Virus record (IMG/VR): IMGVR_UViG_3300014501_000012
Coordinates: 20,832 to 84,831 of that record
Length of the DNA stretch: 64,000 nucleotides
Direction: 5' to 3' (one strand)
Source of the DNA: a virus
Positions 1-64,000 of the stretch are shown here, one piece after another. A program made the translations under genes and the position numbers. Within the stretch, counting starts at the first letter, position 1, and every line of letters begins with the position of its first letter. The notes below the pieces were generated by a model. It did no database searches. It was given only the letters and a program-made list of their open reading frames with translations, and was not told the DNA's origin.

Positions 1-3000
1 GGAACTGGGGCCACGGCTACGACCTCGATCACGACCGGCAACATCGTGGACCAGACGCTCACGATCGCCATGCCGCCGTTCACGGCCGGGGGCGACCTCA
101 CCGGCACGTTCCCGGCACCGACGATCAAGGCAAGCGTTGCGCTCACGGGCGCACCGACCGCCCCCACGCCGCCGATCTCTGACTCAAGCACCAGACTCGC
201 CACCACGGCGTTCGTGAGTGCTCTGGTCGATGGGGCCGACTACAAGGCGGCGCGCCAACTCGCAACCACCGCAGCCCTTCCGACCAACACCTATGCCAAC
301 GGGGCGTCGGGGGTGGGAGCAACACTGACCGGCGTCGACCTTACGGGCGCGGCGCTCGTCATCGACGGGACGAGCAACCCCGCTATCGGCACGACTGTTC
401 TCGTCAAGAACGAGGTGGCGGGAGCGCACAACGGGGCCTACGTCGTCCAGACCGTGGCGGCAGTCGGCACCGCGTGGGTGCTGATCCGGGCGACCGACTA
501 CAACCAGGCAGCGGAGATGGCGCCGGGCGATGCGTTCTACATCTACGGCGGATCGAGTGGAGGCAACCTCTCGACCACCTGGGTGATGAACCAGTCAGCG
601 GCGATCACGGTCGGAACCACCGCCCTGACCTTCGTGCAGATCCAGGGCATCGGCTCGATCACGAGCGGCGCGGGCATCACCATCACCGGCACGTCAATCG
701 CAATGACGACTCCACCGCTGACACCGGGAGCCACGCAAACGGCCAACTTCACCGCCCTGGCTAACCTTTTCTACCCGATCAACACGACGGCGGGGACGTT
801 CACCGGCACGCTCCCGGCTGCTCCCGCCAATGGCACCGTCGTCGGATTCAAGATCACCGTCTCCACCACTCCAGCGACCATCTTCACAGTGGCGGCGGGT
901 GGGAGCGACGTACTCAACGTCGCGGGGACCACCTCGGCCACGATCAAGGTATTCGGTGAGGTCCAGCAGTGGATCTACTTCTCCGGTGTCTGGTACGCGT
1001 ACGTCAGCACGCCCGTGGGGCAGCTCGACCTTCGGTACCCGTTGAACACGGCGACACCTGGCGGCGATCTCGCAGCAGCCGGATCGACCTACGCTGTCCC
1101 GCTGCTCTCGGCCACGGCGAATGTAAAAGCGATCATTGAGGCGAACTCAACGCCGTTCCCGCTCCCCGGCGCGGTTGACTTCATGGGGCACTCCTACATG
1201 GGCGCCACGGACCTCGGACTACCCGAGCCCATGATGCAGGCGAAGTATGTGGCCTCCCGCATCGCGGCGGCGCTCGGTGCTACGCCTGACTCGGTTACCT
1301 CTTTTACCCAGGGGGGCGGCCGCCTCCTCTCCACCGACACTGACGGTTGTGGGTGGGGCACAGCGTTGCAGCGTTGGCTTCCGCCCACGGCCGTCGGTCT
1401 CGCTGCGCAGTCTGGCGGGGCGTACCAACTCGGCGGCCAGGTCAATCCGCCCCTCCCGGCCACGAGCCTGCCCACATTCGTCGGGCTGCACGGCATAAAC
1501 GACGTGGTCTATCCCTTCGGTGGCGGCTTCACGCCGTTCACAGCGTCGGCCAATGGTTCGGGGACTCTCACGAGTTCGACCAATCTCTCGTCGACTGGCA
1601 GTTACCTGGCTGGTCGTATTGGAGGCAACGGCATCCAGGTCGGGGATTACCTCTTGGGCGCTGGTATCCGCGGCGCGGCCCAGGTGGCAAGTGTGACCTG
1701 GAACGGGTCAAACCTCACGACAATCGTTCTCACAACGGTCGGACAGAACACGGCCCCCTCTACCAGCGTCTCTTACAACCTGATCCCCAATAACTTCGCC
1801 ACCCAGGGAAAGGCGGCGATCATAAATGCCGCATCGGCCGTCGTCCAGCGACGGGTTGCGGGGGCCATCGTCCGTTCCGACGACGCGGCGATCACGTACT
1901 CAGGGACCTGGACGACGGTCACGCAGAATGGTGGCAACACCGGGCCGACCATCCGACAATCCATTGTCAACAACTCGGCGCTCAGCTACACCTTCCCCGC
2001 CACGCACCCTGGCGGCATGGTGGGGTTCATCTTCGTCGGCACCAACGACCTCGACGCGTCGGGCTGCACCGTGACGGCGGGAGGCACGAGCGCCGCGGGC
2101 GTACTCGGCGCCGTCACCACGGTGGGACGCGCTGGGTGGTGCGGGTTGAATGCCCCGGTCCTGGTAAGGATCAAGACAACCGCCGCCGACGCGGGCAAGA
2201 CGATCACATTCACATTCGGCACCGGAAGCGGCGGCACGCCGGTTCTCCAGTTCGACTCAATCAACTTCGATGCGCAGTACCAATCACCCGTCATTCTGGT
2301 GACGCAGCCCCTCGTCGTCCCCGACTTTGACGGCGCCGCTGACCCGGTAACCAACATCCCAGCCCTGAACGCTGCTCTCGCTCGGGTCGTCACGAACTTC
2401 CAGACAGCCCCAGCGGGTGGGTTCCCCGCCATCGGCCCGATCACCCCGGCCTACACGAACGTCGTGCTGGCGGACTTCGCCACGGAGATCAACAAGAAGT
2501 CGTTCTACCTCGGGTCATCCATCCTCGCCACGGGGAGCACGTCGTCAAGTGTGACCCTGGTCGGTCAGCGCACCACGACGCAAGGCGACCAACTGCCTCC
2601 GTACGCGGGACAGCAGCTCGGGATTTCGTGCAACAACGTCGGGGACCTGAACGAAGTGGTGTTCGTGACCTCGGTCGCCGCAGGGTCGCCCGTGACTATC
2701 GGCGGGAGCACCTACCCGACGTGGACCGTCAACATGAACCGCAACATCAACCCGTCCGGGTTTGCGGCATTTCAGCAGAACGCCGCCACTGGCTCTATCA
2801 CGTCGCTGGTCTCCCCGGTCGCCGACGTGATGTGGATGGGACCCGATTACATCCACCCCGGAGACGTGGGTGCGGCCCTCATCGCCAGCAACGTGCTCCA
2901 GGCGTACCAGTCGGTTCCGACCACCGCCAACCCCGATTTCATCGCTGCCAGCGGCCAGCGTTGGCTCCAGGGGCGCACGACTCCGTATCCGCGTGCTCTC

Positions 3001-3582
3001 GACGGCGGCATTTGGACGCCCAAAGGCATCGAGGGGACTTTCACCCCCGTCGCCAACACCGTCTATGCCATGCGCTACTACGCGTCCGAATGGCAGCTCA
3101 TCACAGGGGTAGGCGTGAGCGTCGTCGCCCAGCAGGGCAACCTTATGTACGCGGCGTTCCTGCTCGATACGTCGAACGGGTCGTATCCGGGGATGGTCAT
3201 CTGTGACTTCGGGTTGGCTGACGTGGCGCTCAGCTCCAACACGAGCCTCGGCCTTCTCGCTAGTGGCGGCGACGAGTACCTGCTCGCTCCCGGCTCGTAC
3301 TGGGTCGCGGTCGGATTCAATAGCGCCACGGTGTCAACGGTCCGCGGGGTCGCGACACGCACCGATGAGCCGAACGTGGACTGGATCTCCCTGACAGAAC
3401 TCAACACAGAGGCGACCACCTACGGGAAGCAGGGTTACACCTGGACTCCTGCAACGACGGGGGCGGCGATCACCAGCATGGCCGTAGCCGGGACACCAGC
3501 GCCAATCGTGGGCGGAACCACCGCGCAAATGCCCCGCATCTGGGTCCAAAGGACCGTCCAGAAGTACAACTTCGCCGGATGA
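1..3582 (+). CDS. Large virion fibre/appendage protein with SGNH(GDSL)-hydrolase motifs; 5' end probably outside window
   Basis: Frame is open from base 1. Tail-fibre motif TGAPTAPT..DSSTRLATTAFV; SGNH blocks GHS, GINDV and DYIHP; Thr/Gly/Ala-rich beta domains. Confidence 0.7.
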   Translation, partial: GTGATATTSITTGNIVDQTLTIAMPPFTAGGDLTGTFPAPTIKASVALTGAPTAPTPPISDSSTRLATTAFVSALVDGADYKAARQLATTAALPTNTYANGASGVGATLTGVDLTGAALVIDGTSNPAIGTTVLVKNEVAGAHNGAYVVQTVAAVGTAWVLIRATDYNQAAEMAPGDAFYIYGGSSGGNLSTTWVMNQSAAITVGTTALTFVQIQGIGSITSGAGITITGTSIAMTTPPLTPGATQTANFTALANLFYPINTTAGTFTGTLPAAPANGTVVGFKITVSTTPATIFTVAAGGSDVLNVAGTTSATIKVFGEVQQWIYFSGVWYAYVSTPVGQLDLRYPLNTATPGGDLAAAGSTYAVPLLSATANVKAIIEANSTPFPLPGAVDFMGHSYMGATDLGLPEPMMQAKYVASRIAAALGATPDSVTSFTQGGGRLLSTDTDGCGWGTALQRWLPPTAVGLAAQSGGAYQLGGQVNPPLPATSLPTFVGLHGINDVVYPFGGGFTPFTASANGSGTLTSSTNLSSTGSYLAGRIGGNGIQVGDYLLGAGIRGAAQVASVTWNGSNLTTIVLTTVGQNTAPSTSVSYNLIPNNFATQGKAAIINAASAVVQRRVAGAIVRSDDAAITYSGTWTTVTQNGGNTGPTIRQSIVNNSALSYTFPATHPGGMVGFIFVGTNDLDASGCTVTAGGTSAAGVLGAVTTVGRAGWCGLNAPVLVRIKTTAADAGKTITFTFGTGSGGTPVLQFDSINFDAQYQSPVILVTQPLVVPDFDGAADPVTNIPALNAALARVVTNFQTAPAGGFPAIGPITPAYTNVVLADFATEINKKSFYLGSSILATGSTSSSVTLVGQRTTTQGDQLPPYAGQQLGISCNNVGDLNEVVFVTSVAAGSPVTIGGSTYPTWTVNMNRNINPSGFAAFQQNAATGSITSLVSPVADVMWMGPDYIHPGDVGAALIASNVLQAYQSVPTTANPDFIAASGQRWLQGRTTPYPRALDGGIWTPKGIEGTFTPVANTVYAMRYYASEWQLITGVGVSVVAQQGNLMYAAFLLDTSNGSYPGMVICDFGLADVALSSNTSLGLLASGGDEYLLAPGSYWVAVGFNSATVSTVRGVATRTDEPNVDWISLTELNTEATTYGKQGYTWTPATTGAAITSMAVAGTPAPIVGGTTAQMPRIWVQRTVQKYNFAG

Positions 3583-3637
3583 TGATATGAGCTACGGCAC
3601 CACCGCCTACGGCACTAGCCCCAGATAGGATGACGAG

Positions 3638-3952
3638 ATGCCAGTAGACCTCAGCGGAATAGCCGACATCACCCAGTTGGAGTCCATCGCCTACAAGCAG
3701 ATGCGCGTGATCGCGGCGGGACAGCAGGCCCAAGAGGTTCTCCAGGCGTGCGAGGGCCGGATAGCCCAGATCCAGGGTGAGCAGCGGGAGGCGGCGGCAC
3801 TTGAGGCGAAGCGGCTGTACGACGAGACGCTGGCTCAGACGAAGCCCCCACCGCGGGCCGAGCGCCGGATCAAGCCCGTGAAGGCGGCGAAGAAGGCGCG
3901 CCCGGTGAAGAAGGCCGCCAAGAAGGTGGCAGCAGCCCGAAAGCGGACGTAG
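3638..3952 (+). CDS. Small protein with Lys/Ala-rich basic C-terminus
   Basis: KAAKKARPVKKAAKKVAAARK tail. Confidence 0.65.
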   Translation: MPVDLSGIADITQLESIAYKQMRVIAAGQQAQEVLQACEGRIAQIQGEQREAAALEAKRLYDETLAQTKPPPRAERRIKPVKAAKKARPVKKAAKKVAAARKRT

Positions 3953-3955
3953 CTC

Positions 3956-4651
3956 ATGGCGGCGGGCCTGCTCGGGCAGGGCCTCTTGGGACAGATGCTC
4001 CTCGGCGCGCACAACGCCGGGAACATCTCGGCCACCATCTCGGATTCGGCCCTCACCTCGGACGCGCTGAGCAGCAACGTCCAACTCCCTCGCTCGTTGT
4101 CCGAGAGCGCGGCGACCTCGGACGGGGTCGGGCGCACGATCCATCTCACCTCGTCTGTCTCGGACACCTCCCTCACCCCCGACGCCGTCGCCGCGGGGTC
4201 TCCCCGCACGCGCACAACGGCCGACTCGTCGCTAACGACGGATACCGCGGCCCGGCTCGCCGGCCTCGTTCGGGCGCTGGCCGATGCCTCGCTGACCGCT
4301 GACTCCGTTGCGACGCGTTTGGCCCTGGCCCGGGTCCTGACCGAGGCGGCTCTGACGCAGGACCAGTTGGTCCAGACCTTCGCGAGAATCCTGGCCGATA
4401 GTGCTCTCACGACCGACACGGTGTCAGCACACTCCGGGATCGCCCGAGCCCTGTCCGAAGACGCTCTCACCGCTGACTCCGTGCTGTTCGTGGTGAGGGT
4501 CGCGAGCGGCATCATCGGATGGGAGTTGGGGCTCGCCCAGAGTCAGTGGCGGTTCGGGTTCGCCCAGGGCCAGTGGCACGTCGGGCCGGCCGTCTGCCAG
4601 TGGCGCGTCGGGAAGGTCGCACCCGTCGCCTTGCTGGTGGTGCGAAGCTAA
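3956..4651 (+). CDS. Virion-region repeat protein (DSALTxD repeats; C-terminal WxxG repeats)
   Basis: About 8 repeats of ~19-20 aa; tight packing with neighbours. Confidence 0.65.
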   Translation: MAAGLLGQGLLGQMLLGAHNAGNISATISDSALTSDALSSNVQLPRSLSESAATSDGVGRTIHLTSSVSDTSLTPDAVAAGSPRTRTTADSSLTTDTAARLAGLVRALADASLTADSVATRLALARVLTEAALTQDQLVQTFARILADSALTTDTVSAHSGIARALSEDALTADSVLFVVRVASGIIGWELGLAQSQWRFGFAQGQWHVGPAVCQWRVGKVAPVALLVVRS

Positions 4652-4655
4652 CGCC

Positions 4656-4985
4656 ATGCCCCAACACCAACTCCGGTCCTCGCTCGAGAAGTTCCTGATC
4701 CCGGTGGACCTGTTGATCACCGAGGGCGCCAACCCCGACACGTCCCTCGACGTCGTCCAGTTCCAGTTCATCTACGGCGGCCTTCCCCCGCGGTCCCAGC
4801 CGGTAGAGGGCGACTGGGTCGACGGGTTCTGGATCACGTCCGAAGTCGGGACTCTCCTGGCCGGGATCCTGGTCGGGCCGGGCGGGACGGTCACGCTCGA
4901 GAAGGGGGTCTACGCAGCCTGCATGAGGATCATCGACAACCCGACGGTGCCCGTGAAGGCGCCCGACACGCTCACGATCACCTGA
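4656..4985 (+). CDS. Hypothetical virion-region beta-sandwich-like protein
   Basis: 109 aa ORF in operon. Confidence 0.6.
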   Translation: MPQHQLRSSLEKFLIPVDLLITEGANPDTSLDVVQFQFIYGGLPPRSQPVEGDWVDGFWITSEVGTLLAGILVGPGGTVTLEKGVYAACMRIIDNPTVPVKAPDTLTIT

Positions 4986-5126
4986 CCATGCGTGACACGG
5001 GACGCGCCCGTGTGCTTTACTTCCAGCCCAAGGACACAGTCCCCGCGTAGGACCCCGGCCCGGCCGGCGGAGAAGTGCGGACCCACAGGGTGCCGGTCAG
5101 TTCCGTTTCGAGCTGGAGGTCCCGTC

Positions 5127-7430
5127 GTGGGTGAGTCCTTGAAGAACCGTTTCGGTCAGATCGACGAGCAGGGTCGCATCGTCGCCCTCGTCGCCGAAGG
5201 CCTCCCGGCATGGCCGGACGACGGCAACCTGTCGGAGTTCACCGACGAGCAGCTGGCCGAGGTCGAGGCGGCTCTTCTCACCGAGAGCGCCGAGATCATG
5301 GGTGCCGGCGACGATGCCGACATCGATCGGGCGGAGCAGATCGTCGAGCGCGTGGGTGCTCTTCGCACCGAAGCCGCGACCCGGATGGCCGCGGCCGACG
5401 AGCCCGAAACCAGCCCTGAGCTGGAGGAACTGGCGGCCCTGAGCGACGAGGACCGTGCGGCCGTCGTCCAGTACGCAGCCGACGTGGCCGCCATCCCACC
5501 GCCCGCCGACGAGGACGCCGCCCTCGCCCGCCGGCGCGACGCCCTCGCCCGCCTGGGCGACCTGACCCCGCCCCCGGCGCCGGAACTCCAGGGCCTGAGC
5601 CACGAGGCCGCCGCCTCCTACGCCGAGGCAACCGCCGCTGGCATGGCCCGTGGGTTTGCCCCCGTGGTCGAGGCCCTGACCACGGCCGCGACCGCCCTGG
5701 CCACGGCCAACACCCCGCCCGCCCCCGGAACGACCATCACCGCCCGCGAGCTGGGGCGCTACCGTCCCTCGCAGTTCGCTCCGGCCGCCGGGACCCCCGA
5801 GGCCCCGCGTCCCCGCGGCCATCTCGTCCACCGAGGAGATGTCGCCGGGATGGCCATGGGCGCTGAGTTCACCTCGATGCGCCAACTGGTCGACGCCTTC
5901 GTCACCCGCCACCGGACCATCGGCCAGTCGGCGGCCGAGGACGAGCAAGTCCTGATCGCCTCCTACCAGCAGGACGACCCTCCGCCCGAGCGCGACCTCC
6001 GCCACATGAGCGACAGCCGCGAGGTGCGCCAGATGATCGACCGGGTGGTGGGACCCGATGCCATGGGCCGCGACCCGTGGAACCTCAGCCGGGAGGTCCC
6101 GATCAGCCGGGGCGGCATCGCCGTGACCGACTCAGAGGCCCTGGTGGCCTCCGGGGGCCTGGCCGCGCCGGTCGAGCCGTACTACCCCCAGCTGGTCCTC
6201 GCTGTCTCGGACCGCCCGGGGCTCGGATCGATGCCCGGGTTCATCACCGAGCGCGGAGGCATCCGGCTGGTGCTCCCGCCCAACCTCAACACGCTGGCGA
6301 ACGCCGTCGCGCCGGGGACGTTCGCCGACGGCGTGGCCGCGACCTCGACTGCCTGGACCTCGGCCACCGCTGAATTCACCGACGCCGACGTTGGGCAGCC
6401 GATCATCGGCACCGACATCCCCGCCGGGACGATCATCAACTCGGTGACCAACGGCACGACCCTCGTGCTGTCGGCGGCCACCACCGCCTCGGCCACCGGC
6501 CTGACGTTCTACCTGCCCTCGCGCAACCCGACCAACCTCGGAGGCCCCGTGGGGAAGGTCACCGCGGCCCAGGACGCGGCCGGACCGCCGAACTCGGTCA
6601 AGTTCACCTACGACGTCGCGAACGGGACGCAGGTCGAGCACGACGTGTACTCGGTCTACACGTCCCTCCAGTTCGGCAACCTGACGGCGCGGACGTTCCC
6701 CGAGCAGGTCGAGGCGAACATCCGCCTCGCCAACGCCCTGGCCGCCCGCGTCGCCGAGACGGCGATGCTGGACTACATCACCGGCTGGTCGACCCTGATC
6801 ACGGCGGCCAAGACCTTCGGCACCGCCCGCCAACTGCTCGCCCAGTTCGAGCACATGGCGGCGATGTACCGGAACAACAACCGGATGGACCCCGCCGCCG
6901 TGCTGCGTTTGGGCATCCCGGCCTGGGCGCTCAACGCCATGCGTTCGGACTACATCTCGTCCTTCATCGGGGGAGCGGAGAACTGGGGACTGTCGGACGA
7001 GGAGCTGAACTCCTGGTTCGCCGACCGCAACATCCTCCCGTTCTTCTACCTGGACGGGCCGTCGGACATCTCCCAGCTCTTCCCGGTCATCGGGTCGGGC
7101 GCGATCAACACCGGGGGGACGAATACCGCCACCCCGGTCGCGCTGCCGGACTACCCGGGACAGGGAGCGACGACCTCGTTCCGGACCAAGGTCGTCTCGT
7201 TCATGTGGGCCGAGGGGACGTGGCTCGGGTTGACGACGGGCGAGCTCAACATCGGGCTCGTGCGGGACTCGATCTTGAACTCGAGTAACAGATTCCGTAA
7301 CTTCGAGGAAGTATGGGAATCGCCTGCGTTCGTCGGGCTCCAGTCCCTCCGCTGCGTTCACACCGTCGCCGCCGACGGCACCTACGGTGCGGCCGTGTCG
7401 ATCACGCTCGGTGTCGGGTCCGGCCTGTAA
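5127..7430 (+). CDS. Major capsid (hexamer-type) protein with N-terminal scaffold-like acidic/helical region
   Basis: GGAGGT SD before GTG 5127; ALVASGG..AP..YY, RGGIRL and GNLTARTFPE motifs resemble actinophage cluster-B-like capsid proteins. Confidence 0.8.
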   Translation: MGESLKNRFGQIDEQGRIVALVAEGLPAWPDDGNLSEFTDEQLAEVEAALLTESAEIMGAGDDADIDRAEQIVERVGALRTEAATRMAAADEPETSPELEELAALSDEDRAAVVQYAADVAAIPPPADEDAALARRRDALARLGDLTPPPAPELQGLSHEAAASYAEATAAGMARGFAPVVEALTTAATALATANTPPAPGTTITARELGRYRPSQFAPAAGTPEAPRPRGHLVHRGDVAGMAMGAEFTSMRQLVDAFVTRHRTIGQSAAEDEQVLIASYQQDDPPPERDLRHMSDSREVRQMIDRVVGPDAMGRDPWNLSREVPISRGGIAVTDSEALVASGGLAAPVEPYYPQLVLAVSDRPGLGSMPGFITERGGIRLVLPPNLNTLANAVAPGTFADGVAATSTAWTSATAEFTDADVGQPIIGTDIPAGTIINSVTNGTTLVLSAATTASATGLTFYLPSRNPTNLGGPVGKVTAAQDAAGPPNSVKFTYDVANGTQVEHDVYSVYTSLQFGNLTARTFPEQVEANIRLANALAARVAETAMLDYITGWSTLITAAKTFGTARQLLAQFEHMAAMYRNNNRMDPAAVLRLGIPAWALNAMRSDYISSFIGGAENWGLSDEELNSWFADRNILPFFYLDGPSDISQLFPVIGSGAINTGGTNTATPVALPDYPGQGATTSFRTKVVSFMWAEGTWLGLTTGELNIGLVRDSILNSSNRFRNFEEVWESPAFVGLQSLRCVHTVAADGTYGAAVSITLGVGSGL

Positions 7431-7493
7431 GCCCTCCCCTCTCGGGGCAGAGGCCCAAGCAACCACGAGAAGACGAGGGGAGGTGATGACCAG

Positions 7494-8894
7494 ATGGCAG
7501 TCCAGGAGTTCTCAGCCGTAACAGGGCTCGACTTCACCCTGGAGACTCCGGTCCCGCTGGTCTCACCGCCCCTCTCGCTCCTTGGCGAGGCCCGGTCGCT
7601 GATCGACCTGGCGGGGATGTACGCCCGCCGGCAGGCGGCGTTGGAGAAGATCCAGTCCGGGGCCGAGCAACTCGAGGCCTACGACCGCGACGGGGTCGTG
7701 GGCGACGACGACCAGCCGGGCGAGGCAGACAGCCTCGAGGACACGGTCAAGGCGCTCGAGCAGCAGATGTCCGAGTGGACGCGTGAGTTCGAGACCTGGG
7801 ACGACGGCATCGCCCGGATGCAGGGCTGGGAGCAGGCGATCCAGTACCTCCCCGAGCTGGGCAACGCCGAGTCGATGTCGGTCTTCGCCCCGGGCACGGT
7901 CCCGCCCGTCGGCTCTGCGCTGGCATCGGGTGCGACGAAGCAGACCGGGTCCAACCAGGAGCCGTTCTACTGGTACGACCCGTTCGTCGCGGTAGGCCGC
8001 GACAGCCGGTCGCTTTTCGGGTGGCCGAACACCGACTTCGCCTCGCGGCTCCAGCGGTGCCAGCGCGCCCTCCTCGCCCACGAGTCGTGGCAGGCCGAGT
8101 ACGAGTTCTGGACGGGCACACAGGTCCCGACGAACTACCACCTCTCGGCGAGCCCGAGCACGGCCGTGGTCAGTCCCCACCGGACGATCGATGCCTGGCC
8201 GAACCCCCTCGCCCCGCCCGGGACGACGCTCGGAACCCCCGAGAGCCTGAGCGACTCGCTCGCCGCCCTCGACCAGTCGATCGCCAACGCCGACGCCGGC
8301 ACGGGGATGATCCACGCCTCGTGCTACCTCGTCCAGAAGTGGGCGCAGGTCTACCCGTACCTCCGGGACCCGTCGGGGAACATCCGGACGGTGAACAACA
8401 ACCTGATCGTCCCCGGCTACGGCTACCCCGGGACCGGGCCGGACCAGGCGAGCCGGTCGGTGACCGACGTGGTCACGACGGACGGAAGCCCCGACATCAC
8501 CTCGGCCTCGGCCGCCTTCACGGACCTCGACATCGGCCGCCCGATCAACGAGACCGACGCCGGGGGTCACATCCCGGCCGGCGCGGTGATCCTCACGGTG
8601 ACGAGCCCCACCGCCGCCGTCCTGAGCGTCCCGGCCACGGGAGCGGCCACGGGGATCGATGCGACGCTTCCGGGGGTCGGGGGCAACGCGACGGGGTCGG
8701 TCGTCCAGTGGGCCTACGCGACGGAGATGGTTTTCCACCTCCAGGGCGACATCGTCTCGTACCCGTCCGACCTCCGCGAGATCTCGCCGGCCTTGTACCA
8801 CAACTCGGCCGACATCCGCGTCGAGCGGTCCCACGCTCTGCTCACCAACCGGCTCCTCCGGGCAGCCGTCGCCGTCGACACGTCCACCACGTAA
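7494..8894 (+). CDS. Second capsid protein (pentamer-type/minor capsid)
   Basis: GGAGGT SD; directly after the major capsid gene; PF.A, E..FWTG, GMIHA, GYGYPG, WAYAT and VER motifs. Confidence 0.65.
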   Translation: MAVQEFSAVTGLDFTLETPVPLVSPPLSLLGEARSLIDLAGMYARRQAALEKIQSGAEQLEAYDRDGVVGDDDQPGEADSLEDTVKALEQQMSEWTREFETWDDGIARMQGWEQAIQYLPELGNAESMSVFAPGTVPPVGSALASGATKQTGSNQEPFYWYDPFVAVGRDSRSLFGWPNTDFASRLQRCQRALLAHESWQAEYEFWTGTQVPTNYHLSASPSTAVVSPHRTIDAWPNPLAPPGTTLGTPESLSDSLAALDQSIANADAGTGMIHASCYLVQKWAQVYPYLRDPSGNIRTVNNNLIVPGYGYPGTGPDQASRSVTDVVTTDGSPDITSASAAFTDLDIGRPINETDAGGHIPAGAVILTVTSPTAAVLSVPATGAATGIDATLPGVGGNATGSVVQWAYATEMVFHLQGDIVSYPSDLREISPALYHNSADIRVERSHALLTNRLLRAAVAVDTSTT

Positions 8895-8906
8895 GGAGAA
8901 GCAACC

Positions 8907-10067
8907 ATGGCCACAAATGGTCCAGTGCAAATCCAAGGCTGCGCATACCGGTTCGCCCGGCTCGCGGCCGACGGCTCGATCGTCAGCTCCTCGTCGGCGA
9001 TGATCCAAGACGACCGCCCGCTGGTGAAGATCGACATGAAGCCCGAGCTCGAAGAGGGCGTCGAGATCACCCCCAAGTCGGCGTGTGGCGTCCCGGTGAT
9101 CTCGTACAAGGACTGCAACCGGTACAAGCGGTGGACGATCGGCGTGACCCTCGGCGACTGGGACCCCGAGCAGTTGGAGCTCGTCGGGCAGGGCGCCGTC
9201 ATCACCGCGCCGGGATCGTCCGGGCGCGCCTTTGCCGACGGCGTGGTGACGATCAACGACGCCATCGTGACCTCCGCCGCCGACGCGGCGTTCACGGCGG
9301 ACGACGTCGGGCGCCCGATCACCGACGCCGGGTTCACCGTGGCCTCGTGCACCACGGCCAGCACCTCGGCCGACGTCACGACCACGGGGACGTTCGACAC
9401 TGACGGGGTCTCGGCGGGCATGACCGTGACCGGGACGGGGATCGCCACCGGGACCTTCGTCCTGAGCGCGAACTCCCAGACCGACCTCACGCTCAGCCAG
9501 CCGGCGACGGCCAGCGGCACGGTCACCCTGACCTTCTTCATCCTCCCCGCCGGGAACTACATCGCCGAGGTCTTCTCGGCGACCGAGGCCCGGATGAACT
9601 TCATCGCTCTCAAGACCGGGGCGGCCCTGACGCTCACCCTCGGATCGCAGGCGGTGTCCACGATCGGGTACCAGTACCCGCGGCTGCTCGCCGTCGAGTG
9701 CCCGTTCGGGATCTCGATCGAGGTCTGGTCGAAGCTGATCGTGCGCGGCACCGGCTACCAGGGCACCACGCCCTACCCCTCGGCCGGCACGGCGGAGATC
9801 CCCGGATCGGCCTACGTGCGGACCGGCATCTTCCGCGCCTTCCTCTGGCACGGAGCGCGCACGATCGAGAACAAGGAAGCCGGCCCGATGTTCGAGGGCT
9901 GGGCGATCGAGAACCCGAACTTCGGCACGGGTCCGGCCGACGACTGGCGCGTCACCGCTCTGCCGGCTGATGGCGAGCCGGTCCCGACGATCGCCTGGTG
10001 CAACGAGATGGCGGACTTCGAGCTGCCCACTCCGCTCCAGCCCGGGTACCAGACTCTTCCGATCTGA
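8907..10067 (+). CDS. Major tail (tube) protein
   Basis: AAGGAG SD; R..RL..DG, K.ACG, DPE..EL and IEVWSK motifs of actinophage major tail proteins; synteny. Confidence 0.75.
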   Translation: MATNGPVQIQGCAYRFARLAADGSIVSSSSAMIQDDRPLVKIDMKPELEEGVEITPKSACGVPVISYKDCNRYKRWTIGVTLGDWDPEQLELVGQGAVITAPGSSGRAFADGVVTINDAIVTSAADAAFTADDVGRPITDAGFTVASCTTASTSADVTTTGTFDTDGVSAGMTVTGTGIATGTFVLSANSQTDLTLSQPATASGTVTLTFFILPAGNYIAEVFSATEARMNFIALKTGAALTLTLGSQAVSTIGYQYPRLLAVECPFGISIEVWSKLIVRGTGYQGTTPYPSAGTAEIPGSAYVRTGIFRAFLWHGARTIENKEAGPMFEGWAIENPNFGTGPADDWRVTALPADGEPVPTIAWCNEMADFELPTPLQPGYQTLPI

Positions 10068-10096
10068 TTCCCACCAACTGATCCCGAGGAGGATCC

Positions 10097-11047
10097 ATGC
10101 CCGATTTCGCGAACCCACCCCTCTGGGCGTCCCAGCCGGTACCCGGACAGGTCCCGGTCTACGCCCCTGATGCTCTCGTCCCGACGAGTCCCGGGGTCTA
10201 CGGCGACGGCTCGGACGGTGTCGTCACGTTCGACGGGACCACGACCATTCTCGGGCTCGTACCGTCGAGCGAGGTCTACACGTTGACCCGCGACCTCTAT
10301 CTGGCGGGATGCACGATCAACGCCGGGGTGACGATCATCACCGCGGGGTTCCGGATCCTCTGCAACGGCCCGGTGGTTCACAACGGCGCGATCGAGTGGA
10401 ACGGGAACGCCGGGGCGCTCGGCACGGGATCTGCTGGAACCGCGGGAGCGGCTCTCACCGCTGCGATCGTCGGCGGTGCGACCGCGGGTGGCGCGGGCTC
10501 AGCGACCAACGGTGCCAACGGCGCTGCGGGGCCCGCCAGTTCGTTCGGTGGCAACGGTGGGTCGGCCGGCATCGGCAGCGGTGGCACGGCCGGGGTCCAC
10601 GCCTCGGTGACTGCCATGACCGCGGCGCACGGCTCGATTCGCTCGCTCCCCAACGCCCTGCTTGCGGTCGGCCAGGCCGGGGGAACGATCTCCCAGGCGA
10701 CTGGCGGCGCTGGTGGCGGTGGAGGCGGCGGTGACGCCACGAACTTCGGAGGGGGCGGAGGTGGTGGCGGCGGTGTCGTCGTCCTGATCGCTCTGAGCAT
10801 CTCGGGGACCGGGACGATCTCGGCGAACGGGGGCAAGGGCGGAGGCGGCGCGACGGCCGGGAACTGTGGAGGCGGCGGTGGAGGAGGCGGCGGCCTCGTG
10901 GTCGTGGTCTCGGGAACCGTCTCGGGCGCGACCGTCGACGGGCTGACCGTCACCGCGACCGGTGGTGCCGGCGGGGCGCTCTCGGGCACGGGCTCGGCAG
11001 CCGGTTCGGCCGGGGCAGCCGGCACGGTTCTCCTCCTCGCCGCGTAA
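10097..11047 (+). CDS. Glycine-rich virion protein
   Basis: GAGGAGG SD; YGDGSDG motif and poly-Gly GGGGGG..V tracts. Confidence 0.7.
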   Translation: MPDFANPPLWASQPVPGQVPVYAPDALVPTSPGVYGDGSDGVVTFDGTTTILGLVPSSEVYTLTRDLYLAGCTINAGVTIITAGFRILCNGPVVHNGAIEWNGNAGALGTGSAGTAGAALTAAIVGGATAGGAGSATNGANGAAGPASSFGGNGGSAGIGSGGTAGVHASVTAMTAAHGSIRSLPNALLAVGQAGGTISQATGGAGGGGGGGDATNFGGGGGGGGGVVVLIALSISGTGTISANGGKGGGGATAGNCGGGGGGGGGLVVVVSGTVSGATVDGLTVTATGGAGGALSGTGSAAGSAGAAGTVLLLAA

Positions 11048-11087
11048 TCACCCGCCGAAGTTCGGCACCACATAGGATCGAGAACCA

Positions 11088-11726
11088 GTGGGACTCACCG
11101 ATTCGGTACTCGAGGACCTGTCCGCAGCCGTCACCCGGGACAGCCCGTTCTCGAATCCCGCCATGTGGATGGCCCTGTTCAACCAGGACCCGGGGCCCGG
11201 GGCGGGACTCGTGGGCGAGATCACGAACGGCACGGGGGTCGAGGCGCGCCAGCTCGTCACGTTCTCCGGATCCGACGGGACGGACTCGAGCACCGCGGCC
11301 GATACCTTCACCGTGCCGAGCGGGAGCACCGTGACCTGGATCGGGTTCTTCGACCTCCAAACGGGAGGGGCTTTCCTCGGGGGCTTTCCTCTTGTCGGCG
11401 CTCAGCAATTGGCGATCGGGATCTCGGGCGCGGCCACGATCTACGCGCCGGGCCACGGTCGGTCGATAGGAGATCCCGTCAGGTGCTTCACCGTGCCCGG
11501 CATCACCTCGTCGATCCCCGGCGGCCTGGCAGCCGACACCGTCTACTTCGTCCAGTCCGTCACCGCCAACACCCTCACGCTCTCGGCGACCGACGTCGGC
11601 GCGGCGATCGACCTGATCTCGTCCGGGGCGTTCAGCTTCGCCCTCGACGACAGCCAGACCTTCGCGCTCACGGGCAACTTGGTCTTCCCCGCCACCTCGG
11701 GCGTCGTGTACGAGACGGCGTCGTGA
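11088..11726 (+). CDS. Virion protein (tail-fibre/decoration-like fold with inserted small beta-barrel)
   Basis: MALF..DP..EI...ARQ.VTF and VTWIGFFD..TGG.FLG motifs interrupted by HG..IGD.V...GGLA..TVYFV..LS.T segment. Confidence 0.6.
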   Translation: MGLTDSVLEDLSAAVTRDSPFSNPAMWMALFNQDPGPGAGLVGEITNGTGVEARQLVTFSGSDGTDSSTAADTFTVPSGSTVTWIGFFDLQTGGAFLGGFPLVGAQQLAIGISGAATIYAPGHGRSIGDPVRCFTVPGITSSIPGGLAADTVYFVQSVTANTLTLSATDVGAAIDLISSGAFSFALDDSQTFALTGNLVFPATSGVVYETAS

Positions 11727-12595
11727 CGGTGGCCCTGCCGGCGACCGCCGGCCAAGCCCAGTCGGTCCACATCCTCAACCCCTGGTGCGAGGAGGACGAC
11801 CTCCCGGCCGGCCGGCTCCGCAACGTCACCGACGTCGACCGCCAGACGATGATCCTCGCCGCCACCGAGACCCTCTACCGCTTGAGCGGTCGCCAGTACC
11901 GGTCGGGCCGCTCGATCATCCGCCCGACCCCGATCGGCGGGGCCTACGGGAACCAGAGCTACCTCTACCCCTACTCGTCGATGTCGGGTTACGGCGCGGC
12001 GTGGGGATTCGCCGCTGGGTGGGCGTGGTCGGCGGTGGGCATGGGGTGGTGGCAGAACGGACAGGACCTCTCCGAGGTCGTCCTGCAGGGTCCGGTCCAG
12101 CGGATCAACGACGTGATGGTGAACGGGACGAGCCTCGGCCCCTGGCCACCGGCCAACTCGAACTACACGCTTTATGACGGACGGCGGCTGATTCGCAACA
12201 CCGACGGGGCCGGTCAGAACGTCGGCGCGTGGCCGTGGAACCAGCAGCTACAACTCCCGCTCACCGAGCCCGGAACCTGGGGGATCGACTACGACTGGGG
12301 CCAGTCGCCCGGCGCGATGGGCAAGGCCGCGTGCATCGCGTTGGCGACCGAGTTCATCCTCGCGCTGACCGGGACCTCGAACGTCCTCCCCCAGCGCGTG
12401 GTCTCGGTCGCGTCGCAGGGCGAGACGATCCTGGTCGGTGATCCGCTCGCGTACATACGGGAGGATCTGACGGGCGTCCCGATGGTCGACATTTTTCTCA
12501 ACAGTGTGAACCCCTTTAAATTGCGGCGCAGGGCAGCTTTTCTCAGTCCCAATTCTGTGCAAGGGCGCGAGCAGACCGGGTTCCCCACGCCGTGA
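11723..12595 (+). CDS. Head-to-tail adaptor
   Basis: GTGA overlap; AATETLYRLSGRQY, LPQRVVSV.SQG and LTG...VD.FL..VNP motifs. Confidence 0.75.
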   Translation: MTVALPATAGQAQSVHILNPWCEEDDLPAGRLRNVTDVDRQTMILAATETLYRLSGRQYRSGRSIIRPTPIGGAYGNQSYLYPYSSMSGYGAAWGFAAGWAWSAVGMGWWQNGQDLSEVVLQGPVQRINDVMVNGTSLGPWPPANSNYTLYDGRRLIRNTDGAGQNVGAWPWNQQLQLPLTEPGTWGIDYDWGQSPGAMGKAACIALATEFILALTGTSNVLPQRVVSVASQGETILVGDPLAYIREDLTGVPMVDIFLNSVNPFKLRRRAAFLSPNSVQGREQTGFPTP

Positions 12596-12942
12596 GCGAA
12601 CCCATCACCAAGGGCCGGCGACTCCAGCCGATCGTGGAGGTCGACGGGAAGCGGCACCTTCCCGAGCTCGAGCACCCGGGCGACTACTGCGGCCCCATCA
12701 CGGGCTACAACGGCCCGGGGCAAGAGGCCTGCTTCTTCCTCAAGCCGAACGCCCGCGACGCCGACGCCCCGGCCCGGGCACGCTCAGTGCAGCACGTCCT
12801 ATTCCCACCGCACACCTACCGGGAGTGCCCTGACGGAAGCCTCGAGATCCGCAACAGCATCGGCGACACAGCCGGCGACGACAAGACGAGCGACGGCTGG
12901 CACGGCTACCTCGACGAGGGTCACGTCTGGCGGCAGGTGTGA
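12592..12942 (+). CDS. DUF6527-like small protein (copy 1)
   Basis: DGSLEIRNSI...WHGYLDEG.W motif. Confidence 0.5.
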   Translation: MSEPITKGRRLQPIVEVDGKRHLPELEHPGDYCGPITGYNGPGQEACFFLKPNARDADAPARARSVQHVLFPPHTYRECPDGSLEIRNSIGDTAGDDKTSDGWHGYLDEGHVWRQV

Positions 12943-13286
12943 GCACCCAGCTACTCGTCGTAGAGCCGTTCCCCCCCAAACCCCGGGAACCCGGGATGAT
13001 GTGGCGATACCCGCCGGGCGACATCGACGGGCGCGAGTGCTGGTGGATCGAACTGCCCCCCGACTCACGCATCGGGACGCCGGGGCATCCGGGGAACCTC
13101 TCGTGGCGAACGACCGACCGGGCCTCGGAGCCCCCGCACGAGATGTGGGACGTATCAGGCACTCCGCCGCTCTTGACGGTCACGCCCTCGATCGACGTGG
13201 AGTGCTGGGTGATCCGCGGCGGCAAGACCGTCCGTGACGGGTCGTACTGGCACGGACACATCACCAATGGAGTGTTCACGCCGTGA
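12939..13286 (+). CDS. DUF6527-like small protein (copy 2)
   Basis: LTVTPSI...YWHGHITNG motif. Confidence 0.55.
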   Translation: MSTQLLVVEPFPPKPREPGMMWRYPPGDIDGRECWWIELPPDSRIGTPGHPGNLSWRTTDRASEPPHEMWDVSGTPPLLTVTPSIDVECWVIRGGKTVRDGSYWHGHITNGVFTP

Positions 13287-13531
13287 CGTGGGACGACACC
13301 GCCCGCCACCCCGATCCGCCGTACTGGTATCGGGCCGTTTACCGACGCCTGACCGGGTGGAACTGGACGAACCTCGTCACCCAGGTTGACGGGGACCAGC
13401 GCACCTGGCTGAATCCGGCGCAGCAGCCGATCCGAACGCTGCTTGCTGACTGGGCGCGCAACCGCATTTTCCGACGCTACCTGCGGCACTTGGGGCGCAC
13501 GGTGAGTCAGATCATCGGTCAAAAGGGATGA
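13283..13531 (+). CDS. Hypothetical protein
   Basis: GTGA overlap with previous gene. Confidence 0.5.
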   Translation: MTWDDTARHPDPPYWYRAVYRRLTGWNWTNLVTQVDGDQRTWLNPAQQPIRTLLADWARNRIFRRYLRHLGRTVSQIIGQKG

Positions 13532-13535
13532 CTCC

Positions 13536-14117
13536 ATGACCGACCTCACCGGCACGATCACGTTCCCACCGGGCCAGTGGATCCCGAACGTCGACCAGGT
13601 CACCTCGAGCGCGGCGACGCTGCTGGCGATCGCCGGGAAGGTTCTCGACTCCTACGGCCTGGGGGATCCCTACGAGCGGCGTGTGTTCCTCCACGGGGCG
13701 GAGAGCCGGTGGAACGTCACCGACCCACCCCAGTCCCAGTTGATCGTCCGCCTGGAGAAGATGCACTTCGGGAAGGCCGGCCAGGAGCAGTACCAGTTCG
13801 AGGACGGGATGATGGGGAAGTACGCCCAGCGCGTGATCGTCTACCAGGTCGAGGTCGTCAATCCCTGGCCGCAGTTCCAGGGGAACATTGCCGTGGCTCC
13901 CCCCGACGGGGACGCCCTCGAGTTCGCCGCCCAGGGGCTCTGGCGCGACGGGCTGATCGTCTGGTCGGCACTCGCCGCGACCTCACTCGGCGGGGTCAAG
14001 GTCAACCCCCCGGTCGGACCGATCGCCCAGGACAAGATCCTCGTCGGGCCGATGACGCCGGTCGGTCCGTCAGGCCCGCTCGCCGGGCTCTCCACCGAGG
14101 TCCGGGTCGCCTTTTGA
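13536..14117 (+). CDS. Putative tail terminator/neck protein
   Basis: Synteny; C-terminal P.GP.G..AG motif. Confidence 0.55.
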   Translation: MTDLTGTITFPPGQWIPNVDQVTSSAATLLAIAGKVLDSYGLGDPYERRVFLHGAESRWNVTDPPQSQLIVRLEKMHFGKAGQEQYQFEDGMMGKYAQRVIVYQVEVVNPWPQFQGNIAVAPPDGDALEFAAQGLWRDGLIVWSALAATSLGGVKVNPPVGPIAQDKILVGPMTPVGPSGPLAGLSTEVRVAF

Positions 14118-14594
14118 GGTCGGGGCGAGAGCGCCTTCCCGGCGCGCTCTGGCCACCCACTTATCCGCGCCCGACCGGCTGATCTTCCACCGCTCCGCGA
14201 TCGCTACCACCGGGGCCCGTCCCTCTTCGACCGCCTGGCGGTAGCACCCGGCCACCCGCTGCCAGTGGTGGGGCCCGTACGTCCGGGGCCTCCCTCGTCT
14301 GCCTGTTCCGGCCAGATCGACCCCAGATCTCTCCTGGGCCAGGTAGCGGTCCACCAGGTCCCCGATGGTGACGCTCCCGACGTCTGAGGCCCGGAGCGCC
14401 GTAGGGGGCCAAGGAGCGGCCTCTCCGAGGACATCTGCGGCGGGCCCCGGATCGGTCCGAGCCTGGAACGGGGGCTCGGTGAAGATCTCGAGCCCGACGA
14501 TGGCGGAGACGCCTGCCCGCCCGGCCACGTGGACGCCCACCCAGAGCGGCCCGTCGTCGGGATCGGGCCACCGGGTCCAGAATGAATCTCGCAT
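14070..14594 (-). CDS. DUF6214-like DNA-binding protein, antisense within tail operon
   Basis: RRGRPR...RVA..YR.A....PV.AIA....SRS.A.KWV.RAR..G motif; TAGGGT -10 located 7 nt upstream of ATG. Confidence 0.7.
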   Translation of the reverse strand: MRDSFWTRWPDPDDGPLWVGVHVAGRAGVSAIVGLEIFTEPPFQARTDPGPAADVLGEAAPWPPTALRASDVGSVTIGDLVDRYLAQERSGVDLAGTGRRGRPRTYGPHHWQRVAGCYRQAVEEGRAPVVAIAERWKISRSGADKWVARARREGALAPTSKGDPDLGGEPGERA

Positions 14595-14870
14595 CGGGTC
14601 TACCCTACGCCCAATATAGGGGAGGACCCCGGAGCCCGTTTCGGGAAGTCCGGGGGTCCATGCTGGTCCGGTGAGTCCTCCAGCTTCGGGAAGCGTCCGG
14701 GTTTTCGCCCAGTGCGGCGTCGGCCCGCTGCGTCCCCTCCGGTGGGGGGACATCCCATCGAACCACCCACAGCTCGAGGGCTGGCTCGTCGGGGGGCTCG
14801 TGACGCTCAAGGGGCTGCGCGGAGAGGGACCGCCCGACCACCTTCGGGCCGGCTGCTGCGGGAGCAACCG

Positions 14871-15347
14871 GTGAGCGACAGCTCGCCGATCACGATCGAC
14901 CACGTCGACGTCAAGGTCCTCCCGGGCGACCTGGTCGCGTCGGCCGCCGCCGTCGGTCCGCTCTGGCGGGAGTTCGGGTACAAGATCCTCGCCGCGTCGA
15001 AGGCCGACAGCCCGGTCGGTCCCGGACGCAACCGGACGGGTGGTGGAGGATCTGGCCAGAGTCTCCGGGGCTCGCTCAACGTCCGCTTCGAGTTCGGCGA
15101 CGACCCGCGCATCGGGATCTACTCGGCCAAGACCGTCGGGGATAAGAATTACTCGCTCCTCGACATCGTGGTCTCGGGGACGCCCCCGCACCCGATCGAC
15201 CCGGTCACGGCCAAGGTCCTCCGGTTCAAGTCCAAGGGCACGGTGGTGTTCGCCGGGCACGTCAACCATCCGGGGACCAAGGCCAACCCCTTCGTCCAGA
15301 AAGCCATGGTCGCAATCACGAACGAAGCCGGCGGCATCACCGCCTGA
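14871..15347 (+). CDS. Tail completion protein (HK97 gp10-like)
   Basis: GT.PH.I.P..AKVLRF...VF...VNHPGTKANPF motif. Confidence 0.75.
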   Translation: MSDSSPITIDHVDVKVLPGDLVASAAAVGPLWREFGYKILAASKADSPVGPGRNRTGGGGSGQSLRGSLNVRFEFGDDPRIGIYSAKTVGDKNYSLLDIVVSGTPPHPIDPVTAKVLRFKSKGTVVFAGHVNHPGTKANPFVQKAMVAITNEAGGITA

Positions 15348-15360
15348 CGAGAGGAGAGCA

Positions 15361-15729
15361 ATGAGCCCAGTGAAGGTGTTCGAGGTCGCGGCGAAGAACG
15401 CCGAGGTCGAACAGGGGGAAGTCGAGGACTCGGGCGAGCAGTTCCGGATCGAGTGGAAGCACCCGACGGACGCGACGGTCTCGGGGCATGAGGATTTCGT
15501 CTGCTACCCCAACCGCGTGACGTCGTTCGCCGTCCTCCAACTCGCGGGGACCGACCTCGGGGCGATCTTCAAGATCTTCCGCCAGGCGATGGAGCCCGTG
15601 GATTACGCGCGGTTCGAGGCCTGCTGCGAGGACAAGACCCACGAGGTCGAGATGGACAAGCTCATCGAGATCGTGGCGTGGATCGCGGAGGTCACCACGG
15701 GCGTCCCTGGGAAGGGGTCCAGCTCCTAA
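15361..15729 (+). CDS. Tail assembly chaperone
   Basis: AGGAG SD; position two ORFs before tape measure. Confidence 0.7.
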   Translation: MSPVKVFEVAAKNAEVEQGEVEDSGEQFRIEWKHPTDATVSGHEDFVCYPNRVTSFAVLQLAGTDLGAIFKIFRQAMEPVDYARFEACCEDKTHEVEMDKLIEIVAWIAEVTTGVPGKGSSS

Positions 15730-16079
15730 CGAGTTGGGCCCAAACGAACTGGGCGTGGATCGATTCGCTGCTCTTGGAGAAGGGGCTCAACCCGTTCGAG
15801 GTCCCCTGGCCGAGGCTGGCGAACTTCATCTTCACCCAGTGGGTCGGGAGTATCTGGGACGACGAGGAGCGAGCGGACGTGATCAAGTCACTCAGTTGGC
15901 CGGAGGACGAGATGCAGGGAGCGCAGGGGCAGGACCGGTCGGTCCGGGCCGGCGCGCAGGCGCTCGGGCTGAACCCCGACCAGATGGTGGCCAACGCGTG
16001 GGAGCAGCGCCAGCTCGCGCTCCAGCGCAAGGCGGCGACTGAGGGCATGGCGGCGCGGGCCGAGGAGCCGACCGGGTGA
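15709..16079 (+). CDS. Tail assembly chaperone extension (probable -1 frameshift product)
   Basis: -1 frame ORF overlapping the chaperone end at GGGAAGGGG; no good own start. Confidence 0.55.
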
Positions 16080-19000
16080 CGATCGTCGGCGAGGGGATCA
16101 TCTGGCTCAGGCCGTCGACGGCGGGCTTCGCCGAGGAGGCCGAGGGCAAGCTCAAGTCCTCGCTCGCGTTCTTGGGCGGCGGGAGTTCGGTCGTGGGCGG
16201 GATCGTGGCCGGGACCCTCGCGGCCGGCGCGGCCGTCACCATCGTCACGGCGAAGATGGCGATGGACTTCCAGAGCGCCGAGGCCAAGCTCTCGGGAACC
16301 GCGGACATCTCAGCGAAGGCCGCGGCCAAGATCGGGACGGCCTTCCTCAACACGATGGGGTCCTCGGCGTTCTCCGGCGAGACCCTTCTCAAGGCGTACA
16401 CCCCGGTCTCGGCCCAACTCGCCCGGGTCGAAGGCCGGACCCTCTCGGCCACGCAGGCGACCCGGTTCATGGCGGTCGCGTCGGATCTGGCGAAGGCCTC
16501 GGGTAAGGATCTCAACACCTCGACCTCGACCCTCGCCCAGACCTTGTTCACGTTCGGCATACGGACGAAGGACGCCGCGGGCGCGGCGAACCTCCTCTTC
16601 AACGCCGCCCGGATCACGAACACCCCGATCGACTCCCTCTCGAACATCATCGACAAGCTCCACGCGAAACTCGGGACCCTCGCGCCGACCTTGAAGGACA
16701 CGGCCTCGATCATCGCCCTCCCCTCGGTCGCCGCGCTCGGGAGCCGCGGGGCGATGCAGGTCAGTTCCGCCCTCGAGCACCTCCTGACCCAGGCGTCGGC
16801 GACCTCGTCGGGGATCACGAAGGCCGTGACCGCGGCCCAGGCGAAACTCACGACGGCGAGCGCCGACGTCGCCAAGGCCCAGCTCAAACAGCAGCAGGCC
16901 CAGGAGGAGGTCACCGCGTCGGGGACGAACACCCTCGCCCAGCAGATCAAAATGTCAAACGCCCAGGACGCGGTCACCGCGGCGGTCGGGAAGCAGACCC
17001 TCGCGCAGCAGGCCCTCACCGCGGCGCAAGGGGACAACGTCGCGGGATCGACCCAGGCCAAGGCGCTCCTCGACCAACTCGGCCTGTCGTCCCTCTACGT
17101 CCACGGGAAGTTCGTCGGGCTCCGCGAGGTCATCGCGACCTTGGGCCCACGGCTCGCGGCGATGACCGAGCAGAATCGGAACCTCGCCCTGCAAACCCTC
17201 TTTGGGACCGGCGCCGCTCAGGTCATGGGGCACGTGCTCGCGGGTGGCGTGACCGCTTTCGACAAGTCCACGGCGGCGGTGTCCCGACACAACGCGCTCG
17301 CCCACGCGGCGGCGGCGATCGCCAAGACCCTCTTCGGACAGCTCGACGTGCTCCGGGCGTCCGTCGAGGACGTCGCGGTCAAGCTCGGACAGATGCTCCT
17401 CCCGTACATCCAGAAGTTCGTCCACCTTCTGACCGAGGGCTTCGGGTGGGCGTTGAAACACAAGGAGGTGATGATCGCTCTGGCCGGGGTTCTTGCCGGC
17501 ATCGTTGTCGGCTCACTCATGGCCGTCGCAGCGGCGTTGCTCGCGGTCGACGTCGCCGGGCTTCCGATCTGGTTGATCGCCGCCGCGATCGCCGCGCTGG
17601 CCGTGGGCGTGTTCGAGGCCTACAAGCACATCCCGGCTTTCCGGGACGAGGTCCACAAGCTCGGCGACGACATCAAACGGATCAACTGGAAGGACGTCGA
17701 ACGGGACGTGAAGTCCTTCGCCAAGGTCGTGGGCAAGGATCTGACCGAGGCCTTCCGCGACGCCTCGGCGTGGCTGAAAGAGGGGATGAAGATCTTCGAC
17801 GCGCTCCCGGGTCCGCTCAAGGACATCGTCTCGCCGATCCTCGGGATCGTCGTCGCCGTGAAATTCGTTGCCCAGCACTGGAAGGCGGCCTTCACCGATA
17901 TTGACCACGCGACACGGGACTTCGTCGGCGGTCTCGAGGCCGCGTGGCGGGACTTCCTCGACCCGATCGTCCAATGGGTCGTGGATTTTTGGCACTCGCT
18001 CGTGAACTTCTGGCACACCTACGGCGGGGAGATCACCCGGATCACCCGCGGGCTGTTCGGCCTGATCGAATCCGTCGTCCGGACCTTCATCCACGTGACG
18101 ACCGACATCTCGAAGGCCCTGTTCGACCTGCTCATCCCGATCTTCCGCGCCGGGTGGGCACTCGTCAAGGGCGTCTTCCAGGCGGCCTGGGACTTGATCG
18201 TGGGCGTGGTCAAGGTCGCGTGGCGGACGGTCGAGGGCGTCATGGAGGTGGCGAAGGACGTCGTGCTCGGGATCTTCGAGATCTTCGTCTCGCTCCTGAC
18301 CGGGCACTGGTCGAAGGCCTGGAAGGCGCTCGTCCATATGGTGGTCTCGGTCAAGAGCGACATCGTCAACGCAGCCAAGGGCGTCCTCGAGGCCGTGCTC
18401 AACGCCGTCGGCCGGGCCGCCCTCGATCTCTACAAGGGGGCGTTCGCTGCGGGGAAGGATCTGGTGATGGGATTGTGGAAGGGGATCAAGGAGGCCGCGC
18501 ATCTGGCGACCGACGCCGTGAAGTCCGTCGGCCACGGGATCCTCTCGGCGGCCAAGTCCGTGCTCGGGATCTTCTCGCCCTCGATCCACTTTCAGGAGTA
18601 CGGGAAGGGAACCATGCAGGGCCTGGCCAAGGGGATCCGGGACAACGCGAACCTCCCCCAGGCCGAGCTCAACAAGCTCAACCTCCACATCGCACCGAAG
18701 GACAAGCAGAAGGCGGTCGACTGGTTCAAGGACGTCGCCAAACTCGCCAAGCAGAACCACGAAAGCGCCGGATCAGCGGCCGGTCAGCTCGCCCACCTCT
18801 TCGGCGCCGGCCCGTCGGGGTCTGACGCGGCGAAGAAGGCTGCGACCCAGCTCAAGCAACTCACCGAGGCGATCACACTCCGCAAGTACCTCCAAGCGAT
18901 GGCCCACCAGAACCACCAGGATGTGACGGCCGGGAACAAGACAAGCCGCGACGGGTCGAGCCAGGTCGGCAAGCACGTCGACATGGCATCACTCCACGCG

Positions 19001-19174
19001 ATGACCAACCACCGTCAACTCCTCGACGAGCAGAAAACTCAGACGGCGATCCTCCGCCAGTTGAAGATCGACGGGGAGAAGCCGAAGAAGATCACGATCA
19101 AGGGGATGCCCGGAACGACCACGGGGGCCGGTAGCAACGCGGTCGGGGCGATCGCTTCGGGGACGATCCGATGA
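16076..19174 (+). CDS. Tape measure protein
   Basis: 1032 aa, Ala-rich helical, Trp-periodic repeats, LGIFSPS motif. Confidence 0.9.
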   Translation: MTIVGEGIIWLRPSTAGFAEEAEGKLKSSLAFLGGGSSVVGGIVAGTLAAGAAVTIVTAKMAMDFQSAEAKLSGTADISAKAAAKIGTAFLNTMGSSAFSGETLLKAYTPVSAQLARVEGRTLSATQATRFMAVASDLAKASGKDLNTSTSTLAQTLFTFGIRTKDAAGAANLLFNAARITNTPIDSLSNIIDKLHAKLGTLAPTLKDTASIIALPSVAALGSRGAMQVSSALEHLLTQASATSSGITKAVTAAQAKLTTASADVAKAQLKQQQAQEEVTASGTNTLAQQIKMSNAQDAVTAAVGKQTLAQQALTAAQGDNVAGSTQAKALLDQLGLSSLYVHGKFVGLREVIATLGPRLAAMTEQNRNLALQTLFGTGAAQVMGHVLAGGVTAFDKSTAAVSRHNALAHAAAAIAKTLFGQLDVLRASVEDVAVKLGQMLLPYIQKFVHLLTEGFGWALKHKEVMIALAGVLAGIVVGSLMAVAAALLAVDVAGLPIWLIAAAIAALAVGVFEAYKHIPAFRDEVHKLGDDIKRINWKDVERDVKSFAKVVGKDLTEAFRDASAWLKEGMKIFDALPGPLKDIVSPILGIVVAVKFVAQHWKAAFTDIDHATRDFVGGLEAAWRDFLDPIVQWVVDFWHSLVNFWHTYGGEITRITRGLFGLIESVVRTFIHVTTDISKALFDLLIPIFRAGWALVKGVFQAAWDLIVGVVKVAWRTVEGVMEVAKDVVLGIFEIFVSLLTGHWSKAWKALVHMVVSVKSDIVNAAKGVLEAVLNAVGRAALDLYKGAFAAGKDLVMGLWKGIKEAAHLATDAVKSVGHGILSAAKSVLGIFSPSIHFQEYGKGTMQGLAKGIRDNANLPQAELNKLNLHIAPKDKQKAVDWFKDVAKLAKQNHESAGSAAGQLAHLFGAGPSGSDAAKKAATQLKQLTEAITLRKYLQAMAHQNHQDVTAGNKTSRDGSSQVGKHVDMASLHAMTNHRQLLDEQKTQTAILRQLKIDGEKPKKITIKGMPGTTTGAGSNAVGAIASGTIR

Positions 19175-20292
19175 ACAGCGCCGGCTACCCGACCTATCTG
19201 GTCAACGGCGCGGTCTCGGTCAACAGCGGGGTCGCCGACGAGAACGGGTCGTTCTGGTACCTCGACGGGGAGATCGCCGGGTGGGACTCGCCGGACATGC
19301 GCCAGACGATGCTCACGCGGATCGGCAACACGCCCTCGGCCGACGGGGAGATCGCGGCGGACAACCACTACCGCGGCCGATCGCTGGTCTTCACCCTCAT
19401 CGCCGAGTGCGCGTCCGAGGCCGCCCGGGAAGCGTCTCGCCTCCTCCTGGCCGGCGCGCTGGACCTGATCAGCACCACCGGGACGTTCCTGGCCGAGGAG
19501 GTGATCCCCAAACAGGTCTCGATCATCCGCTCGGGGAACTCGAACCAGGGCAAGCTTGTGATGACCGACTGTGGCTTCGCCATGAAGAACGCCACCGAGG
19601 CCCTGTCGCGCACCGTCACCGATGCCGTGACCACGGGCAGTTCGGAGAACCTGGTCAGCGCGTCGGCGAACTTCGGGACGGGTGACATCGGGCAACCGGT
19701 GACGGGGACGAACATCCCGCCCGGCACCGTGGTCGTCTCGATCACGTCCACGATCGAGGTCGTGATGTCGAACGAGGCCACCGCGTCAGGGAGCGACCAG
19801 ACGGTGACGATCGGCGGGTACCCGGGCTTCCCCGTCGGGACCGTCGTGTGGCTGCTCAAGGCCGAGATCGAGATCTACGCGCAGGACCCCCGGAAATACT
19901 CGCCCGTCCCCAACGAGGCACCGTTCGAGTCGAACGTGGCGATGGTGACGAACGAGGGGAACACCGCCACCCAGAACGCGGTGATCACGATCGAGGTGAC
20001 CGGAGGCGGGGACGGTCCGTTCCACATCGAGATCGTCAGCGTCGCCGACATGGAGTTGCTCGTCCCCCCGCTCCCGGCCGGCGCGCCCGCCCTCGATCCG
20101 ATCCCGACCGAACTCGTGGTCGACCTCTACAACAAGACCATCACCGACGGGGAGGAACGCAGCTACTACTACCTGCGGAACCTCCAGACCCCGTGGCTCA
20201 CGATTCCCCCGGGGGTCTGGGCGGTCTCGATCAGCGGGGCGGGCGGCAGCAACATCCCCGGGAGCGTCGTCAGTTACTCGGCGTGGATCTGA
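19171..20292 (+). CDS. Distal tail protein (Dit)
   Basis: Follows tape measure; GWDSP, A.DPRKY, N.GN and W..IPPG motifs. Confidence 0.8.
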   Translation: MNSAGYPTYLVNGAVSVNSGVADENGSFWYLDGEIAGWDSPDMRQTMLTRIGNTPSADGEIAADNHYRGRSLVFTLIAECASEAAREASRLLLAGALDLISTTGTFLAEEVIPKQVSIIRSGNSNQGKLVMTDCGFAMKNATEALSRTVTDAVTTGSSENLVSASANFGTGDIGQPVTGTNIPPGTVVVSITSTIEVVMSNEATASGSDQTVTIGGYPGFPVGTVVWLLKAEIEIYAQDPRKYSPVPNEAPFESNVAMVTNEGNTATQNAVITIEVTGGGDGPFHIEIVSVADMELLVPPLPAGAPALDPIPTELVVDLYNKTITDGEERSYYYLRNLQTPWLTIPPGVWAVSISGAGGSNIPGSVVSYSAWI

Positions 20293-20295
20293 TCC

Positions 20296-21744
20296 GTGGC
20301 CCGCGTCCGCGTCAACAACCAGTTCGGGTTTCTCGGGGCTGACCCCGGTATCAGCGGAACCACGCTGACCTTCGGCGCGGCCCCCGTTCCCCCGTTGCCC
20401 ACCCTCACTGGCGAGGACTACATACCGTTCACCCTTGACGCTCTGTCTGACCGGTTCGAGATCGTTCACCTGGTCGCGCCCTACACGTCGGGAGATCTGA
20501 CCGGGCCGATGGTGCGGGAGGCCGAGGATGCCGTCAACTTCCCCGCGGTCGCCCACAACCTGCCGGCGACGTGGAAGGCGTGCCCCACGGCCCTCGACTA
20601 CAGCGCCACGATCTTCAACGTCCTCTACTACGGGGCCGATCCGACTGGGGTGAACGACAGCACTGCGGCGTTCCAGGCGGCGATCAACGACGCCACGGCC
20701 AACGCTGGGTCAGACGCGCTCGGTCCGGTCTACGTGCCAGCCGGCAAGTACAAGATCAGCGGCACGCTCACGGTGGAGAACGTGATCGGGTTCCGCATCT
20801 ACGGGGACGGTAAGTGGCTGACGTTCATTCAACCCACCACGGCGCTCGCGGGTCTGGCCGTGTTCAGGCTCCAGGACTGTGACTCCCCGGCGTTCGAGGA
20901 GATGAACGTCGCCGGGAACTCGAGCGGCGCACCGCTTTACCTGCTCCAGTTCAACGTTGGCAACCCGATCCTGCTGGTCAACACCCGGGCCTTCGTCAAG
21001 AGCGTGTTCTTCGGATCCTCGAGCGCCGGGAGTGCGACGAACGGGATCGCGTGGACGACATCGGGACCGGACGACAACAACGATCAGTCGGTGGTTCTCG
21101 ACTGCGACTTCTACAACATGACGAACGCCTACTACATCGGGCACTCGAACTCCGAGCAACACACGTTCATCGGCGGCACCACGAATGTGACGGGGGCGAC
21201 CGTCCTCTGCGCCGGGGGTGGGTACAAGATGATCAGCACGGTCATCATTAACACCTCGGGGACGATGTTCGAGTTCGGGGCCGGGACCTACCGGCGCGGG
21301 ACGGAGATCATCGGGGTCAGCTCAGAACAGTCCGGCGCCTGGGTGAACGCCGTCACGGGGGCGATCGGACTCAACCTGCGGATGGTCGGGTGCGTGTGTG
21401 ACGGAGCACCGGCCAGCTCGACGCCAATCAACTTCGAGGCGGACATCACGTCCCACTTCCGGGCGACCAACTGCGATTTCGTCAGCGGGCAGACGGGAAC
21501 GATCCTCAACTTTCCCACAGCGGCTCTGTCGTCGTTCACTGACTGCACCCTGGACTGCTACTCGATCACCTTCGACTCGGCGCTGAACCTAATCGGCAAC
21601 CTGTTCCTCGCCGGAAACGTGACGATGACCAACGGCGGTTCGGGGGTCTATCTGGGATTCGCCAACACCGGGGGCAACGTGCCGGACAGCGACCTGAGCG
21701 CAGATGATCTCATCGCTCCCTTCCTCAACCAAAACTACTTCTAA
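20296..21744 (+). CDS. Tail spike with pectate-lyase-3-like beta-helix (putative depolymerase)
   Basis: FNVLYYGADPTGVNDSTAAFQAAI..VYVPAGKY motif. Confidence 0.8.
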   Translation: MARVRVNNQFGFLGADPGISGTTLTFGAAPVPPLPTLTGEDYIPFTLDALSDRFEIVHLVAPYTSGDLTGPMVREAEDAVNFPAVAHNLPATWKACPTALDYSATIFNVLYYGADPTGVNDSTAAFQAAINDATANAGSDALGPVYVPAGKYKISGTLTVENVIGFRIYGDGKWLTFIQPTTALAGLAVFRLQDCDSPAFEEMNVAGNSSGAPLYLLQFNVGNPILLVNTRAFVKSVFFGSSSAGSATNGIAWTTSGPDDNNDQSVVLDCDFYNMTNAYYIGHSNSEQHTFIGGTTNVTGATVLCAGGGYKMISTVIINTSGTMFEFGAGTYRRGTEIIGVSSEQSGAWVNAVTGAIGLNLRMVGCVCDGAPASSTPINFEADITSHFRATNCDFVSGQTGTILNFPTAALSSFTDCTLDCYSITFDSALNLIGNLFLAGNVTMTNGGSGVYLGFANTGGNVPDSDLSADDLIAPFLNQNYF

Positions 21745-21753
21745 GGAGCCACA

Positions 21754-22170
21754 ATGGGAACGTCCATCAACCCATCCCCGGCGTTCGCGTCGGCCCAGGT
21801 CCGTTCGGCTGCCGTGACCCTGAGTCTCACCGCTGACACGCTGGGAAGCACCCCAACGCACGGCCAGGTGCTGTTAGCCGCGGGTAATAGCGGGACGAAG
21901 ATCAGGCAACTGGTGTTCATGGCTACGGGTGAGACCGTGGCTGGACTAGTCGGTGTCTATCTCGACCGAGGTGGGATTTTTACGCTTGAGGACACCGTGC
22001 TCGTGCCGGGCGGCATCACCCCTTCAACGACGGTCGCTCCGTGGCGCCTCGCCCGCCCGTACCCGGCCCTGCTCATGCCCCCCTATGCCCTCATCACCTC
22101 CTCCCTCATCGTCACGTCCTTCGTCGCCAACCAGCCCATGCAGGTGCACGCGTTCGGAGGAGACTTCTAA
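21754..22170 (+). CDS. Minor tail protein
   Basis: AAGGAG SD; ends GGDF. Confidence 0.6.
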   Translation: MGTSINPSPAFASAQVRSAAVTLSLTADTLGSTPTHGQVLLAAGNSGTKIRQLVFMATGETVAGLVGVYLDRGGIFTLEDTVLVPGGITPSTTVAPWRLARPYPALLMPPYALITSSLIVTSFVANQPMQVHAFGGDF

Positions 22171-22694
22171 TGAGCGACGGGATGGCTGGGAACGTGGGTG
22201 ACGGGTTCTCCATCGAGCCACCGTTCCCCAACACCGAGCCCGTGTACCAGGGCGTTCTAACGCTCGACCCAACGTCCGAGACCTTCCTCCGCTGGTCGCC
22301 GTTCCTCGCGCTGCCCCCACAGTTCCAAACGTTGACAGCCAACGGGGCGGTCACGATCGACGCGGCGATGGGGGACGTCATCGTCAACCTCGAGGCGAAC
22401 GCCACGAGCACTACCATCGTCAACTCGCTCTACAACGAGGACCAGTATCCAGGGTACTCACCGCGGCCGGGTCAACTCCTGAGGGTCACCTTCGTGCAAG
22501 ATGCCACGGGTGGCCGCACCTACGCGTGGCCCTCCAACTGCGCCTTCGGCGCGGGCGTGACCACGACGTCGCCGATCGTGACCGTCGCGGCGGGAGCACC
22601 CACCGACACGGTGGCCCTCTCTCAGACCTCGGTCCTGTTTCGTTGGGACGGGACCACGTGGCAGGAGATGTCCAGAGCGGTGAGCGTCGGGTAG
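22170..22694 (+). CDS. Minor tail protein
   Basis: QDATGGRT.AWP and FRWDGTTW motifs. Confidence 0.65.
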   Translation: MSDGMAGNVGDGFSIEPPFPNTEPVYQGVLTLDPTSETFLRWSPFLALPPQFQTLTANGAVTIDAAMGDVIVNLEANATSTTIVNSLYNEDQYPGYSPRPGQLLRVTFVQDATGGRTYAWPSNCAFGAGVTTTSPIVTVAAGAPTDTVALSQTSVLFRWDGTTWQEMSRAVSVG

Positions 22695-24868
22695 TGCCCT
22701 TCGGTACCGATCCCCACGGGGACGCTCCCTATGGCGACTCGTCCTCGGAGGGGGCGGTCTTCCCGAGCATCGTCACCGACGACGCGCTGACGACCGACTC
22801 GTGCGGGGGTGGAGTGGTGCTGGCGCGCCCGACCACCGACACGGCCCTGACTACCGACACTCTGTTCGATCACGCCGTCTCGGTGAGCGACACGGCCCTG
22901 ACCACGGACGCGGTCGGGGTGGGGAAACACTTCGCACGGCTCTCCCCGGACGTCTCGTACACGACCGACGGGCTCCTCGGTCCGATCGTCTTCGTCTCGG
23001 TCCGCTGCCTGACCCGCGTCGTGGTCTCGGTCGCTTGCTACCGTCCACTCCCGCCGCCCCAGCCCGTCCCCGGGCCGAGCGGTCTGCACGACTATGAGGT
23101 GATCACCTGCGACCAGTTCGGGGTCGCCTACGGAGAGATCGTCACGGCCGTCCCGACTCAGATCGACTGGGACCTTGACGACCTCGGATCGGTCCTGATC
23201 GACATCGACATCCTCGACCCGAGCCTCTTGAACCTCCTCCCGCAGTCGGCGATCCCGGCCGTGCGTGAGATCCAGATCTGGCGCGACCAGTCGTTGATCT
23301 TCTGGGGCCTCCCGATCTCGGCCACCTACGACGCGTCACAGGTCCACCTCACGTGCTCGGGCCATCTCTGGTTCCTCTCCACGAGGAACTTCGGCCCGGT
23401 GATCACCGAGTACCTGACCAACCCCCAGTTCGAGCAGGGCTTCCTCGATTGGGTCCCGGTCGGGGTCACGAGTTCGATCGAGGACGCCCGGGCCGGCGGG
23501 ATCGTGGCCCTCGGTCGGTACGCTGCGCGGCTCACCCAGTCCAGCGCCAACGAGGACACGTACATCCACCAGATCCTCACCGGGATCTCCGCGCCGCCAG
23601 AGGAGTCGACCTTCTTCGACCTCGCCGCCTGGCTCTACATTGACCCCGCCTACGCGTCCCCCGGACCGGCGCTCGACCAGCGCGGGCTCTTCATCCAGTC
23701 GGTCATCGGATCGACCGTCCAGGACTTCGAGTTCGAGACGATCACGGCCTCGACCGTCATCGGTCAGTGGGTGCGTTTGGAGACGGGGATCCTCGTCGAG
23801 GCCGGGACGACGGTGGACCTCGACATCCGGCTCTACGCGCCGGGGGGTTCGGTCATCTGGGACGCCGTACAACTCACGGTCGAGGAGTCGGTCGGGTCGA
23901 CGCTCGCGGGCTCCGATGTCTATTTCATCATCCTCGAGATCCTCCAGTACGCCCAGGACCCGACACGCGGGAAGTCCAACGTGAACCTCCCCGTGATCGG
24001 AGCGAACACAGGGGTCGTCCTCCAGCGCAACTACCAGTTCTCGGACAACGGCGGGATCCTCGACGCGCTCAACGAGTTCCCCACGATCGGCGCGTGCGAC
24101 TTCGAGGTGACCTACGACGAGACCGGTCACTTCCGCGGGTTCCAGGTGTTCTCCCCGGCGAAGGGCTCGGTCAAGTACAACGCGGCGATCGAGATGGACC
24201 TGGGCCAGGTCACCGACCTCCAGGGCGCGGTCGACGGCTCGCAGGTGGGGACGGCCGTCCGATACCTCGGCCAGGGCTCGACCGGTTCGTCGGCCGAGAT
24301 CGGGTTCGCCAACTTCCCCTGCTATCTGGGTGGGCGTGTCTCGGGCGTCGCCGTCCTCGTCCAGGGATCGACCACGGCCCAGGCGGGCGACATCGACTTC
24401 ACCGCCCTCGACGTAGGACAGGGGATCTACTGCCAGACCCCGGGGGTGATCCCCGTCGGGACGGTCATCGTCGAGGTCCTGAGCGCGACCGAGGCCGTGA
24501 TGTCGAACCCATCGGCGATCACGGCCAACCCCTCGGTGATCGGTATCGGCGGGATCATCATCGACTCCGTGCAATCGGCGATGCCCGACCAGATGATCGA
24601 CACCCTCCAGGCCTCGGCCGAGCAGATGTTGGCCCTGACCCAACGCCCGCAGAACCTCCCGACGCCGAAGATGCGCGCCGACGGGCCGGCGGGACTCTTC
24701 GGGAAAGTCGAGACCGGTGACGTCCTCCCGGTGATGTTCAACTACGGCTGGTGTACCTTCGGCCCGGTCTACATGCGCCTCGTGACCCTGACCCTCTACC
24801 CACCGACCGAAGAGTTGGAGTTCACCTTGAACCTTCCGGGGACGCTCTCGACCGTGGGGGGTGGCTGA
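22694..24868 (+). CDS. Baseplate hub/minor tail protein with carbohydrate-binding-like insert
   Basis: IQIWRD..LIFWG hub motif; LTNPQFEQG...W.D.VQL CBM-like segment. Confidence 0.7.
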   Translation: MPFGTDPHGDAPYGDSSSEGAVFPSIVTDDALTTDSCGGGVVLARPTTDTALTTDTLFDHAVSVSDTALTTDAVGVGKHFARLSPDVSYTTDGLLGPIVFVSVRCLTRVVVSVACYRPLPPPQPVPGPSGLHDYEVITCDQFGVAYGEIVTAVPTQIDWDLDDLGSVLIDIDILDPSLLNLLPQSAIPAVREIQIWRDQSLIFWGLPISATYDASQVHLTCSGHLWFLSTRNFGPVITEYLTNPQFEQGFLDWVPVGVTSSIEDARAGGIVALGRYAARLTQSSANEDTYIHQILTGISAPPEESTFFDLAAWLYIDPAYASPGPALDQRGLFIQSVIGSTVQDFEFETITASTVIGQWVRLETGILVEAGTTVDLDIRLYAPGGSVIWDAVQLTVEESVGSTLAGSDVYFIILEILQYAQDPTRGKSNVNLPVIGANTGVVLQRNYQFSDNGGILDALNEFPTIGACDFEVTYDETGHFRGFQVFSPAKGSVKYNAAIEMDLGQVTDLQGAVDGSQVGTAVRYLGQGSTGSSAEIGFANFPCYLGGRVSGVAVLVQGSTTAQAGDIDFTALDVGQGIYCQTPGVIPVGTVIVEVLSATEAVMSNPSAITANPSVIGIGGIIIDSVQSAMPDQMIDTLQASAEQMLALTQRPQNLPTPKMRADGPAGLFGKVETGDVLPVMFNYGWCTFGPVYMRLVTLTLYPPTEELEFTLNLPGTLSTVGGG

Positions 24869-25446
24869 TGGCGAACGACACCGGCCCGCTCGGTGGGTCA
24901 GGACCCGTCACCCGGCCGAACCTCGGCCTCGCCGCCATCCGGGCGCGGTTCGAGAACATCGAGCGCCGGCTGTCCCTCCGAGAGAGGAACCGAACACCCG
25001 AACCCCTCCCGCTGCACCTGGCCGCGTCGAACGCTGGCCCGGTGAGCCAGGCCCAGCACGGCCACGGCGTGGTCTACTCCGAGCCCCAGGGGATGTTCGT
25101 CCCGAGCCCGGTGCTGGCCGAACTCCCGTTCCACATGCCCGGGCCTCTTAGTCTCGCCACCTCCCCGCCGCTGCACGCCCGCTACGCCTGCTCGATCACG
25201 GGCATCGCCGCGGACCTCGGGGTGTTCTCGACCGACGTCGAGTTCGAGGTGCTGGTGAACGGGACGATGGTCTACACGATCAACCAGACGTCCCAGAGCA
25301 CGGGACTGATCCCGGTCGCGCCCACCGCGCTCGTCGCCTACACCGACCTCATCACCGTCCAGACGACGTCGATCGGCACGGGGAACTCGGATCTTGTGGT
25401 CCACGTCGAGCTCGGGGTCGTGGTCGGGACGACGCCCGGCCCGTGA
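24868..25446 (+). CDS. Minor tail protein
   Basis: IERRLS.RER coiled segment typical after hub; TGATG overlap. Confidence 0.6.
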   Translation: MANDTGPLGGSGPVTRPNLGLAAIRARFENIERRLSLRERNRTPEPLPLHLAASNAGPVSQAQHGHGVVYSEPQGMFVPSPVLAELPFHMPGPLSLATSPPLHARYACSITGIAADLGVFSTDVEFEVLVNGTMVYTINQTSQSTGLIPVAPTALVAYTDLITVQTTSIGTGNSDLVVHVELGVVVGTTPGP

Positions 25447-25449
25447 CAC

Positions 25450-26517
25450 GTGGGTAACTTCACCGTCTACACGACGTCCGACCTCAACACCTGGACGCAG
25501 CAGACCACCCCGGCCGACAGCGCGTCCTTCCCGCAGGCGCTGTGCATCTCCGAGGGCGCCGGTCTTTTCGTCGTCGGCGGCCGTGGGTTCGGGGCCGTCA
25601 CGGGCCCCCCGATCATGTATTCGTCAGACGGGGTCACGTGGAACTTCCCTAGCGGAAGCGGGTTCACCTCGACCGACCTGGTGGAGGCCATCGCCTGGAA
25701 CGGGAGCTTGTTCGTCGCGGTGGGGAACTTCGGCCCGAGTGGGTACACGGCGGCCACCTCCCCGGATGGGATCACCTGGACGATCCAGCCGGTGGGAACG
25801 TCGGGCAGCACCTGGTCCTGGCTTGCCTGGTGCGCGGGCCCGGACATCTTCATGGCCTGGGCGACTGATCCGGGTAACGCGTTCACCTCCCCCGATGGCG
25901 TCACCTGGACGGCGGTGCCAGGAGCCCCTACGTACATGAACGGTGGATTCACCTGGGACGGGTCTGGTCTCGGGGTGTGGGGGAACTCTTACAGGGGAGG
26001 AGGTGCCGCCGGCACCACGGACACCACGACCTTCGCCGTCATCGGTGGGCTGGCTCTCAACCTATACACGGAGGCGGTCGGTTGGATCGGCGGCCAGTGG
26101 GTACTCACGGGGCCAAACTTCGACGGCCCCACTCTCCCTTCCGTGCAGATATCTCCTGACACGCTCACGTGGACAGCGGTAGCGACGCCCATGGACGGGA
26201 ACCAGTTCCCCCGGAACGCAGTAGTCGACGGGGATGGCCTCGCGGTGATCCTGGCCACGGGAGCCAACTTCGGCGACATCACCTGCATGAGCAGTTCGGA
26301 CGATGGCGCTAGCTGGTCGTCCCACTACTCCCCCTTCGACTATCCGGGGTCAGGCGGGAGCAACAGCTGCAGGGATGCCCTCTGGACGGGGACCGAGTGG
26401 ATCGTGGTCGGGTTCGTCCGATCCCCGGCCCCTCCGCCGGTCATCCCCTGGCACGTGGGCCAGGTCGGCTTCGGAGCGAACACCGGGACCGACTGGCTGG
26501 TGGGGGTCAACCCCTGA
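25450..26517 (+). CDS. Beta-propeller (BNR/Asp-box-like) receptor-binding protein
   Basis: Repeated S.DG.TW motifs (about 6). Confidence 0.7.
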   Translation: MGNFTVYTTSDLNTWTQQTTPADSASFPQALCISEGAGLFVVGGRGFGAVTGPPIMYSSDGVTWNFPSGSGFTSTDLVEAIAWNGSLFVAVGNFGPSGYTAATSPDGITWTIQPVGTSGSTWSWLAWCAGPDIFMAWATDPGNAFTSPDGVTWTAVPGAPTYMNGGFTWDGSGLGVWGNSYRGGGAAGTTDTTTFAVIGGLALNLYTEAVGWIGGQWVLTGPNFDGPTLPSVQISPDTLTWTAVATPMDGNQFPRNAVVDGDGLAVILATGANFGDITCMSSSDDGASWSSHYSPFDYPGSGGSNSCRDALWTGTEWIVVGFVRSPAPPPVIPWHVGQVGFGANTGTDWLVGVNP

Positions 26518-26534
26518 TCCTCAGTGCCAGGTCT

Positions 26535-26981
26535 ATGCTCAGCGCCGTGACCCCCAAGAACTCCGCGGAGGGCGACGGCGAACAAGGCCTCGTATCGGCT
26601 CCCCTCGACGAGCCTGACGCGGACGGGGGCACGGAGGAGGATGCCGCGGAGGGCGCGGACCCCGCGGCTCAGCCCACATCAGATCCCCCGGTCGATGACG
26701 GGCTTCAGGCCGAAGAGGCTCCCGATGCCGTCGAGGAGCCGGCGGAATCCGCGCCCGCGGTGTCCTCCGAGCCCGACGAGGGATCGATCCAGGTCCCGCT
26801 CAACGCTGACGGCGTGGGGTCGGTGCGCGTCCCGGTCAACTGCATGGAGATCCTCGACGTCCGCGGCGACGGGATGCGGACCTGCACCTGGAACTCCGTC
26901 CCCCGCCACCCCGAGCTGACCCGCGTCACGCTCGCGGGCGAACCCTTCGCTACGATCTCGATCACCGTCCTCACCCGATAA
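26535..26981 (+). CDS. Hypothetical acidic protein
   Basis: D/E-rich N-terminus. Confidence 0.55.
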   Translation: MLSAVTPKNSAEGDGEQGLVSAPLDEPDADGGTEEDAAEGADPAAQPTSDPPVDDGLQAEEAPDAVEEPAESAPAVSSEPDEGSIQVPLNADGVGSVRVPVNCMEILDVRGDGMRTCTWNSVPRHPELTRVTLAGEPFATISITVLTR

Positions 26982-26992
26982 GGAGAACCCGA

Positions 26993-27712
26993 ATGTCCGA
27001 CACGACAGGAACACCCCCAGCAGGTTCGCAGCCCCTCGCCGGCCCACCGGGCTCCGACCCGACCGAAGCCCTGACCGGAGCGGGCAAGCCCGCCGAGGGC
27101 GCGCCGGAAACGATGGCGGCCGGCCAGCCTCCAGCGGGCGACGGGGTCGAGTCCCTGACGGGATCCGGAGCCCCGGCCGAAGGCGACGGACTGGCGGACG
27201 AGCCGGCGGATCCGGCCGAGGTCGAGGCGCTTGAGGTCGACATCCAGACCGACGCCGAGGGGACCGGGTGGGAGATCATCGACGAGCCCCTCGCCGGCCT
27301 CGTGGCGACCCTCCCCGCCGGGGAGCAGGGGTCGGTGGCTCTCACCGCCCCCGAGGGCGACCCCGAAGGCAAGGAGTCGGCGTGCGTGACGGTGACCGGG
27401 GCCGCGCCGAACTCGGTCGTGATCGTCACCGTGACCGAGGGCGAGACGCCCCCGGCCCTCCCGCCCCAACCCGAGCCCGTCCCTGCAGGCGGAGTCCACA
27501 CGATCCAGGACAACGTCACCGACCCGGAGAACCCGCGCACGGTCCAGGCCGAGGGCATCACCGTCCAGGACAACGTCTCGTGGGCCGACGAGGAGAAGGA
27601 AGAGGACCGGGTCCTGACCGAGCGCACCGTCCAGGCCGACGGGACCACGAGCGACCACCGACCCCTTCCGCCCGTCGACGCCGACGAGGAGCCCGCCGCC
27701 GAGGACGAGTGA
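26993..27712 (+). CDS. Highly acidic, probably disordered protein
   Basis: AAGGAG SD; D/E/P/G-rich; QDNV and RTVQA duplicated. Confidence 0.65.
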   Translation: MSDTTGTPPAGSQPLAGPPGSDPTEALTGAGKPAEGAPETMAAGQPPAGDGVESLTGSGAPAEGDGLADEPADPAEVEALEVDIQTDAEGTGWEIIDEPLAGLVATLPAGEQGSVALTAPEGDPEGKESACVTVTGAAPNSVVIVTVTEGETPPALPPQPEPVPAGGVHTIQDNVTDPENPRTVQAEGITVQDNVSWADEEKEEDRVLTERTVQADGTTSDHRPLPPVDADEEPAAEDE

Positions 27713-28245
27713 GCACCACCATCGTCGTCCTGGGGCTCTGGACCCCACCGGGCGGCGCGGTCCCTCCCGACGGAGAGATCACCTTCCAGCTCGACCAGGA
27801 CCTGATCGACCTCGCGACGGGCGAGACGATCTTCGCCCAGACCATCCCGTCACCCCTCGTCCTCGGGGCCATCGCCCAACCCCTGGTGGCGAACGACGCC
27901 GGGGTGAGCCCGACGAACAGCCAGTACCGGGTCGACGAGAACCTCCTGGGCGCGCCGGAGCAGAGCTACTACGCCACCGTCCCGGCGGTTCCCCCGGGCT
28001 CGCGGTCGATCACCGACGGGGCGATGACGGTCGGGTCACAGATCCTCGAGTCGGCCACGGCCAACTTCACCAGCGCCGACGTGGGGGCCTTCCTCTTCGC
28101 CCCGTTCCTGCCGATCGCGGTGACAGTCCAGTCGGTGATCGACTCCGCCCACGCCTCGCTCACGAGCGCCCCGAGTGAGAATCTTTCGAGCCTGCCGGTC
28201 CTGATCGGGGCCTCGGTCCTGCTGTCGGCTATCCGGCCGACGTAG
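27709..28245 (+). CDS. Virion protein carrying the shared FTxxDVG module
   Basis: GTGA overlap; L.AND...P...Y.V.E motif plus the module. Confidence 0.65.
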   Translation: MSTTIVVLGLWTPPGGAVPPDGEITFQLDQDLIDLATGETIFAQTIPSPLVLGAIAQPLVANDAGVSPTNSQYRVDENLLGAPEQSYYATVPAVPPGSRSITDGAMTVGSQILESATANFTSADVGAFLFAPFLPIAVTVQSVIDSAHASLTSAPSENLSSLPVLIGASVLLSAIRPT

Positions 28246-28248
28246 GAC

Positions 28249-28491
28249 TCATTCCCAGGCCCATACCGCCCACAGGGCGCCGTCGGGATCGAACACCATC
28301 TCAGTCCAGAACCCGGTGTATCCACCACGGTGCGGTTGCTCCGTGTACGGGGGTTCTTCACCTTCGCGGATGTACAGGAGCGTGGACCCTTCCGGTGGGG
28401 CATCGACTGTCGACCGAGACACAGCTAGATGCGTGTGAAAAGGAATGGACGCTCGGGTGAGCATGGCCACCACCTGCTCCAGGTCGCTCAC
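28249..28491 (-). CDS. Hypothetical protein
   Basis: GTGA overlap; GYTGFWTEMVFD.DG.L motif. Confidence 0.6.
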   Translation of the reverse strand: MSDLEQVVAMLTRASIPFHTHLAVSRSTVDAPPEGSTLLYIREGEEPPYTEQPHRGGYTGFWTEMVFDPDGALWAVWAWE

Positions 28492-28721
28492 GGCTTCGCC
28501 GTCCGATCGAGCGACCGCCGCACGGTCAACCGGGTCACGCCCGCCCACTCGGCGACGTCCTCCTGGCGCACGCCCGGGATCGACATCGCCAGAGCGAACG
28601 CGTCGTCCATGGCCGCGCGTCGCATGAGGACGACGGCGCGCCCGTCGTTGAAACGCTTCCCCGCCGCGGCCACCTGAGCCTTCGCCGCGGCCAGGGTCTT
28701 TTCCTTCTCGGTCTTTGTCAT
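28488..28721 (-). CDS. Helix-turn-helix protein
   Basis: VRQEDVAEWAGVTRLTVRRSL. Confidence 0.75.
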   Translation of the reverse strand: MTKTEKEKTLAAAKAQVAAAGKRFNDGRAVVLMRRAAMDDAFALAMSIPGVRQEDVAEWAGVTRLTVRRSLDRTAKP

Positions 28722-29014
28722 CGGTCCTCCGTGTCGTTGGCATAGCGATGCTCGATCTCAATCTGACGCCCGATCGTGACGAGTGCGTGGACTAACGGAT
28801 CGGATAAGAGCAGATCATCAAGGCGCCCCTGGTCACCGCTGCGGATGATCTCTTCGATGTGGCGCACCCTCAGAGCGGCGTCAGACGGCTCGGCTCCGGT
28901 TAGTCCGCCCATGCAGCGCCTTCCTTGCCACTCATTGGCGTAGCGGGACGATCCGTGGGTCCATACGTCGCCCAGGTAACGAATCGGCAGCTCGCAATTC
29001 TTGCAAAGATTCAC
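28718..29014 (-). CDS. Hypothetical protein (CxxC)
   Basis: GTGA overlap, GGAGG SD. Confidence 0.55.
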   Translation of the reverse strand: MNLCKNCELPIRYLGDVWTHGSSRYANEWQGRRCMGGLTGAEPSDAALRVRHIEEIIRSGDQGRLDDLLLSDPLVHALVTIGRQIEIEHRYANDTEDR

Positions 29015-29361
29015 CGGTCCTCCGTCTCTGTCGGTGTTCGGTCTGGAAAACAGAACTCGGGGAGATTGTCGTAGTTGCGCAGCCACCCGCAGGCCCACTC
29101 AAAGGAACCGGGAACCGGCAGGTGGAACGCCGTCTTTTCAGGAGACAGCTTATGCAGTCCGCAGACGCCATCTTCACGGCTTGGTCGTCCAGCGCACCCA
29201 CTCAGGTGCCATTCGCAACCCTCCATGTGGCAGTGCGGATTGACAAGGCCCTTGAATCCGAGCGGCGGGTTCGGACACATGAACGCGTCGAGCCCTTCGT
29301 AGTGGCACGGGTCGCCGTTCGGGCATGGGCAGGTCGCATCACCGTGCGGGCACTCAGCCAT
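29011..29361 (-). CDS. Cys/His-rich protein (paralogue of 47870-48235)
   Basis: CPHGD.TCPC..GD.CHYEG.DA..CP.P. Confidence 0.65.
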   Translation of the reverse strand: MAECPHGDATCPCPNGDPCHYEGLDAFMCPNPPLGFKGLVNPHCHMEGCEWHLSGCAGRPSREDGVCGLHKLSPEKTAFHLPVPGSFEWACGWLRNYDNLPEFCFPDRTPTETEDR

Positions 29362-29737
29362 CGGATCCCTCTCCCCCTGTCCGGGCGCTCACCTTTTCCC
29401 AGTTTCGGTGGTACCGGCCGCACCGGTACTCGCCCGGCTCGAACGAGCCTGTTGCCAAGACGATCTGTAGGGCCGTCTCGGTCTGCTTATGCAACTCCCA
29501 CAGCGGAGCACGCCAGGCGGCGTCATCGTCCGTGTCGTAGAGCACCGGGCGCCCAAGGATCTCGGCTATGTCCCGGTGGATGTTCCCGTTGCCATAGGGG
29601 CGTTTGCCGTCGATGGCGGGCGCTCCCCACTCAGTCTCTTCCCAGCGAACGTAGGCCGCTCGGAGCAGCTTGACGTGGTCCTCCGTGAGCGTGAAGGTCT
29701 TCCAACCCCCTATTGGATCCACCTCGGGTTCACCCAT
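29354..29737 (-). CDS. Conserved-looking phage protein
   Basis: GAPAIDGKRPYGN...DIAEILG...LH..T..ALQI.L motif. Confidence 0.65.
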   Translation of the reverse strand: MGEPEVDPIGGWKTFTLTEDHVKLLRAAYVRWEETEWGAPAIDGKRPYGNGNIHRDIAEILGRPVLYDTDDDAAWRAPLWELHKQTETALQIVLATGSFEPGEYRCGRYHRNWEKVSARTGGEGSDG

Positions 29738-30143
29738 CCTCGCCCCTTCGTCCACTCCCACCGCATCGCCCGCACAGATCCTCAGTCGTCTCCCGGTTCC
29801 CGAAGCTGTCGGGTGGACCTGAGTGGTACTGGTGGCCCTGGCCTTCGCAGGCGGGGCAATCGTCGACTCCGAGATCGGCAAGCAGCGACAGCCCCTCTGC
29901 GTGGTCTTCTGTGCAGGCGGGCCAAAGGTCCATGTGGTACTCCCCGCAGCGCGCCTCTTCGGCGGCGTCGATATAAGCGACCAGGCGGGATCTTTGGTCG
30001 TGGTAGGCATCCCACCCGATGGCGTCCAGCGCGGCCGTGGCGAGTTCTTCGGGCACGACTTCGACAAAGCCGTCGTAGAACGCGTCCGCTATCGCTTGCA
30101 GGATCTTGTCGATCGCCTCGCGTCGGTCCGCGGGGGTGCTCAC
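29730..30143 (-). CDS. Protein with DnaJ-type CxxCxGxG zinc finger
   Basis: CPACEGQG / CGRCGGSG. Confidence 0.6.
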   Translation of the reverse strand: MSTPADRREAIDKILQAIADAFYDGFVEVVPEELATAALDAIGWDAYHDQRSRLVAYIDAAEEARCGEYHMDLWPACTEDHAEGLSLLADLGVDDCPACEGQGHQYHSGPPDSFGNRETTEDLCGRCGGSGRRGEDG

Positions 30144-30424
30144 TAGCCCTCCTTCATATCCGTGCAACCGCACACGGGACACGCGTACAGGAGACCGTTG
30201 GCCAGCCGAAGATGGGTGACCGACCAGTGGCCGCATTGGCACATGAACCCGACGATCCGACTGAGCCCGAGCAAGTCGTCCCGCTCGACCTCTTCGAGGA
30301 CCGACACCTGACCGGCCAAGAACCCCTCGCAGTACTCGTCGGAGTAGTCCGAGATGTCAACACCGATCGGGTCCGTCTTCGCCCGCGCCCGTAGCTTCGC
30401 AAACTGCTCGGTCAGTCCTCTCAC
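30143..30424 (-). CDS. Hypothetical zinc-ribbon protein
   Basis: CQCGH...H...CPVCGC. Confidence 0.55.
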   Translation of the reverse strand: MRGLTEQFAKLRARAKTDPIGVDISDYSDEYCEGFLAGQVSVLEEVERDDLLGLSRIVGFMCQCGHWSVTHLRLANGLLYACPVCGCTDMKEG

Positions 30425-30771
30425 GACGCCACCCGTTGCCGCGCCAACTTGACCGCCTCGTCGTGGCCCTTGTCGAGCAGGACCGCCTCGACCTCGCGGA
30501 GGACCGCGTCGTTCACGTCGTCCTCGTCGAGGAGGTGGAGTACGGCGACCGAGTACGGCCCGTCGGGGTAGCGGTCGAAGGCCTCGGCGCGGATGTACCC
30601 GAGCCCGAGAAGCCACCGGTCGACCGGTGCCTGGTTGTTCGTGTCGGACCATCCGCCGATCTCGAACGTCTCCTCGACGGTCCCGGCTTCGTTCGTGACG
30701 ACGTACCGGGAGAACGTCTGCTCGTCGTCCTCGTCGCGCTCGATGCCGAGCCGGTAGGCGGTGCTGGTCAT
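30421..30771 (-). CDS. Hypothetical protein, first gene of inverted operon
   Basis: CCCAAGGAGG SD and TATACT promoter upstream. Confidence 0.7.
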   Translation of the reverse strand: MTSTAYRLGIERDEDDEQTFSRYVVTNEAGTVEETFEIGGWSDTNNQAPVDRWLLGLGYIRAEAFDRYPDGPYSVAVLHLLDEDDVNDAVLREVEAVLLDKGHDEAVKLARQRVAS

Positions 30772-30793
30772 GGGTTCCTCCTTGGGGGTGGAA

Positions 30794-30816
30794 TGCTTGG
30801 TGACTACTAGTATACA
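30794..30816 (-). promoter_or_regulatory. TGTATACTAGTAGTCACCAAGCA promoter (TATACT -10)
   Basis: 23/23 identical to 62059-62081 (+). Confidence 0.75.
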
Positions 30817-30907
30817 TGACGGGAGGGGCCAGGGCCAGAGGCACCCCGGGGACCTGGATAAACACCCTCCCACCGCCCCCGGGTGCTGCCCCATAGACTC
30901 AGCGGCG

Positions 30908-31873
30908 ATGACCGAGACCGACCTCGCTCCCCCGAACGTGGGTGCTCCCCAGGGGCACTATGGGGTGGACGTCAGCTCGAACAACGCCCACCCGATCGAC
31001 TGGCCGGCGGTCGCCACCTACCTGCGCGGACTCGGGGGTGGCCAGCCCTTCGCCATCATCAAAGTCAACGAGGGGACGGGCTACGTCAACCCCGACTTCG
31101 CAGCGGACCTGGCTGCAGCTCGAGCGGCAGGCTTCGCCACGGCGGGCTACCTCATGGATCAGGCGTCGGCCAGCGTGTCAGCCGAGGAGGCGCTGTACCG
31201 AAAGATCGCCGGGGTGCTGCCGCAGACCGACGACGACGAGGAGCCCCAGGGCGACTCACCCGCCCAGTACGCCGCTCACCTGGCGGCTCTGGTTGCTCAG
31301 GACCCAGCCGCGCCGCAGTACGACAACCAGTCGGAGGTGGCCGCTGGGTTTCCCGAGGGCGCCGGGCTTTGGCTCGCGGAGTACAACGGGCAGCCGGGGA
31401 GCGTCAGTCACCCGTGTCTCATGCACCAGTACAGTTCGTCCGCTTCGATCCCGGGCACCGCGGGCCAGTTCGACCTCAACATCTGGCTAGGGAGCGGCGG
31501 GCAGTTTGCAGCGTTCTTCGGGACCGCACCGCCCGCCCCCGGCCCGAATCCCAACCCCGTACCGACCAGCACCCAGGAGGACGACATGATCTGCACTGAC
31601 CCCGAGAGCGGGGACCTGATGGCGACCGACGTCAACGGCGCGCTGTATGCCGACATCCCGTCGCTCACGAACGGGAACCTCATTGACCACCCGAACTTTG
31701 ACGCGGGCGACGCGGAGAGTGGGAACCAGAACCCGTGTATCGGCATCACGCCGTGGAAGGACCCGAGTGGCAAGTGGGGGTGGACGTTCGTGACCAAGCC
31801 CACGTCGGGCGCCGGGGGCTTCGGCCCATACGACCGATACAACTTCGGGCGCGACGGGCAGCCCAACACGTAG
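30908..31873 (+). CDS. Endolysin, GH25 muramidase
   Basis: GVDVSSNN, IIKVNEGTGYVNP.F, D.E, LWLAEY, HQYSS and DLN motifs; Pro linker. Confidence 0.85.
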   Translation: MTETDLAPPNVGAPQGHYGVDVSSNNAHPIDWPAVATYLRGLGGGQPFAIIKVNEGTGYVNPDFAADLAAARAAGFATAGYLMDQASASVSAEEALYRKIAGVLPQTDDDEEPQGDSPAQYAAHLAALVAQDPAAPQYDNQSEVAAGFPEGAGLWLAEYNGQPGSVSHPCLMHQYSSSASIPGTAGQFDLNIWLGSGGQFAAFFGTAPPAPGPNPNPVPTSTQEDDMICTDPESGDLMATDVNGALYADIPSLTNGNLIDHPNFDAGDAESGNQNPCIGITPWKDPSGKWGWTFVTKPTSGAGGFGPYDRYNFGRDGQPNT

Positions 31874-31877
31874 CCCG

Positions 31878-32066
31878 ATGAGCGCCAACGACATCATCGC
31901 CGTGAGCGCCATGATCTCCGCCGTCGCCGCGTGCATCGCCGCGGTGGCGACTCTGCGTGGCAACGGCCGGACTGGGCGCCATCTCCACGCTCAGGACGCC
32001 GCTCTCGTCCAAGCTGGAGTGATCGAACCCGTCGTCCTGCCAGCAGATCAGAAGGGATCGACCTGA
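31878..32066 (+). CDS. Small membrane protein
   Basis: N-terminal hydrophobic helix. Confidence 0.55.
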   Translation: MSANDIIAVSAMISAVAACIAAVATLRGNGRTGRHLHAQDAALVQAGVIEPVVLPADQKGST

Positions 32067-32683
32067 TGGTAAAGGGCAACACGCCTCCCGGTCCTGGTGT
32101 CGACGCGTCCGGCCAAGCCGTGATTGACCCTACCGCCAACGTCATCGCGATCCTGACAGCGGCGGTCGATCGGCAGGACGATCTTCGGGACCTCGGGTTC
32201 AGCTGTATCCGGGAGGTACAAGCACTCCAGCGTGAGTTCGACAAGGAACGCCGTGAGTTTGCCCACGAGATCAGAGCGGCTGAATCTGCTCGCATCGACG
32301 CCATCCGAACCGTCGATGTTGCTGCCGTCCAGCGGGCGGCGGAGGTGGCCGCCGAGGCCGTGCAGACGCTCGCGGCTCAGGTCCCGATCACCGCCGAGGC
32401 TGTCCGGACGTCTCTTGCCGCCGCGCTCGGCCCGATCCTGAACGACATTGGCGAGTTGCGGAAGGTGCAATACGAGCAACAGGGGCAGAAGGCTGCTGGT
32501 GATGATCCGATGGTGCGGGCGCTGGCCGAGTTCCGGCAGTTCATGATCGAGACACAAACACAGAAGGACGTGGCGGTCGAGCAGAAGGGATCGAACCAAT
32601 GGGGGATCGGGCTCGCCGTGATCGGGTTCCTGTCGTTCGCTTCGATCATGACATCCGTCGTCGTACTTATCATCCACGGATAG
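32066..32683 (+). CDS. Coiled-coil protein with C-terminal transmembrane helix
   Basis: TGATG overlap; hydrophobic C-terminus. Confidence 0.65.
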   Translation: MVKGNTPPGPGVDASGQAVIDPTANVIAILTAAVDRQDDLRDLGFSCIREVQALQREFDKERREFAHEIRAAESARIDAIRTVDVAAVQRAAEVAAEAVQTLAAQVPITAEAVRTSLAAALGPILNDIGELRKVQYEQQGQKAAGDDPMVRALAEFRQFMIETQTQKDVAVEQKGSNQWGIGLAVIGFLSFASIMTSVVVLIIHG

Positions 32684-32693
32684 GGAGAAACTT

Positions 32694-32960
32694 ATGGGAC
32701 CACTGAGTGCAGTAGCCGGAATCGGTTGGCTGATCTTTTTCGGAGGTATCCAGATCGGATGGTGGGCGACGGACAAGCCTGCCGTACTTGGCTGGGTGTC
32801 CATCATTGCCGCGGCACTGATCGCGCTTGATCTGTTCTGGCACCACGGGCGCGAATGGTTCGGCCGTAAGCGGTCCGAGTCGGGCCAGGTCGTCACCGTG
32901 CTCGTGGTGATCTTGATCGTCATCGTGATCTGCATCCTGCTCGGGGTCGTCGTCCGCTGA
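32694..32960 (+). CDS. Holin-like membrane protein (3 TM)
   Basis: Three hydrophobic segments; in lysis cassette. Confidence 0.55.
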   Translation: MGPLSAVAGIGWLIFFGGIQIGWWATDKPAVLGWVSIIAAALIALDLFWHHGREWFGRKRSESGQVVTVLVVILIVIVICILLGVVVR

Positions 32961-33418
32961 TGGTCGACACCCCGCCAGTCGAGGACAAGCCCATCCCGTT
33001 GTGGCAGACGTTGACCGTCATCGGGTACGTGGTCGCGGTCATCGGGATCACCGTCGGACTCGGCATCGCCTGCGGATGGGAGTGGCTGTGGCAGCGGATC
33101 CTCGCGGATTTCTGGCCGTTGGACAACGCGCACGTCGCCCCCAACATCCTGGCCTCGGTCATCCAGTACACGGTGATAGCGATCGCCGTGGTCCTGCTCT
33201 GGCCGACGGTTCGCAGGCGGATCCACAAGTTCGTTGACGCCAAGGTCCAACATGTCAAGGACCACGTGACCGAGAGCCACCGGAAGCTGGCCGCCCACGT
33301 GACCGCTGAGCACGACGCCATCCATGAGAGGTTTGACCATCTACACGAGCACTTGAAGATCCCCCCGTTGCCAGAGGGCAAAGGGGTTCGCCCACCACGA
33401 CCCGAGGAGAAACCATGA
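32960..33418 (+). CDS. Membrane protein (2 TM, His-rich tail)
   Basis: Hydrophobic segments. Confidence 0.55.
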   Translation: MVDTPPVEDKPIPLWQTLTVIGYVVAVIGITVGLGIACGWEWLWQRILADFWPLDNAHVAPNILASVIQYTVIAIAVVLLWPTVRRRIHKFVDAKVQHVKDHVTESHRKLAAHVTAEHDAIHERFDHLHEHLKIPPLPEGKGVRPPRPEEKP

Positions 33419-34626
33419 ACACCGTCCGCCGCATCCCCGAGCTCATCGTCCCAGGCAAGCGCCTCGGGCGACACGTCAACCACGACGACCGCTCGCTGGC
33501 CTACGCGCTCCCCGAGGCCGACACCGTGGTCAGCGTCCAATGGTCCCGGGTCATCCCAATTTTGGATCAGGGGGCCGTCGGCGCCTGTACTGGCAACGCA
33601 TGCACCGGGATCCTTGGGACCGTGCCCGATTATCGGGACCTCGCGGCCAAGCTCGCCGCTGGCCTGGTTCTCGACGAAGCCGAGGCTTTGACGCTGTACT
33701 CGGCGGCCGAGACGATCGACGGTGACGGCCCGTACCCGCCGAACGACAACGGGTCCTCGGGACTCTCGGTAGCTCAGGCGGCCAAGAACGCCGGGCTGTG
33801 CTCGGGCTACGTCCACGCCCTGAGCGTTGCCGGGGCCCACACCGCCATCCAGGCCGGCCCGTTCATGGTCGGCTCGGACTGGTACACGAGCTTCGACACC
33901 CCCGACCCCAACGGGCTTGTGGCGATCGCTCCCGGCGCCACCGTCCGCGGCGGCCACGAGTACGAGTGCATCGGCTACGACGCGGCCAGCGACCTGTGGC
34001 ACCTGGTCAACTCCTGGGGGACCACCTACGGCGTCGAGGGGCACTTCTACTACTCGACGGCCACCTTCGCCGATCTTCTCGCCAGCGATGGGGACGTGAC
34101 CTCGTTGGTCCCGTTGAGCCTGCCTGCCCCCACGCCCTCCCCGGCGCCCGCTCCCCCGGCTCCTGCGCCGACGCCGAGCCCACCGCCATCCCCCGCACCA
34201 GTCCCAACCCCACCGCCGTCCGGGTGCAGCCCGTTCGGCTCGAACAGAGGAGCAGCCATGGCCGCCTACCAGAACGCGACGGACGTCCCCGACCGCGTCA
34301 TCGTTCCCTCGGTGCCGATCCCTTCGATCCCCCTGCCGACGTGGAGCGATCCGGCGTCGGTGACTGCCTTCATCATCTCGGCCACCACCCTCACGCTCGG
34401 CATCCTGACGATGTTGCACGTGACCGTCCCCGCGAGCGTGTCGAACAACGTCACCACGTGGGCGGGGCTCGCCGGAGTCGCCATCGCCGCGCTGGTGCCG
34501 GTGTTCAACTGGGTCCGGGTCCACCTCGGGAGCAAGGTGGCGATGCAGATGGGGGTCCCGGTGCGCAACCGCTACGGGGCGGTCTATCTGACGCAGGGGC
34601 CTGCCAGACCATCCATACAGGGCTGA
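33415..34626 (+). CDS. Papain-like (C1) cysteine peptidase fused via Pro linker to a 2-TM holin-like segment
   Basis: DQG..GACTG, GGH and NSWG motifs; internal AGAGGAG SD with in-frame ATG at 34258. Confidence 0.75.
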   Translation: MNTVRRIPELIVPGKRLGRHVNHDDRSLAYALPEADTVVSVQWSRVIPILDQGAVGACTGNACTGILGTVPDYRDLAAKLAAGLVLDEAEALTLYSAAETIDGDGPYPPNDNGSSGLSVAQAAKNAGLCSGYVHALSVAGAHTAIQAGPFMVGSDWYTSFDTPDPNGLVAIAPGATVRGGHEYECIGYDAASDLWHLVNSWGTTYGVEGHFYYSTATFADLLASDGDVTSLVPLSLPAPTPSPAPAPPAPAPTPSPPPSPAPVPTPPPSGCSPFGSNRGAAMAAYQNATDVPDRVIVPSVPIPSIPLPTWSDPASVTAFIISATTLTLGILTMLHVTVPASVSNNVTTWAGLAGVAIAALVPVFNWVRVHLGSKVAMQMGVPVRNRYGAVYLTQGPARPSIQG

Positions 34627-34639
34627 GAGTCCTCGCCGC

Positions 34640-34774
34640 TTAGCGGCGCGCCCAGCACGGGTCGTCCATCTCCAGGTCCATCACGGCGATCCGGATCCGG
34701 AGGAGCGCCCTCTTGGCCTCGGGGCTCATGGCGTCCCACTGGGACTGGGTGGTCGGGGTTTCGATCGGGTTCAT
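34640..34774 (-). CDS. 44-aa leaderless micro-ORF (MNPIETPTTQ...WARR)
   Basis: ATG lies 7 nt after TATACT -10; too short for the ORF track. Confidence 0.5.
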   Translation of the reverse strand: MNPIETPTTQSQWDAMSPEAKRALLRIRIAVMDLEMDDPCWARR

Positions 34775-34889
34775 GGGTACTAGTATACACGGCCGACCCC
34801 CGAATACCAGGGGTTTCGACCAGAAATAGGCGGGAGTTTCTCCCCGTTTGCCCTGGTAATCGGGTGGGGACCATGTATACTAGTACCCA
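34774..34889. promoter_or_regulatory. Divergent promoter pair formed by a 16-bp inverted repeat TGTATACTAGTACCCA
   Basis: 34774-34789 is the exact reverse complement of 34874-34889. Confidence 0.75.
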
Positions 34890-34922
34890 CCAGGCAGGAC
34901 CCGACCCAAGGAGGAAGCCCAG

Positions 34923-35288
34923 ATGGGACTCGTAATCAGTGTTTGCAGGGAAGTCGAGACCGGAGATTGCACGGCTGGCGGGATCTCCGGTCGGCACGGC
35001 CGCCTGACCGTGGTCAACATCGACGGGCCGTTCGACCCGACGCCTGACGCGCCCGCCGTCGCCCTGATCGACGGGCATCGGCCCGGCGACAAGATCCTGG
35101 TCCCGGTCATCTCTAACGGCGTCGCGTACCAGCGCGTCAGCCCAGAGGGGTTCACGGGTCCGATGTTCGGCGGCAACTTCGGGGCCACCTCGGACAGCCG
35201 ATTCGGTCGGGCGACGGGGATCTACGGCGCCATCCCGATCCACGACCGGTTCGAGACCCATGAGGTCTATGCCGCGATGTCGGACTGA
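34923..35288 (+). CDS. Hypothetical early protein
   Basis: CCCAAGGAGG SD; MFGGNF..TSDSRF...IPIHDR.E motif. Confidence 0.75.
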   Translation: MGLVISVCREVETGDCTAGGISGRHGRLTVVNIDGPFDPTPDAPAVALIDGHRPGDKILVPVISNGVAYQRVSPEGFTGPMFGGNFGATSDSRFGRATGIYGAIPIHDRFETHEVYAAMSD

Positions 35289-35303
35289 CCCTCGGTAGCA
35301 TCA

Positions 35304-35482
35304 TGGCTGGGCCTTTCAGGAGGGGTCCCACGACGCGGGAGGTTCTTTCGAGGGACCTCCCGTTGTCGCGTGGGTGGTGTTACGATCCGCGGCCAGGGAA
35401 CCGTCGCCATAGCGGCGTTTCCTCCTTGGGGCGAGCGTCCGCTCTTCCGGGTTCGACGGGTCCTTTGCGGGTCGCCCAGCCA
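35304..35482 (+). ncRNA. Candidate structured ncRNA or terminator region
   Basis: Closing stem TGGCTGGGC/GCCCAGCCA with several internal hairpins; TAGCAT and TGnTACGAT -10 boxes. Confidence 0.35.
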
Positions 35483-35540
35483 ACTCCGGGGGGGCGGGCG
35501 TTCGCATGTCACACCCTCGTCGTAGGGTTGGTGCTGGCTC

Positions 35541-35554
35541 GCTACACCTGTAGC
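35541..35554. promoter_or_regulatory. Palindromic operator GCTACACCTGTAGC
   Basis: Recurs at 41798, 51337, 52971 and (variant) 62027. Confidence 0.7.
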
Positions 35555-35585
35555 GGGTAGGGTCTACCCACCCAAGGAGGTGCCC

Positions 35586-36557
35586 ATGACCGTGACTAGC
35601 GAAGTGATCGACGCCCACGCCGAGGTCGTCGTCGAAGACACGACGAAGTTGGAGCGGCCCGAGTGGCTGGCTTTGCGCCGGCTCGGGATCGGCGGCTCCG
35701 ACGCGGCGGCCGCTCTCTCGCTCAGCCCCTACGACTCGCGCTACGCCCTGTGGGTGGACAAGACCATGGGCGTCGACGACGAGGACAACGAGTCGATGTT
35801 CTGGGGGCGCCAGCTCGAAGAGGCCATCGGGCGCGGCTACGCCATCAAGACGGGCAAGGTCGTCGAGCGGTTCCCCAAGCTCCTGCGGTCTCGGCGGTGG
35901 CCCCACATGCAGGTGAACCTCGACTTCATCAACCCGGCCGAACTCGAGGTCGTCGAGGTCAAGAACACGGGGGCCCACATGGGCGACCTGTGGCAGGACG
36001 ACGATGGCCGCCCGGTCGTCCCCCCGCACTACGCCATCCAAGGGCTGCACGAGCTGGCGGTGACCGGCTTCGAGCGCACCACGTTCCCCGTCCTCGTCGG
36101 TGGCAACCGGATGAAGATGGTCACCATCGAGCGCGACGACAAGGTCATCGAAGACCTGGCCGAGGCCGAGGCGGCGTTCTGGAAGCTCGTCGAAGAGAAC
36201 ACCCCTCCGGCCGTGGATGGCAGCCGGGCGACGTCGGAGACCCTCGCCGCCATCTACGGGGACCCCGACCCCGACAGCATCATCGCCCTCGACGACTATC
36301 GCACCTCCGACGGGGAGTCGGTACCTGATCTGGTGAAGGGCTACAAAGACGCCGCCGCCCGAGTGAAGGCGGCGAAGGACGACCAGGACTACTACAAGAA
36401 CAACCTTTTGGCGGCCATGGGTGACTTCGAGGTCGCCATCATCGGTGGCCATCCCGTCGTGACCTTCAAGAAGGTCGACAACGGGGGCTACACCAGCGTC
36501 GTTCAACCGTTCTCCTACCGCCGTATCAACACCAAACCCAAGGGAGCCCAGAAATGA
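35586..36557 (+). CDS. YqaJ-like viral recombinase exonuclease
   Basis: WL..RR.GIGGSD, G..LE, D and EVK motifs, Q...EL. Confidence 0.9.
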   Translation: MTVTSEVIDAHAEVVVEDTTKLERPEWLALRRLGIGGSDAAAALSLSPYDSRYALWVDKTMGVDDEDNESMFWGRQLEEAIGRGYAIKTGKVVERFPKLLRSRRWPHMQVNLDFINPAELEVVEVKNTGAHMGDLWQDDDGRPVVPPHYAIQGLHELAVTGFERTTFPVLVGGNRMKMVTIERDDKVIEDLAEAEAAFWKLVEENTPPAVDGSRATSETLAAIYGDPDPDSIIALDDYRTSDGESVPDLVKGYKDAAARVKAAKDDQDYYKNNLLAAMGDFEVAIIGGHPVVTFKKVDNGGYTSVVQPFSYRRINTKPKGAQK

Positions 36558-37906
36558 CCACGACAGCGACACCCACCGCCAGCACCGACTCGGTCGGCGC
36601 CGCCATCGCCGAGCGCCGCAACAGTCCTGAACGCGCCGGCAAGACGATGGCTGAGCACGTCCGGGACCACCGCGAGGCGATCGCCAGCATGCTCGGTAGC
36701 GAGGCCAAGGCCGACCGATTTATCTCGGTCGCGTTGCACCACTACAACGAGAACGGGTCGCTCAAGAACGTGACCATGCCGCTCACGATCCTGGGTGCCA
36801 TCATGCGGGCGGCCTCGCTACGACTCGACTTCACGCTGGACACTTGCTACATCGGCCCGCGCAAGAAGAAGGTCGGCAGCGGGTGGGCCACCGTGGCGCA
36901 GTTCCAGCTCGGATACAAAGGAATCATCGACCTCGCTCGGCGGTCACAAGAAATCAAGGAGATCGTCGCGCGGCCCGTATACGCGGGCGAGCCCTTCCAG
37001 ATCTGGACGGATGAACTAGGCGACCACATGCGCCACGAGCGTCACCCTGAGCTGCAAACCGGCGATATCCTTTTTCACTACTCGCTGGCCGTGTTCACGA
37101 ACGGCGGCAGCAACATTCAGATCGCCACGCTGGAGGATGTCGCCAAGCGGCGCGAGGCGAGCGACATGGGAACGTCCGAGTACGGGCCGTGGGTCAAGTG
37201 GCCGGTCGAGATGGCCAACAAGACGGCTGTCAGGATGCAGTCACCGTGGCTCCCCCTCAGCGTGGAAGCCCGCCAGGGAATCGAAGCGGACGAGACGGTC
37301 GTCGAATACACTCCGAGCGGCTTCATCCGGGAGGCGCCGAGCCCGGCCGAGGAGCCTCAGCCCCCCGACGGGCTGGACGCCGGGACCCCGACGCTCGGGC
37401 GCGAGAACGTCCTGGAGAACATCGTGGGCTACATGGAGGCGCTCGAGCCCAAGGACCGCAACGCCTGCGGGTCGTACCTCTTGCGTACCTACGGATCGCT
37501 CGACCGGGTCCCCGACGAGCAGTTGGCCACGGTCCTCGAGATCGCCCGAGACTGGGCGGAGAAGGGCCAGCCGGGCGGTGGCCCCCAGACGGCCTCAGAT
37601 GCCCCAGGAGCCCCGGGGGGTGCCGAACCCCCGTCAGAGGCGCCAGCGGGGCGGGACGGTGCCGATCTGGGGGAGTCGGGGCAAACGGGCGACCCCCAGC
37701 CTGGGCCATCGGGCCGGATCGATGAAGACCTCCTCGACAAGACCCAGCGGGTGATCGAGACCTGGACACCCGAGCAGGTGGACCGGATCAGCCGGGAGTG
37801 GGAGATCCCGGTGCAGGGCAAGATCGAGGCGCGCCGGCTCCGTCTCGTCGAGCGCCTGACCCGCGAGCGCCAGGCCGGGAACCAGGCGGCGATAGATCTC
37901 TTCTAG
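36554..37906 (+). CDS. recT: RecT-family ssDNA annealing protein with long C-terminal extension
   Basis: QFQLGYKG.I.LARRS and PW..W..EMA.KT motifs. Confidence 0.9.
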   Translation: MTTTATPTASTDSVGAAIAERRNSPERAGKTMAEHVRDHREAIASMLGSEAKADRFISVALHHYNENGSLKNVTMPLTILGAIMRAASLRLDFTLDTCYIGPRKKKVGSGWATVAQFQLGYKGIIDLARRSQEIKEIVARPVYAGEPFQIWTDELGDHMRHERHPELQTGDILFHYSLAVFTNGGSNIQIATLEDVAKRREASDMGTSEYGPWVKWPVEMANKTAVRMQSPWLPLSVEARQGIEADETVVEYTPSGFIREAPSPAEEPQPPDGLDAGTPTLGRENVLENIVGYMEALEPKDRNACGSYLLRTYGSLDRVPDEQLATVLEIARDWAEKGQPGGGPQTASDAPGAPGGAEPPSEAPAGRDGADLGESGQTGDPQPGPSGRIDEDLLDKTQRVIETWTPEQVDRISREWEIPVQGKIEARRLRLVERLTRERQAGNQAAIDLF

Positions 37907-37932
37907 GTCCCCGGCCCGATCTGGGCTCCCGC

Positions 37933-37943
37933 GTATACTAGTA
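37933..37943 (+). promoter_or_regulatory. GTATACTAGTA promoter
   Basis: Same motif as four other sites; followed by CCCAAGGAGG SD. Confidence 0.7.
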
Positions 37944-37973
37944 ACCATCCCCAAACCCAAGGAGGGAAACCCC

Positions 37974-38237
37974 ATGAGACCAGTGCACCCGGAGGACAAG
38001 TCCGTCGTCGAGATCCTGCTACTCGGCGCGGCGGTCGGCGCGTTCATCACCGGGGCGGTCCTCGCCCTGGCGCTGTCGCCGGGGGAGATCGGCCCGGAGG
38101 TCGGGGTCTTCGTCGGTGGCGTCGCCGTGGCGGTGATGTTCGTCGGGCTCGCGCTCGCCGTCCACTTTCACCGTCAGGCGCGGTTTGCTGAGGCCCGCGA
38201 CTTCTGGGCGTGGAAGCGCCGCGGGCAGCTCCGGTGA
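37974..38237 (+). CDS. Small membrane protein (2 TM)
   Basis: Hydrophobic helices; strong SD. Confidence 0.65.
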   Translation: MRPVHPEDKSVVEILLLGAAVGAFITGAVLALALSPGEIGPEVGVFVGGVAVAVMFVGLALAVHFHRQARFAEARDFWAWKRRGQLR

Positions 38238-38947
38238 AAGCGGCGGTCATCCCGATCGGTCGGATCAAACCCTCCGAGGTCAACCCCCGCTTCGAGCCCC
38301 GTGAACTCGAGGGCCTGACGCAGTCGATCCGGCAGTACGGGATCCTCGAGCCCCTGTTGGTCCGGGCGATCCCGGGTGACCGGGAGCACGTCGAACTCGT
38401 CGCCGGTTCGCGCCGGCTGGCGGCAGCGAGACTCGCCCGGCTGAGCGAGGTCCCGGTTGTGTTCATGGCGGCGATGACCATCCCCGACCAGCGCGTCCTC
38501 TCGTTGACGGAAAACCTCCACCGGTTGGACATGACGCCGATCGAGAAGGGTGAGACGTACTTACAGATCGCCCGGGAGCGCGGGATCAACCAGACCGAGG
38601 TGGCGAAGCTCTGCTCCGTCTCCCCGTCCGAGGTGAGCAACTTCATCGGGCTCGTCCGGCGGGCCTGTCCCGAACTTCGGGAGGCGGCGCACCTAGGGAC
38701 CGTCCCGCTTTACGTCGCCATGGAGTTGGTCAAGCTCCCCCACGAGCGCCAGCAGGCGCGACTGGCATCGAGGAAGACCAAACACAAGACCGGCCAGGAG
38801 CGGGTCCGCAACTCGGCGACGTCGGGGTACGAGCAGTACTCGGTCAATCTCGGGCGCGCCCGAAGCGCCTTCCTCAACGAGGACTGGGAGACGGCCGTGG
38901 AGTACCTGGAGAAAGCCGTGGCGATGTGCGAGCGGCGGTTAGCGTAG
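38234..38947 (+). CDS. ParB/RepB/Spo0J-family protein
   Basis: NPR, L..SI...G.LEP..VR, AG.RRL.A, ENL.R and HTH motifs. Confidence 0.85.
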   Translation: MKAAVIPIGRIKPSEVNPRFEPRELEGLTQSIRQYGILEPLLVRAIPGDREHVELVAGSRRLAAARLARLSEVPVVFMAAMTIPDQRVLSLTENLHRLDMTPIEKGETYLQIARERGINQTEVAKLCSVSPSEVSNFIGLVRRACPELREAAHLGTVPLYVAMELVKLPHERQQARLASRKTKHKTGQERVRNSATSGYEQYSVNLGRARSAFLNEDWETAVEYLEKAVAMCERRLA

Positions 38948-38951
38948 ATGC

Positions 38952-39266
38952 GTGGTGATGATCGCCCGATTCCCCTGGCAGGCAGGAGCCATCTGCGAGG
39001 ACGTCGACCTGTTCTACGGAGACGACCAGGACGCCCGGGAGGAAGCCCTCGCCACCTGCGCCCAGTGTCCGGTCATCGTCGAGTGCCGGGAATACGCGAT
39101 CTACCACGAGGAGTTCGGAACGTGGGGTGGCACGTCCGAACGCTACCGACGGCGTTACCGGGCGCGCCACGACATCGCGATCTCGTCCCCCCAGACGGTG
39201 TTCGACCTGAGCGAGCGGGCGCTGGCCCGACGCGCGGCGGCGGCCGCGGCAGCGGAAGCCTCCTGA
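38952..39266 (+). CDS. whiB: WhiB-family transcription factor
   Basis: W...A.C, C..CPV...C and GTWGG.SE..R motifs. Confidence 0.9.
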   Translation: MVMIARFPWQAGAICEDVDLFYGDDQDAREEALATCAQCPVIVECREYAIYHEEFGTWGGTSERYRRRYRARHDIAISSPQTVFDLSERALARRAAAAAAAEAS

Positions 39267-39278
39267 CCGGAGCGTCCC

Positions 39279-39503
39279 ATGGCTGACGAGGCCGCCCGCC
39301 TCCGCGACGTCGTCCAGGTCCTCGAGGAGGAACTGAACCTCACGGCGACGACCGCCGGGGACCTCCTGGGTTACATCGACGGGATCCTGCGCGAGGTCCA
39401 CCGGACCCACCACGACGGGGCGACGAAGTGGAAGGACTGTCCGCGGTCGTTGTGTGAGCGCGGCCGGATCTCGTTCGCCAAGCTCGGGATCGAGCCGACG
39501 TGA
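39279..39503 (+). CDS. Hypothetical protein
   Basis: ORF in operon. Confidence 0.55.
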   Translation: MADEAARLRDVVQVLEEELNLTATTAGDLLGYIDGILREVHRTHHDGATKWKDCPRSLCERGRISFAKLGIEPT

Positions 39504-40237
39504 CCGACCGCTGGCCAGCCGGGCTACTCGCTGGCTTCGACCTCGAGACCACCTCCGCCTCGCCGCACGAAGCCCTCCCCGTCTCCTACGCCATCGTCCG
39601 CTTCGACTTCGGCCAGCCGACAAAAGGCAAGACCGGACTCATCGACCCCGGCGTTGAGGTCCCCGAAGAGGCGACGAAGATCCACGGGATCACGACCGAC
39701 CGCGTGCGGAGCGAGGGGCAGCCGATCGAGGAGGCGGTGCCCGAGATCTGCGCGACACTGCTCAAGGCCCGAGACGCCGGCGCGCCGATCGTCGGGATGA
39801 ACATCGCCTACGACCTGACGATCATGGACCGCCTCTCGCGTCAGATCATGGGGACCCCGCTCCCCGACCTCGCCCCGGTGCTCGACCTCTACGTCATGGA
39901 CAAGCACTACGACAAATGGCGGAAGGGAAAACGGACGCTCACCGACCTCGCCGCGCACTACGGGGTGGAGATGGGCGAGGCCCACGACGCGGTGGCCGAT
40001 GTCGAAGCCGCCGTTCGATGCGTCCTGGCGCTCGTCGACAAGCACCCGGGCATCGCGCGCTTCGACCCGAAACACCTTCACGACTGGCAGGTGAAATGGA
40101 GCCTGGCGCAGAACGAGGACTTCTCGGCGTACCGGGTCAAGCAAGGCGGCAAGCCCCTCGACCCCTGGGACTTCGGGTGGCCGATCCGCAACGCTCTCCC
40201 CGGATCGCCCGTGGATTCCGCGGCGGCGGAGGGCTAG
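39500..40237 (+). CDS. DnaQ-like DEDDh 3'-5' exonuclease
   Basis: FDLETT, IHGIT, N..YD and AHDA..D motifs. Confidence 0.9.
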   Translation: MTDRWPAGLLAGFDLETTSASPHEALPVSYAIVRFDFGQPTKGKTGLIDPGVEVPEEATKIHGITTDRVRSEGQPIEEAVPEICATLLKARDAGAPIVGMNIAYDLTIMDRLSRQIMGTPLPDLAPVLDLYVMDKHYDKWRKGKRTLTDLAAHYGVEMGEAHDAVADVEAAVRCVLALVDKHPGIARFDPKHLHDWQVKWSLAQNEDFSAYRVKQGGKPLDPWDFGWPIRNALPGSPVDSAAAEG

Positions 40238-40357
40238 GGTCGCGCGGTCATCGAACGCGACGAAGGCTCCCCATTGCAGGACAGGGAGCCTCCGCCAAAA
40301 CCGCACGATGGAGGTGCGCATGGAAAGCCTATCCGATCTGGCGGCGAGCATCCCTAA

Positions 40358-41227
40358 ATGACGGCGAAGAAGCCGCAGGAGGGGGTCGTCCTCAAAACCA
40401 GGTTCGCCCAGGTCCCCGAATGGGTGGCCCTGCACCCCGCCATTCTCAAGCACCCTACGGCCCTGGCCGCCTACGTCCACCTCTTCCTGCTGGGAGATTT
40501 CAAGGCGCGGATCACCACCAGCGACTGGCGGGAGCTGAGCGACGTGACCGGGTGGTCGAAACCCACGGTCATGCGAGCGATGAAGGTGCTCCGGGATGCC
40601 GGGGTGGTGGTCAGGGAAGGGGCTGACCTGCGGCTGCCCATGGACCTCCCCGGTATCAAATCTGACACCGAAGCCCCAGATCTCGGTATCAAATCTGATA
40701 CCGGACCGCGTCAGATCCGAGACCCGATCGCGTCAGATGTGAGACCCCCTCCTTTTAGTACAGAGAATTCAGAGGTTCCTCATAGTGTCGACGCTGTCGC
40801 GTCGACCGACATTCGGTCTCTGTGCGATCTTCTCTCCGAAGAAGTGGGCAGATACCTTGGCGATCCGATCAAAGCACCAGCGGTCACTGCCCGGTGGACA
40901 AACGACATGCGGCTCCTACTTGAAAAGGGGCCTCTCCACCGAGCCAAGTCGGAAGTGATCGCACCTGACCGGGTTCGTCGGTGCATTCGGGTCGTGTTCG
41001 ATGAGTTGGCCGAACCAACTGGTAGCCGCGGGTTCTGTTGGGCGGCGCAGATCCGCTCCCCCGGCGCCCTTCGGGATCATTGGGATCAGGTCGCTGAGGC
41101 CGCCAAGCAATCACGAGCAACTGGGTCGAACGGCAAGAAAGATCCACTCCGCCGCGGCCTCCCTTCTCTCAGCGATCTGTGGAAAATCGCAGAGGGTGCC
41201 GATCAACAAAAGGAGCTGACCCCATGA
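40358..41227 (+). CDS. Replication initiator (N-terminal HTH, lambda O/DnaD-like C-terminus)
   Basis: F..VP.W and HTH motifs; W...I.SP..LR.HWD; internal iterons. Confidence 0.75.
   Translation: MTAKKPQEGVVLKTRFAQVPEWVALHPAILKHPTALAAYVHLFLLGDFKARITTSDWRELSDVTGWSKPTVMRAMKVLRDAGVVVREGADLRLPMDLPGIKSDTEAPDLGIKSDTGPRQIRDPIASDVRPPPFSTENSEVPHSVDAVASTDIRSLCDLLSEEVGRYLGDPIKAPAVTARWTNDMRLLLEKGPLHRAKSEVIAPDRVRRCIRVVFDELAEPTGSRGFCWAAQIRSPGALRDHWDQVAEAAKQSRATGSNGKKDPLRRGLPSLSDLWKIAEGADQQKELTP
40651..40747. repeat. Iteron cluster / putative replication origin
   Basis: CGGTATCAAATCTGA(C/T)ACCG x2 and CGCGTCAGAT..GAGACCC x2. Confidence 0.65.
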
Positions 41228-41745
41228 CCATGATTCCTCAGGAAGATCCGAACCCTCGAGCACGGGCCGTGATCTCTACGCTGCGCCAGGCCGGGTGTCG
41301 GCCGGAGTTCGGATTCGACCAGGAGCAGGCCGAGGAACTATGGGAGACGAAGCTCGCCGCGTTCACGCTGCCCATGTGCGCGGCGGCGGCGAACGCCTGG
41401 ATCGAGGCAGGCGACAGAGAGTTCCCGACTCTGGGCGAGTTGATGACGCTGGCCCAGGGCTTCGCCATAGCTGAGCGCGAGGAAGTGCAGCGGCGGGAGC
41501 GGATGAACCGGGACCCCTTAGCGATGGTTGTTTGCCCGGAGTGTTTCGACGAGCCAGTCGGGTGGGTCGAGGTGATCGAGCTGGCCGGCGCGAGGGCTCT
41601 GCGCCCGTGTTCGAGGTGTCTCCCCGATAGGTACCGAGCCTGGCGCGGCGGCCATTTCGCCCTAGGCCACGACGAGGCCCGGTGCCGGGATACGTGGTGC
41701 GTCGAGACGGTGAGGCGGCGCAAGCATGGCCGAAAGGCTTCCTGA
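41224..41745 (+). CDS. Putative helicase loader/inhibitor-like protein with zinc finger
   Basis: Follows the initiator; W...L and FPT..EL motifs; CPEC..GW..PC..C. Confidence 0.55.
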   Translation: MTMIPQEDPNPRARAVISTLRQAGCRPEFGFDQEQAEELWETKLAAFTLPMCAAAANAWIEAGDREFPTLGELMTLAQGFAIAEREEVQRRERMNRDPLAMVVCPECFDEPVGWVEVIELAGARALRPCSRCLPDRYRAWRGGHFALGHDEARCRDTWCVETVRRRKHGRKAS

Positions 41746-41797
41746 CCAGTGAAAAGGGGCGACGCGCCGAGGAGGCACGAGAACCCCCATCGCCCGC

Positions 41798-41811
41798 GCT
41801 ACAGGTGTAGT
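41798..41811. promoter_or_regulatory. Operator GCTACAGGTGTAGT overlapping TAGTAT -10
   Basis: Palindrome family. Confidence 0.65.
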
Positions 41812-41855
41812 ATCGGCGGAACGAACGGACCACCTACCCAAGGAGGGGGACCGCG

Positions 41856-42320
41856 ATGCAGACGATGTACGACACCTACTCGAGCCGGGACGTGGTGAGG
41901 ATCGCCGGGATCTCGTACCGGCAGCTCGACTACTGGGCGCGAATCGGGCTTGTCCCCGAACCCCAGCCGAGAATCCAGACCGGCGCGCCAGCATGGACTC
42001 GACAGCCGAGGACGTCCCGGCGCTGGACGCGGCGCTGGACGACCGAGGACCTGTTCTCCGTTGCCACGCTTGCCGAAGCCCGGAAGATGGTATCGATCGA
42101 TGGGCTGCAAGCCGCGGCCGATCGCCTGTTCGCGATGGAGGTCGGGGAGTGGCGGTCCGCGGTCGAGTGTGACTCGCTGCTGGTGATCGCCTCGGATCTG
42201 GCGGTCGTGATCAATCGCGTCGACCTCGAAACCTTCTGCCGGGCGAAGGGCGCGTTCGTGGTCGTCCCGCTCGGCGCGGTCGTCCAGGACGTGACGCTCG
42301 GACTCCGGGTGGCGGCGTGA
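41856..42320 (+). CDS. MerR-family HTH protein
   Basis: YSSRDVVRIAGISYRQLDYWARIGLV.P. Confidence 0.85.
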   Translation: MQTMYDTYSSRDVVRIAGISYRQLDYWARIGLVPEPQPRIQTGAPAWTRQPRTSRRWTRRWTTEDLFSVATLAEARKMVSIDGLQAAADRLFAMEVGEWRSAVECDSLLVIASDLAVVINRVDLETFCRAKGAFVVVPLGAVVQDVTLGLRVAA

Positions 42321-42868
42321 GTTCCATGACAAAGGGCGAGCGCGCCGAGCTGAGGTCTGTAGTACGCGGTCAGTTCAAGGTGCTGCGTTCAGAGATTGGC
42401 CAGCGGGAGAAGGAACTACTGGCCGATACCGAGCACGGCATCGACGACCTCTTGAAAGCCGAAGAGGACAAGGCCGAGTCAATCGCATTCCTTGTCCTCG
42501 AGGTCATGCGCGAGTGCAACCGCAAGATCAACGACCTTCTCTACGAGCACGGCTACCAGGCCAAATCCGGGACCGAGAAGGTTTGGGTGAAAGAACCAAC
42601 CATGGACTTCGGAACCCGGACCAAGCGCAGCCAGTTGAAGTGGGGGGCGGTTGCCGAACTGAACCAGCGCGTGGCCGCGGCCAAGGTGATACTCGACCGA
42701 CAAGAGCAAGACCTCCTTCGCAAGCTGGCGGTCGATGCGCTTGAGACAGAGGAGGCGCGTGCGTTCCTTGACTCCATCCCCACCGTTAGCGAGTTGGTAC
42801 CGGCGACGCGGCTGGCGGAGTTGGAGAGGGCGTTGGACACCGGACCCACTGAGGTAGACGACATATGA
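42317..42868 (+). CDS. Hypothetical coiled-coil protein
   Basis: MTKGER.ELR...FL.SIPTV.EL motif. Confidence 0.65.
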   Translation: MSSMTKGERAELRSVVRGQFKVLRSEIGQREKELLADTEHGIDDLLKAEEDKAESIAFLVLEVMRECNRKINDLLYEHGYQAKSGTEKVWVKEPTMDFGTRTKRSQLKWGAVAELNQRVAAAKVILDRQEQDLLRKLAVDALETEEARAFLDSIPTVSELVPATRLAELERALDTGPTEVDDI

Positions 42869-43164
42869 GCTTCCCCGACCCCACACCCGCGGGCCCCGAA
42901 GAGGATCGGACGATCGTGTACGTGGTCAAGGTCCGGTCGTTCGGCAACGGCGAGCAACCCCATGTCGCGGAGATGGCGAAGTTCGTTGCCCTCGGCCTCA
43001 ACCGGACGGTCGGAATCGACCGGGTCGAGATCTGGAACGACGGGGCGAGGTTCACCTTCGACCCAGCGGCCTACGACGGAGAGCACGACACCGACGACGT
43101 CATCGCCATCGAGCGGCCCTACGCGCCGGCCGTCAACGGCCACGATCCGAAGGTCCCGTCGTGA
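42865..43164 (+). CDS. Hypothetical protein
   Basis: ATGA overlap. Confidence 0.55.
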   Translation: MSFPDPTPAGPEEDRTIVYVVKVRSFGNGEQPHVAEMAKFVALGLNRTVGIDRVEIWNDGARFTFDPAAYDGEHDTDDVIAIERPYAPAVNGHDPKVPS

Positions 43165-43622
43165 CACAATCGACCAAGTGGAAGCAAGTGGCGGGGGGCG
43201 TCTTTGAGACCAAGATGCCGTGGGGCGGCAAGCTCACGGTGTGGGAGGGACCTTCTGGGCGCAGTTACTCGGCTGAGATGCAAGAGGGATCGATCTGGAT
43301 GTCAATGGGTTTCGACCCCACCATGTCACGAGCTGACATCGTTCAGCGGTGCATCGAAAATCACGCCGAGTCCCACGCACGCGACGGATTCCCCGACAAG
43401 GTCGAGCGAGAACGCCTCCAGCGAATCCAGAGACGGGAAGACGAACGGCGGGCACAGGAGAACTACCCGGCTGCCCTGACGCTCTTGCGAAAGGCCCGAG
43501 ATCATCAGGCGACCACCGAAGAGATCACGGCGTTTCTTGATTACGACGAGGCGTTGCAGAAAGTCGGAACGGCCAAAGTAGAGAAGGAACGTACCGCACA
43601 TCTGGAGCGTCAGAAGTGGTAA
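43161..43622 (+). CDS. Hypothetical protein
   Basis: GTGA overlap. Confidence 0.55.
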   Translation: MTQSTKWKQVAGGVFETKMPWGGKLTVWEGPSGRSYSAEMQEGSIWMSMGFDPTMSRADIVQRCIENHAESHARDGFPDKVERERLQRIQRREDERRAQENYPAALTLLRKARDHQATTEEITAFLDYDEALQKVGTAKVEKERTAHLERQKW

Positions 43623-43957
43623 CCGCGTTTGACCCCCCGACGCTGTTCGACGCGGCGCTGAACCTGCGGAAGCCCCTGACGATCGAGGCGTACTTCGAGC
43701 AGTTCCACGCGGCGAACCCCCACGTCTACCGACGCCTGGTCGAGATGACGCGCCAACTCGTCGAGCGCGGCCACAAGAAGGTGGGGATCGGGGTGTTGTT
43801 CGAGGCGCTCAGGTGGGAGCACGCCATGACGACCGCGGATCCCGAGACCCCGTTCAAGCTCAATAACAGTCTTCGCTCTCGGTATGCGCGGCGCATCATG
43901 GACGACCACCCGGACCTCGAGGGCGTTTTCGAGACGCGGGAGTTGAAGGCGGCGTGA
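43616..43957 (+). CDS. Conserved phage protein
   Basis: F..FH..NP.VY...LRW...FKLNN....YAR...FETR motif. Confidence 0.7.
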   Translation: MVTAFDPPTLFDAALNLRKPLTIEAYFEQFHAANPHVYRRLVEMTRQLVERGHKKVGIGVLFEALRWEHAMTTADPETPFKLNNSLRSRYARRIMDDHPDLEGVFETRELKAA

Positions 43958-43961
43958 TCGG

Positions 43962-44396
43962 GTGACCCTCGGAAGCGGTGGACCCCTCCAGAGAAAAGCC
44001 CCGATGAACCGCGGGACCTCGACCCTCAAGCGGTCGTGGATCAAGCGCGGCGACTCCCGGCTCGAACGCAAGACCCCAATGCCCCGGAGGAAGTCTCAGC
44101 GGGTCCTCGACTACGAGGCCGAGCTCGACGCCATCACCCCGGCGCTCAAGGCGCGGTCACGCGGTCGGTGCGAGGTCCAGATCCCCGGCGTCTGCATGAA
44201 GCGCGCCGCGGTGCGCCATCATCGGTGGCGCCGCAGCCAACGCGGGCCCAACATCTTGAGCAATCTTTTGCACTCCTGTGTCGACTGCCACGGTTGGGGG
44301 CACGACAGCGGGGCCGGACTGGCGATCGGGTTCCTGCTCAAGCGGGGCGAGGATCCCGAGCAGAACCCGTACGTCCCTCCGAGGAGGATGGCATGA
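43962..44396 (+). CDS. HNH endonuclease
   Basis: CE...C...HH...S..G....NL...C..CH. Confidence 0.8.
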   Translation: MTLGSGGPLQRKAPMNRGTSTLKRSWIKRGDSRLERKTPMPRRKSQRVLDYEAELDAITPALKARSRGRCEVQIPGVCMKRAAVRHHRWRRSQRGPNILSNLLHSCVDCHGWGHDSGAGLAIGFLLKRGEDPEQNPYVPPRRMA

Positions 44397-44692
44397 CCAT
44401 CGCCGCGCCGATAACGAAGCCCGACACGACCCCGGTCCCGCTCCCCACCGACGGCGACCACGACCGGTTCGCCCACATCGTCCTCGAGGGCTACTGGCCG
44501 AGCGGGACGAGGGACGAGGGGGAGTTCGTCACGACCGGCAACTGCGTGGTCGAGGGGATGGTGACCGGGGCCTCCGTGCGCGCCGTCTGCGGGACCTGGA
44601 TACGTCCCGGCCGCGACCCGAAGAAGTTCCCGCTCTGCCCGACGTGCCGGGAGATCGCAGAGGTCCGCGGGTGGAAGATCCCGATTCAATGA
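44393..44692 (+). CDS. DUF3039 domain protein
   Basis: GDHDRFAH.V...A.CG..W.P.RDP.KFP.CP.C.EI. Confidence 0.8.
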   Translation: MTIAAPITKPDTTPVPLPTDGDHDRFAHIVLEGYWPSGTRDEGEFVTTGNCVVEGMVTGASVRAVCGTWIRPGRDPKKFPLCPTCREIAEVRGWKIPIQ

Positions 44693-44706
44693 TCCGAAGG
44701 AGAGCG

Positions 44707-45567
44707 ATGAACAGAACGCGGATAGCAGCAGGAGTGGCCGGGGCGATCGCCGCGACCGTGTGTCTCGTGGGGGTCTTCGTCCCGGACGCCTGGGGCCACG
44801 CCAACATCGTCAACATGTCCGAGACGTGCAGCGTCGGCCAACAGGTGGTCACGGTGACGGTGATGAACGACTACAACCTGACCGAGACGGCGACCGTGGC
44901 TTCGGCAACCGTTGACGGCTCCTCGGTCCCGGCGTCGGACCTCACGCCGTCGAGCGTCCCGATAGCGGCCAGTCCGAGCGAGCCGTACCAGGAGGGGACG
45001 TTCTCCTGGGTCTTCACCGGGTCATCGACCCCGACGATCTCGGTCAAGATCCACGGCCACTGGAGCGACGGGTTCACGACCAACGATCTGGGGGGTCCGA
45101 TCACGCTCGTCGGAGGATGCGAGACGCCCACCACCACGACAACCTCCACCACGACGACCACGGTCCCGGCGACCACCACCACGACCGAGGCACCGGCCAC
45201 CACGACAACGACCGGGTCGCCCTCGTCGACCACGACCTCGACCACCGGCCCGAAGCCCCCCGGATCAGCCACGACCCTGCCGAAGCCCCCGTCACCGACC
45301 ACGCCCCCCCCGACGGTCCCCCTGGCCGGCCAGCCCCCGGCGTCCGGTCCCACACCCCCGTCATTTGCCGCTCCTGCCCCGATCACGAGCATTCCGCCAT
45401 CTCCTACCACGACAACCGTTCCGTCCCCGGGAACCGTGCCCCTGGCCTTCACCGGGTTCGATCCGATCCCGGCCCTGCTGACCGGGCTCCTGTTCCTCGT
45501 CCTCGGCGCGGTGGCGGTCGTGGTCTACCGGGTCAGGCGGCGACCCAGTGAAAGATCCGGCCGATGA
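44707..45567 (+). CDS. Secreted, sortase-anchored surface protein with Thr/Pro stalk
   Basis: Signal peptide (AWG-H); poly-T/P stalk; LAFTG, TM helix and basic tail. Confidence 0.8.
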   Translation: MNRTRIAAGVAGAIAATVCLVGVFVPDAWGHANIVNMSETCSVGQQVVTVTVMNDYNLTETATVASATVDGSSVPASDLTPSSVPIAASPSEPYQEGTFSWVFTGSSTPTISVKIHGHWSDGFTTNDLGGPITLVGGCETPTTTTTSTTTTTVPATTTTTEAPATTTTTGSPSSTTTSTTGPKPPGSATTLPKPPSPTTPPPTVPLAGQPPASGPTPPSFAAPAPITSIPPSPTTTTVPSPGTVPLAFTGFDPIPALLTGLLFLVLGAVAVVVYRVRRRPSERSGR

Positions 45568-46433
45568 GTGAAGGGGACGAGAGGTTGAAAGAGATCGCAG
45601 AGGACGAGATGAAAACGGCACGTCGTCTGCACGTCCAGGTGCGCTACGACACTGACGCCGCCTTTCACGCCGCGTGCGTTGTGGTCGGCCACACCGGCTG
45701 GAGAGACGAAGACGGGGTCTACCACGAGGGGCCAACTCTCGGCACGGCGCTCAAGGTGGCGGAACTGTTCGACGCCATCGGCTTCGACGGCATCGTCACC
45801 TCTCTCACTGAGCTGCAGGAGAAGTTGACACTGGCGGAAGCCTCCCGTGACCAGTGGAAGCGCCGAACGGGGAACGGCGGCGAGGAGTCCGTCCGATTCG
45901 GGCCGCTCAAAGCAGAACCATGGGAGGGGAACGGGCCGTGTGATGACTGCGCCGGAAGGTCGCCGTACTGGCACGCGCCGGACGACCTGTGGCAGAAGGT
46001 GATGAGTGAGCCGGGCAAGGACCCGCACGACCCTGGTGGCGTGATCTGCCCGGTGTGCTTCGTCATCCGAGCGTGGAAGAAGGAGCTGCCGGAGTTTGCG
46101 TCATGGTGGACGTGGACTCCGATACCCACCGGGTTCCTACCCGAAGGCGATTTCCATTGGGCCATCGACCGGCGTGATGAGGCGCTGGAGGAACGGGACG
46201 CTCTCGCCTCCCGTCTCTCAGCCGCCGAAGCCGTGATCGAAGCAGCGGAGGGACTGGCCGAAAAGCTGGACGAGTGCGATCCCCACGTCACGGCCGCCTA
46301 CAGCTTCATGCAAATCCACGGCGGCCAGTACAACGGCCCGGAGTACGGCACCGCAAAAACGAAACTCCGCGCCGCTCTAACCACCTACCGCACCACTGTG
46401 CCCCGCTCTAGTGAAGGAGAGACAGATGGGTGA
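45564..46433 (+). CDS. Hypothetical mosaic protein (CxxC pairs)
   Basis: ATGA overlap. Confidence 0.6.
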   Translation: MSEGDERLKEIAEDEMKTARRLHVQVRYDTDAAFHAACVVVGHTGWRDEDGVYHEGPTLGTALKVAELFDAIGFDGIVTSLTELQEKLTLAEASRDQWKRRTGNGGEESVRFGPLKAEPWEGNGPCDDCAGRSPYWHAPDDLWQKVMSEPGKDPHDPGGVICPVCFVIRAWKKELPEFASWWTWTPIPTGFLPEGDFHWAIDRRDEALEERDALASRLSAAEAVIEAAEGLAEKLDECDPHVTAAYSFMQIHGGQYNGPEYGTAKTKLRAALTTYRTTVPRSSEGETDG

Positions 46434-46833
46434 GGCGGTTTGGTTCATCGGGCCGTGGCAACGCCCGGGGTACTTTCTACGGCTCTCTACGGAACCTGGG
46501 TGTTCTGAGCGTGCGCCGAGGGTCACCGCTGAGGATGTTTACCGACCTCACGGGTTCCCGTGGCGCTCGATGGATCGCAAGTGGAAAGCGGTTCACGGGG
46601 CTCAGGGGATGACCTCGGTGGAGTACGCCGAAGGCTGGTCGGTGCTCTCGGTGGCTGACTACACCGTGGACCCTAGACCGGGGGGCCATGTGACCCTCGC
46701 CGTTCAGCGAGCCGACGTTCCCGAGGCCGAGATGCGCAAGCTGGCGCAGGAACGTTACCCGTCCGTGTGGGCACGACTACAAACCGAAAGTCCCGCGGCC
46801 CCCACGGGGGTCGGAGAAGGGGAGGAGCCGTGA
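46426..46833 (+). CDS. Hypothetical protein
   Basis: AAGGAG SD; GW..L...D..VD.RPG motif. Confidence 0.6.
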   Translation: MGEAVWFIGPWQRPGYFLRLSTEPGCSERAPRVTAEDVYRPHGFPWRSMDRKWKAVHGAQGMTSVEYAEGWSVLSVADYTVDPRPGGHVTLAVQRADVPEAEMRKLAQERYPSVWARLQTESPAAPTGVGEGEEP

Positions 46834-47141
46834 GCGGAGAATCAGCGGTTGAAATGTTGCGGGCGATGGAGGAGGACCGTTGCCACGGCGACTGGCAAGG
46901 ACCGAGCGACGACGAGTGCGTTGACGACCTGCTCGTGGTTGCTTGTGAGGAGTTGCGGGGCCACAAGGATCTGCACCACGGCCGATGCGACGACGGCCTA
47001 CGAGTCATGTGGGTCAAAGGGACCGGCAACCTCTTGCTGGAATGCGACGGGTCGATCTACCGCCGTCAGTTCGCCCGTACGCAATACGTCGGAGAACCAG
47101 ATTCGCAAAATCCAAAAGGTCTGAGGGAAGGGGAGGGATAG
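46830..47141 (+). CDS. Hypothetical protein
   Basis: GGAGG SD; C....GH...HH. Confidence 0.5.
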   Translation: MSGESAVEMLRAMEEDRCHGDWQGPSDDECVDDLLVVACEELRGHKDLHHGRCDDGLRVMWVKGTGNLLLECDGSIYRRQFARTQYVGEPDSQNPKGLREGEG

Positions 47142-47350
47142 TGAGCGACTTCCCGCTGCATATGATCGAAGGCCCCATCACGGTAACGCCCACGGGCGCT
47201 GGCTGCGTGTCGGCCGTACGTTGCCGTTGCGGCGAAGGGTTTGGCGGCTTCGAGCCCGGGATGATCGAGGCCAACGAGTCCGCCCTGGCGAAACTTCGGG
47301 AGCACGTTCGCTCGTCGGCCACCATAGAAGGGGAGCCCAGTGATGGGTGA
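47141..47350 (+). CDS. Hypothetical protein
   Basis: GGAGG SD; TAGTG overlap. Confidence 0.5.
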   Translation: MSDFPLHMIEGPITVTPTGAGCVSAVRCRCGEGFGGFEPGMIEANESALAKLREHVRSSATIEGEPSDG

Positions 47351-47507
47351 GCCGTTCTTTCGACTTTTGAAGTTGCGGAGCCTCCGAGCGTGGTGGCGCA
47401 CACGCCATTGCAATCACGATGGGACGGAGCGGTCGCAGCTAATCGAGACCGGAACAAACAAGATGTTCTGGTGCACCCGTTGCCAGCGGACGTGGTTCGC
47501 ATGGTGA
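47343..47507 (+). CDS. Small zinc-ribbon protein (MGEPFFRL...CTRCQRTWFAW)
   Basis: Translated by hand; ATGGGTGA overlap. Confidence 0.45.
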   Translation: MGEPFFRLLKLRSLRAWWRTRHCNHDGTERSQLIETGTNKMFWCTRCQRTWFAW

Positions 47508-47713
47508 CGAAGGCAGACCCAGTGATGGCCGGGGTTCGGCGTAGACCGTCGTGCGGCCACGAGATGCTGGTGCAATGCCCGCTCACCGCCCGTGACTGGG
47601 AGGAAGTGTTCTTCGCCTACCTCGCCTGGCGCTCGGTCTGCCGGTCAGTGTCCGAAAGAGCCCACGGTCGTGCCAGTCGAATCGAAATCGAAAGTGCGGC
47701 CGGTGATGGGTGA
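47501..47713 (+). CDS. Hypothetical protein
   Basis: Overlapping ORF chain. Confidence 0.4.
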   Translation: MVTKADPVMAGVRRRPSCGHEMLVQCPLTARDWEEVFFAYLAWRSVCRSVSERAHGRASRIEIESAAGDG

Positions 47714-47873
47714 GGAAAGGAGCAAAGCAGCAATGAAGCGTGAGAGACAGATCCGAGAGGCGTTTATCGACGGGTACACGAGTGCGATGGATCGGTGCCG
47801 TCCCGGTGCTGGCGCCAACACATTGCAGGCCGAGGCCGAGCGTGTCTGGTCGGAAGAGAACGTAACGTCGTGA
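47706..47873 (+). CDS. Hypothetical protein
   Basis: ATGGGTGA overlap. Confidence 0.45.
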   Translation: MGEERSKAAMKRERQIREAFIDGYTSAMDRCRPGAGANTLQAEAERVWSEENVTS

Positions 47874-48235
47874 CTGATTTCGATCCCACCGAGGAAAGGA
47901 GCGAAGAGAAAATGGTGAGATCAGTTTCGTGTCCGCACGGTGACCTGACGTGTCCCTGCGTCGACGGCGATTCGTGCCACTACGAAGGCCGGGACGCGAT
48001 GCAGTGCCCGACCCCGTTGGACGACGAGCACCGGAGATACCACTGCCACGTCGAAGGGTGCCCCTGGGACGACGGTCACGGATGTGGACAGGCCAAACTC
48101 GGACGCAACTGGAACCTCTGCGCATTTGCGGATCTCCGAGGCACGCCTGAATGGATGTGCGGTGCGGCCCGGAACCTGACCAGCGACCCGGACAAGCTAC
48201 GAGTCCTGACGGAAGGGCCGGTGCCCCGTGTCTGA
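47870..48235 (+). CDS. Cys/His-rich protein (paralogue of 29011-29361)
   Basis: CPHGDLTCPCVDGDSCHYEGRDA. Confidence 0.65.
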   Translation: MTDFDPTEERSEEKMVRSVSCPHGDLTCPCVDGDSCHYEGRDAMQCPTPLDDEHRRYHCHVEGCPWDDGHGCGQAKLGRNWNLCAFADLRGTPEWMCGAARNLTSDPDKLRVLTEGPVPRV

Positions 48236-48701
48236 TTTCGATCCCACCGAGGCAGCCGCATTGCGAGAAGTGCACGGTAAGCGGCGAATCGTTGGAGGCG
48301 ATCTAACGGGATGGTGTCGAGCGTGCAGCACTGACTATCCTTGCCTAACCGCCCAAGCTCTCGATGCTCTCGCGGCGCTCCAAGCGGAACGGGACCGATT
48401 TCGTGACGCTTTGAGCCGGATCACGACGAGTGGCAGGGCGTCCAGCTACACGGTCAGGATTGCTCGGGCCTCGTTGCGACTCGACATGGCGGGGCAGACG
48501 GGAAGCGGTGAGACGATAACGGTTGCGTTGGAGCGCCGAGACGATGCGCCAGTACCGATGGTGTCGGGGGGGTGGCCAATGCATAACCTCGTCGCTCACC
48601 CGTTGAGCGAAATCTTGTACTGGCTGGGCCTCGGAAACTTGGGCAACCAGATTCACGACGCAACGCTTCCCGAACACGAGGAGGGGACTGGACGTGGGTG
48701 A
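48228..48701 (+). CDS. Hypothetical protein
   Basis: C..C...YPC.T and HN.VAHPL.E motifs. Confidence 0.55.
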   Translation: MSDFDPTEAAALREVHGKRRIVGGDLTGWCRACSTDYPCLTAQALDALAALQAERDRFRDALSRITTSGRASSYTVRIARASLRLDMAGQTGSGETITVALERRDDAPVPMVSGGWPMHNLVAHPLSEILYWLGLGNLGNQIHDATLPEHEEGTGRG

Positions 48702-48882
48702 CACCTGTGGTGAGCTTGGCCGGGCTCTCGTAGATGCCAAGGTCGGGCTCGTTTCATGTATCCGAGAAGGCCACGACATCTGGACCTGCGAGTGTTTCCC
48801 GTGCGTCGGATTGCGGGGAATCTTGAAAATCGAGTTACGTGACGGATTGCTCCATGAGCGTTTTCCCACGAAAGAGGGGTGA
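48694..48882 (+). CDS. Hypothetical protein
   Basis: Overlap chain. Confidence 0.4.
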   Translation: MGDTCGELGRALVDAKVGLVSCIREGHDIWTCECFPCVGLRGILKIELRDGLLHERFPTKEG

Positions 48883-48883
48883 G

Positions 48884-49039
48884 ATGGTGCCTGACCCGCA
48901 GATAGTTTGCACGGGGTGTGGCGAGAAGAAGCCGCTTCACATCTCACCACTCGGCTGCTTTTTATGCGACAAGTGTGAGGGAGCCCTCAAAGGAAATGCG
49001 CAGCCGGGTTCCCAGGGGGACGGAGAGCCGAAAAAGTGA
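48884..49039 (+). CDS. Small zinc-finger protein
   Basis: CTGC...CDKC. Confidence 0.45.
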   Translation: MVPDPQIVCTGCGEKKPLHISPLGCFLCDKCEGALKGNAQPGSQGDGEPKK

Positions 49040-49187
49040 GCCTGTTTTACGCATCGCCAACCATGCTCCGACGTTGGGTCGCCGGGCGTCGGTTCCCAGG
49101 CGTGTGGCTGACACTCCCCAGCGGGCGCTCCCGTTGCGTGTTGCCGATGGGGCACCGGGTGACTTCGGTCTACGGCCGAGGAGCGGC

Positions 49188-49433
49188 GTGAGCAACCGCG
49201 ACGACCTCGCCACGGTCATAGCCCTGGCCTGCCTCACTGAGGACCGCTCCAACGCCGAGCAGTTGGCACTCCTGCGCGTGGCCGACAAGGTGGACCTCGA
49301 GTTCAACCAGGACACGGTGACGAACCAGCCACCGGGGAGCAGCCGTCTGGTGGACGAGGTGATGGGCAGTCGGGTGCTCGACGACGGGCAGCGCGAAGTC
49401 CGGTTGAAGAATCGGAAGGGGGCGCCGCGGTGA
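49188..49433 (+). CDS. Hypothetical protein
   Basis: GAGGAG SD. Confidence 0.5.
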   Translation: MSNRDDLATVIALACLTEDRSNAEQLALLRVADKVDLEFNQDTVTNQPPGSSRLVDEVMGSRVLDDGQREVRLKNRKGAPR

Positions 49434-49687
49434 GCGTCCCCACGTGCAAACGGTGCGGCCACCCGATCCGCTGGATCATCACGCCCAAGGCCCGGAGGAT
49501 GCCGATCGACTCCCGGCCGGTCCCCGACGGAAACGTCGTGATCGACGAGGTCATGCGGACGGGCGACTGGCGCGGCCACGTCCTGACCAAGTCCGAGACC
49601 CCGATGAGCGATCGGTACATGGCGCACGCGGCCACCTGCCCGGTGCTTCTGACGAGCCGGCGGCGCGAGAAGTACAAGGTCCGATGA
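49430..49687 (+). CDS. Phage zinc-binding protein
   Basis: C..CG..I.W..T....MP.D..P...GN...H..TCP motif. Confidence 0.7.
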   Translation: MSVPTCKRCGHPIRWIITPKARRMPIDSRPVPDGNVVIDEVMRTGDWRGHVLTKSETPMSDRYMAHAATCPVLLTSRRREKYKVR

Positions 49688-50163
49688 GCGACATTCTACG
49701 GATGGCGACCATTTCGGACGACGGCCTGTACCGCTATGAGTTGACACGGCGATGGGACATTACGAAGCCATCGCTCGTGTGGATCCTGCTCAATCCAAGC
49801 GTGGCGAACGAAGAGATAGATGACCCGACCACCCGTAGGTGCATGGGCTACGCCCGCCGCGAGGGCTTTGGCGGGGTCACCCTGATCAATCTGTTTGCGC
49901 TGCGAGCCACCAGGCCCGTTCATTTGCTCGACCACCCGGACCCCGAAGGTCCACAGAACGCAGAGACGTGGAGGCGCATCCTCAGGTACGGCGCCCCGGC
50001 CGTCGCTGGATGGGGGGCGAACGCCGACAACCCATCTCTGCCGGTCAGCAGGGCGTTGGCCACGGCGGATCAATCCGAGTGGTTCTGCCTCGGTCACACG
50101 AAATCCGGGCAGCCCCTTCACCCGCTCTATCTCGACAAGGATCTCCCGCTGGTGCCGCTATGA
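49684..50163 (+). CDS. DUF1643 domain protein
   Basis: YRY.L.R.W, LNPS.A...DDPT, NLFA.R.T and P.HPLY motifs. Confidence 0.85.
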   Translation: MSDILRMATISDDGLYRYELTRRWDITKPSLVWILLNPSVANEEIDDPTTRRCMGYARREGFGGVTLINLFALRATRPVHLLDHPDPEGPQNAETWRRILRYGAPAVAGWGANADNPSLPVSRALATADQSEWFCLGHTKSGQPLHPLYLDKDLPLVPL

Positions 50164-50369
50164 CCGACCAGCGCACGCCCACCCACGCCATGATCTTCTG
50201 GAAGCGGTCGTTCGACGGGGTGGGATTCTCGAAGAGGACTGAGGCCCCGGTCCATCCCGACCAGGTCGCAGCACTCCTTGAGGCGGAGGAGACCGCGCCG
50301 GGCCACGTCCTCGGGGCGATGGTCCGGTACTACGACGAGCGCGGGGAGGTCCGGGTGGAGCACCGATGA
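50160..50369 (+). CDS. Hypothetical protein
   Basis: ATGA overlap. Confidence 0.5.
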   Translation: MTDQRTPTHAMIFWKRSFDGVGFSKRTEAPVHPDQVAALLEAEETAPGHVLGAMVRYYDERGEVRVEHR

Positions 50370-50875
50370 TCCGGATCGAGGTCATGGGGCTTCCGTTTCC
50401 TCAAGGATCCAAGTCGGCGTTTATCCGCGGCGGGCACGCGGTGGTGGTCGAGGGGTCGAGCAAGAAAGGGCGAAGCGGTCATGCCGCGTGGCGCCAGGCA
50501 GTGGCCACCGCGGCGCGGGACTGGCTAGGGGAGAACCCCCGAGAGGCGATCCACGAGCCGGTGGTTCTCCGGATGAAGTTCCGGTTCCCGACAGTGGCGA
50601 GTGACAAGTACCGCTCACGTCATTTCACCAAACCTGACCTGAGCAAGCTTGTGAGGGCGGTCGAGGACGCGCTCGTCGACGGCGGCGTGCTGGCCGACGA
50701 CTCCTGCGTGTTCGCTCTCCACGCGTCGAAGCGTCACGTCCGCCATGAGCCTCCTGGATGCTCGATCGAGATCGCCCTGGCAGGCGAGGAGGAGGCGCGG
50801 GATCGACAGTTCCTCAAGGACCAGGCCGCCGCCGAGAGATCGAACAAGAGAAACCAAACCAACCAAGGAGAGTGA
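50366..50875 (+). CDS. rusA: RusA-like Holliday junction resolvase
   Basis: PQGSK; KPDLSKL.RAV.DAL.....DDS. Confidence 0.85.
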   Translation: MIRIEVMGLPFPQGSKSAFIRGGHAVVVEGSSKKGRSGHAAWRQAVATAARDWLGENPREAIHEPVVLRMKFRFPTVASDKYRSRHFTKPDLSKLVRAVEDALVDGGVLADDSCVFALHASKRHVRHEPPGCSIEIALAGEEEARDRQFLKDQAAAERSNKRNQTNQGE

Positions 50876-50879
50876 CCAG

Positions 50880-51320
50880 ATGGGACAGGCAGTAACCGAC
50901 ATCAGCGACGAGTACCCGCTCGGGGACTTCGAGGGTATCCCGGTCGTGGGCGCGGGGGTGGAAGTGCGCAACGCTTCGGGAGGACTGAACGACGCGCTCG
51001 GCATCGACCCGGTGGTGATGCAGAAGGGGGACATGGCGATCGTCGTCCTGCGCGTCGACGTGACCGATGTCCACTTCCCCGACGTCAAGGGCGAAGAGGG
51101 AACGTGCATCCGGGCCCACGTCATGCGGGCGACCGACGCGGCGATCGTCACCGACGAGGCTCTGTCGAAGAAGATCCTCAAGGTGCTGAACGACCAGCGG
51201 GAGAAGATCGTCGAGGACCAGCGCAAGAAGGCGGAGGCGAAGAAGGGACAGCTCACGTTGACCGGCGACGGCGGGGCGGACGAGCCGATCGACGACGGCG
51301 AACCGGGCGACCCCGACTGA
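50880..51320 (+). CDS. Hypothetical protein
   Basis: CCAAGGAG SD. Confidence 0.65.
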   Translation: MGQAVTDISDEYPLGDFEGIPVVGAGVEVRNASGGLNDALGIDPVVMQKGDMAIVVLRVDVTDVHFPDVKGEEGTCIRAHVMRATDAAIVTDEALSKKILKVLNDQREKIVEDQRKKAEAKKGQLTLTGDGGADEPIDDGEPGDPD

Positions 51321-51336
51321 TCCCGACCGCTTCCCC

Positions 51337-51350
51337 GCTACACCTGTAGC
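51337..51350. promoter_or_regulatory. Operator GCTACACCTGTAGC overlapping TAGCAT -10
   Basis: Identical to 35541; precedes HTH gene. Confidence 0.7.
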
Positions 51351-51372
51351 ATGACCGAGCACGAGAGGACCG

Positions 51373-51618
51373 ATGACCGCCAAGACCGCAACCGAACGAC
51401 CGCCGACCGAGAAGGAGATCGAGGCCGCATGGGCAGAATCCGACGAGGCAACCCCGGCCGCGAGAGACACGAGGGATCGGTACGAGGCGACGATCGAGCG
51501 GAGGAACGCGGCGTGGACGACGCTGCGGCGGGCCGGGATCTCGGTGGCGACGATCGCGGAGCGGGCGAAGGTCAGCCCGCAGACGGTGAGGTTCGGGGTC
51601 GAGGGGCGTCGGCGTTGA
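51373..51618 (+). CDS. Helix-turn-helix protein (candidate operator-binding regulator)
   Basis: GISVATIAERAKVSPQTVRF; GAGG SD. Confidence 0.7.
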   Translation: MTAKTATERPPTEKEIEAAWAESDEATPAARDTRDRYEATIERRNAAWTTLRRAGISVATIAERAKVSPQTVRFGVEGRRR

Positions 51619-52940
51619 GCGGGCACCGCATCGAGGCCATGCCGCTCGCAGAGTTAGAGACGCGCACGCACCCGGAGAACCCCAAGGCCCACGACATCCC
51701 CGAGCTCGTCAAGTCCATTCGCCGGCTCGGGATGGCCGCGCCGGTCCTGCTCTGCGAACGAACGGGGATGATCGCGGCCGGACATGGACGCGTCGAAGCT
51801 CTGGCCGAGATGAGCCGGAGCCTGGAGGACCACGACCCGCCACCAGAGGGGATAGCGGTGGACGGGGATCTGCTCTGGCTCGTCCCCGTCGTCCGCGGGT
51901 GGTCGTCGAAGGACGACGACGAACTCAGGGCCTATCTCGTCGCTGATAATCGTCAGACCGAGATCGGGGGATGGCATGATGACGCACTCGCTCGGCTGCT
52001 GTCGGGGATCTCCGAATCGCCGGCCGGCCTTGAGGGGACGGGGTACAACCCGGACGGCTTGAAGCAATTGCTGGGGGCGCTCGCCACACCAGCACCGACA
52101 CTGATCGACCCCGACGAGGTGCCCGAACCACCTGCGGAGCCTGTCTCGAAGCTGGGGGACGTTTGGATCATCGGACCCCATCGCGTCCTATGTGGTGACG
52201 CAACGGTGAAGGAGGATTACGACCGGGCGCTCGGCGGTGAGCGCCTGGCCGGCGCGGTCGCAACCGACCCGCCCTACGGCGTTGCTATCGGAGCCAAGAA
52301 CCGGTCACTCGATGCGATCGACCGCGCCGGCCGGGCGCTCACCGACCTGTCTGGCGACCAGGGGATGGAGGAGGTCGAAGCACTGTGGCGCGATTCGTTC
52401 GCCGTGCTGAACGACGTCATGCCACCAGGGACTCCGTACTACATCTTCGGGCCGCAAGGTGGCGACCTCGGCCTCCTCCTCCTCCTCCTCCGCGATGCTG
52501 GTCTTTCACCGAGGCACATTCTGATCTGGGTCAAGAACCGCCCGTCGTTCTCCATCGGTCGGCTGGACTACGACTACCAGCACGAGCCCATCGTGTACGG
52601 CTGGCGCCCCGGTGCGGCGCATCCCTGGTACTCGACCGAGACGCAGCAATCGGTGCTGATGTTCGACCGGCCGCAACGGTCGCCTGATCATCCGACAGTG
52701 AAGCCGGTCGGACTCATGGCGAAGTTGATCGTCAACAGCGTCCCGCTTGGTGGCACGGTCCTCGATCCATTCGGCGGGTCGGGCTCGACGCTGATCGCTG
52801 CTGAGCAGACGGGACGGGTGGGCGTACTCATGGAGATCTCCCCGGCCTACACCGACCTGATCTGTCGGCGCTTCCAGGAGGTATTCGGGACGGTCCCGAT
52901 TCTTGAGTCCACGGGGGAAGCTCATAGTTTCGTGCCCTGA
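51615..52940 (+). CDS. ParB-N domain plus N4/N6 DNA methyltransferase
   Basis: NPK.H, AGHGR..A and ADN motifs; TDPPY, HPT.KP and LDPFGGSGST motifs; start uncertain (TTG 51615 or ATG 51639). Confidence 0.85.
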   Translation: MSGHRIEAMPLAELETRTHPENPKAHDIPELVKSIRRLGMAAPVLLCERTGMIAAGHGRVEALAEMSRSLEDHDPPPEGIAVDGDLLWLVPVVRGWSSKDDDELRAYLVADNRQTEIGGWHDDALARLLSGISESPAGLEGTGYNPDGLKQLLGALATPAPTLIDPDEVPEPPAEPVSKLGDVWIIGPHRVLCGDATVKEDYDRALGGERLAGAVATDPPYGVAIGAKNRSLDAIDRAGRALTDLSGDQGMEEVEALWRDSFAVLNDVMPPGTPYYIFGPQGGDLGLLLLLLRDAGLSPRHILIWVKNRPSFSIGRLDYDYQHEPIVYGWRPGAAHPWYSTETQQSVLMFDRPQRSPDHPTVKPVGLMAKLIVNSVPLGGTVLDPFGGSGSTLIAAEQTGRVGVLMEISPAYTDLICRRFQEVFGTVPILESTGEAHSFVP

Positions 52941-52970
52941 CCTGCGGATACGGGGCCGGTCCTGGACTTC

Positions 52971-52984
52971 GCTACAGGTGTAGC
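52971..52984. promoter_or_regulatory. Operator GCTACAGGTGTAGC overlapping TAGCGT -10
   Basis: Palindrome family. Confidence 0.7.
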
Positions 52985-53041
52985 GTACAGTCGCACTGGG
53001 ACCAGGAACCTGGCCCCCGACTCCCCAAGGAGGAACCCAGA

Positions 53042-53725
53042 ATGAGCACTACCAAAGAGGCGAAGCATGTGCGGATGCAGTACTCCCGCGACGGCAAGCC
53101 CATCGTCAACCCCTCGGTCAACAGCCTGTCGGGGTTCGCCTACTTCTACACGAAGGGCATCGACGACAAGCCACGCGTGAGCGTCGCCAGACTTGAGAAG
53201 ATCCTCAAGGGCCTGGGCGTCACCGATCCACGGTCCGAAGCGTTCGAGGTCGCACTCCCCAACGGCGTCGTGATCGCTGGCACCCCGACAGAGGGAGACG
53301 CGCCGAAGGCGGCGAAGAAAGCGACCGCGGTCGAGGACCCCGCTGCGGTGGCCGCGGCGAAAGAGGCAGCGGCCAAGACGAAGCTGGCCCGCATCGACGA
53401 GATGAAAGCCGAAGGGACGAAGGTCAAGGCGTGGAAGGATGGCGGCGAAGTCGGCCCCCGTCCGGAGACGCCCGTGACCGACAAGCGCACGGCCGAACTC
53501 GAAGCGAAGAAGCCGAACAAGGTGGCCGCGACGGTCAAGGGCAAGGCGGCAGAGAAGGCAGCGGTGAAGGCGACGAAGGTCCCGGCGAAGAAAGCCACGA
53601 GTGCCACGGGCAAGCGGGCGCACGCAGCGAAGAAAGCCCCGGCCCGGCGCGTCGCCCCGAAGCGCAACACCACGCCGATCCCCAAGTCCACAACCGCCCG
53701 TCGGGCCGCCCGCCAGGCGAGCTGA
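53042..53725 (+). CDS. Histone-H1-like Lys/Ala-rich protein
   Basis: PAKKAT/AAKKAP repeats; strong SD. Confidence 0.7.
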   Translation: MSTTKEAKHVRMQYSRDGKPIVNPSVNSLSGFAYFYTKGIDDKPRVSVARLEKILKGLGVTDPRSEAFEVALPNGVVIAGTPTEGDAPKAAKKATAVEDPAAVAAAKEAAAKTKLARIDEMKAEGTKVKAWKDGGEVGPRPETPVTDKRTAELEAKKPNKVAATVKGKAAEKAAVKATKVPAKKATSATGKRAHAAKKAPARRVAPKRNTTPIPKSTTARRAARQAS

Positions 53726-53804
53726 CCAGTTCATACCGACTACCCCGCGGGCTCCGGGTTTCACCGACATGGCTCGGGGCCCGCGGGGGGAAGGAGCAAG
53801 AACG

Positions 53805-53954
53805 ATGATCTCACCGACGACCGCCGACGAGTGGCTCGCCCTCTTCGACCACCAGGGTCAGTTGGCGATGCGCCAGCAGCTCCACCTCATCGAGCGTCTG
53901 CGTGAGGTCGAGAGGGCGCTCAGCGAGAGGGAGAGTTCCGATGCCCCAGGATGA
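53805..53954 (+). CDS. Small hypothetical protein
   Basis: AAGGAG SD. Confidence 0.45.
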   Translation: MISPTTADEWLALFDHQGQLAMRQQLHLIERLREVERALSERESSDAPG

Positions 53955-54264
53955 GGAAGGCCGGATGCTTCCGGTCGAGGGGAGCGAGCCCGAGGGGCCG
54001 GGGTTCGGCAAGCCCTGGGTCCCGCGCGCCGGGGTCACGTTCGTCGTCGGTAGCTGCCACGTCCGCTCCGCGATCGATGTCATGCGCTCGGAGGGCATCG
54101 TCTGTGTCGACCTGGACGGAAAGTGGAACCATGGAGCCCACGACATCCTCTCGCTGATCATGGCCGTCGAGCAGGCCGACGAACTCGGGGCGTACCTTCG
54201 GGAAGCGGCGAAGGCCGCGCCGGCGGACCTGGAGCGGTGGAAGGTGGAGCGCCGTGACCGATGA
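53941..54264 (+). CDS. Hypothetical protein
   Basis: Overlap chain. Confidence 0.5.
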   Translation: MPQDEEGRMLPVEGSEPEGPGFGKPWVPRAGVTFVVGSCHVRSAIDVMRSEGIVCVDLDGKWNHGAHDILSLIMAVEQADELGAYLREAAKAAPADLERWKVERRDR

Positions 54265-54472
54265 CCTCTGCATCCACGACCTCACCCCGGCAACCTGCTC
54301 TCTGTGCCTCCACGGCCCGACGCCCCGTCCCGAGCCCGCCTACCCCGTCACCCGCGCCTTCGCGGCCAAGTACGACGGGACCTGCCGAGACTGCGGGTGC
54401 GACTTCGCTCTGGGCGACCCGATCGTGAAGATGAGCGACGAGAGCTACTGGCACGCGAGGTGCGCGCTGTGA
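54254..54472 (+). CDS. Zinc-binding protein
   Basis: CIH.L....C..C; AKY.G.C..C...WH..C. Confidence 0.6.
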   Translation: MTDDLCIHDLTPATCSLCLHGPTPRPEPAYPVTRAFAAKYDGTCRDCGCDFALGDPIVKMSDESYWHARCAL

Positions 54473-54783
54473 CGACGGAGACTGAGATTCCGAGTGTCGG
54501 TGAAGTGATCGACCGCATGAGGGCGGCCCTCGCCGAGATGGGCTATGGAGACAGTGTTTTGGAGCCAGATGGATCCGACGACAAAGACGGCTGGCCGATG
54601 GTAATGGGTTCGGGATCCATCCCTCGAGCCGTCTGGTGGACGGCTTGCTTTCTGGTCTATCCGTCGATGGGATGCTGGGCTTGCGACGAGGACTACCGCA
54701 CGCAGCAATGCGAGACTGGCCATTGCCAACACCCCGAAGGCCCCGCCAAGCCCCCTCGCGAACTCCTTGTTCGGAGGGCGTGA
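54469..54783 (+). CDS. Hypothetical protein
   Basis: GTGA overlap. Confidence 0.5.
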   Translation: MTTETEIPSVGEVIDRMRAALAEMGYGDSVLEPDGSDDKDGWPMVMGSGSIPRAVWWTACFLVYPSMGCWACDEDYRTQQCETGHCQHPEGPAKPPRELLVRRA

Positions 54784-54986
54784 TGTGCGGCTACTGCGAG
54801 CGTCCGCTCGTCCTGCGTGCAGCGTACGGACGACGTGACCGGTGGGAGTGCCCGCGCTGCGCACCGATCCTCGCCACGCTCGGAGCGGGCATGGACCTGG
54901 GCGAGATGGTCCGAGCGTTCAGGACGTTCCAGCGCGAGGCGGCGCGGTCCTACACGAAACGCGAGCGAGCCAATGCCGACCGCTGA
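54783..54986 (+). CDS. Small zinc-finger protein
   Basis: CGYC...CPRC. Confidence 0.5.
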   Translation: MCGYCERPLVLRAAYGRRDRWECPRCAPILATLGAGMDLGEMVRAFRTFQREAARSYTKRERANADR

Positions 54987-55353
54987 GCCCGCTCCCGGCA
55001 CCATCGAGAAGCTTCGCCGTGGAGTGGAGATGGCGCTGTGCGCTGGGTGCGACGAGGACCTGCTGCGAACCGAAGGCTGGGACTGGGTGCATTGGGACAC
55101 CGACGAAGAGGAGTGCGCGATCACTCCACCGCAGCCCGAGTCGAAGCCCGAACCGGACCCGGACCCGGATCGCGAATGGGACCACGACCTGCCGGCCCAC
55201 TACTTCCGCGAGCACGACCCTCCGGGGTGGGGCGTGAGGTGCCCCGTTCACGGCGTGCTGGCCACTGGGCTCGACAAGATGGCCGCGCTCCGGGGCGCAC
55301 GGCGCCACGAGCGGCGGTATCACCCGGAACGGTTCGAGGCGCGCGATGCCTGA
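54973..55353 (+). CDS. Hypothetical protein
   Basis: Overlap chain. Confidence 0.5.
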   Translation: MPTAEPAPGTIEKLRRGVEMALCAGCDEDLLRTEGWDWVHWDTDEEECAITPPQPESKPEPDPDPDREWDHDLPAHYFREHDPPGWGVRCPVHGVLATGLDKMAALRGARRHERRYHPERFEARDA

Positions 55354-55690
55354 CGCCATGCGATCGACCGTGATGGTTGACGGCGTAGAGATGCCCTGTC
55401 TCGCCAAGGGGATCGGTGGCGGGTGCGACTGGTGGTTCGCCGTCCCGATGGAGAACGGCTGGGTCGCGTGGGTGCAGGCGTATGAACGGCGGCATGAAAC
55501 CGAGTACCGCGTTCGCTGTGTGACCCCGGAGGAATCTGAGCGCGTCCTTGATTTCGAGATCCCGACCGCCGCTACCGTTTATGTGCGCGACGATCGGCCC
55601 CCAATGGAGTTCCCTCGATCCGACCGGGACTTGCGGGAGACGCTGGTCGACCTGTCCCGTTGGCCGTCACCGAGGTCAGTCGATGCCTGA
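55346..55690 (+). CDS. Hypothetical protein
   Basis: ATGCCTGA overlap. Confidence 0.5.
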   Translation: MPDAMRSTVMVDGVEMPCLAKGIGGGCDWWFAVPMENGWVAWVQAYERRHETEYRVRCVTPEESERVLDFEIPTAATVYVRDDRPPMEFPRSDRDLRETLVDLSRWPSPRSVDA

Positions 55691-56087
55691 CGAGTACGGC
55701 AACCCGATCCGGATTCAACTCAAGCGCACGAAGGGATGGCGCAAGCCCGAAGGGGCGATCGTGGTCTCTCGACCGTCAAAGTTTGGCAACCCCTACAAGG
55801 CTGGCCAACCCCCGCCGCTCTGGCCGAAGGGCCGACCGTTCACGGTCCAGGACGCGGTCGACTGCTACACGCTCATGGTCGCGGTCGGGTACCAGCACCG
55901 CAAAGAGCCGGGGACCTCAATCGTGCGGATGGCGATGGAGGAGCTGGCCGGGCATGACCTCGCCTGCTGGTGCCCGTTAACTTACCCAGATGGGACGCCG
56001 CACCCCTGTCACGCGAACCTCTTACTTAGGTATTCGTCCGAAGCAGTCGATCTAGTAAACCCAACAACCCAAGGAGAAAACAAATGA
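55683..56087 (+). CDS. DUF4326 domain protein
   Basis: RIQ..R..GWR.P, V.RPS.FGNP, L.G.DLACWC and CHA..L motifs. Confidence 0.85.
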   Translation: MPDEYGNPIRIQLKRTKGWRKPEGAIVVSRPSKFGNPYKAGQPPPLWPKGRPFTVQDAVDCYTLMVAVGYQHRKEPGTSIVRMAMEELAGHDLACWCPLTYPDGTPHPCHANLLLRYSSEAVDLVNPTTQGENK

Positions 56088-56860
56088 GCGAGCCCATGGT
56101 CGAAAAGGTGCTGGTCCTCTGGACATGCAATGCCGATATGTCAGGGAGGAACCGGGAATGGAGTTACCCGGAGTCCGGACATATCGAGGCACGCCGTCCT
56201 GCTACGGCAGACGCCGCCTGCTCGAACGGGCTCCAAGGGTTGATGTGGGGTGTCGGCGAGGGGGGGAACCTCCACCTGACAGTCGAAGATGCGAAGTGGC
56301 TTGTTATGGAAGTCGATGCGGCATCGGTCACCGACCTCGGCGGGAAAGTGAAGTTCCAGAGCGCCGATGTCGTCTACTGCGGTGACCGCGCTGGGGCGAT
56401 TGCCTATCTCGATGCCAACGGAGGAGCCGACAAGGCGGTGTTCGGTGCGGCGCGCACCGCCGGGTACCAGGGCTCAGCCACCGCCGGGTACCGGGGCTCA
56501 GCCACCGCCGGGTACCAGGGCTCAGCCACCGCCGGGTACCAGGGCTCAGCCACCGCCGGGGACCGGGGCTCAGCCACCGCCGGGGACCGGGGCTCAGCCA
56601 GGGCGTCATCGAGTGGCGTCATCGTCATCCATTGGTATGACAGCAAGATCGGTCGGACGCGTTTGGTTGTCGGCTACGTCGGAGAGGACGGACTAAAAGC
56701 AAACACCTGGTACTGCCTCGACGAGGATCACCAGTTCATCCAGTGCAGCGAACTTGAGAGCGAGAGCGAGAAGCCACGGCCGTTCGATGCCAGGGTCAAG
56801 TGGAATGCTGGGACACCAGAGGCCGACCTACAAACCCCAACCCAAGGAGAGAACCCATGA
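56084..56860 (+). CDS. Phage protein with ATAG(Y/D)(Q/R)GS octapeptide repeats
   Basis: C..GL.G and KVKF motifs, repeats, VGEDGLKA..WY. Confidence 0.75.
   Translation: MSEPMVEKVLVLWTCNADMSGRNREWSYPESGHIEARRPATADAACSNGLQGLMWGVGEGGNLHLTVEDAKWLVMEVDAASVTDLGGKVKFQSADVVYCGDRAGAIAYLDANGGADKAVFGAARTAGYQGSATAGYRGSATAGYQGSATAGYQGSATAGDRGSATAGDRGSARASSSGVIVIHWYDSKIGRTRLVVGYVGEDGLKANTWYCLDEDHQFIQCSELESESEKPRPFDARVKWNAGTPEADLQTPTQGENP
56455..56598 (+). repeat. 24-bp tandem repeat x6 (CACCGCCGGG(T/G)ACC(A/G)GGGCTCAGC)
   Basis: Read directly from sequence. Confidence 0.9.
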
Positions 56861-58068
56861 AGATAATCGAACTGCGTGCGAGCAACGTCAAGCGACTCAA
56901 GGCGGTGACGATCACGCCGGACGGACCCATGGTGGTCGTGTCCGGTCGCAATGCGCAAGGGAAGTCCTCCGTCCTCGATGCGATCTGGATGGCGCTCGGT
57001 GGAGGCGCCGCGCAAAAGGACACGGCCCGGCCGATCCGCGATGGCGAGAACCAGGCCGAGGTCCGGCTCGACCTCGGGGACTTCATCGTGACGAGGCGAT
57101 GGGTTGGGGAGAAATCCACGCTGACGGTGATGTCGAAGGACGGAGCGAAGTACGGCTCGCCGCAGGCGTTCCTCGACGAGAAGCTGGGGCGCCTGTCGTT
57201 CGACCCCCTGGCCTTCTCGCTCAAGCCCGACAAGGAGCAGGTGGCCGACCTCCTGTCGCTCGTGTCCCTCCCGTTCGATCCGGTGGAACTCGACGCCCGG
57301 CGACGGGGGATCTTCGACGAGAGGACCGAGGTCGGGCGCGAGGTGAAGGTTCTCGAAGGGCAGCTCGACGGGATCGAGGACCCCGGCGATGTGGGCGACA
57401 GCGCGCCGGACCCGGACCCGATCCGCCAGGAGTTGCGAGAGGCGCGCACGGGGAACGCTGACCGCGACAATGTGGAGGCCGTTCTTGCGGAATGGAGAGG
57501 ACGTCTGCGCCGGGCCAAGGAGGAGGTCGCCGATGCCGAGAAGGCGATCAAGGACGCGGTCCGGGTACTGGACGAGATGCCAGGGACCATCGACATCGAC
57601 GAGATCGAGGAGCGCATGAACGCCACCTACGCGGCGAGTGCGGCCCACGGCGAGGCGGTGCTGAACCGCAGACGCCACGACGAACTCAAGGAGCGCCGGA
57701 GCGTCGTCCACGAACTGACTAAGCAGCTCCAACACATCGCCGAGGAGAAGGCCACGGCGCTCTCGAAGGCCGAGATGCCGATCGACGGCCTCTCGTTCGA
57801 CGACGAGGGCGTGACGTACCAGGGCATCCCATTCCGCCAGTGCTCGGCGGCCGAGCGGCTCCGGGTGTCGGTGGCGATGGCCCTCGCCATGAACCCCACG
57901 ATCAAGGTCATCCGGATCACCGACGGGTCCCTGCTCGACCGGGAGAACCTGGCGCTGATCGAGGAGATGGTGAAGGGTCGGGACGCCCAGTGCTGGATCG
58001 AGCGGGTTGAGGACGAGAGCGGCGTCGGGTTTGTGGTCGAGGATGGGGAGATTCGGGCCGATGCGTGA
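56857..58068 (+). CDS. SMC/RecF-like AAA ATPase
   Basis: N.KRLK; Walker A GRNAQGKSS; S..E signature; I.DGSLLD. Confidence 0.85.
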   Translation: MKIIELRASNVKRLKAVTITPDGPMVVVSGRNAQGKSSVLDAIWMALGGGAAQKDTARPIRDGENQAEVRLDLGDFIVTRRWVGEKSTLTVMSKDGAKYGSPQAFLDEKLGRLSFDPLAFSLKPDKEQVADLLSLVSLPFDPVELDARRRGIFDERTEVGREVKVLEGQLDGIEDPGDVGDSAPDPDPIRQELREARTGNADRDNVEAVLAEWRGRLRRAKEEVADAEKAIKDAVRVLDEMPGTIDIDEIEERMNATYAASAAHGEAVLNRRRHDELKERRSVVHELTKQLQHIAEEKATALSKAEMPIDGLSFDDEGVTYQGIPFRQCSAAERLRVSVAMALAMNPTIKVIRITDGSLLDRENLALIEEMVKGRDAQCWIERVEDESGVGFVVEDGEIRADA

Positions 58069-58774
58069 GCCGATGGACGTCACTGGCCAGCGCCGGGTCG
58101 CCACGACGCCAGAGCCAGCGATGTCGTCCGATGGTGGGGCACCTCCACCCCCACCTCACCTCCACGACTGGCGCGTGTGCCCTCCGACCACGGGCCTGCC
58201 AGCCGAACCCGGCATCGCCATCGTCTGCCTGTCGATCGGGTGCGATCTCCACCTCCATCTGCCGCTGGACGAGGAGGACCCGAATACCTGGCCGCGGTGG
58301 GAGGGCCCGGTGCCACCCGAGCCCACGGGAGACATCTGCCCGACCTGCGTCGCACGATTCCACGCTCGGGCGGGGCGAAGCCCGATGCCTGACGACCCGA
58401 CCTCGATCGAGTTCTACCATCGGGAGATCCGGCCGCTGGTCGAGAAGGCGGCGGTCGCTCTCAACGGGCACGACCTGATCTCGGTCGCGCTACCAGGGCG
58501 GTGGGCCTGCTCGTGCGACGAGTTTCATTCGGTCGCTCCTGGCAATGACGACTTCAACGAGCACCTGGCCCAGGTCGTCGTCGACGCGATCGACCTGCAC
58601 CTGATCCTTGCCAAGGCGCCGGTTACGAGCCTGGACCTCGGCAAGGCACTGAGCAACCTGCGGCTCGCGGTGGCTGTCGACAAGACGGTCACCGAGTACG
58701 CAGAGCTTGTCGAGGAGCTGGTGGCGGCGATCGAGGCGGCGTGGGGCCAAGACCCGAGACCGAGGCTTCCGTGA
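58061..58774 (+). CDS. Hypothetical protein
   Basis: Overlap chain; Cys/His motifs. Confidence 0.5.
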   Translation: MREPMDVTGQRRVATTPEPAMSSDGGAPPPPPHLHDWRVCPPTTGLPAEPGIAIVCLSIGCDLHLHLPLDEEDPNTWPRWEGPVPPEPTGDICPTCVARFHARAGRSPMPDDPTSIEFYHREIRPLVEKAAVALNGHDLISVALPGRWACSCDEFHSVAPGNDDFNEHLAQVVVDAIDLHLILAKAPVTSLDLGKALSNLRLAVAVDKTVTEYAELVEELVAAIEAAWGQDPRPRLP

Positions 58775-59088
58775 CCGACGACCTCCAGCCAGCCCTCCGT
58801 TGTCGGTGCGTGTATGACGAGAGCAACCCGACCGTCCTCGACGCCAAGCGGATCTACTGGCACCGCTGTCCGCTCCAGGCATCCCAGGAGGACGGGCTCT
58901 GCGACTGGTGCCGAGGACCGCTGGTGAATGGTGCGCTCCTGGTCGGTACGCCGCCCGATAGCTGCCACGCGATGGGGGAGTGGACCCCTCCGTGTTGGGA
59001 ACCAGGCGCCGATCGAATCCTCCTCCCGGTCGAGCTGATCGGCGAGCCCTGCTTCGACCACTACGCCGAAGAGGGAGTCCCGTTCTAA
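58771..59088 (+). CDS. Cys-rich hypothetical protein
   Basis: GTGA overlap. Confidence 0.5.
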   Translation: MTDDLQPALRCRCVYDESNPTVLDAKRIYWHRCPLQASQEDGLCDWCRGPLVNGALLVGTPPDSCHAMGEWTPPCWEPGADRILLPVELIGEPCFDHYAEEGVPF

Positions 59089-59312
59089 TGAGAGTGGGCG
59101 AATCAACCAACGAGTTCGGGACGCCGATCTCGGTCCACGTCTGCGATGCCTGCGGCGGTCGGTTCACGTGCTGCCCGGCCATCCCCGCAGGGAATCCACA
59201 CTGGGAGAACTGCCTCGCCGTCACGTGTCCCTCCTACGACATCACGCGGGACATCGATCTGGCGTGGGACCTGGGAGTGGCTGGTGGCATTGTCAGGTCG
59301 GTGCCGATCTGA
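59088..59312 (+). CDS. Small Cys-rich protein
   Basis: N..G....H.C..CG..FT.CP...C.SYD..RD. Confidence 0.55.
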   Translation: MRVGESTNEFGTPISVHVCDACGGRFTCCPAIPAGNPHWENCLAVTCPSYDITRDIDLAWDLGVAGGIVRSVPI

Positions 59313-59536
59313 TGATGGCCCGCGAGGTCGTGTTCGGTGGAGGACGAGGCGGTGGGAAGACCAAAGCGCGGGACGAATGGGTGGCCGAACGGATGGCAGA
59401 GATCACGGCGCTCGGGCGTCGATGCGACTGCGGCGGTCCCATCGTCGGGGCGAAGATCCTCAGTGCGAAAGACAGGGCGATGTTCGTCGGAGGCGTGTGT
59501 GAATTGTGCGAGAGAGCCTGGAGGGTGGAACCGTGA
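59312..59536 (+). CDS. Hypothetical protein
   Basis: TGATG overlap. Confidence 0.45.
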   Translation: MMAREVVFGGGRGGGKTKARDEWVAERMAEITALGRRCDCGGPIVGAKILSAKDRAMFVGGVCELCERAWRVEP

Positions 59537-60360
59537 GCGACAAGACGAGCATCGGATGGACGGACGCGACCTGGTCGCCGACAACCGGGTGTGATCGGGT
59601 AAGCCCAGGCTGCGAAAAATGTTATGCCCTTACGATGGCGGGCCGGCTCAAACTGATGGGCAGTGCGAAGTACCAGACGGACGGCGACCCTCGGACGAGC
59701 GGACCGGGCTTCGGCGTGGCACTCCACGAGGACGCGTTGACGGTCCCGATCCGGTGGAAGAAGCCTCGGCTTATCTTCGTGGATTCAATGAGCGATCTGT
59801 GGCATAAGGACATCCCCGACCCGTTCATCCTCGACGTGTTCTCGACCATGGGGCAGACCCCGCGACACACGTACCAGATCCTCACGAAGCGCCCGCAGCG
59901 CCAAGCCCTCTTCTCGCGCCGGCTGGCGTGGCACGACACCGGGGTCGGCATGGAGCCCTACCTCCGCGCCGCGGACACCGTTTCGGAGGGGTCGGAGGAA
60001 CCGCTGCCCAACGTGATGTTGGGCACGTCGATCGAGTCCGACCGGTACACGTTCCGAGCGAACTTCTTGCGCGAGACGAACGCGGCAGTGCGGTTCCTTT
60101 CGTGCGAGCCATTGCTCGGGCCGCTACCGTCGCTCAACCTCGCTGGCATCGGGTGGGTCATCGCGGGCGCCGAGTCCGGACACGGTGCGCGCCCGATGGA
60201 CCTGGACTGGGTGCGAGAGATCCGCGACCGGTGCGTGCTGAGCGGCGTTCCGTTCTTCTTCAAGCAGGCGGCGACGGCCTCGGGGCACAAGATCCCGCTC
60301 CCGGAGCTGGACGGGCGACAGTGGGCCGAGATGCCGGAACTAACAGGAGGATCGCAATGA
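59533..60360 (+). CDS. DUF5131 (phage Gp37/Gp68-like) protein
   Basis: T.I.WTD.TW.P.TGC..VSPGC..CYA, SMSDL.H, LTKRP, S.EPLLG, ESG..ARPM and FFFKQ motifs. Confidence 0.9.
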   Translation: MSDKTSIGWTDATWSPTTGCDRVSPGCEKCYALTMAGRLKLMGSAKYQTDGDPRTSGPGFGVALHEDALTVPIRWKKPRLIFVDSMSDLWHKDIPDPFILDVFSTMGQTPRHTYQILTKRPQRQALFSRRLAWHDTGVGMEPYLRAADTVSEGSEEPLPNVMLGTSIESDRYTFRANFLRETNAAVRFLSCEPLLGPLPSLNLAGIGWVIAGAESGHGARPMDLDWVREIRDRCVLSGVPFFFKQAATASGHKIPLPELDGRQWAEMPELTGGSQ

Positions 60361-61040
60361 CCGCACCGCTGGCGTTCATCGACTGTGAAACGACGGGCCT
60401 GGACCCTGATCGGCACGAGGTGTGGGAGGTGGCGGTCATCCTGCGCGAAGCCCCGCGACCCAATGATGCCGAACGTGTTGTCGATTGGAAGCGTGAGACT
60501 CGTCACGCCTGGCAACTCCCGGTCGATCTCAGTCGGGCCGACCCGTTCGCTCTCGAGATCGGGCACTTCCATGAGCGCCATTTGTTGCAGGGCTATGACT
60601 CACCTGGGACCATCACTTCCTTGGACACGGGCAGTCACTTTGTAAATGGCGTGCAGATCATCGACTCGACCACCCTGCGCCGGTTTTGCCGTGACTTCGC
60701 CAAACTGACAAAGGGAGCGCATCTGACCGGCAATGTCGTGAGCTTCGACGCGGAACGCATGGCGAAACTCCTCAAGCGCCACGGCGAGGTCCCCTCCTGG
60801 CACTACCACCTGATCGACACCGAGGCCCTGGCGGTCGGATGGATCATGGGCAAGTACGGGACGGCTGACGAGGCCGAACGCCAGGCGGTCGAGCTGCCGT
60901 GGGATTCGGAGAAGGTGAGCGGGGCCATCGGTCTCGACGTCACGAAGTACGAACGCCACACGGCGATGGGCGATGCGGAGTGGGCACGCGATATGTACGA
61001 CGCGGTGATAGACCACACCTTCGCTCCACCGGTCGGGTAG
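60357..61040 (+). CDS. Second DEDDh exonuclease
   Basis: FIDCETTGL, FD, WHY...D and HTA.GDA motifs. Confidence 0.85.
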   Translation: MTAPLAFIDCETTGLDPDRHEVWEVAVILREAPRPNDAERVVDWKRETRHAWQLPVDLSRADPFALEIGHFHERHLLQGYDSPGTITSLDTGSHFVNGVQIIDSTTLRRFCRDFAKLTKGAHLTGNVVSFDAERMAKLLKRHGEVPSWHYHLIDTEALAVGWIMGKYGTADEAERQAVELPWDSEKVSGAIGLDVTKYERHTAMGDAEWARDMYDAVIDHTFAPPVG

Positions 61041-61053
61041 GGTTTCCGTCCGG

Positions 61054-61245
61054 ATGCCACCGGCCGCGGACTCCCGCGAACCCGACGAGGCGATCCTGCG
61101 ACGGTGGATCGACGCCGAGCAGGCGAAGCTCGACGCGTCCCTCAAGGACTCGACCGTTGCGGCGTTCGCCATGGCGAGCACCTACCGGGCGAATCTCAAA
61201 CGCTGGCACGGGATGCTCGCAGCGCACGAGGTGGCCGTGGGATAA
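61054..61245 (+). CDS. Hypothetical protein
   Basis: 63 aa ORF. Confidence 0.4.
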   Translation: MPPAADSREPDEAILRRWIDAEQAKLDASLKDSTVAAFAMASTYRANLKRWHGMLAAHEVAVG

Positions 61246-61415
61246 CCCGGGCTCCCTACACAGCACCCGAGCACGCGGTACGACTCCCCGAGAGCCAGCG
61301 TCACGCAACCAGCGCGACGTGCCGCACGAATGCGACGGCGGTGCCAAGCCCTCATCCAAACCAATCAGACAGAGGTGTCCCGTCCAAGGGGGACGCCAAA
61401 GAAAGGGAGGCGAAG

Positions 61416-61901
61416 ATGCGGAACCGCATCGCTATCGCGTTAACCATGGCCGTCGCGGTCGTGGGATTGTCAATTGCTTTACCGTCAGGCGCGGTCGAAT
61501 CGCCGCAACCAGCACGGCCCGCCGTGTCATCGCACGTGATCCTCGATCCGAGCTACGTGGCGTGGCTCACCGAGTACCAGCAACTCTCGACGCTCCACGC
61601 AGCCGTCCAGCAGCAGGAGTTCTACGCTGCCGCGTCGAGCGACGCGACCGACGCCGCTACGTCGGACTGGTGGGCGTGCGTTATCACGCCTGAGTCCGGT
61701 GGTGACTTCGGTGATGCGAGCGGCGCGTACGGGGTACTCGGTGCCACGTGGTGGGCCTACGAGTGGGTCTGGGATCAGTTCGGCTACTGGTCGAGTCCCG
61801 GTGCGGCTCCACCACTCGTGCAGGCCGCGGTGGCGCTGGCGCTCTACCGAGCGAACGGGGGCTTCGGGCCGTCGGCCTGGAACAACCAGGCGCGGTGCTG
61901 A
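61416..61901 (+). CDS. Secreted Rpf-like (resuscitation-promoting factor) transglycosylase
   Basis: Signal peptide; W.C....ESGG, GAY....TW and A.P..Q...A..LY...W motifs; GGGAGG SD. Confidence 0.7.
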   Translation: MRNRIAIALTMAVAVVGLSIALPSGAVESPQPARPAVSSHVILDPSYVAWLTEYQQLSTLHAAVQQQEFYAAASSDATDAATSDWWACVITPESGGDFGDASGAYGVLGATWWAYEWVWDQFGYWSSPGAAPPLVQAAVALALYRANGGFGPSAWNNQARC

Positions 61902-61961
61902 CGGGGTGACGTAGAATCGTTCCCGGTCGGGCTCCCGCCCGGCCACGGTTGGACACGGTTA

Positions 61962-61991
61962 CGAGTGGGCTCCCTTCGGGGAGCCTGCTCG
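61962..61991 (+). terminator. Strong hairpin with TTCG loop
   Basis: CGAGTGGGCTCCC-TTCG-GGGAGCCTGCTCG. Confidence 0.6.
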
Positions 61992-62026
61992 CGTTCGGGG
62001 GGTGTAAGCCCAGGTCAGGGGCGATA

Positions 62027-62081
62027 ACTACAGGGGTAGCGCCCGGTGCTCGGATCTGTGTATACTAGTAGTCACCAAGCA
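62027..62081 (+). promoter_or_regulatory. Operator variant (ACTACAGGGGTAGC) plus TGTATACTAGTAGTCACCAAGCA promoter
   Basis: Both motif families are adjacent here. Confidence 0.7.
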
Positions 62082-62106
62082 ACACCCGACTCCCAAGGAG
62101 GGAACC

Positions 62107-62388
62107 ATGGCCATGACCGCTCAGGAAATGTTCGAGAGCAAGGTCACGCGCGAAGTGATCTGCCGCCAGTGCGAAGGACGCGGCCACTGGACCGGTGGAT
62201 ACCGCGAGATCACTTGCTCTCTCTGCGATGGGACTGGGAGACGCACGGTCCGTATCATCGCTCACGACCCTTCTTGCTCGCCTTGCAAGGGAACGGGCAA
62301 AGTCGCTCGAAGTCGCTGGGACGGGCGCCGCTGGGTCGCCACAACCGAGACCTGCTTCGGTCACGGACTCGGAAGCGGGGACTCGTGA
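62107..62388 (+). CDS. DnaJ-type zinc-finger protein
   Basis: CxxCxGxG x3; CCCAAGGAGG SD. Confidence 0.7.
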   Translation: MAMTAQEMFESKVTREVICRQCEGRGHWTGGYREITCSLCDGTGRRTVRIIAHDPSCSPCKGTGKVARSRWDGRRWVATTETCFGHGLGSGDS

Positions 62389-62603
62389 TGGAGAGGGACA
62401 ACCCGATGTCGGAGCACCTCCAGACAATGCACGGGCAGGACATCGACGGGGAGTGGCGACACGCCCCCGACCGATACCGTGCGAACGTGATGAGCGACGA
62501 GGCGCTGAGGTCTCGCCACGCCGACCTTCACGAAGAAGAGTCCTGGAACGAAGCCTCGGAGCGCCACGCCCACGTCGGCGGATCCCTGGAGGTGGCACCG
62601 TGA
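62388..62603 (+). CDS. Hypothetical His-rich protein
   Basis: TGATG overlap. Confidence 0.5.
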   Translation: MERDNPMSEHLQTMHGQDIDGEWRHAPDRYRANVMSDEALRSRHADLHEEESWNEASERHAHVGGSLEVAP

Positions 62604-62794
62604 CCACCGCCTGCTCGCGTTGCGACAGGACGCCCGCAGCGGGCTTCGCACACCTCGACCACAAGCGGTACTGCCAGCACGAGGACCCGGCGCGTGACTG
62701 CTACTCGATAGCGCAAGAGGTCACGCTCGTCGGTGAACGGATCACGCTGGCCACCGAGGGGCCGGAGCGCCCGCTGTTCGAGGTGGTGGCGTGA
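62600..62794 (+). CDS. Small Cys/His protein
   Basis: C.RC....G.A....RYC.H...CY. Confidence 0.5.
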   Translation: MTTACSRCDRTPAAGFAHLDHKRYCQHEDPARDCYSIAQEVTLVGERITLATEGPERPLFEVVA

Positions 62795-63057
62795 TGGCCA
62801 CTCCGAAGTCCGACCCGGTGATCTTGGATCACGACGGACGCCGGATCCGCGTGGGGGCGATCGCGACCGTCCGGATGCGCCCGGGGACATCGGGCGAGGT
62901 GGTCGGGTTCAAGGTGGTGGGCGAGCGCGAGGGCGGCGACAACGCGACCGCTCACTGGGTCAAGATCCAACTGTCAACGGACGGCCCGTTCGCAGCCTCG
63001 GCCACGATCTTGATGCCCTCGATCGACCTGGTGGTCGAGGACGAGGGAGGCGACTGA
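62794..63057 (+). CDS. Hypothetical (SH3/KOW-like) protein
   Basis: D.DG..I.VG..V. Confidence 0.5.
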   Translation: MATPKSDPVILDHDGRRIRVGAIATVRMRPGTSGEVVGFKVVGEREGGDNATAHWVKIQLSTDGPFAASATILMPSIDLVVEDEGGD

Positions 63058-63156
63058 TCGGCGGCGCGGGCTGAGTGCTCGCGTGGGAGGTCCCTCGGGT
63101 CTTGCTTGGTAGCGGTTCAGGGACCTCCCACGAGAACACCCAACCAAGGAGGAAGC

Positions 63157-63747
63157 ATGGATGACCTGGCAGCAGCCCCAAACCCAAGGGGAAATCCGAT
63201 AGAGGCATACGACGCCTTCATGTCGATGCCGCAGAGCGAGTGGACGGGGCTGGTCGGGAGCCTCCTCCGCGGCGGTGTCCTGACTCCCGCCGAGCAGGAA
63301 GGATTCGAGCGGGCGGTGGTCGACCGCGGAAAACTCGCCCCGACCTACGAAGCCGAACCGACGGTGGCGACATCGGGCGCCGTGCCCACCGAAGCCTTCG
63401 GCGGCCCGGTCGCGAGTGGTCGATGCGACGAGTGTGGGGCGATCGAATTCGCTGACCCGGCCCGACCGAACCAGCAGCACGCCGAGACCTGCTCGGTGAA
63501 CGCCGTCGAGGTCTCCTACCCCCCAACCCAGAACCTCGAAGTAGAGGTCCTCCGGGCGACCACCGAGACCGACCCCGCAGTCCTCCATGCGATGATCGAG
63601 CGCCTGCGCCTGGTGGTCTCGGCCCTGACGAAGCTCGTCTACGAGGACAACGATCCAGACCTCCCCCTGGCCGAGATCTCGAATCTCTGGGGCAACGGGA
63701 CGCCCGAAGAGATGGCCGCGCTCGAAGCCTGGGAAGCGACCCTCTGA
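63157..63747 (+). CDS. Hypothetical protein
   Basis: CCAAGGAGG SD. Confidence 0.6.
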   Translation: MDDLAAAPNPRGNPIEAYDAFMSMPQSEWTGLVGSLLRGGVLTPAEQEGFERAVVDRGKLAPTYEAEPTVATSGAVPTEAFGGPVASGRCDECGAIEFADPARPNQQHAETCSVNAVEVSYPPTQNLEVEVLRATTETDPAVLHAMIERLRLVVSALTKLVYEDNDPDLPLAEISNLWGNGTPEEMAALEAWEATL

Positions 63748-64000
63748 TGCACGGACCCCACGAGAGCCTCCCCGGCTACCACCCCGACCAGCTCCTCGTC
63801 GACGGGTGCGACGAGTGCGAAGAGCGGGGATGCTTGCTCGTCAGGCATACCTGCCTCCTCTGTTTGCCTCACGGTGGGCATAAGGCAAGCAAGTCGCCCG
63901 TGCAAGTCATTGCCTAAGATTCTGCCAGATTTCTGCCTCCTACCTCCAAAATGCCTCGTAAGCTGGAGTTATGAACTCCACCAATGTAGTTTCAGGAAGC

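Follow-up and report, generated by a model that had tools for sequence, protein, structure and literature searches.

Six plus-strand virion genes of an uncultured high-GC phage share, as translation of the segments reveals, an in-frame module of about 68 residues, best explained as a self-contained plug-in domain in which Thr, Ser and Ala abound. Seven copies occur in these six hosts because the tail-tube protein carries one copy nested within another. We give a probability of about 0.6 to the reading that the module plugs into loops of virion proteins and is displayed there as an accessory domain for decoration or adhesion. The phage is a rich new example of a known habit, the studding of virions with accessory surface domains, and the module reveals no new principle.

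Module copies and their host proteins

The window (the whole stretch of DNA analysed, 64,000 nt of an 84.8-kb genome) contains the following hosts and copies, where "external profile" denotes a profile built from copies outside this phage.

4992..7430, plus strand: major capsid protein (MCP) gene, coding for 812 aa when started at its first GTG; matches phrog_777 (major head protein) at E 1.9e-42; host of copy 1
6315..6515, plus strand: copy 1, MCP aa ~442-508; external profile E 3.9e-23
7494..8894, plus strand: MCP-adjacent protein, 466 aa; phrog_779 (function unknown); host of copy 2
8454..8669, plus strand: copy 2, aa 321-392; external profile E 5.8e-22
8907..10067, plus strand: tail-tube (major tail) protein, 386 aa; host of copies 3 and 4
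9225..9329, plus strand: outer module, N-terminal half, profile positions ~1-35; from profile searches
9330..9539, plus strand: inner nested module; external profile i-E 5.4e-6, hhalign probability 89.5%, E 2e-6
9540..9644, plus strand: outer module, C-terminal half, profile positions ~36-69; i-E 1.4e-4
16076-19174: tape measure gene; phrog_58, E 2.4e-39
19171..20292, plus strand: Dit-position protein, 373 aa, directly 3' of the tape measure gene; weak minor-tail phrog_5577 match; host of copy 5
19609..19818, plus strand: copy 5, aa 147-216; external profile E 1.3e-24
22526..24868, plus strand: hub-position minor tail protein, 780 aa when started at its first GTG (724 aa in the database, P0161); host of copy 6
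24335..24553, plus strand: copy 6, aa 604-676; external profile E 6.6e-12
27709..28245, plus strand: 178-aa protein, candidate virion protein, whose GTG start overlaps the preceding stop; host of copy 7
28003..28209, plus strand: copy 7, aa 99-167, the most diverged; external profile E 1.5e-16

The host labels of the preliminary description stand to differing degrees. The major capsid assignment agrees with the phrog_777 match and with 25 tblastn matches to actinophage capsid genes. The major tail assignment agrees with tblastn of aa 1-100 of the tube protein, where 7 of 10 records are annotated "major tail protein", and with structural matches in the ESM Atlas to major-tail/YomU_Tube clusters, among them one of 222 aa that is covered with a TM of 0.83. 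"Dit" and "hub" derive from position after the tape measure gene together with weak minor-tail PHROG matches, and are kept here as names of positions. "Second capsid protein" goes further than the data do: the phrog_779 match carries no function and the protein has no PDB relative. Outside the module, BLASTP similarity between it and the MCP is absent. The last gene is as described, with a GTG start and a product of 178 aa, and a 180-aa module-bearing homologue of its product occurs in one relative, G001.

Each of the six segments originally listed lies in frame within a long plus-strand ORF and on translation carries the proposed motif, and their alignment and profile comparison returned significant homology (leave-one-out E 5e-6 to 1e-15). 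With the window's 877 six-frame ORFs as the search set, leave-one-out profiles recovered the copies of the MCP (2e-13), the MCP-adjacent protein (1.5e-14), the Dit-position protein (1.4e-15), the hub-position protein (7.7e-9) and the 178-aa protein (5.2e-6), and the top non-member reached only E >= 0.23. A five-copy profile retrieved the tube protein as the sixth host (E 3e-8), the match being a split outer copy around a whole inner copy. The external profile, built from 287 copies and searched against 1160 ORFs of the entire 84.8-kb genome, matched the six host ORFs at 6.6e-12 to 1.3e-24, with the next match at 0.13. A divergent copy suggested for an SGNH fibre (~1540-1780, ORF 46-3582) found no support: HMMER gave no match and hhalign a probability of 1.3% over 21 columns, and a Pfam search of this ORF returned no SGNH/GDSL match at E <= 0.01.

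Stretches rich in Thr, Ser, Ala and Gly in a high-GC genome could mimic homology, and signs of such a compositional artefact are present in a HMMER bias of 19.4 on a 36.1-bit PDB match and in one profile that gave spurious summed matches to WD40 repeat proteins. However, the best E values were 0.0027 for reversed ORFs and 0.2 for ORFs shuffled within windows of 20 aa, against 1e-12 to 1e-24 for the real ones. Positions that composition does not explain are close to invariant in the 287 copies (F22 97%, D26 96%, I42 92%, D5 91%), and the indels relative to homologues are clean. The artefact is thus refuted by the leave-one-out profiles and by the reversed and shuffled controls, and we give it practically no chance.

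Thr or Ser ranks first among residues at about 25 of the profile's 68 positions, as would befit a scaffold for virion O-glycosylation, a modification reportedly found on some mycobacteriophage capsid and tube proteins. The conserved positions R1, D5, F22, D26, G28, P37 and I42, however, resemble fold determinants and not Ser/Thr tracts. Moreover, the two glycosyltransferase families searched for, GT2 (PF00535) and GT1 (PF00534), are absent from the 84.8-kb genome at E <= 0.01; both were detected in 14 of 14 control genomes. On the conserved positions and these two families, a glycosylation scaffold is improbable. The module fold is probably all-beta.

Insertion sites and age

The proposal that the module forms clean insertions was borne out for the MCP and the MCP-adjacent, Dit-position and hub-position proteins, where homologues have gaps of ~65-80 aa. 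The MCP of Arthrobacter phage Mimi aligns to aa 224-452 and 533-797 of the present MCP, its own residues running from 409 to 413 at the junction, so that about 80 aa are extra here. At the site of copy 2 the module is found in 65 of 66 close homologues (P0286 is the exception) and is missing from 20 of 21 distant ones; P0291 spans query residues 320-404 with its residues 259 to 271. Two orthologues of the Dit-position protein, from G002 (307 aa) and G004 (315 aa), miss exactly the copy 5 stretch, which that of G003 has. The site of copy 6 is occupied in all 25 close homologues (two detected only with filters off) and empty in all six distant ones, and P0218 aligns to aa 180-595 and 672-742 of the hub-position protein with its own residues 438 to 441 at the break.

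Nesting recurs beyond this phage: 17 of 281 module-bearing proteins show an N-terminal half, a whole copy and a C-terminal half in succession, with the break always at profile positions 33-40. The module would accordingly fit tight loops, including its own, and insertion in a tight loop implies that its ends should lie close together and that the host fold should remain intact.

The copies are diverged, as first described, with pairwise protein identities of 16-48%. At the DNA level they share stretches of 36-100 nt at 69-81%, the Dit and hub copies additionally agreeing over 23 nt at 91%, and no near-identical DNA copies occur within the genome. Spread within this one genome, which had also been suggested, is not supported: the same insertion sites are occupied in phages that are only 43-60% identical (relatives G001-G004), and on a free tree the copies cluster by host protein and not by genome (31 label changes, a number reached in 0 of 200 shuffles, versus a shuffled mean of 57.4). 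Computed from 69 columns, this tree leaves 62 of 93 inner branches unresolved; the outer tube copies of the window, G002 and G003 form one group on it. The shared sites and the grouping by host protein thus indicate that the insertions are older than the present genome and predate the split of this phage from its relatives. They may stem from copying within a genome or from separate captures.

Gain and loss of the module continue in the present lineage. Two relatives carry the Dit copy and two do not, the nested tube copy occurs in two of five phages (the window and G002, not the tubes of G001, G003 and G004), and neighbour and hub proteins of relatives carry tandem, nested or extra copies. 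Such gain and loss, the seven copies in this one genome and an AU test that does not reject a single clade of window copies (p 0.195) would be expected of an active mobile coding cassette that had recently copied itself around the genome. Against this stand the low protein identities, the short and mostly 69-81% identical DNA matches, the sites shared with phages only 43-60% identical and the tree, and we hold a mobile cassette to be very improbable; an unsystematic look noticed neither an endonuclease nor flanking repeats. That the module is an old inserted decoration domain is very likely.

In orthologues, the module is 44-63% identical where the host core is 49-73% identical; it is slightly faster in eight of nine comparisons, with one tie, and has been retained despite this.

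A solved homologue and a wider family

The module is covered by no model in Pfam, NCBIfam or PHROGs. Its one solved homologue is in PDB entry 8ECI, whose chain 1, a "Decoration protein", is matched over aa 11-72 of 126, in the N-terminal domain, by three profiles (E 5e-8, 3.9e-12 and 3.6e-16, the last from a 43-sequence profile). The same chain is matched in phmmer searches by the whole MCP (8ECI_1 at aa 447-513, E 0.0018) and by the Dit-position protein (E 7.6e-4). It is gp7 of Arthrobacter phage Bridgette, which binds as dimers around the pentons according to a preprint (10.1101/2022.09.09.507160) and is called a cement/decoration protein bridging capsomers in a second source (PMC13033339).

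At E <= 1e-3, a library of 1.84 billion proteins yields 2997 representative clusters for the family, which extends from phages to at least Actinomycetota, Chloroflexota, Verrucomicrobiota and Planctomycetota. With a solved member and a large, partly cellular family, the module is not the undescribed system for which it was first named a candidate. One FlgE, from Acidimicrobiia, has it after D1 and before the C-terminal rod motif, in what is presumably the exposed D2 region in the middle of the protein. The gene stands in a FliI-FliJ-FliK-FlgD-FlgE-MotAB-FliL-FliM operon, and this FlgE copy is 63% identical to the MCP copy of the window over 65 columns. Other exposed settings are N_methyl pilin-like, TIG and PATR proteins and giant proteins with 5-8 copies; tandem arrays in giant proteins as a whole hold 5-15. 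Hosts in other phages include Phage_tube_2 tubes, a cement/minor capsid protein, a collar fibre and a GDSL lipase. In the ESM Atlas, aa 145-217 of the Dit-position protein match parts of tube, adaptor, sheath and tailspike clusters at query TM 0.83-0.95, which by the Atlas's own caution carries little weight at 73 residues, and tube-protein clusters related to that of the window have PKD or Big_2 in place of the module.

Since the solved homologue is described as bridging capsomers, a structural role is favoured at least on the capsid, and the module could more generally be a cement whose copies pair or clamp adjacent subunits and so reinforce capsid, tube and tip. The bridging of capsomers around the penton by gp7 dimers fits this, as does the fusion of the module to a Phage_cement/XM1_gp53 minor capsid protein in another phage. 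Insertions in the flagellar hook could stiffen that polymer likewise, and in YSD1 a domain inserted into the tube protein is stated to stabilise the ring (PMC8718954). Yet the Dit and nested tube copies vary between close relatives with no other visible change, and copies that come and go in this way should be dispensable for assembly. The tandem arrays in giant proteins, for their part, resemble stalk or adhesin modules. We therefore rate a general cement function as rather unlikely.

Proposed role and comparison with known systems

For the preferred reading, an exposed accessory decoration or adhesion domain, we envisage one outward-facing copy per capsid subunit, two per tube subunit and a few at the tail tip, so that a particle would bear between several hundred and about a thousand copies. 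Their role would be like that of Ig-like domains, namely a non-essential adhesion, weak and multivalent, to polymers of the cell envelope or matrix. Adhesion as the module's actual job is proposed tentatively, by analogy, with the odds somewhat against it.

A more specific form of adhesion is suggested by the gp7 dimer together with the presence of the same domain on hook, pilin-like and giant surface proteins of likely host phyla: the module could be homophilic, and the virion could adsorb by module-to-module pairing with the surface appendages of its host. About a thousand copies would then provide a mimicry-based, receptor-independent first capture, which, if true, would explain why head, tube and tip all retain the domain together. 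We consider this a long shot.

With no family model available, thousands of virion, hook, pilin-like and adhesin-like proteins have a blank in their annotation at the module. The phage lineage is a natural experiment in which the module is present or absent at defined capsid, tube and tip loops of close relatives, and it offers a handle on the function of accessory virion domains, a question that is equally open for Ig-like domains. Self-nesting at a single fixed loop, combined with presence and absence, also marks permissive insertion sites of use in phage display or engineering.

The closest relative, Bridgette gp7, shares with the module sequence homology over aa 11-72, a place on the virion surface and an actinobacteriophage origin. 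It differs in being a free-standing 126-aa dimer, whereas the module is inserted in frame within six larger proteins, in one case also within itself; all seven copies are internal to larger ORFs, and none is a free-standing decoration protein. Two other candidates were rejected, each approached by one of the six segments: PASTA (PF03793; best 14.6 bits against a gathering cut-off of 23.2) and lambda gpD-type decoration (PF02924; 14.3 against 29.1 bits). PknB PASTA chains matched the module profile at E 0.4-6.5 over 13 columns.

Fraser et al. (2006, J Mol Biol 359:496) are said to have described Ig-like domains on phage structural proteins, and the analogy drawn to them in the preliminary description is sound in that both are accessory domains on virion proteins and missing from homologues. 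Both are small and beta-rich (the module probably so), promiscuous on capsid, tube and tip, and found in bacterial surface proteins as well. Ig-like domains are usually dispensable, and for those on tail tubes an adhesive role, by weak binding of surface carbohydrates, has been proposed (PMC8718954). Examples are Big_2 on lambda gpV and T5 pb6, Big_1 on YSD1 and FN3 on SPP1 gp17.1*. These domains are, however, terminal additions of 80-100 aa, whereas the module has about 68 aa, sits in loops and nests in itself. Pfam Ig-like families (Big_1/Big_2/FN3/I-set/PKD) gave no match to the six excised segments at E <= 10 or to the whole host proteins at E <= 0.01.

Insertion domains of HK97-fold capsid proteins (the P22 I-domain and that of T4 gp23) are likewise extra domains missing from homologues, and capsid insertion domains are mentioned as stabilisers in 10.1101/2022.09.09.507160. 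PDB searches with the module gave no sequence match to the P22 or T4 gp23 domains, which are capsid-specific, whereas the module is common to tube, tip, hook and pilin-like proteins. The outer D2-type domains of FlgE and pilins offer a last parallel, the module lying likewise in mid-FlgE and in N_methyl pilin-like proteins; those hosts build cellular filaments, whereas the present ones are virion proteins.

Module copies in six virion proteins

The IMG/VR source record spans 84,831 bases with a completeness rating of 100%; the window covers its positions 20832-84831 and has a G+C content of 63-71%. Its first 28 kb hold a block of structural genes on the + strand (listed below), in which the names Dit, hub and second capsid protein (cap2) were given by gene position.

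Structural genes of the window (coordinates, strand, product)
46-3582, +, 1178-aa protein; N-terminal ~300 aa match the head-decoration PHROG phrog_2647 (E 1.1e-6)
4992-7430, +, major capsid protein (MCP); phrog_777 (E 1.9e-42)
7494-8894, +, 466-aa MCP neighbour (cap2); phrog_779, a PHROG of unknown function
8907-10067, +, 386-aa tube (major tail) protein
11165-12595, +, head-tail adaptor; phrog_783 (E 1e-39)
16076-19174, +, tape measure, 1032 aa; phrog_58 (E 2.4e-39)
19171-20292, +, 373-aa Dit-position protein, immediately 3' of the tape measure
20296-21744, +, pectate-lyase-like protein between the Dit- and hub-position genes; PF12708 (E 1.4e-14), tail-spike PHROG matches; no module
22526-24868, +, 780-aa minor tail protein (hub-position)
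27709-28245, +, 178-aa gene closing the block after further small genes

The preliminary description had proposed that one module is inserted into at least six unrelated virion proteins. Translation confirmed that the six segments, in the MCP, cap2, tube, Dit-position, hub-position and 178-aa proteins, are in frame with their ORFs and carry the motif first reported. A five-copy HMM recovers the tube protein (E 3e-8) as an N-terminal half, a whole inner copy and a C-terminal half. The alignments are significant: in searches of 877 six-frame ORFs, leave-one-out profiles recovered each omitted copy at E 5e-6 to 1.4e-15, where the best non-member reached 0.23 or worse. Run on the 1160 whole-genome ORFs, a profile of 287 copies from other proteins gave E 6.6e-12 to 1.3e-24 for the six and no better than 0.13 for any other. 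Profile searching of the genome outside the window found no further copy. The best E-values were 0.0027 for reversed ORFs and 0.2 for ORFs shuffled in 20-aa windows; these weak control scores indicate that composition is not the source of the matches.

A divergent copy had also been placed at ~1540-1780 in ORF 46-3582, then called an SGNH fibre, and this copy is not supported. Neither profile gave a HMMER match, and hhalign returned a probability of 1.3% over 21 columns, against 89.5% for the nested tube copy in the same test. The ORF itself has no SGNH or GDSL match in Pfam at E <= 0.01. G004, one of four related IMG/VR phages (G001-G004), has a module-bearing 1219-aa ORF upstream of its capsid gene, which shares no detectable homology with ORF 46-3582 and thus provides no positional support for a fibre copy.

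Comparison with homologues revealed that the module is an insertion at four sites. The capsid protein of Arthrobacter phage Mimi aligns to aa 224-452 and 533-797 of the MCP, its own residues passing from 409 to 413, and the ~80 aa that are extra in the window protein are the module. For cap2, homologue P0286 lacks exactly the module stretch, and of 21 distant homologues, 276-487 aa long, 20 are without the module; residues 259 to 271 of the distant homologue P0291 span query 320-404, and the module occupies the same site in 65 of 66 close homologues. The Dit-position copy is a 66-aa stretch missing in G002 and G004, whose orthologues measure 307 and 315 aa, and present in the G003 orthologue. 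All six distant homologues of the hub-position protein are without the module (P0218 passes from its residue 438 to 441 across query 596-671), which is found in 25 of 25 close homologues, two of them detected only with HMMER filters off. Cultured-phage homologues of the tube protein align to aa 1-100 only, stopping just before the module, and its ESM Atlas model matches a module-less 222-aa cluster (TM 0.83 by that row; 217 residues aligned, spanning aa 3-386). Further matches of this model are to "Major tail protein" and YomU_Tube clusters. The 178-aa protein has a module-bearing homologue in G001; no module-less homologue was found.

Megablast of 4992-10067 and tblastn of cap2 against the 'phages' collection returned no match, a cap2 family profile found no relative in the PDB, and paralogy between cap2 and the MCP is not detectable. 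PDB matches of the Dit- and hub-position proteins were the module or noise only, and no relatives of either were found in viral_contigs. A link of the tube protein to Phage_tube_2 is not supported: Pfam gave no match at E <= 1, and BLASTP against P0167, a module-bearing protein, aligns through the module alone. The tube gene lies directly 3' of the capsid genes and 5' of the head-tail adaptor gene (8907-12595), an unusual order that is also annotated in Microbacterium phage Big4 (L008), where gp79 is the major tail protein and gp80 the head-to-tail adaptor. The hub-position protein has homologues (P0194-P0217) of 595 to 1220 aa with differing N-terminal additions (precomputed Pfam PF13385, PF21783 and PF25174; one named YVTN beta-propeller by its source), and this tip protein seems to swap other modules too.

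Anatomy and distribution of the domain family

Across 287 copies the best-conserved positions are R1, D5, S17, F22, D26, G28, I42 and S54, together with G33, I36, P37, A57 and I68. Hydrophobic positions alternate with Thr/Ser in runs 40-45, 50-54 and 64-68, which may correspond to beta strands. Nesting, in which a whole copy separates an N-terminal half from a C-terminal half, occurs in 17 of 281 module-bearing proteins, in every case with the break at profile positions 33-40. These positions form the G-x-G-I-P loop, the one that also varies in length. Insertion at a tight loop of itself and into six unrelated hosts suggests that the module ends lie close together, and this proximity would be the likely reason for its promiscuity. 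As modelled in the Atlas, Dit aa 145-217 resembles portions of several clusters (tube, pilin-like, SU10-adaptor, stabilisation-protein, sheath and tailspike) with query-based TM scores of 0.83-0.95, although such scores mean little for short stretches.

The family comprises 2997 of 1.84 billion representative proteins at E <= 1e-3 (806 at <= 1e-10), and the best 150 of these 2997 matches bear 1-9 copies each. Pfam/PHROG families on the 82 of the best 150 external matches that are <= 700 aa were scattered and came from the hosts' other parts (TIG 4, GDSL 2, Phage_tube_2 1, Phage_capsid 1, others). Module hosts in other phages include three Phage_tube_2 tubes, a collar fibre, a GDSL lipase and an XM1_gp53/Phage_cement minor capsid protein. 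The longest array found comprises 15 tandem copies in a 2032-aa viral ORF (L099:8993-15088, IMGVR_UViG_3300022555_003161).

A pattern scan of species-representative genomes yielded 130 confirmed relatives among 334 candidate stretches, and 79 loci were retained, in 70 of which the profile sees module ORFs. Their source taxa are Actinomycetota (Acidimicrobiia, Blastococcus, Pilimelia, Actinoplanes, Dactylosporangium), Chloroflexota, Verrucomicrobiota, Planctomycetota and others. Ten host ORFs from the loci were assigned by Pfam to TIG (4), PATR repeats (1), pilin-type N_methyl (1), Phage_tube_2 tube (1) and the flagellar hook protein FlgE (1), with no match for two. The FlgE gene (L015:4371-5864, Acidimicrobiia MAG DATBEZ010000035.1) belongs to a genuine, complete flagellar operon (FliI-FliJ-FliK-FlgD-FlgE-MotA-MotB-FliL-FliM), and in its product the module separates the D1 domain from the C-terminal rod motif.

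Among cultured phages, tblastn with the MCP module gave no match at E <= 1. With the four-copy protein P0013, one match was obtained among 50,697 phage records (MW202566.1, 20051-20842); this scarcity is a weak sign of rarity because the BLAST low-complexity filter may hide matches. The matched record is an uncultured Caudoviricetes from Manatee Spring, in which the gene is annotated 'hydrolase'.

Age, gain and loss of the copies

The window copies are 16-48% identical to one another, consistent with the earlier view that they are diverged rather than recent duplicates; at the DNA level they share only 36-100-nt stretches at 69-81% identity and one 23-nt match at 91% (Dit versus hub). The accompanying idea of a spread within one genome is not supported, as the MCP, cap2 and tube sites are occupied in all four related phages too, whose capsid proteins are 54-60% identical to the window's. 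It is these shared sites, and not the tree, that lead us to regard the insertions as old.

The tree was built from 97 chosen rows and 69 columns, leaving out all other copies. Its rows were all seven window copies, 13 from G001-G003, 10 from hub homologues that cover the full profile, 15 from cap2 homologues (5 picked, the other 10 chosen at random), 28 from 18 of the 79 cellular loci and a random draw of 25 among the 287 representative copies. Host protein and not genome determines how the copies group on it (31 label changes versus a shuffled mean of 57.4; 0 of 200 shuffles reach 31), 62 of 93 inner branches are unresolved, and a single clade of the seven window copies is not rejected by an AU test (p 0.195). 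By identity, the FlgE copy is the nearest of the tree set to the MCP copy (63% over 65 columns), a likeness that may hint at the phage's host group. In a Candidatus Dormibacteria MAG (L040:1799-6551), adjacent ORFs of 800 and 756 aa bear one module each (residues 228-295 and 227-294); these copies pair with 99% support, suggesting tandem gene duplication.

Single sites have changed among relatives. The nested tube copy is present in the window and G002 and absent from G001, G003 and G004, and is therefore a later event. The window and G003 share the Dit copy, which G002 and G004 lack; in G004 a different large ORF carries a copy. Among cap2 relatives there are nested copies (P0228, P0229), a tandem copy (P0256) or an extra N-terminal copy (P0289), and the hub relative P0119 has a second copy at a different site. 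Within orthologue pairs the module is 44-63% identical versus 49-73% for the rest of the protein. The module value is the lower one in eight of nine comparisons and equal in the ninth; constraint on the module is somewhat weaker than on the host core, yet the module is retained.

Near-complete genomes contain six (window), five (G004) and four (G001) module-bearing ORFs. Among 20 records with a cap2 homologue, the close relative G004 has five module matches, and the other 19, all more distant, comprise two with one match each and 17 with none. Since 28 unrelated viral loci (~20 kb, found via the module) mostly have one bearing ORF (22 with one, five with two, one with none), six bearing proteins in one virion lie at the high end.

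Possible roles and relation to known systems

A capsid of T=7 or T=9 would comprise ~415-535 subunits, and a 1032-aa tape measure would correspond to a tail of ~150 nm and ~230 tube subunits. We estimate that each of the ~230 tube subunits would display two module copies, in addition to those on the ~415-535 capsid subunits.

Among solved structures the module profile matches a single chain, the "Decoration protein" 8ECI_1, over aa 11-72 of its 126 residues (E 5e-8), and the match strengthens to E 3.6e-16 with a 43-sequence profile. WD40 and 'WRAP-T' PDB matches of one module profile were discarded, each being the sum of many occurrences of one short motif that are all individually sub-threshold (i-E > 100). 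According to the structure preprint, 8ECI is from Arthrobacter phage Bridgette and the chain is gp7, which forms dimers around the five-fold vertices (10.1101/2022.09.09.507160); a second paper describes gp7 as a dimeric cement protein bridging two hexons (PMC13033339). Given this cement role of the solved homologue, stabilisation between subunits, above all on the capsid, is a strong rival to the adhesive role discussed below. A glycosylation scaffold finds no support, a search of the whole genome having revealed neither a GT1 nor a GT2 gene.

The shuffling of accessory domains onto virion proteins is, as a phenomenon, well known. This module family has no name in the Pfam, NCBIfam and PHROG collections searched: excised segments matched nothing in Pfam at E <= 10 beyond sub-threshold noise, with PASTA, lambda gpD, DUF4042 and similar families each below cut-off, and nine module-bearing proteins matched no NCBIfam model. 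No paper on the domain family was found in the openly accessible literature. The window contributes the lineage's highest count so far (six proteins, seven copies), the later, nested tube copy, site-by-site presence and absence among relatives, the fixed nesting loop, and the flagellar-hook and pilin-like contexts.

An adhesive role would fit the module: it occurs on the outside of polymers and in long tandem arrays, close relatives can do without it at some sites, and related tube proteins have Big_2 or PKD in its place. By analogy with Ig-like phage domains, the module may serve the weak multivalent adhesion that has been proposed for them (PMC8718954).
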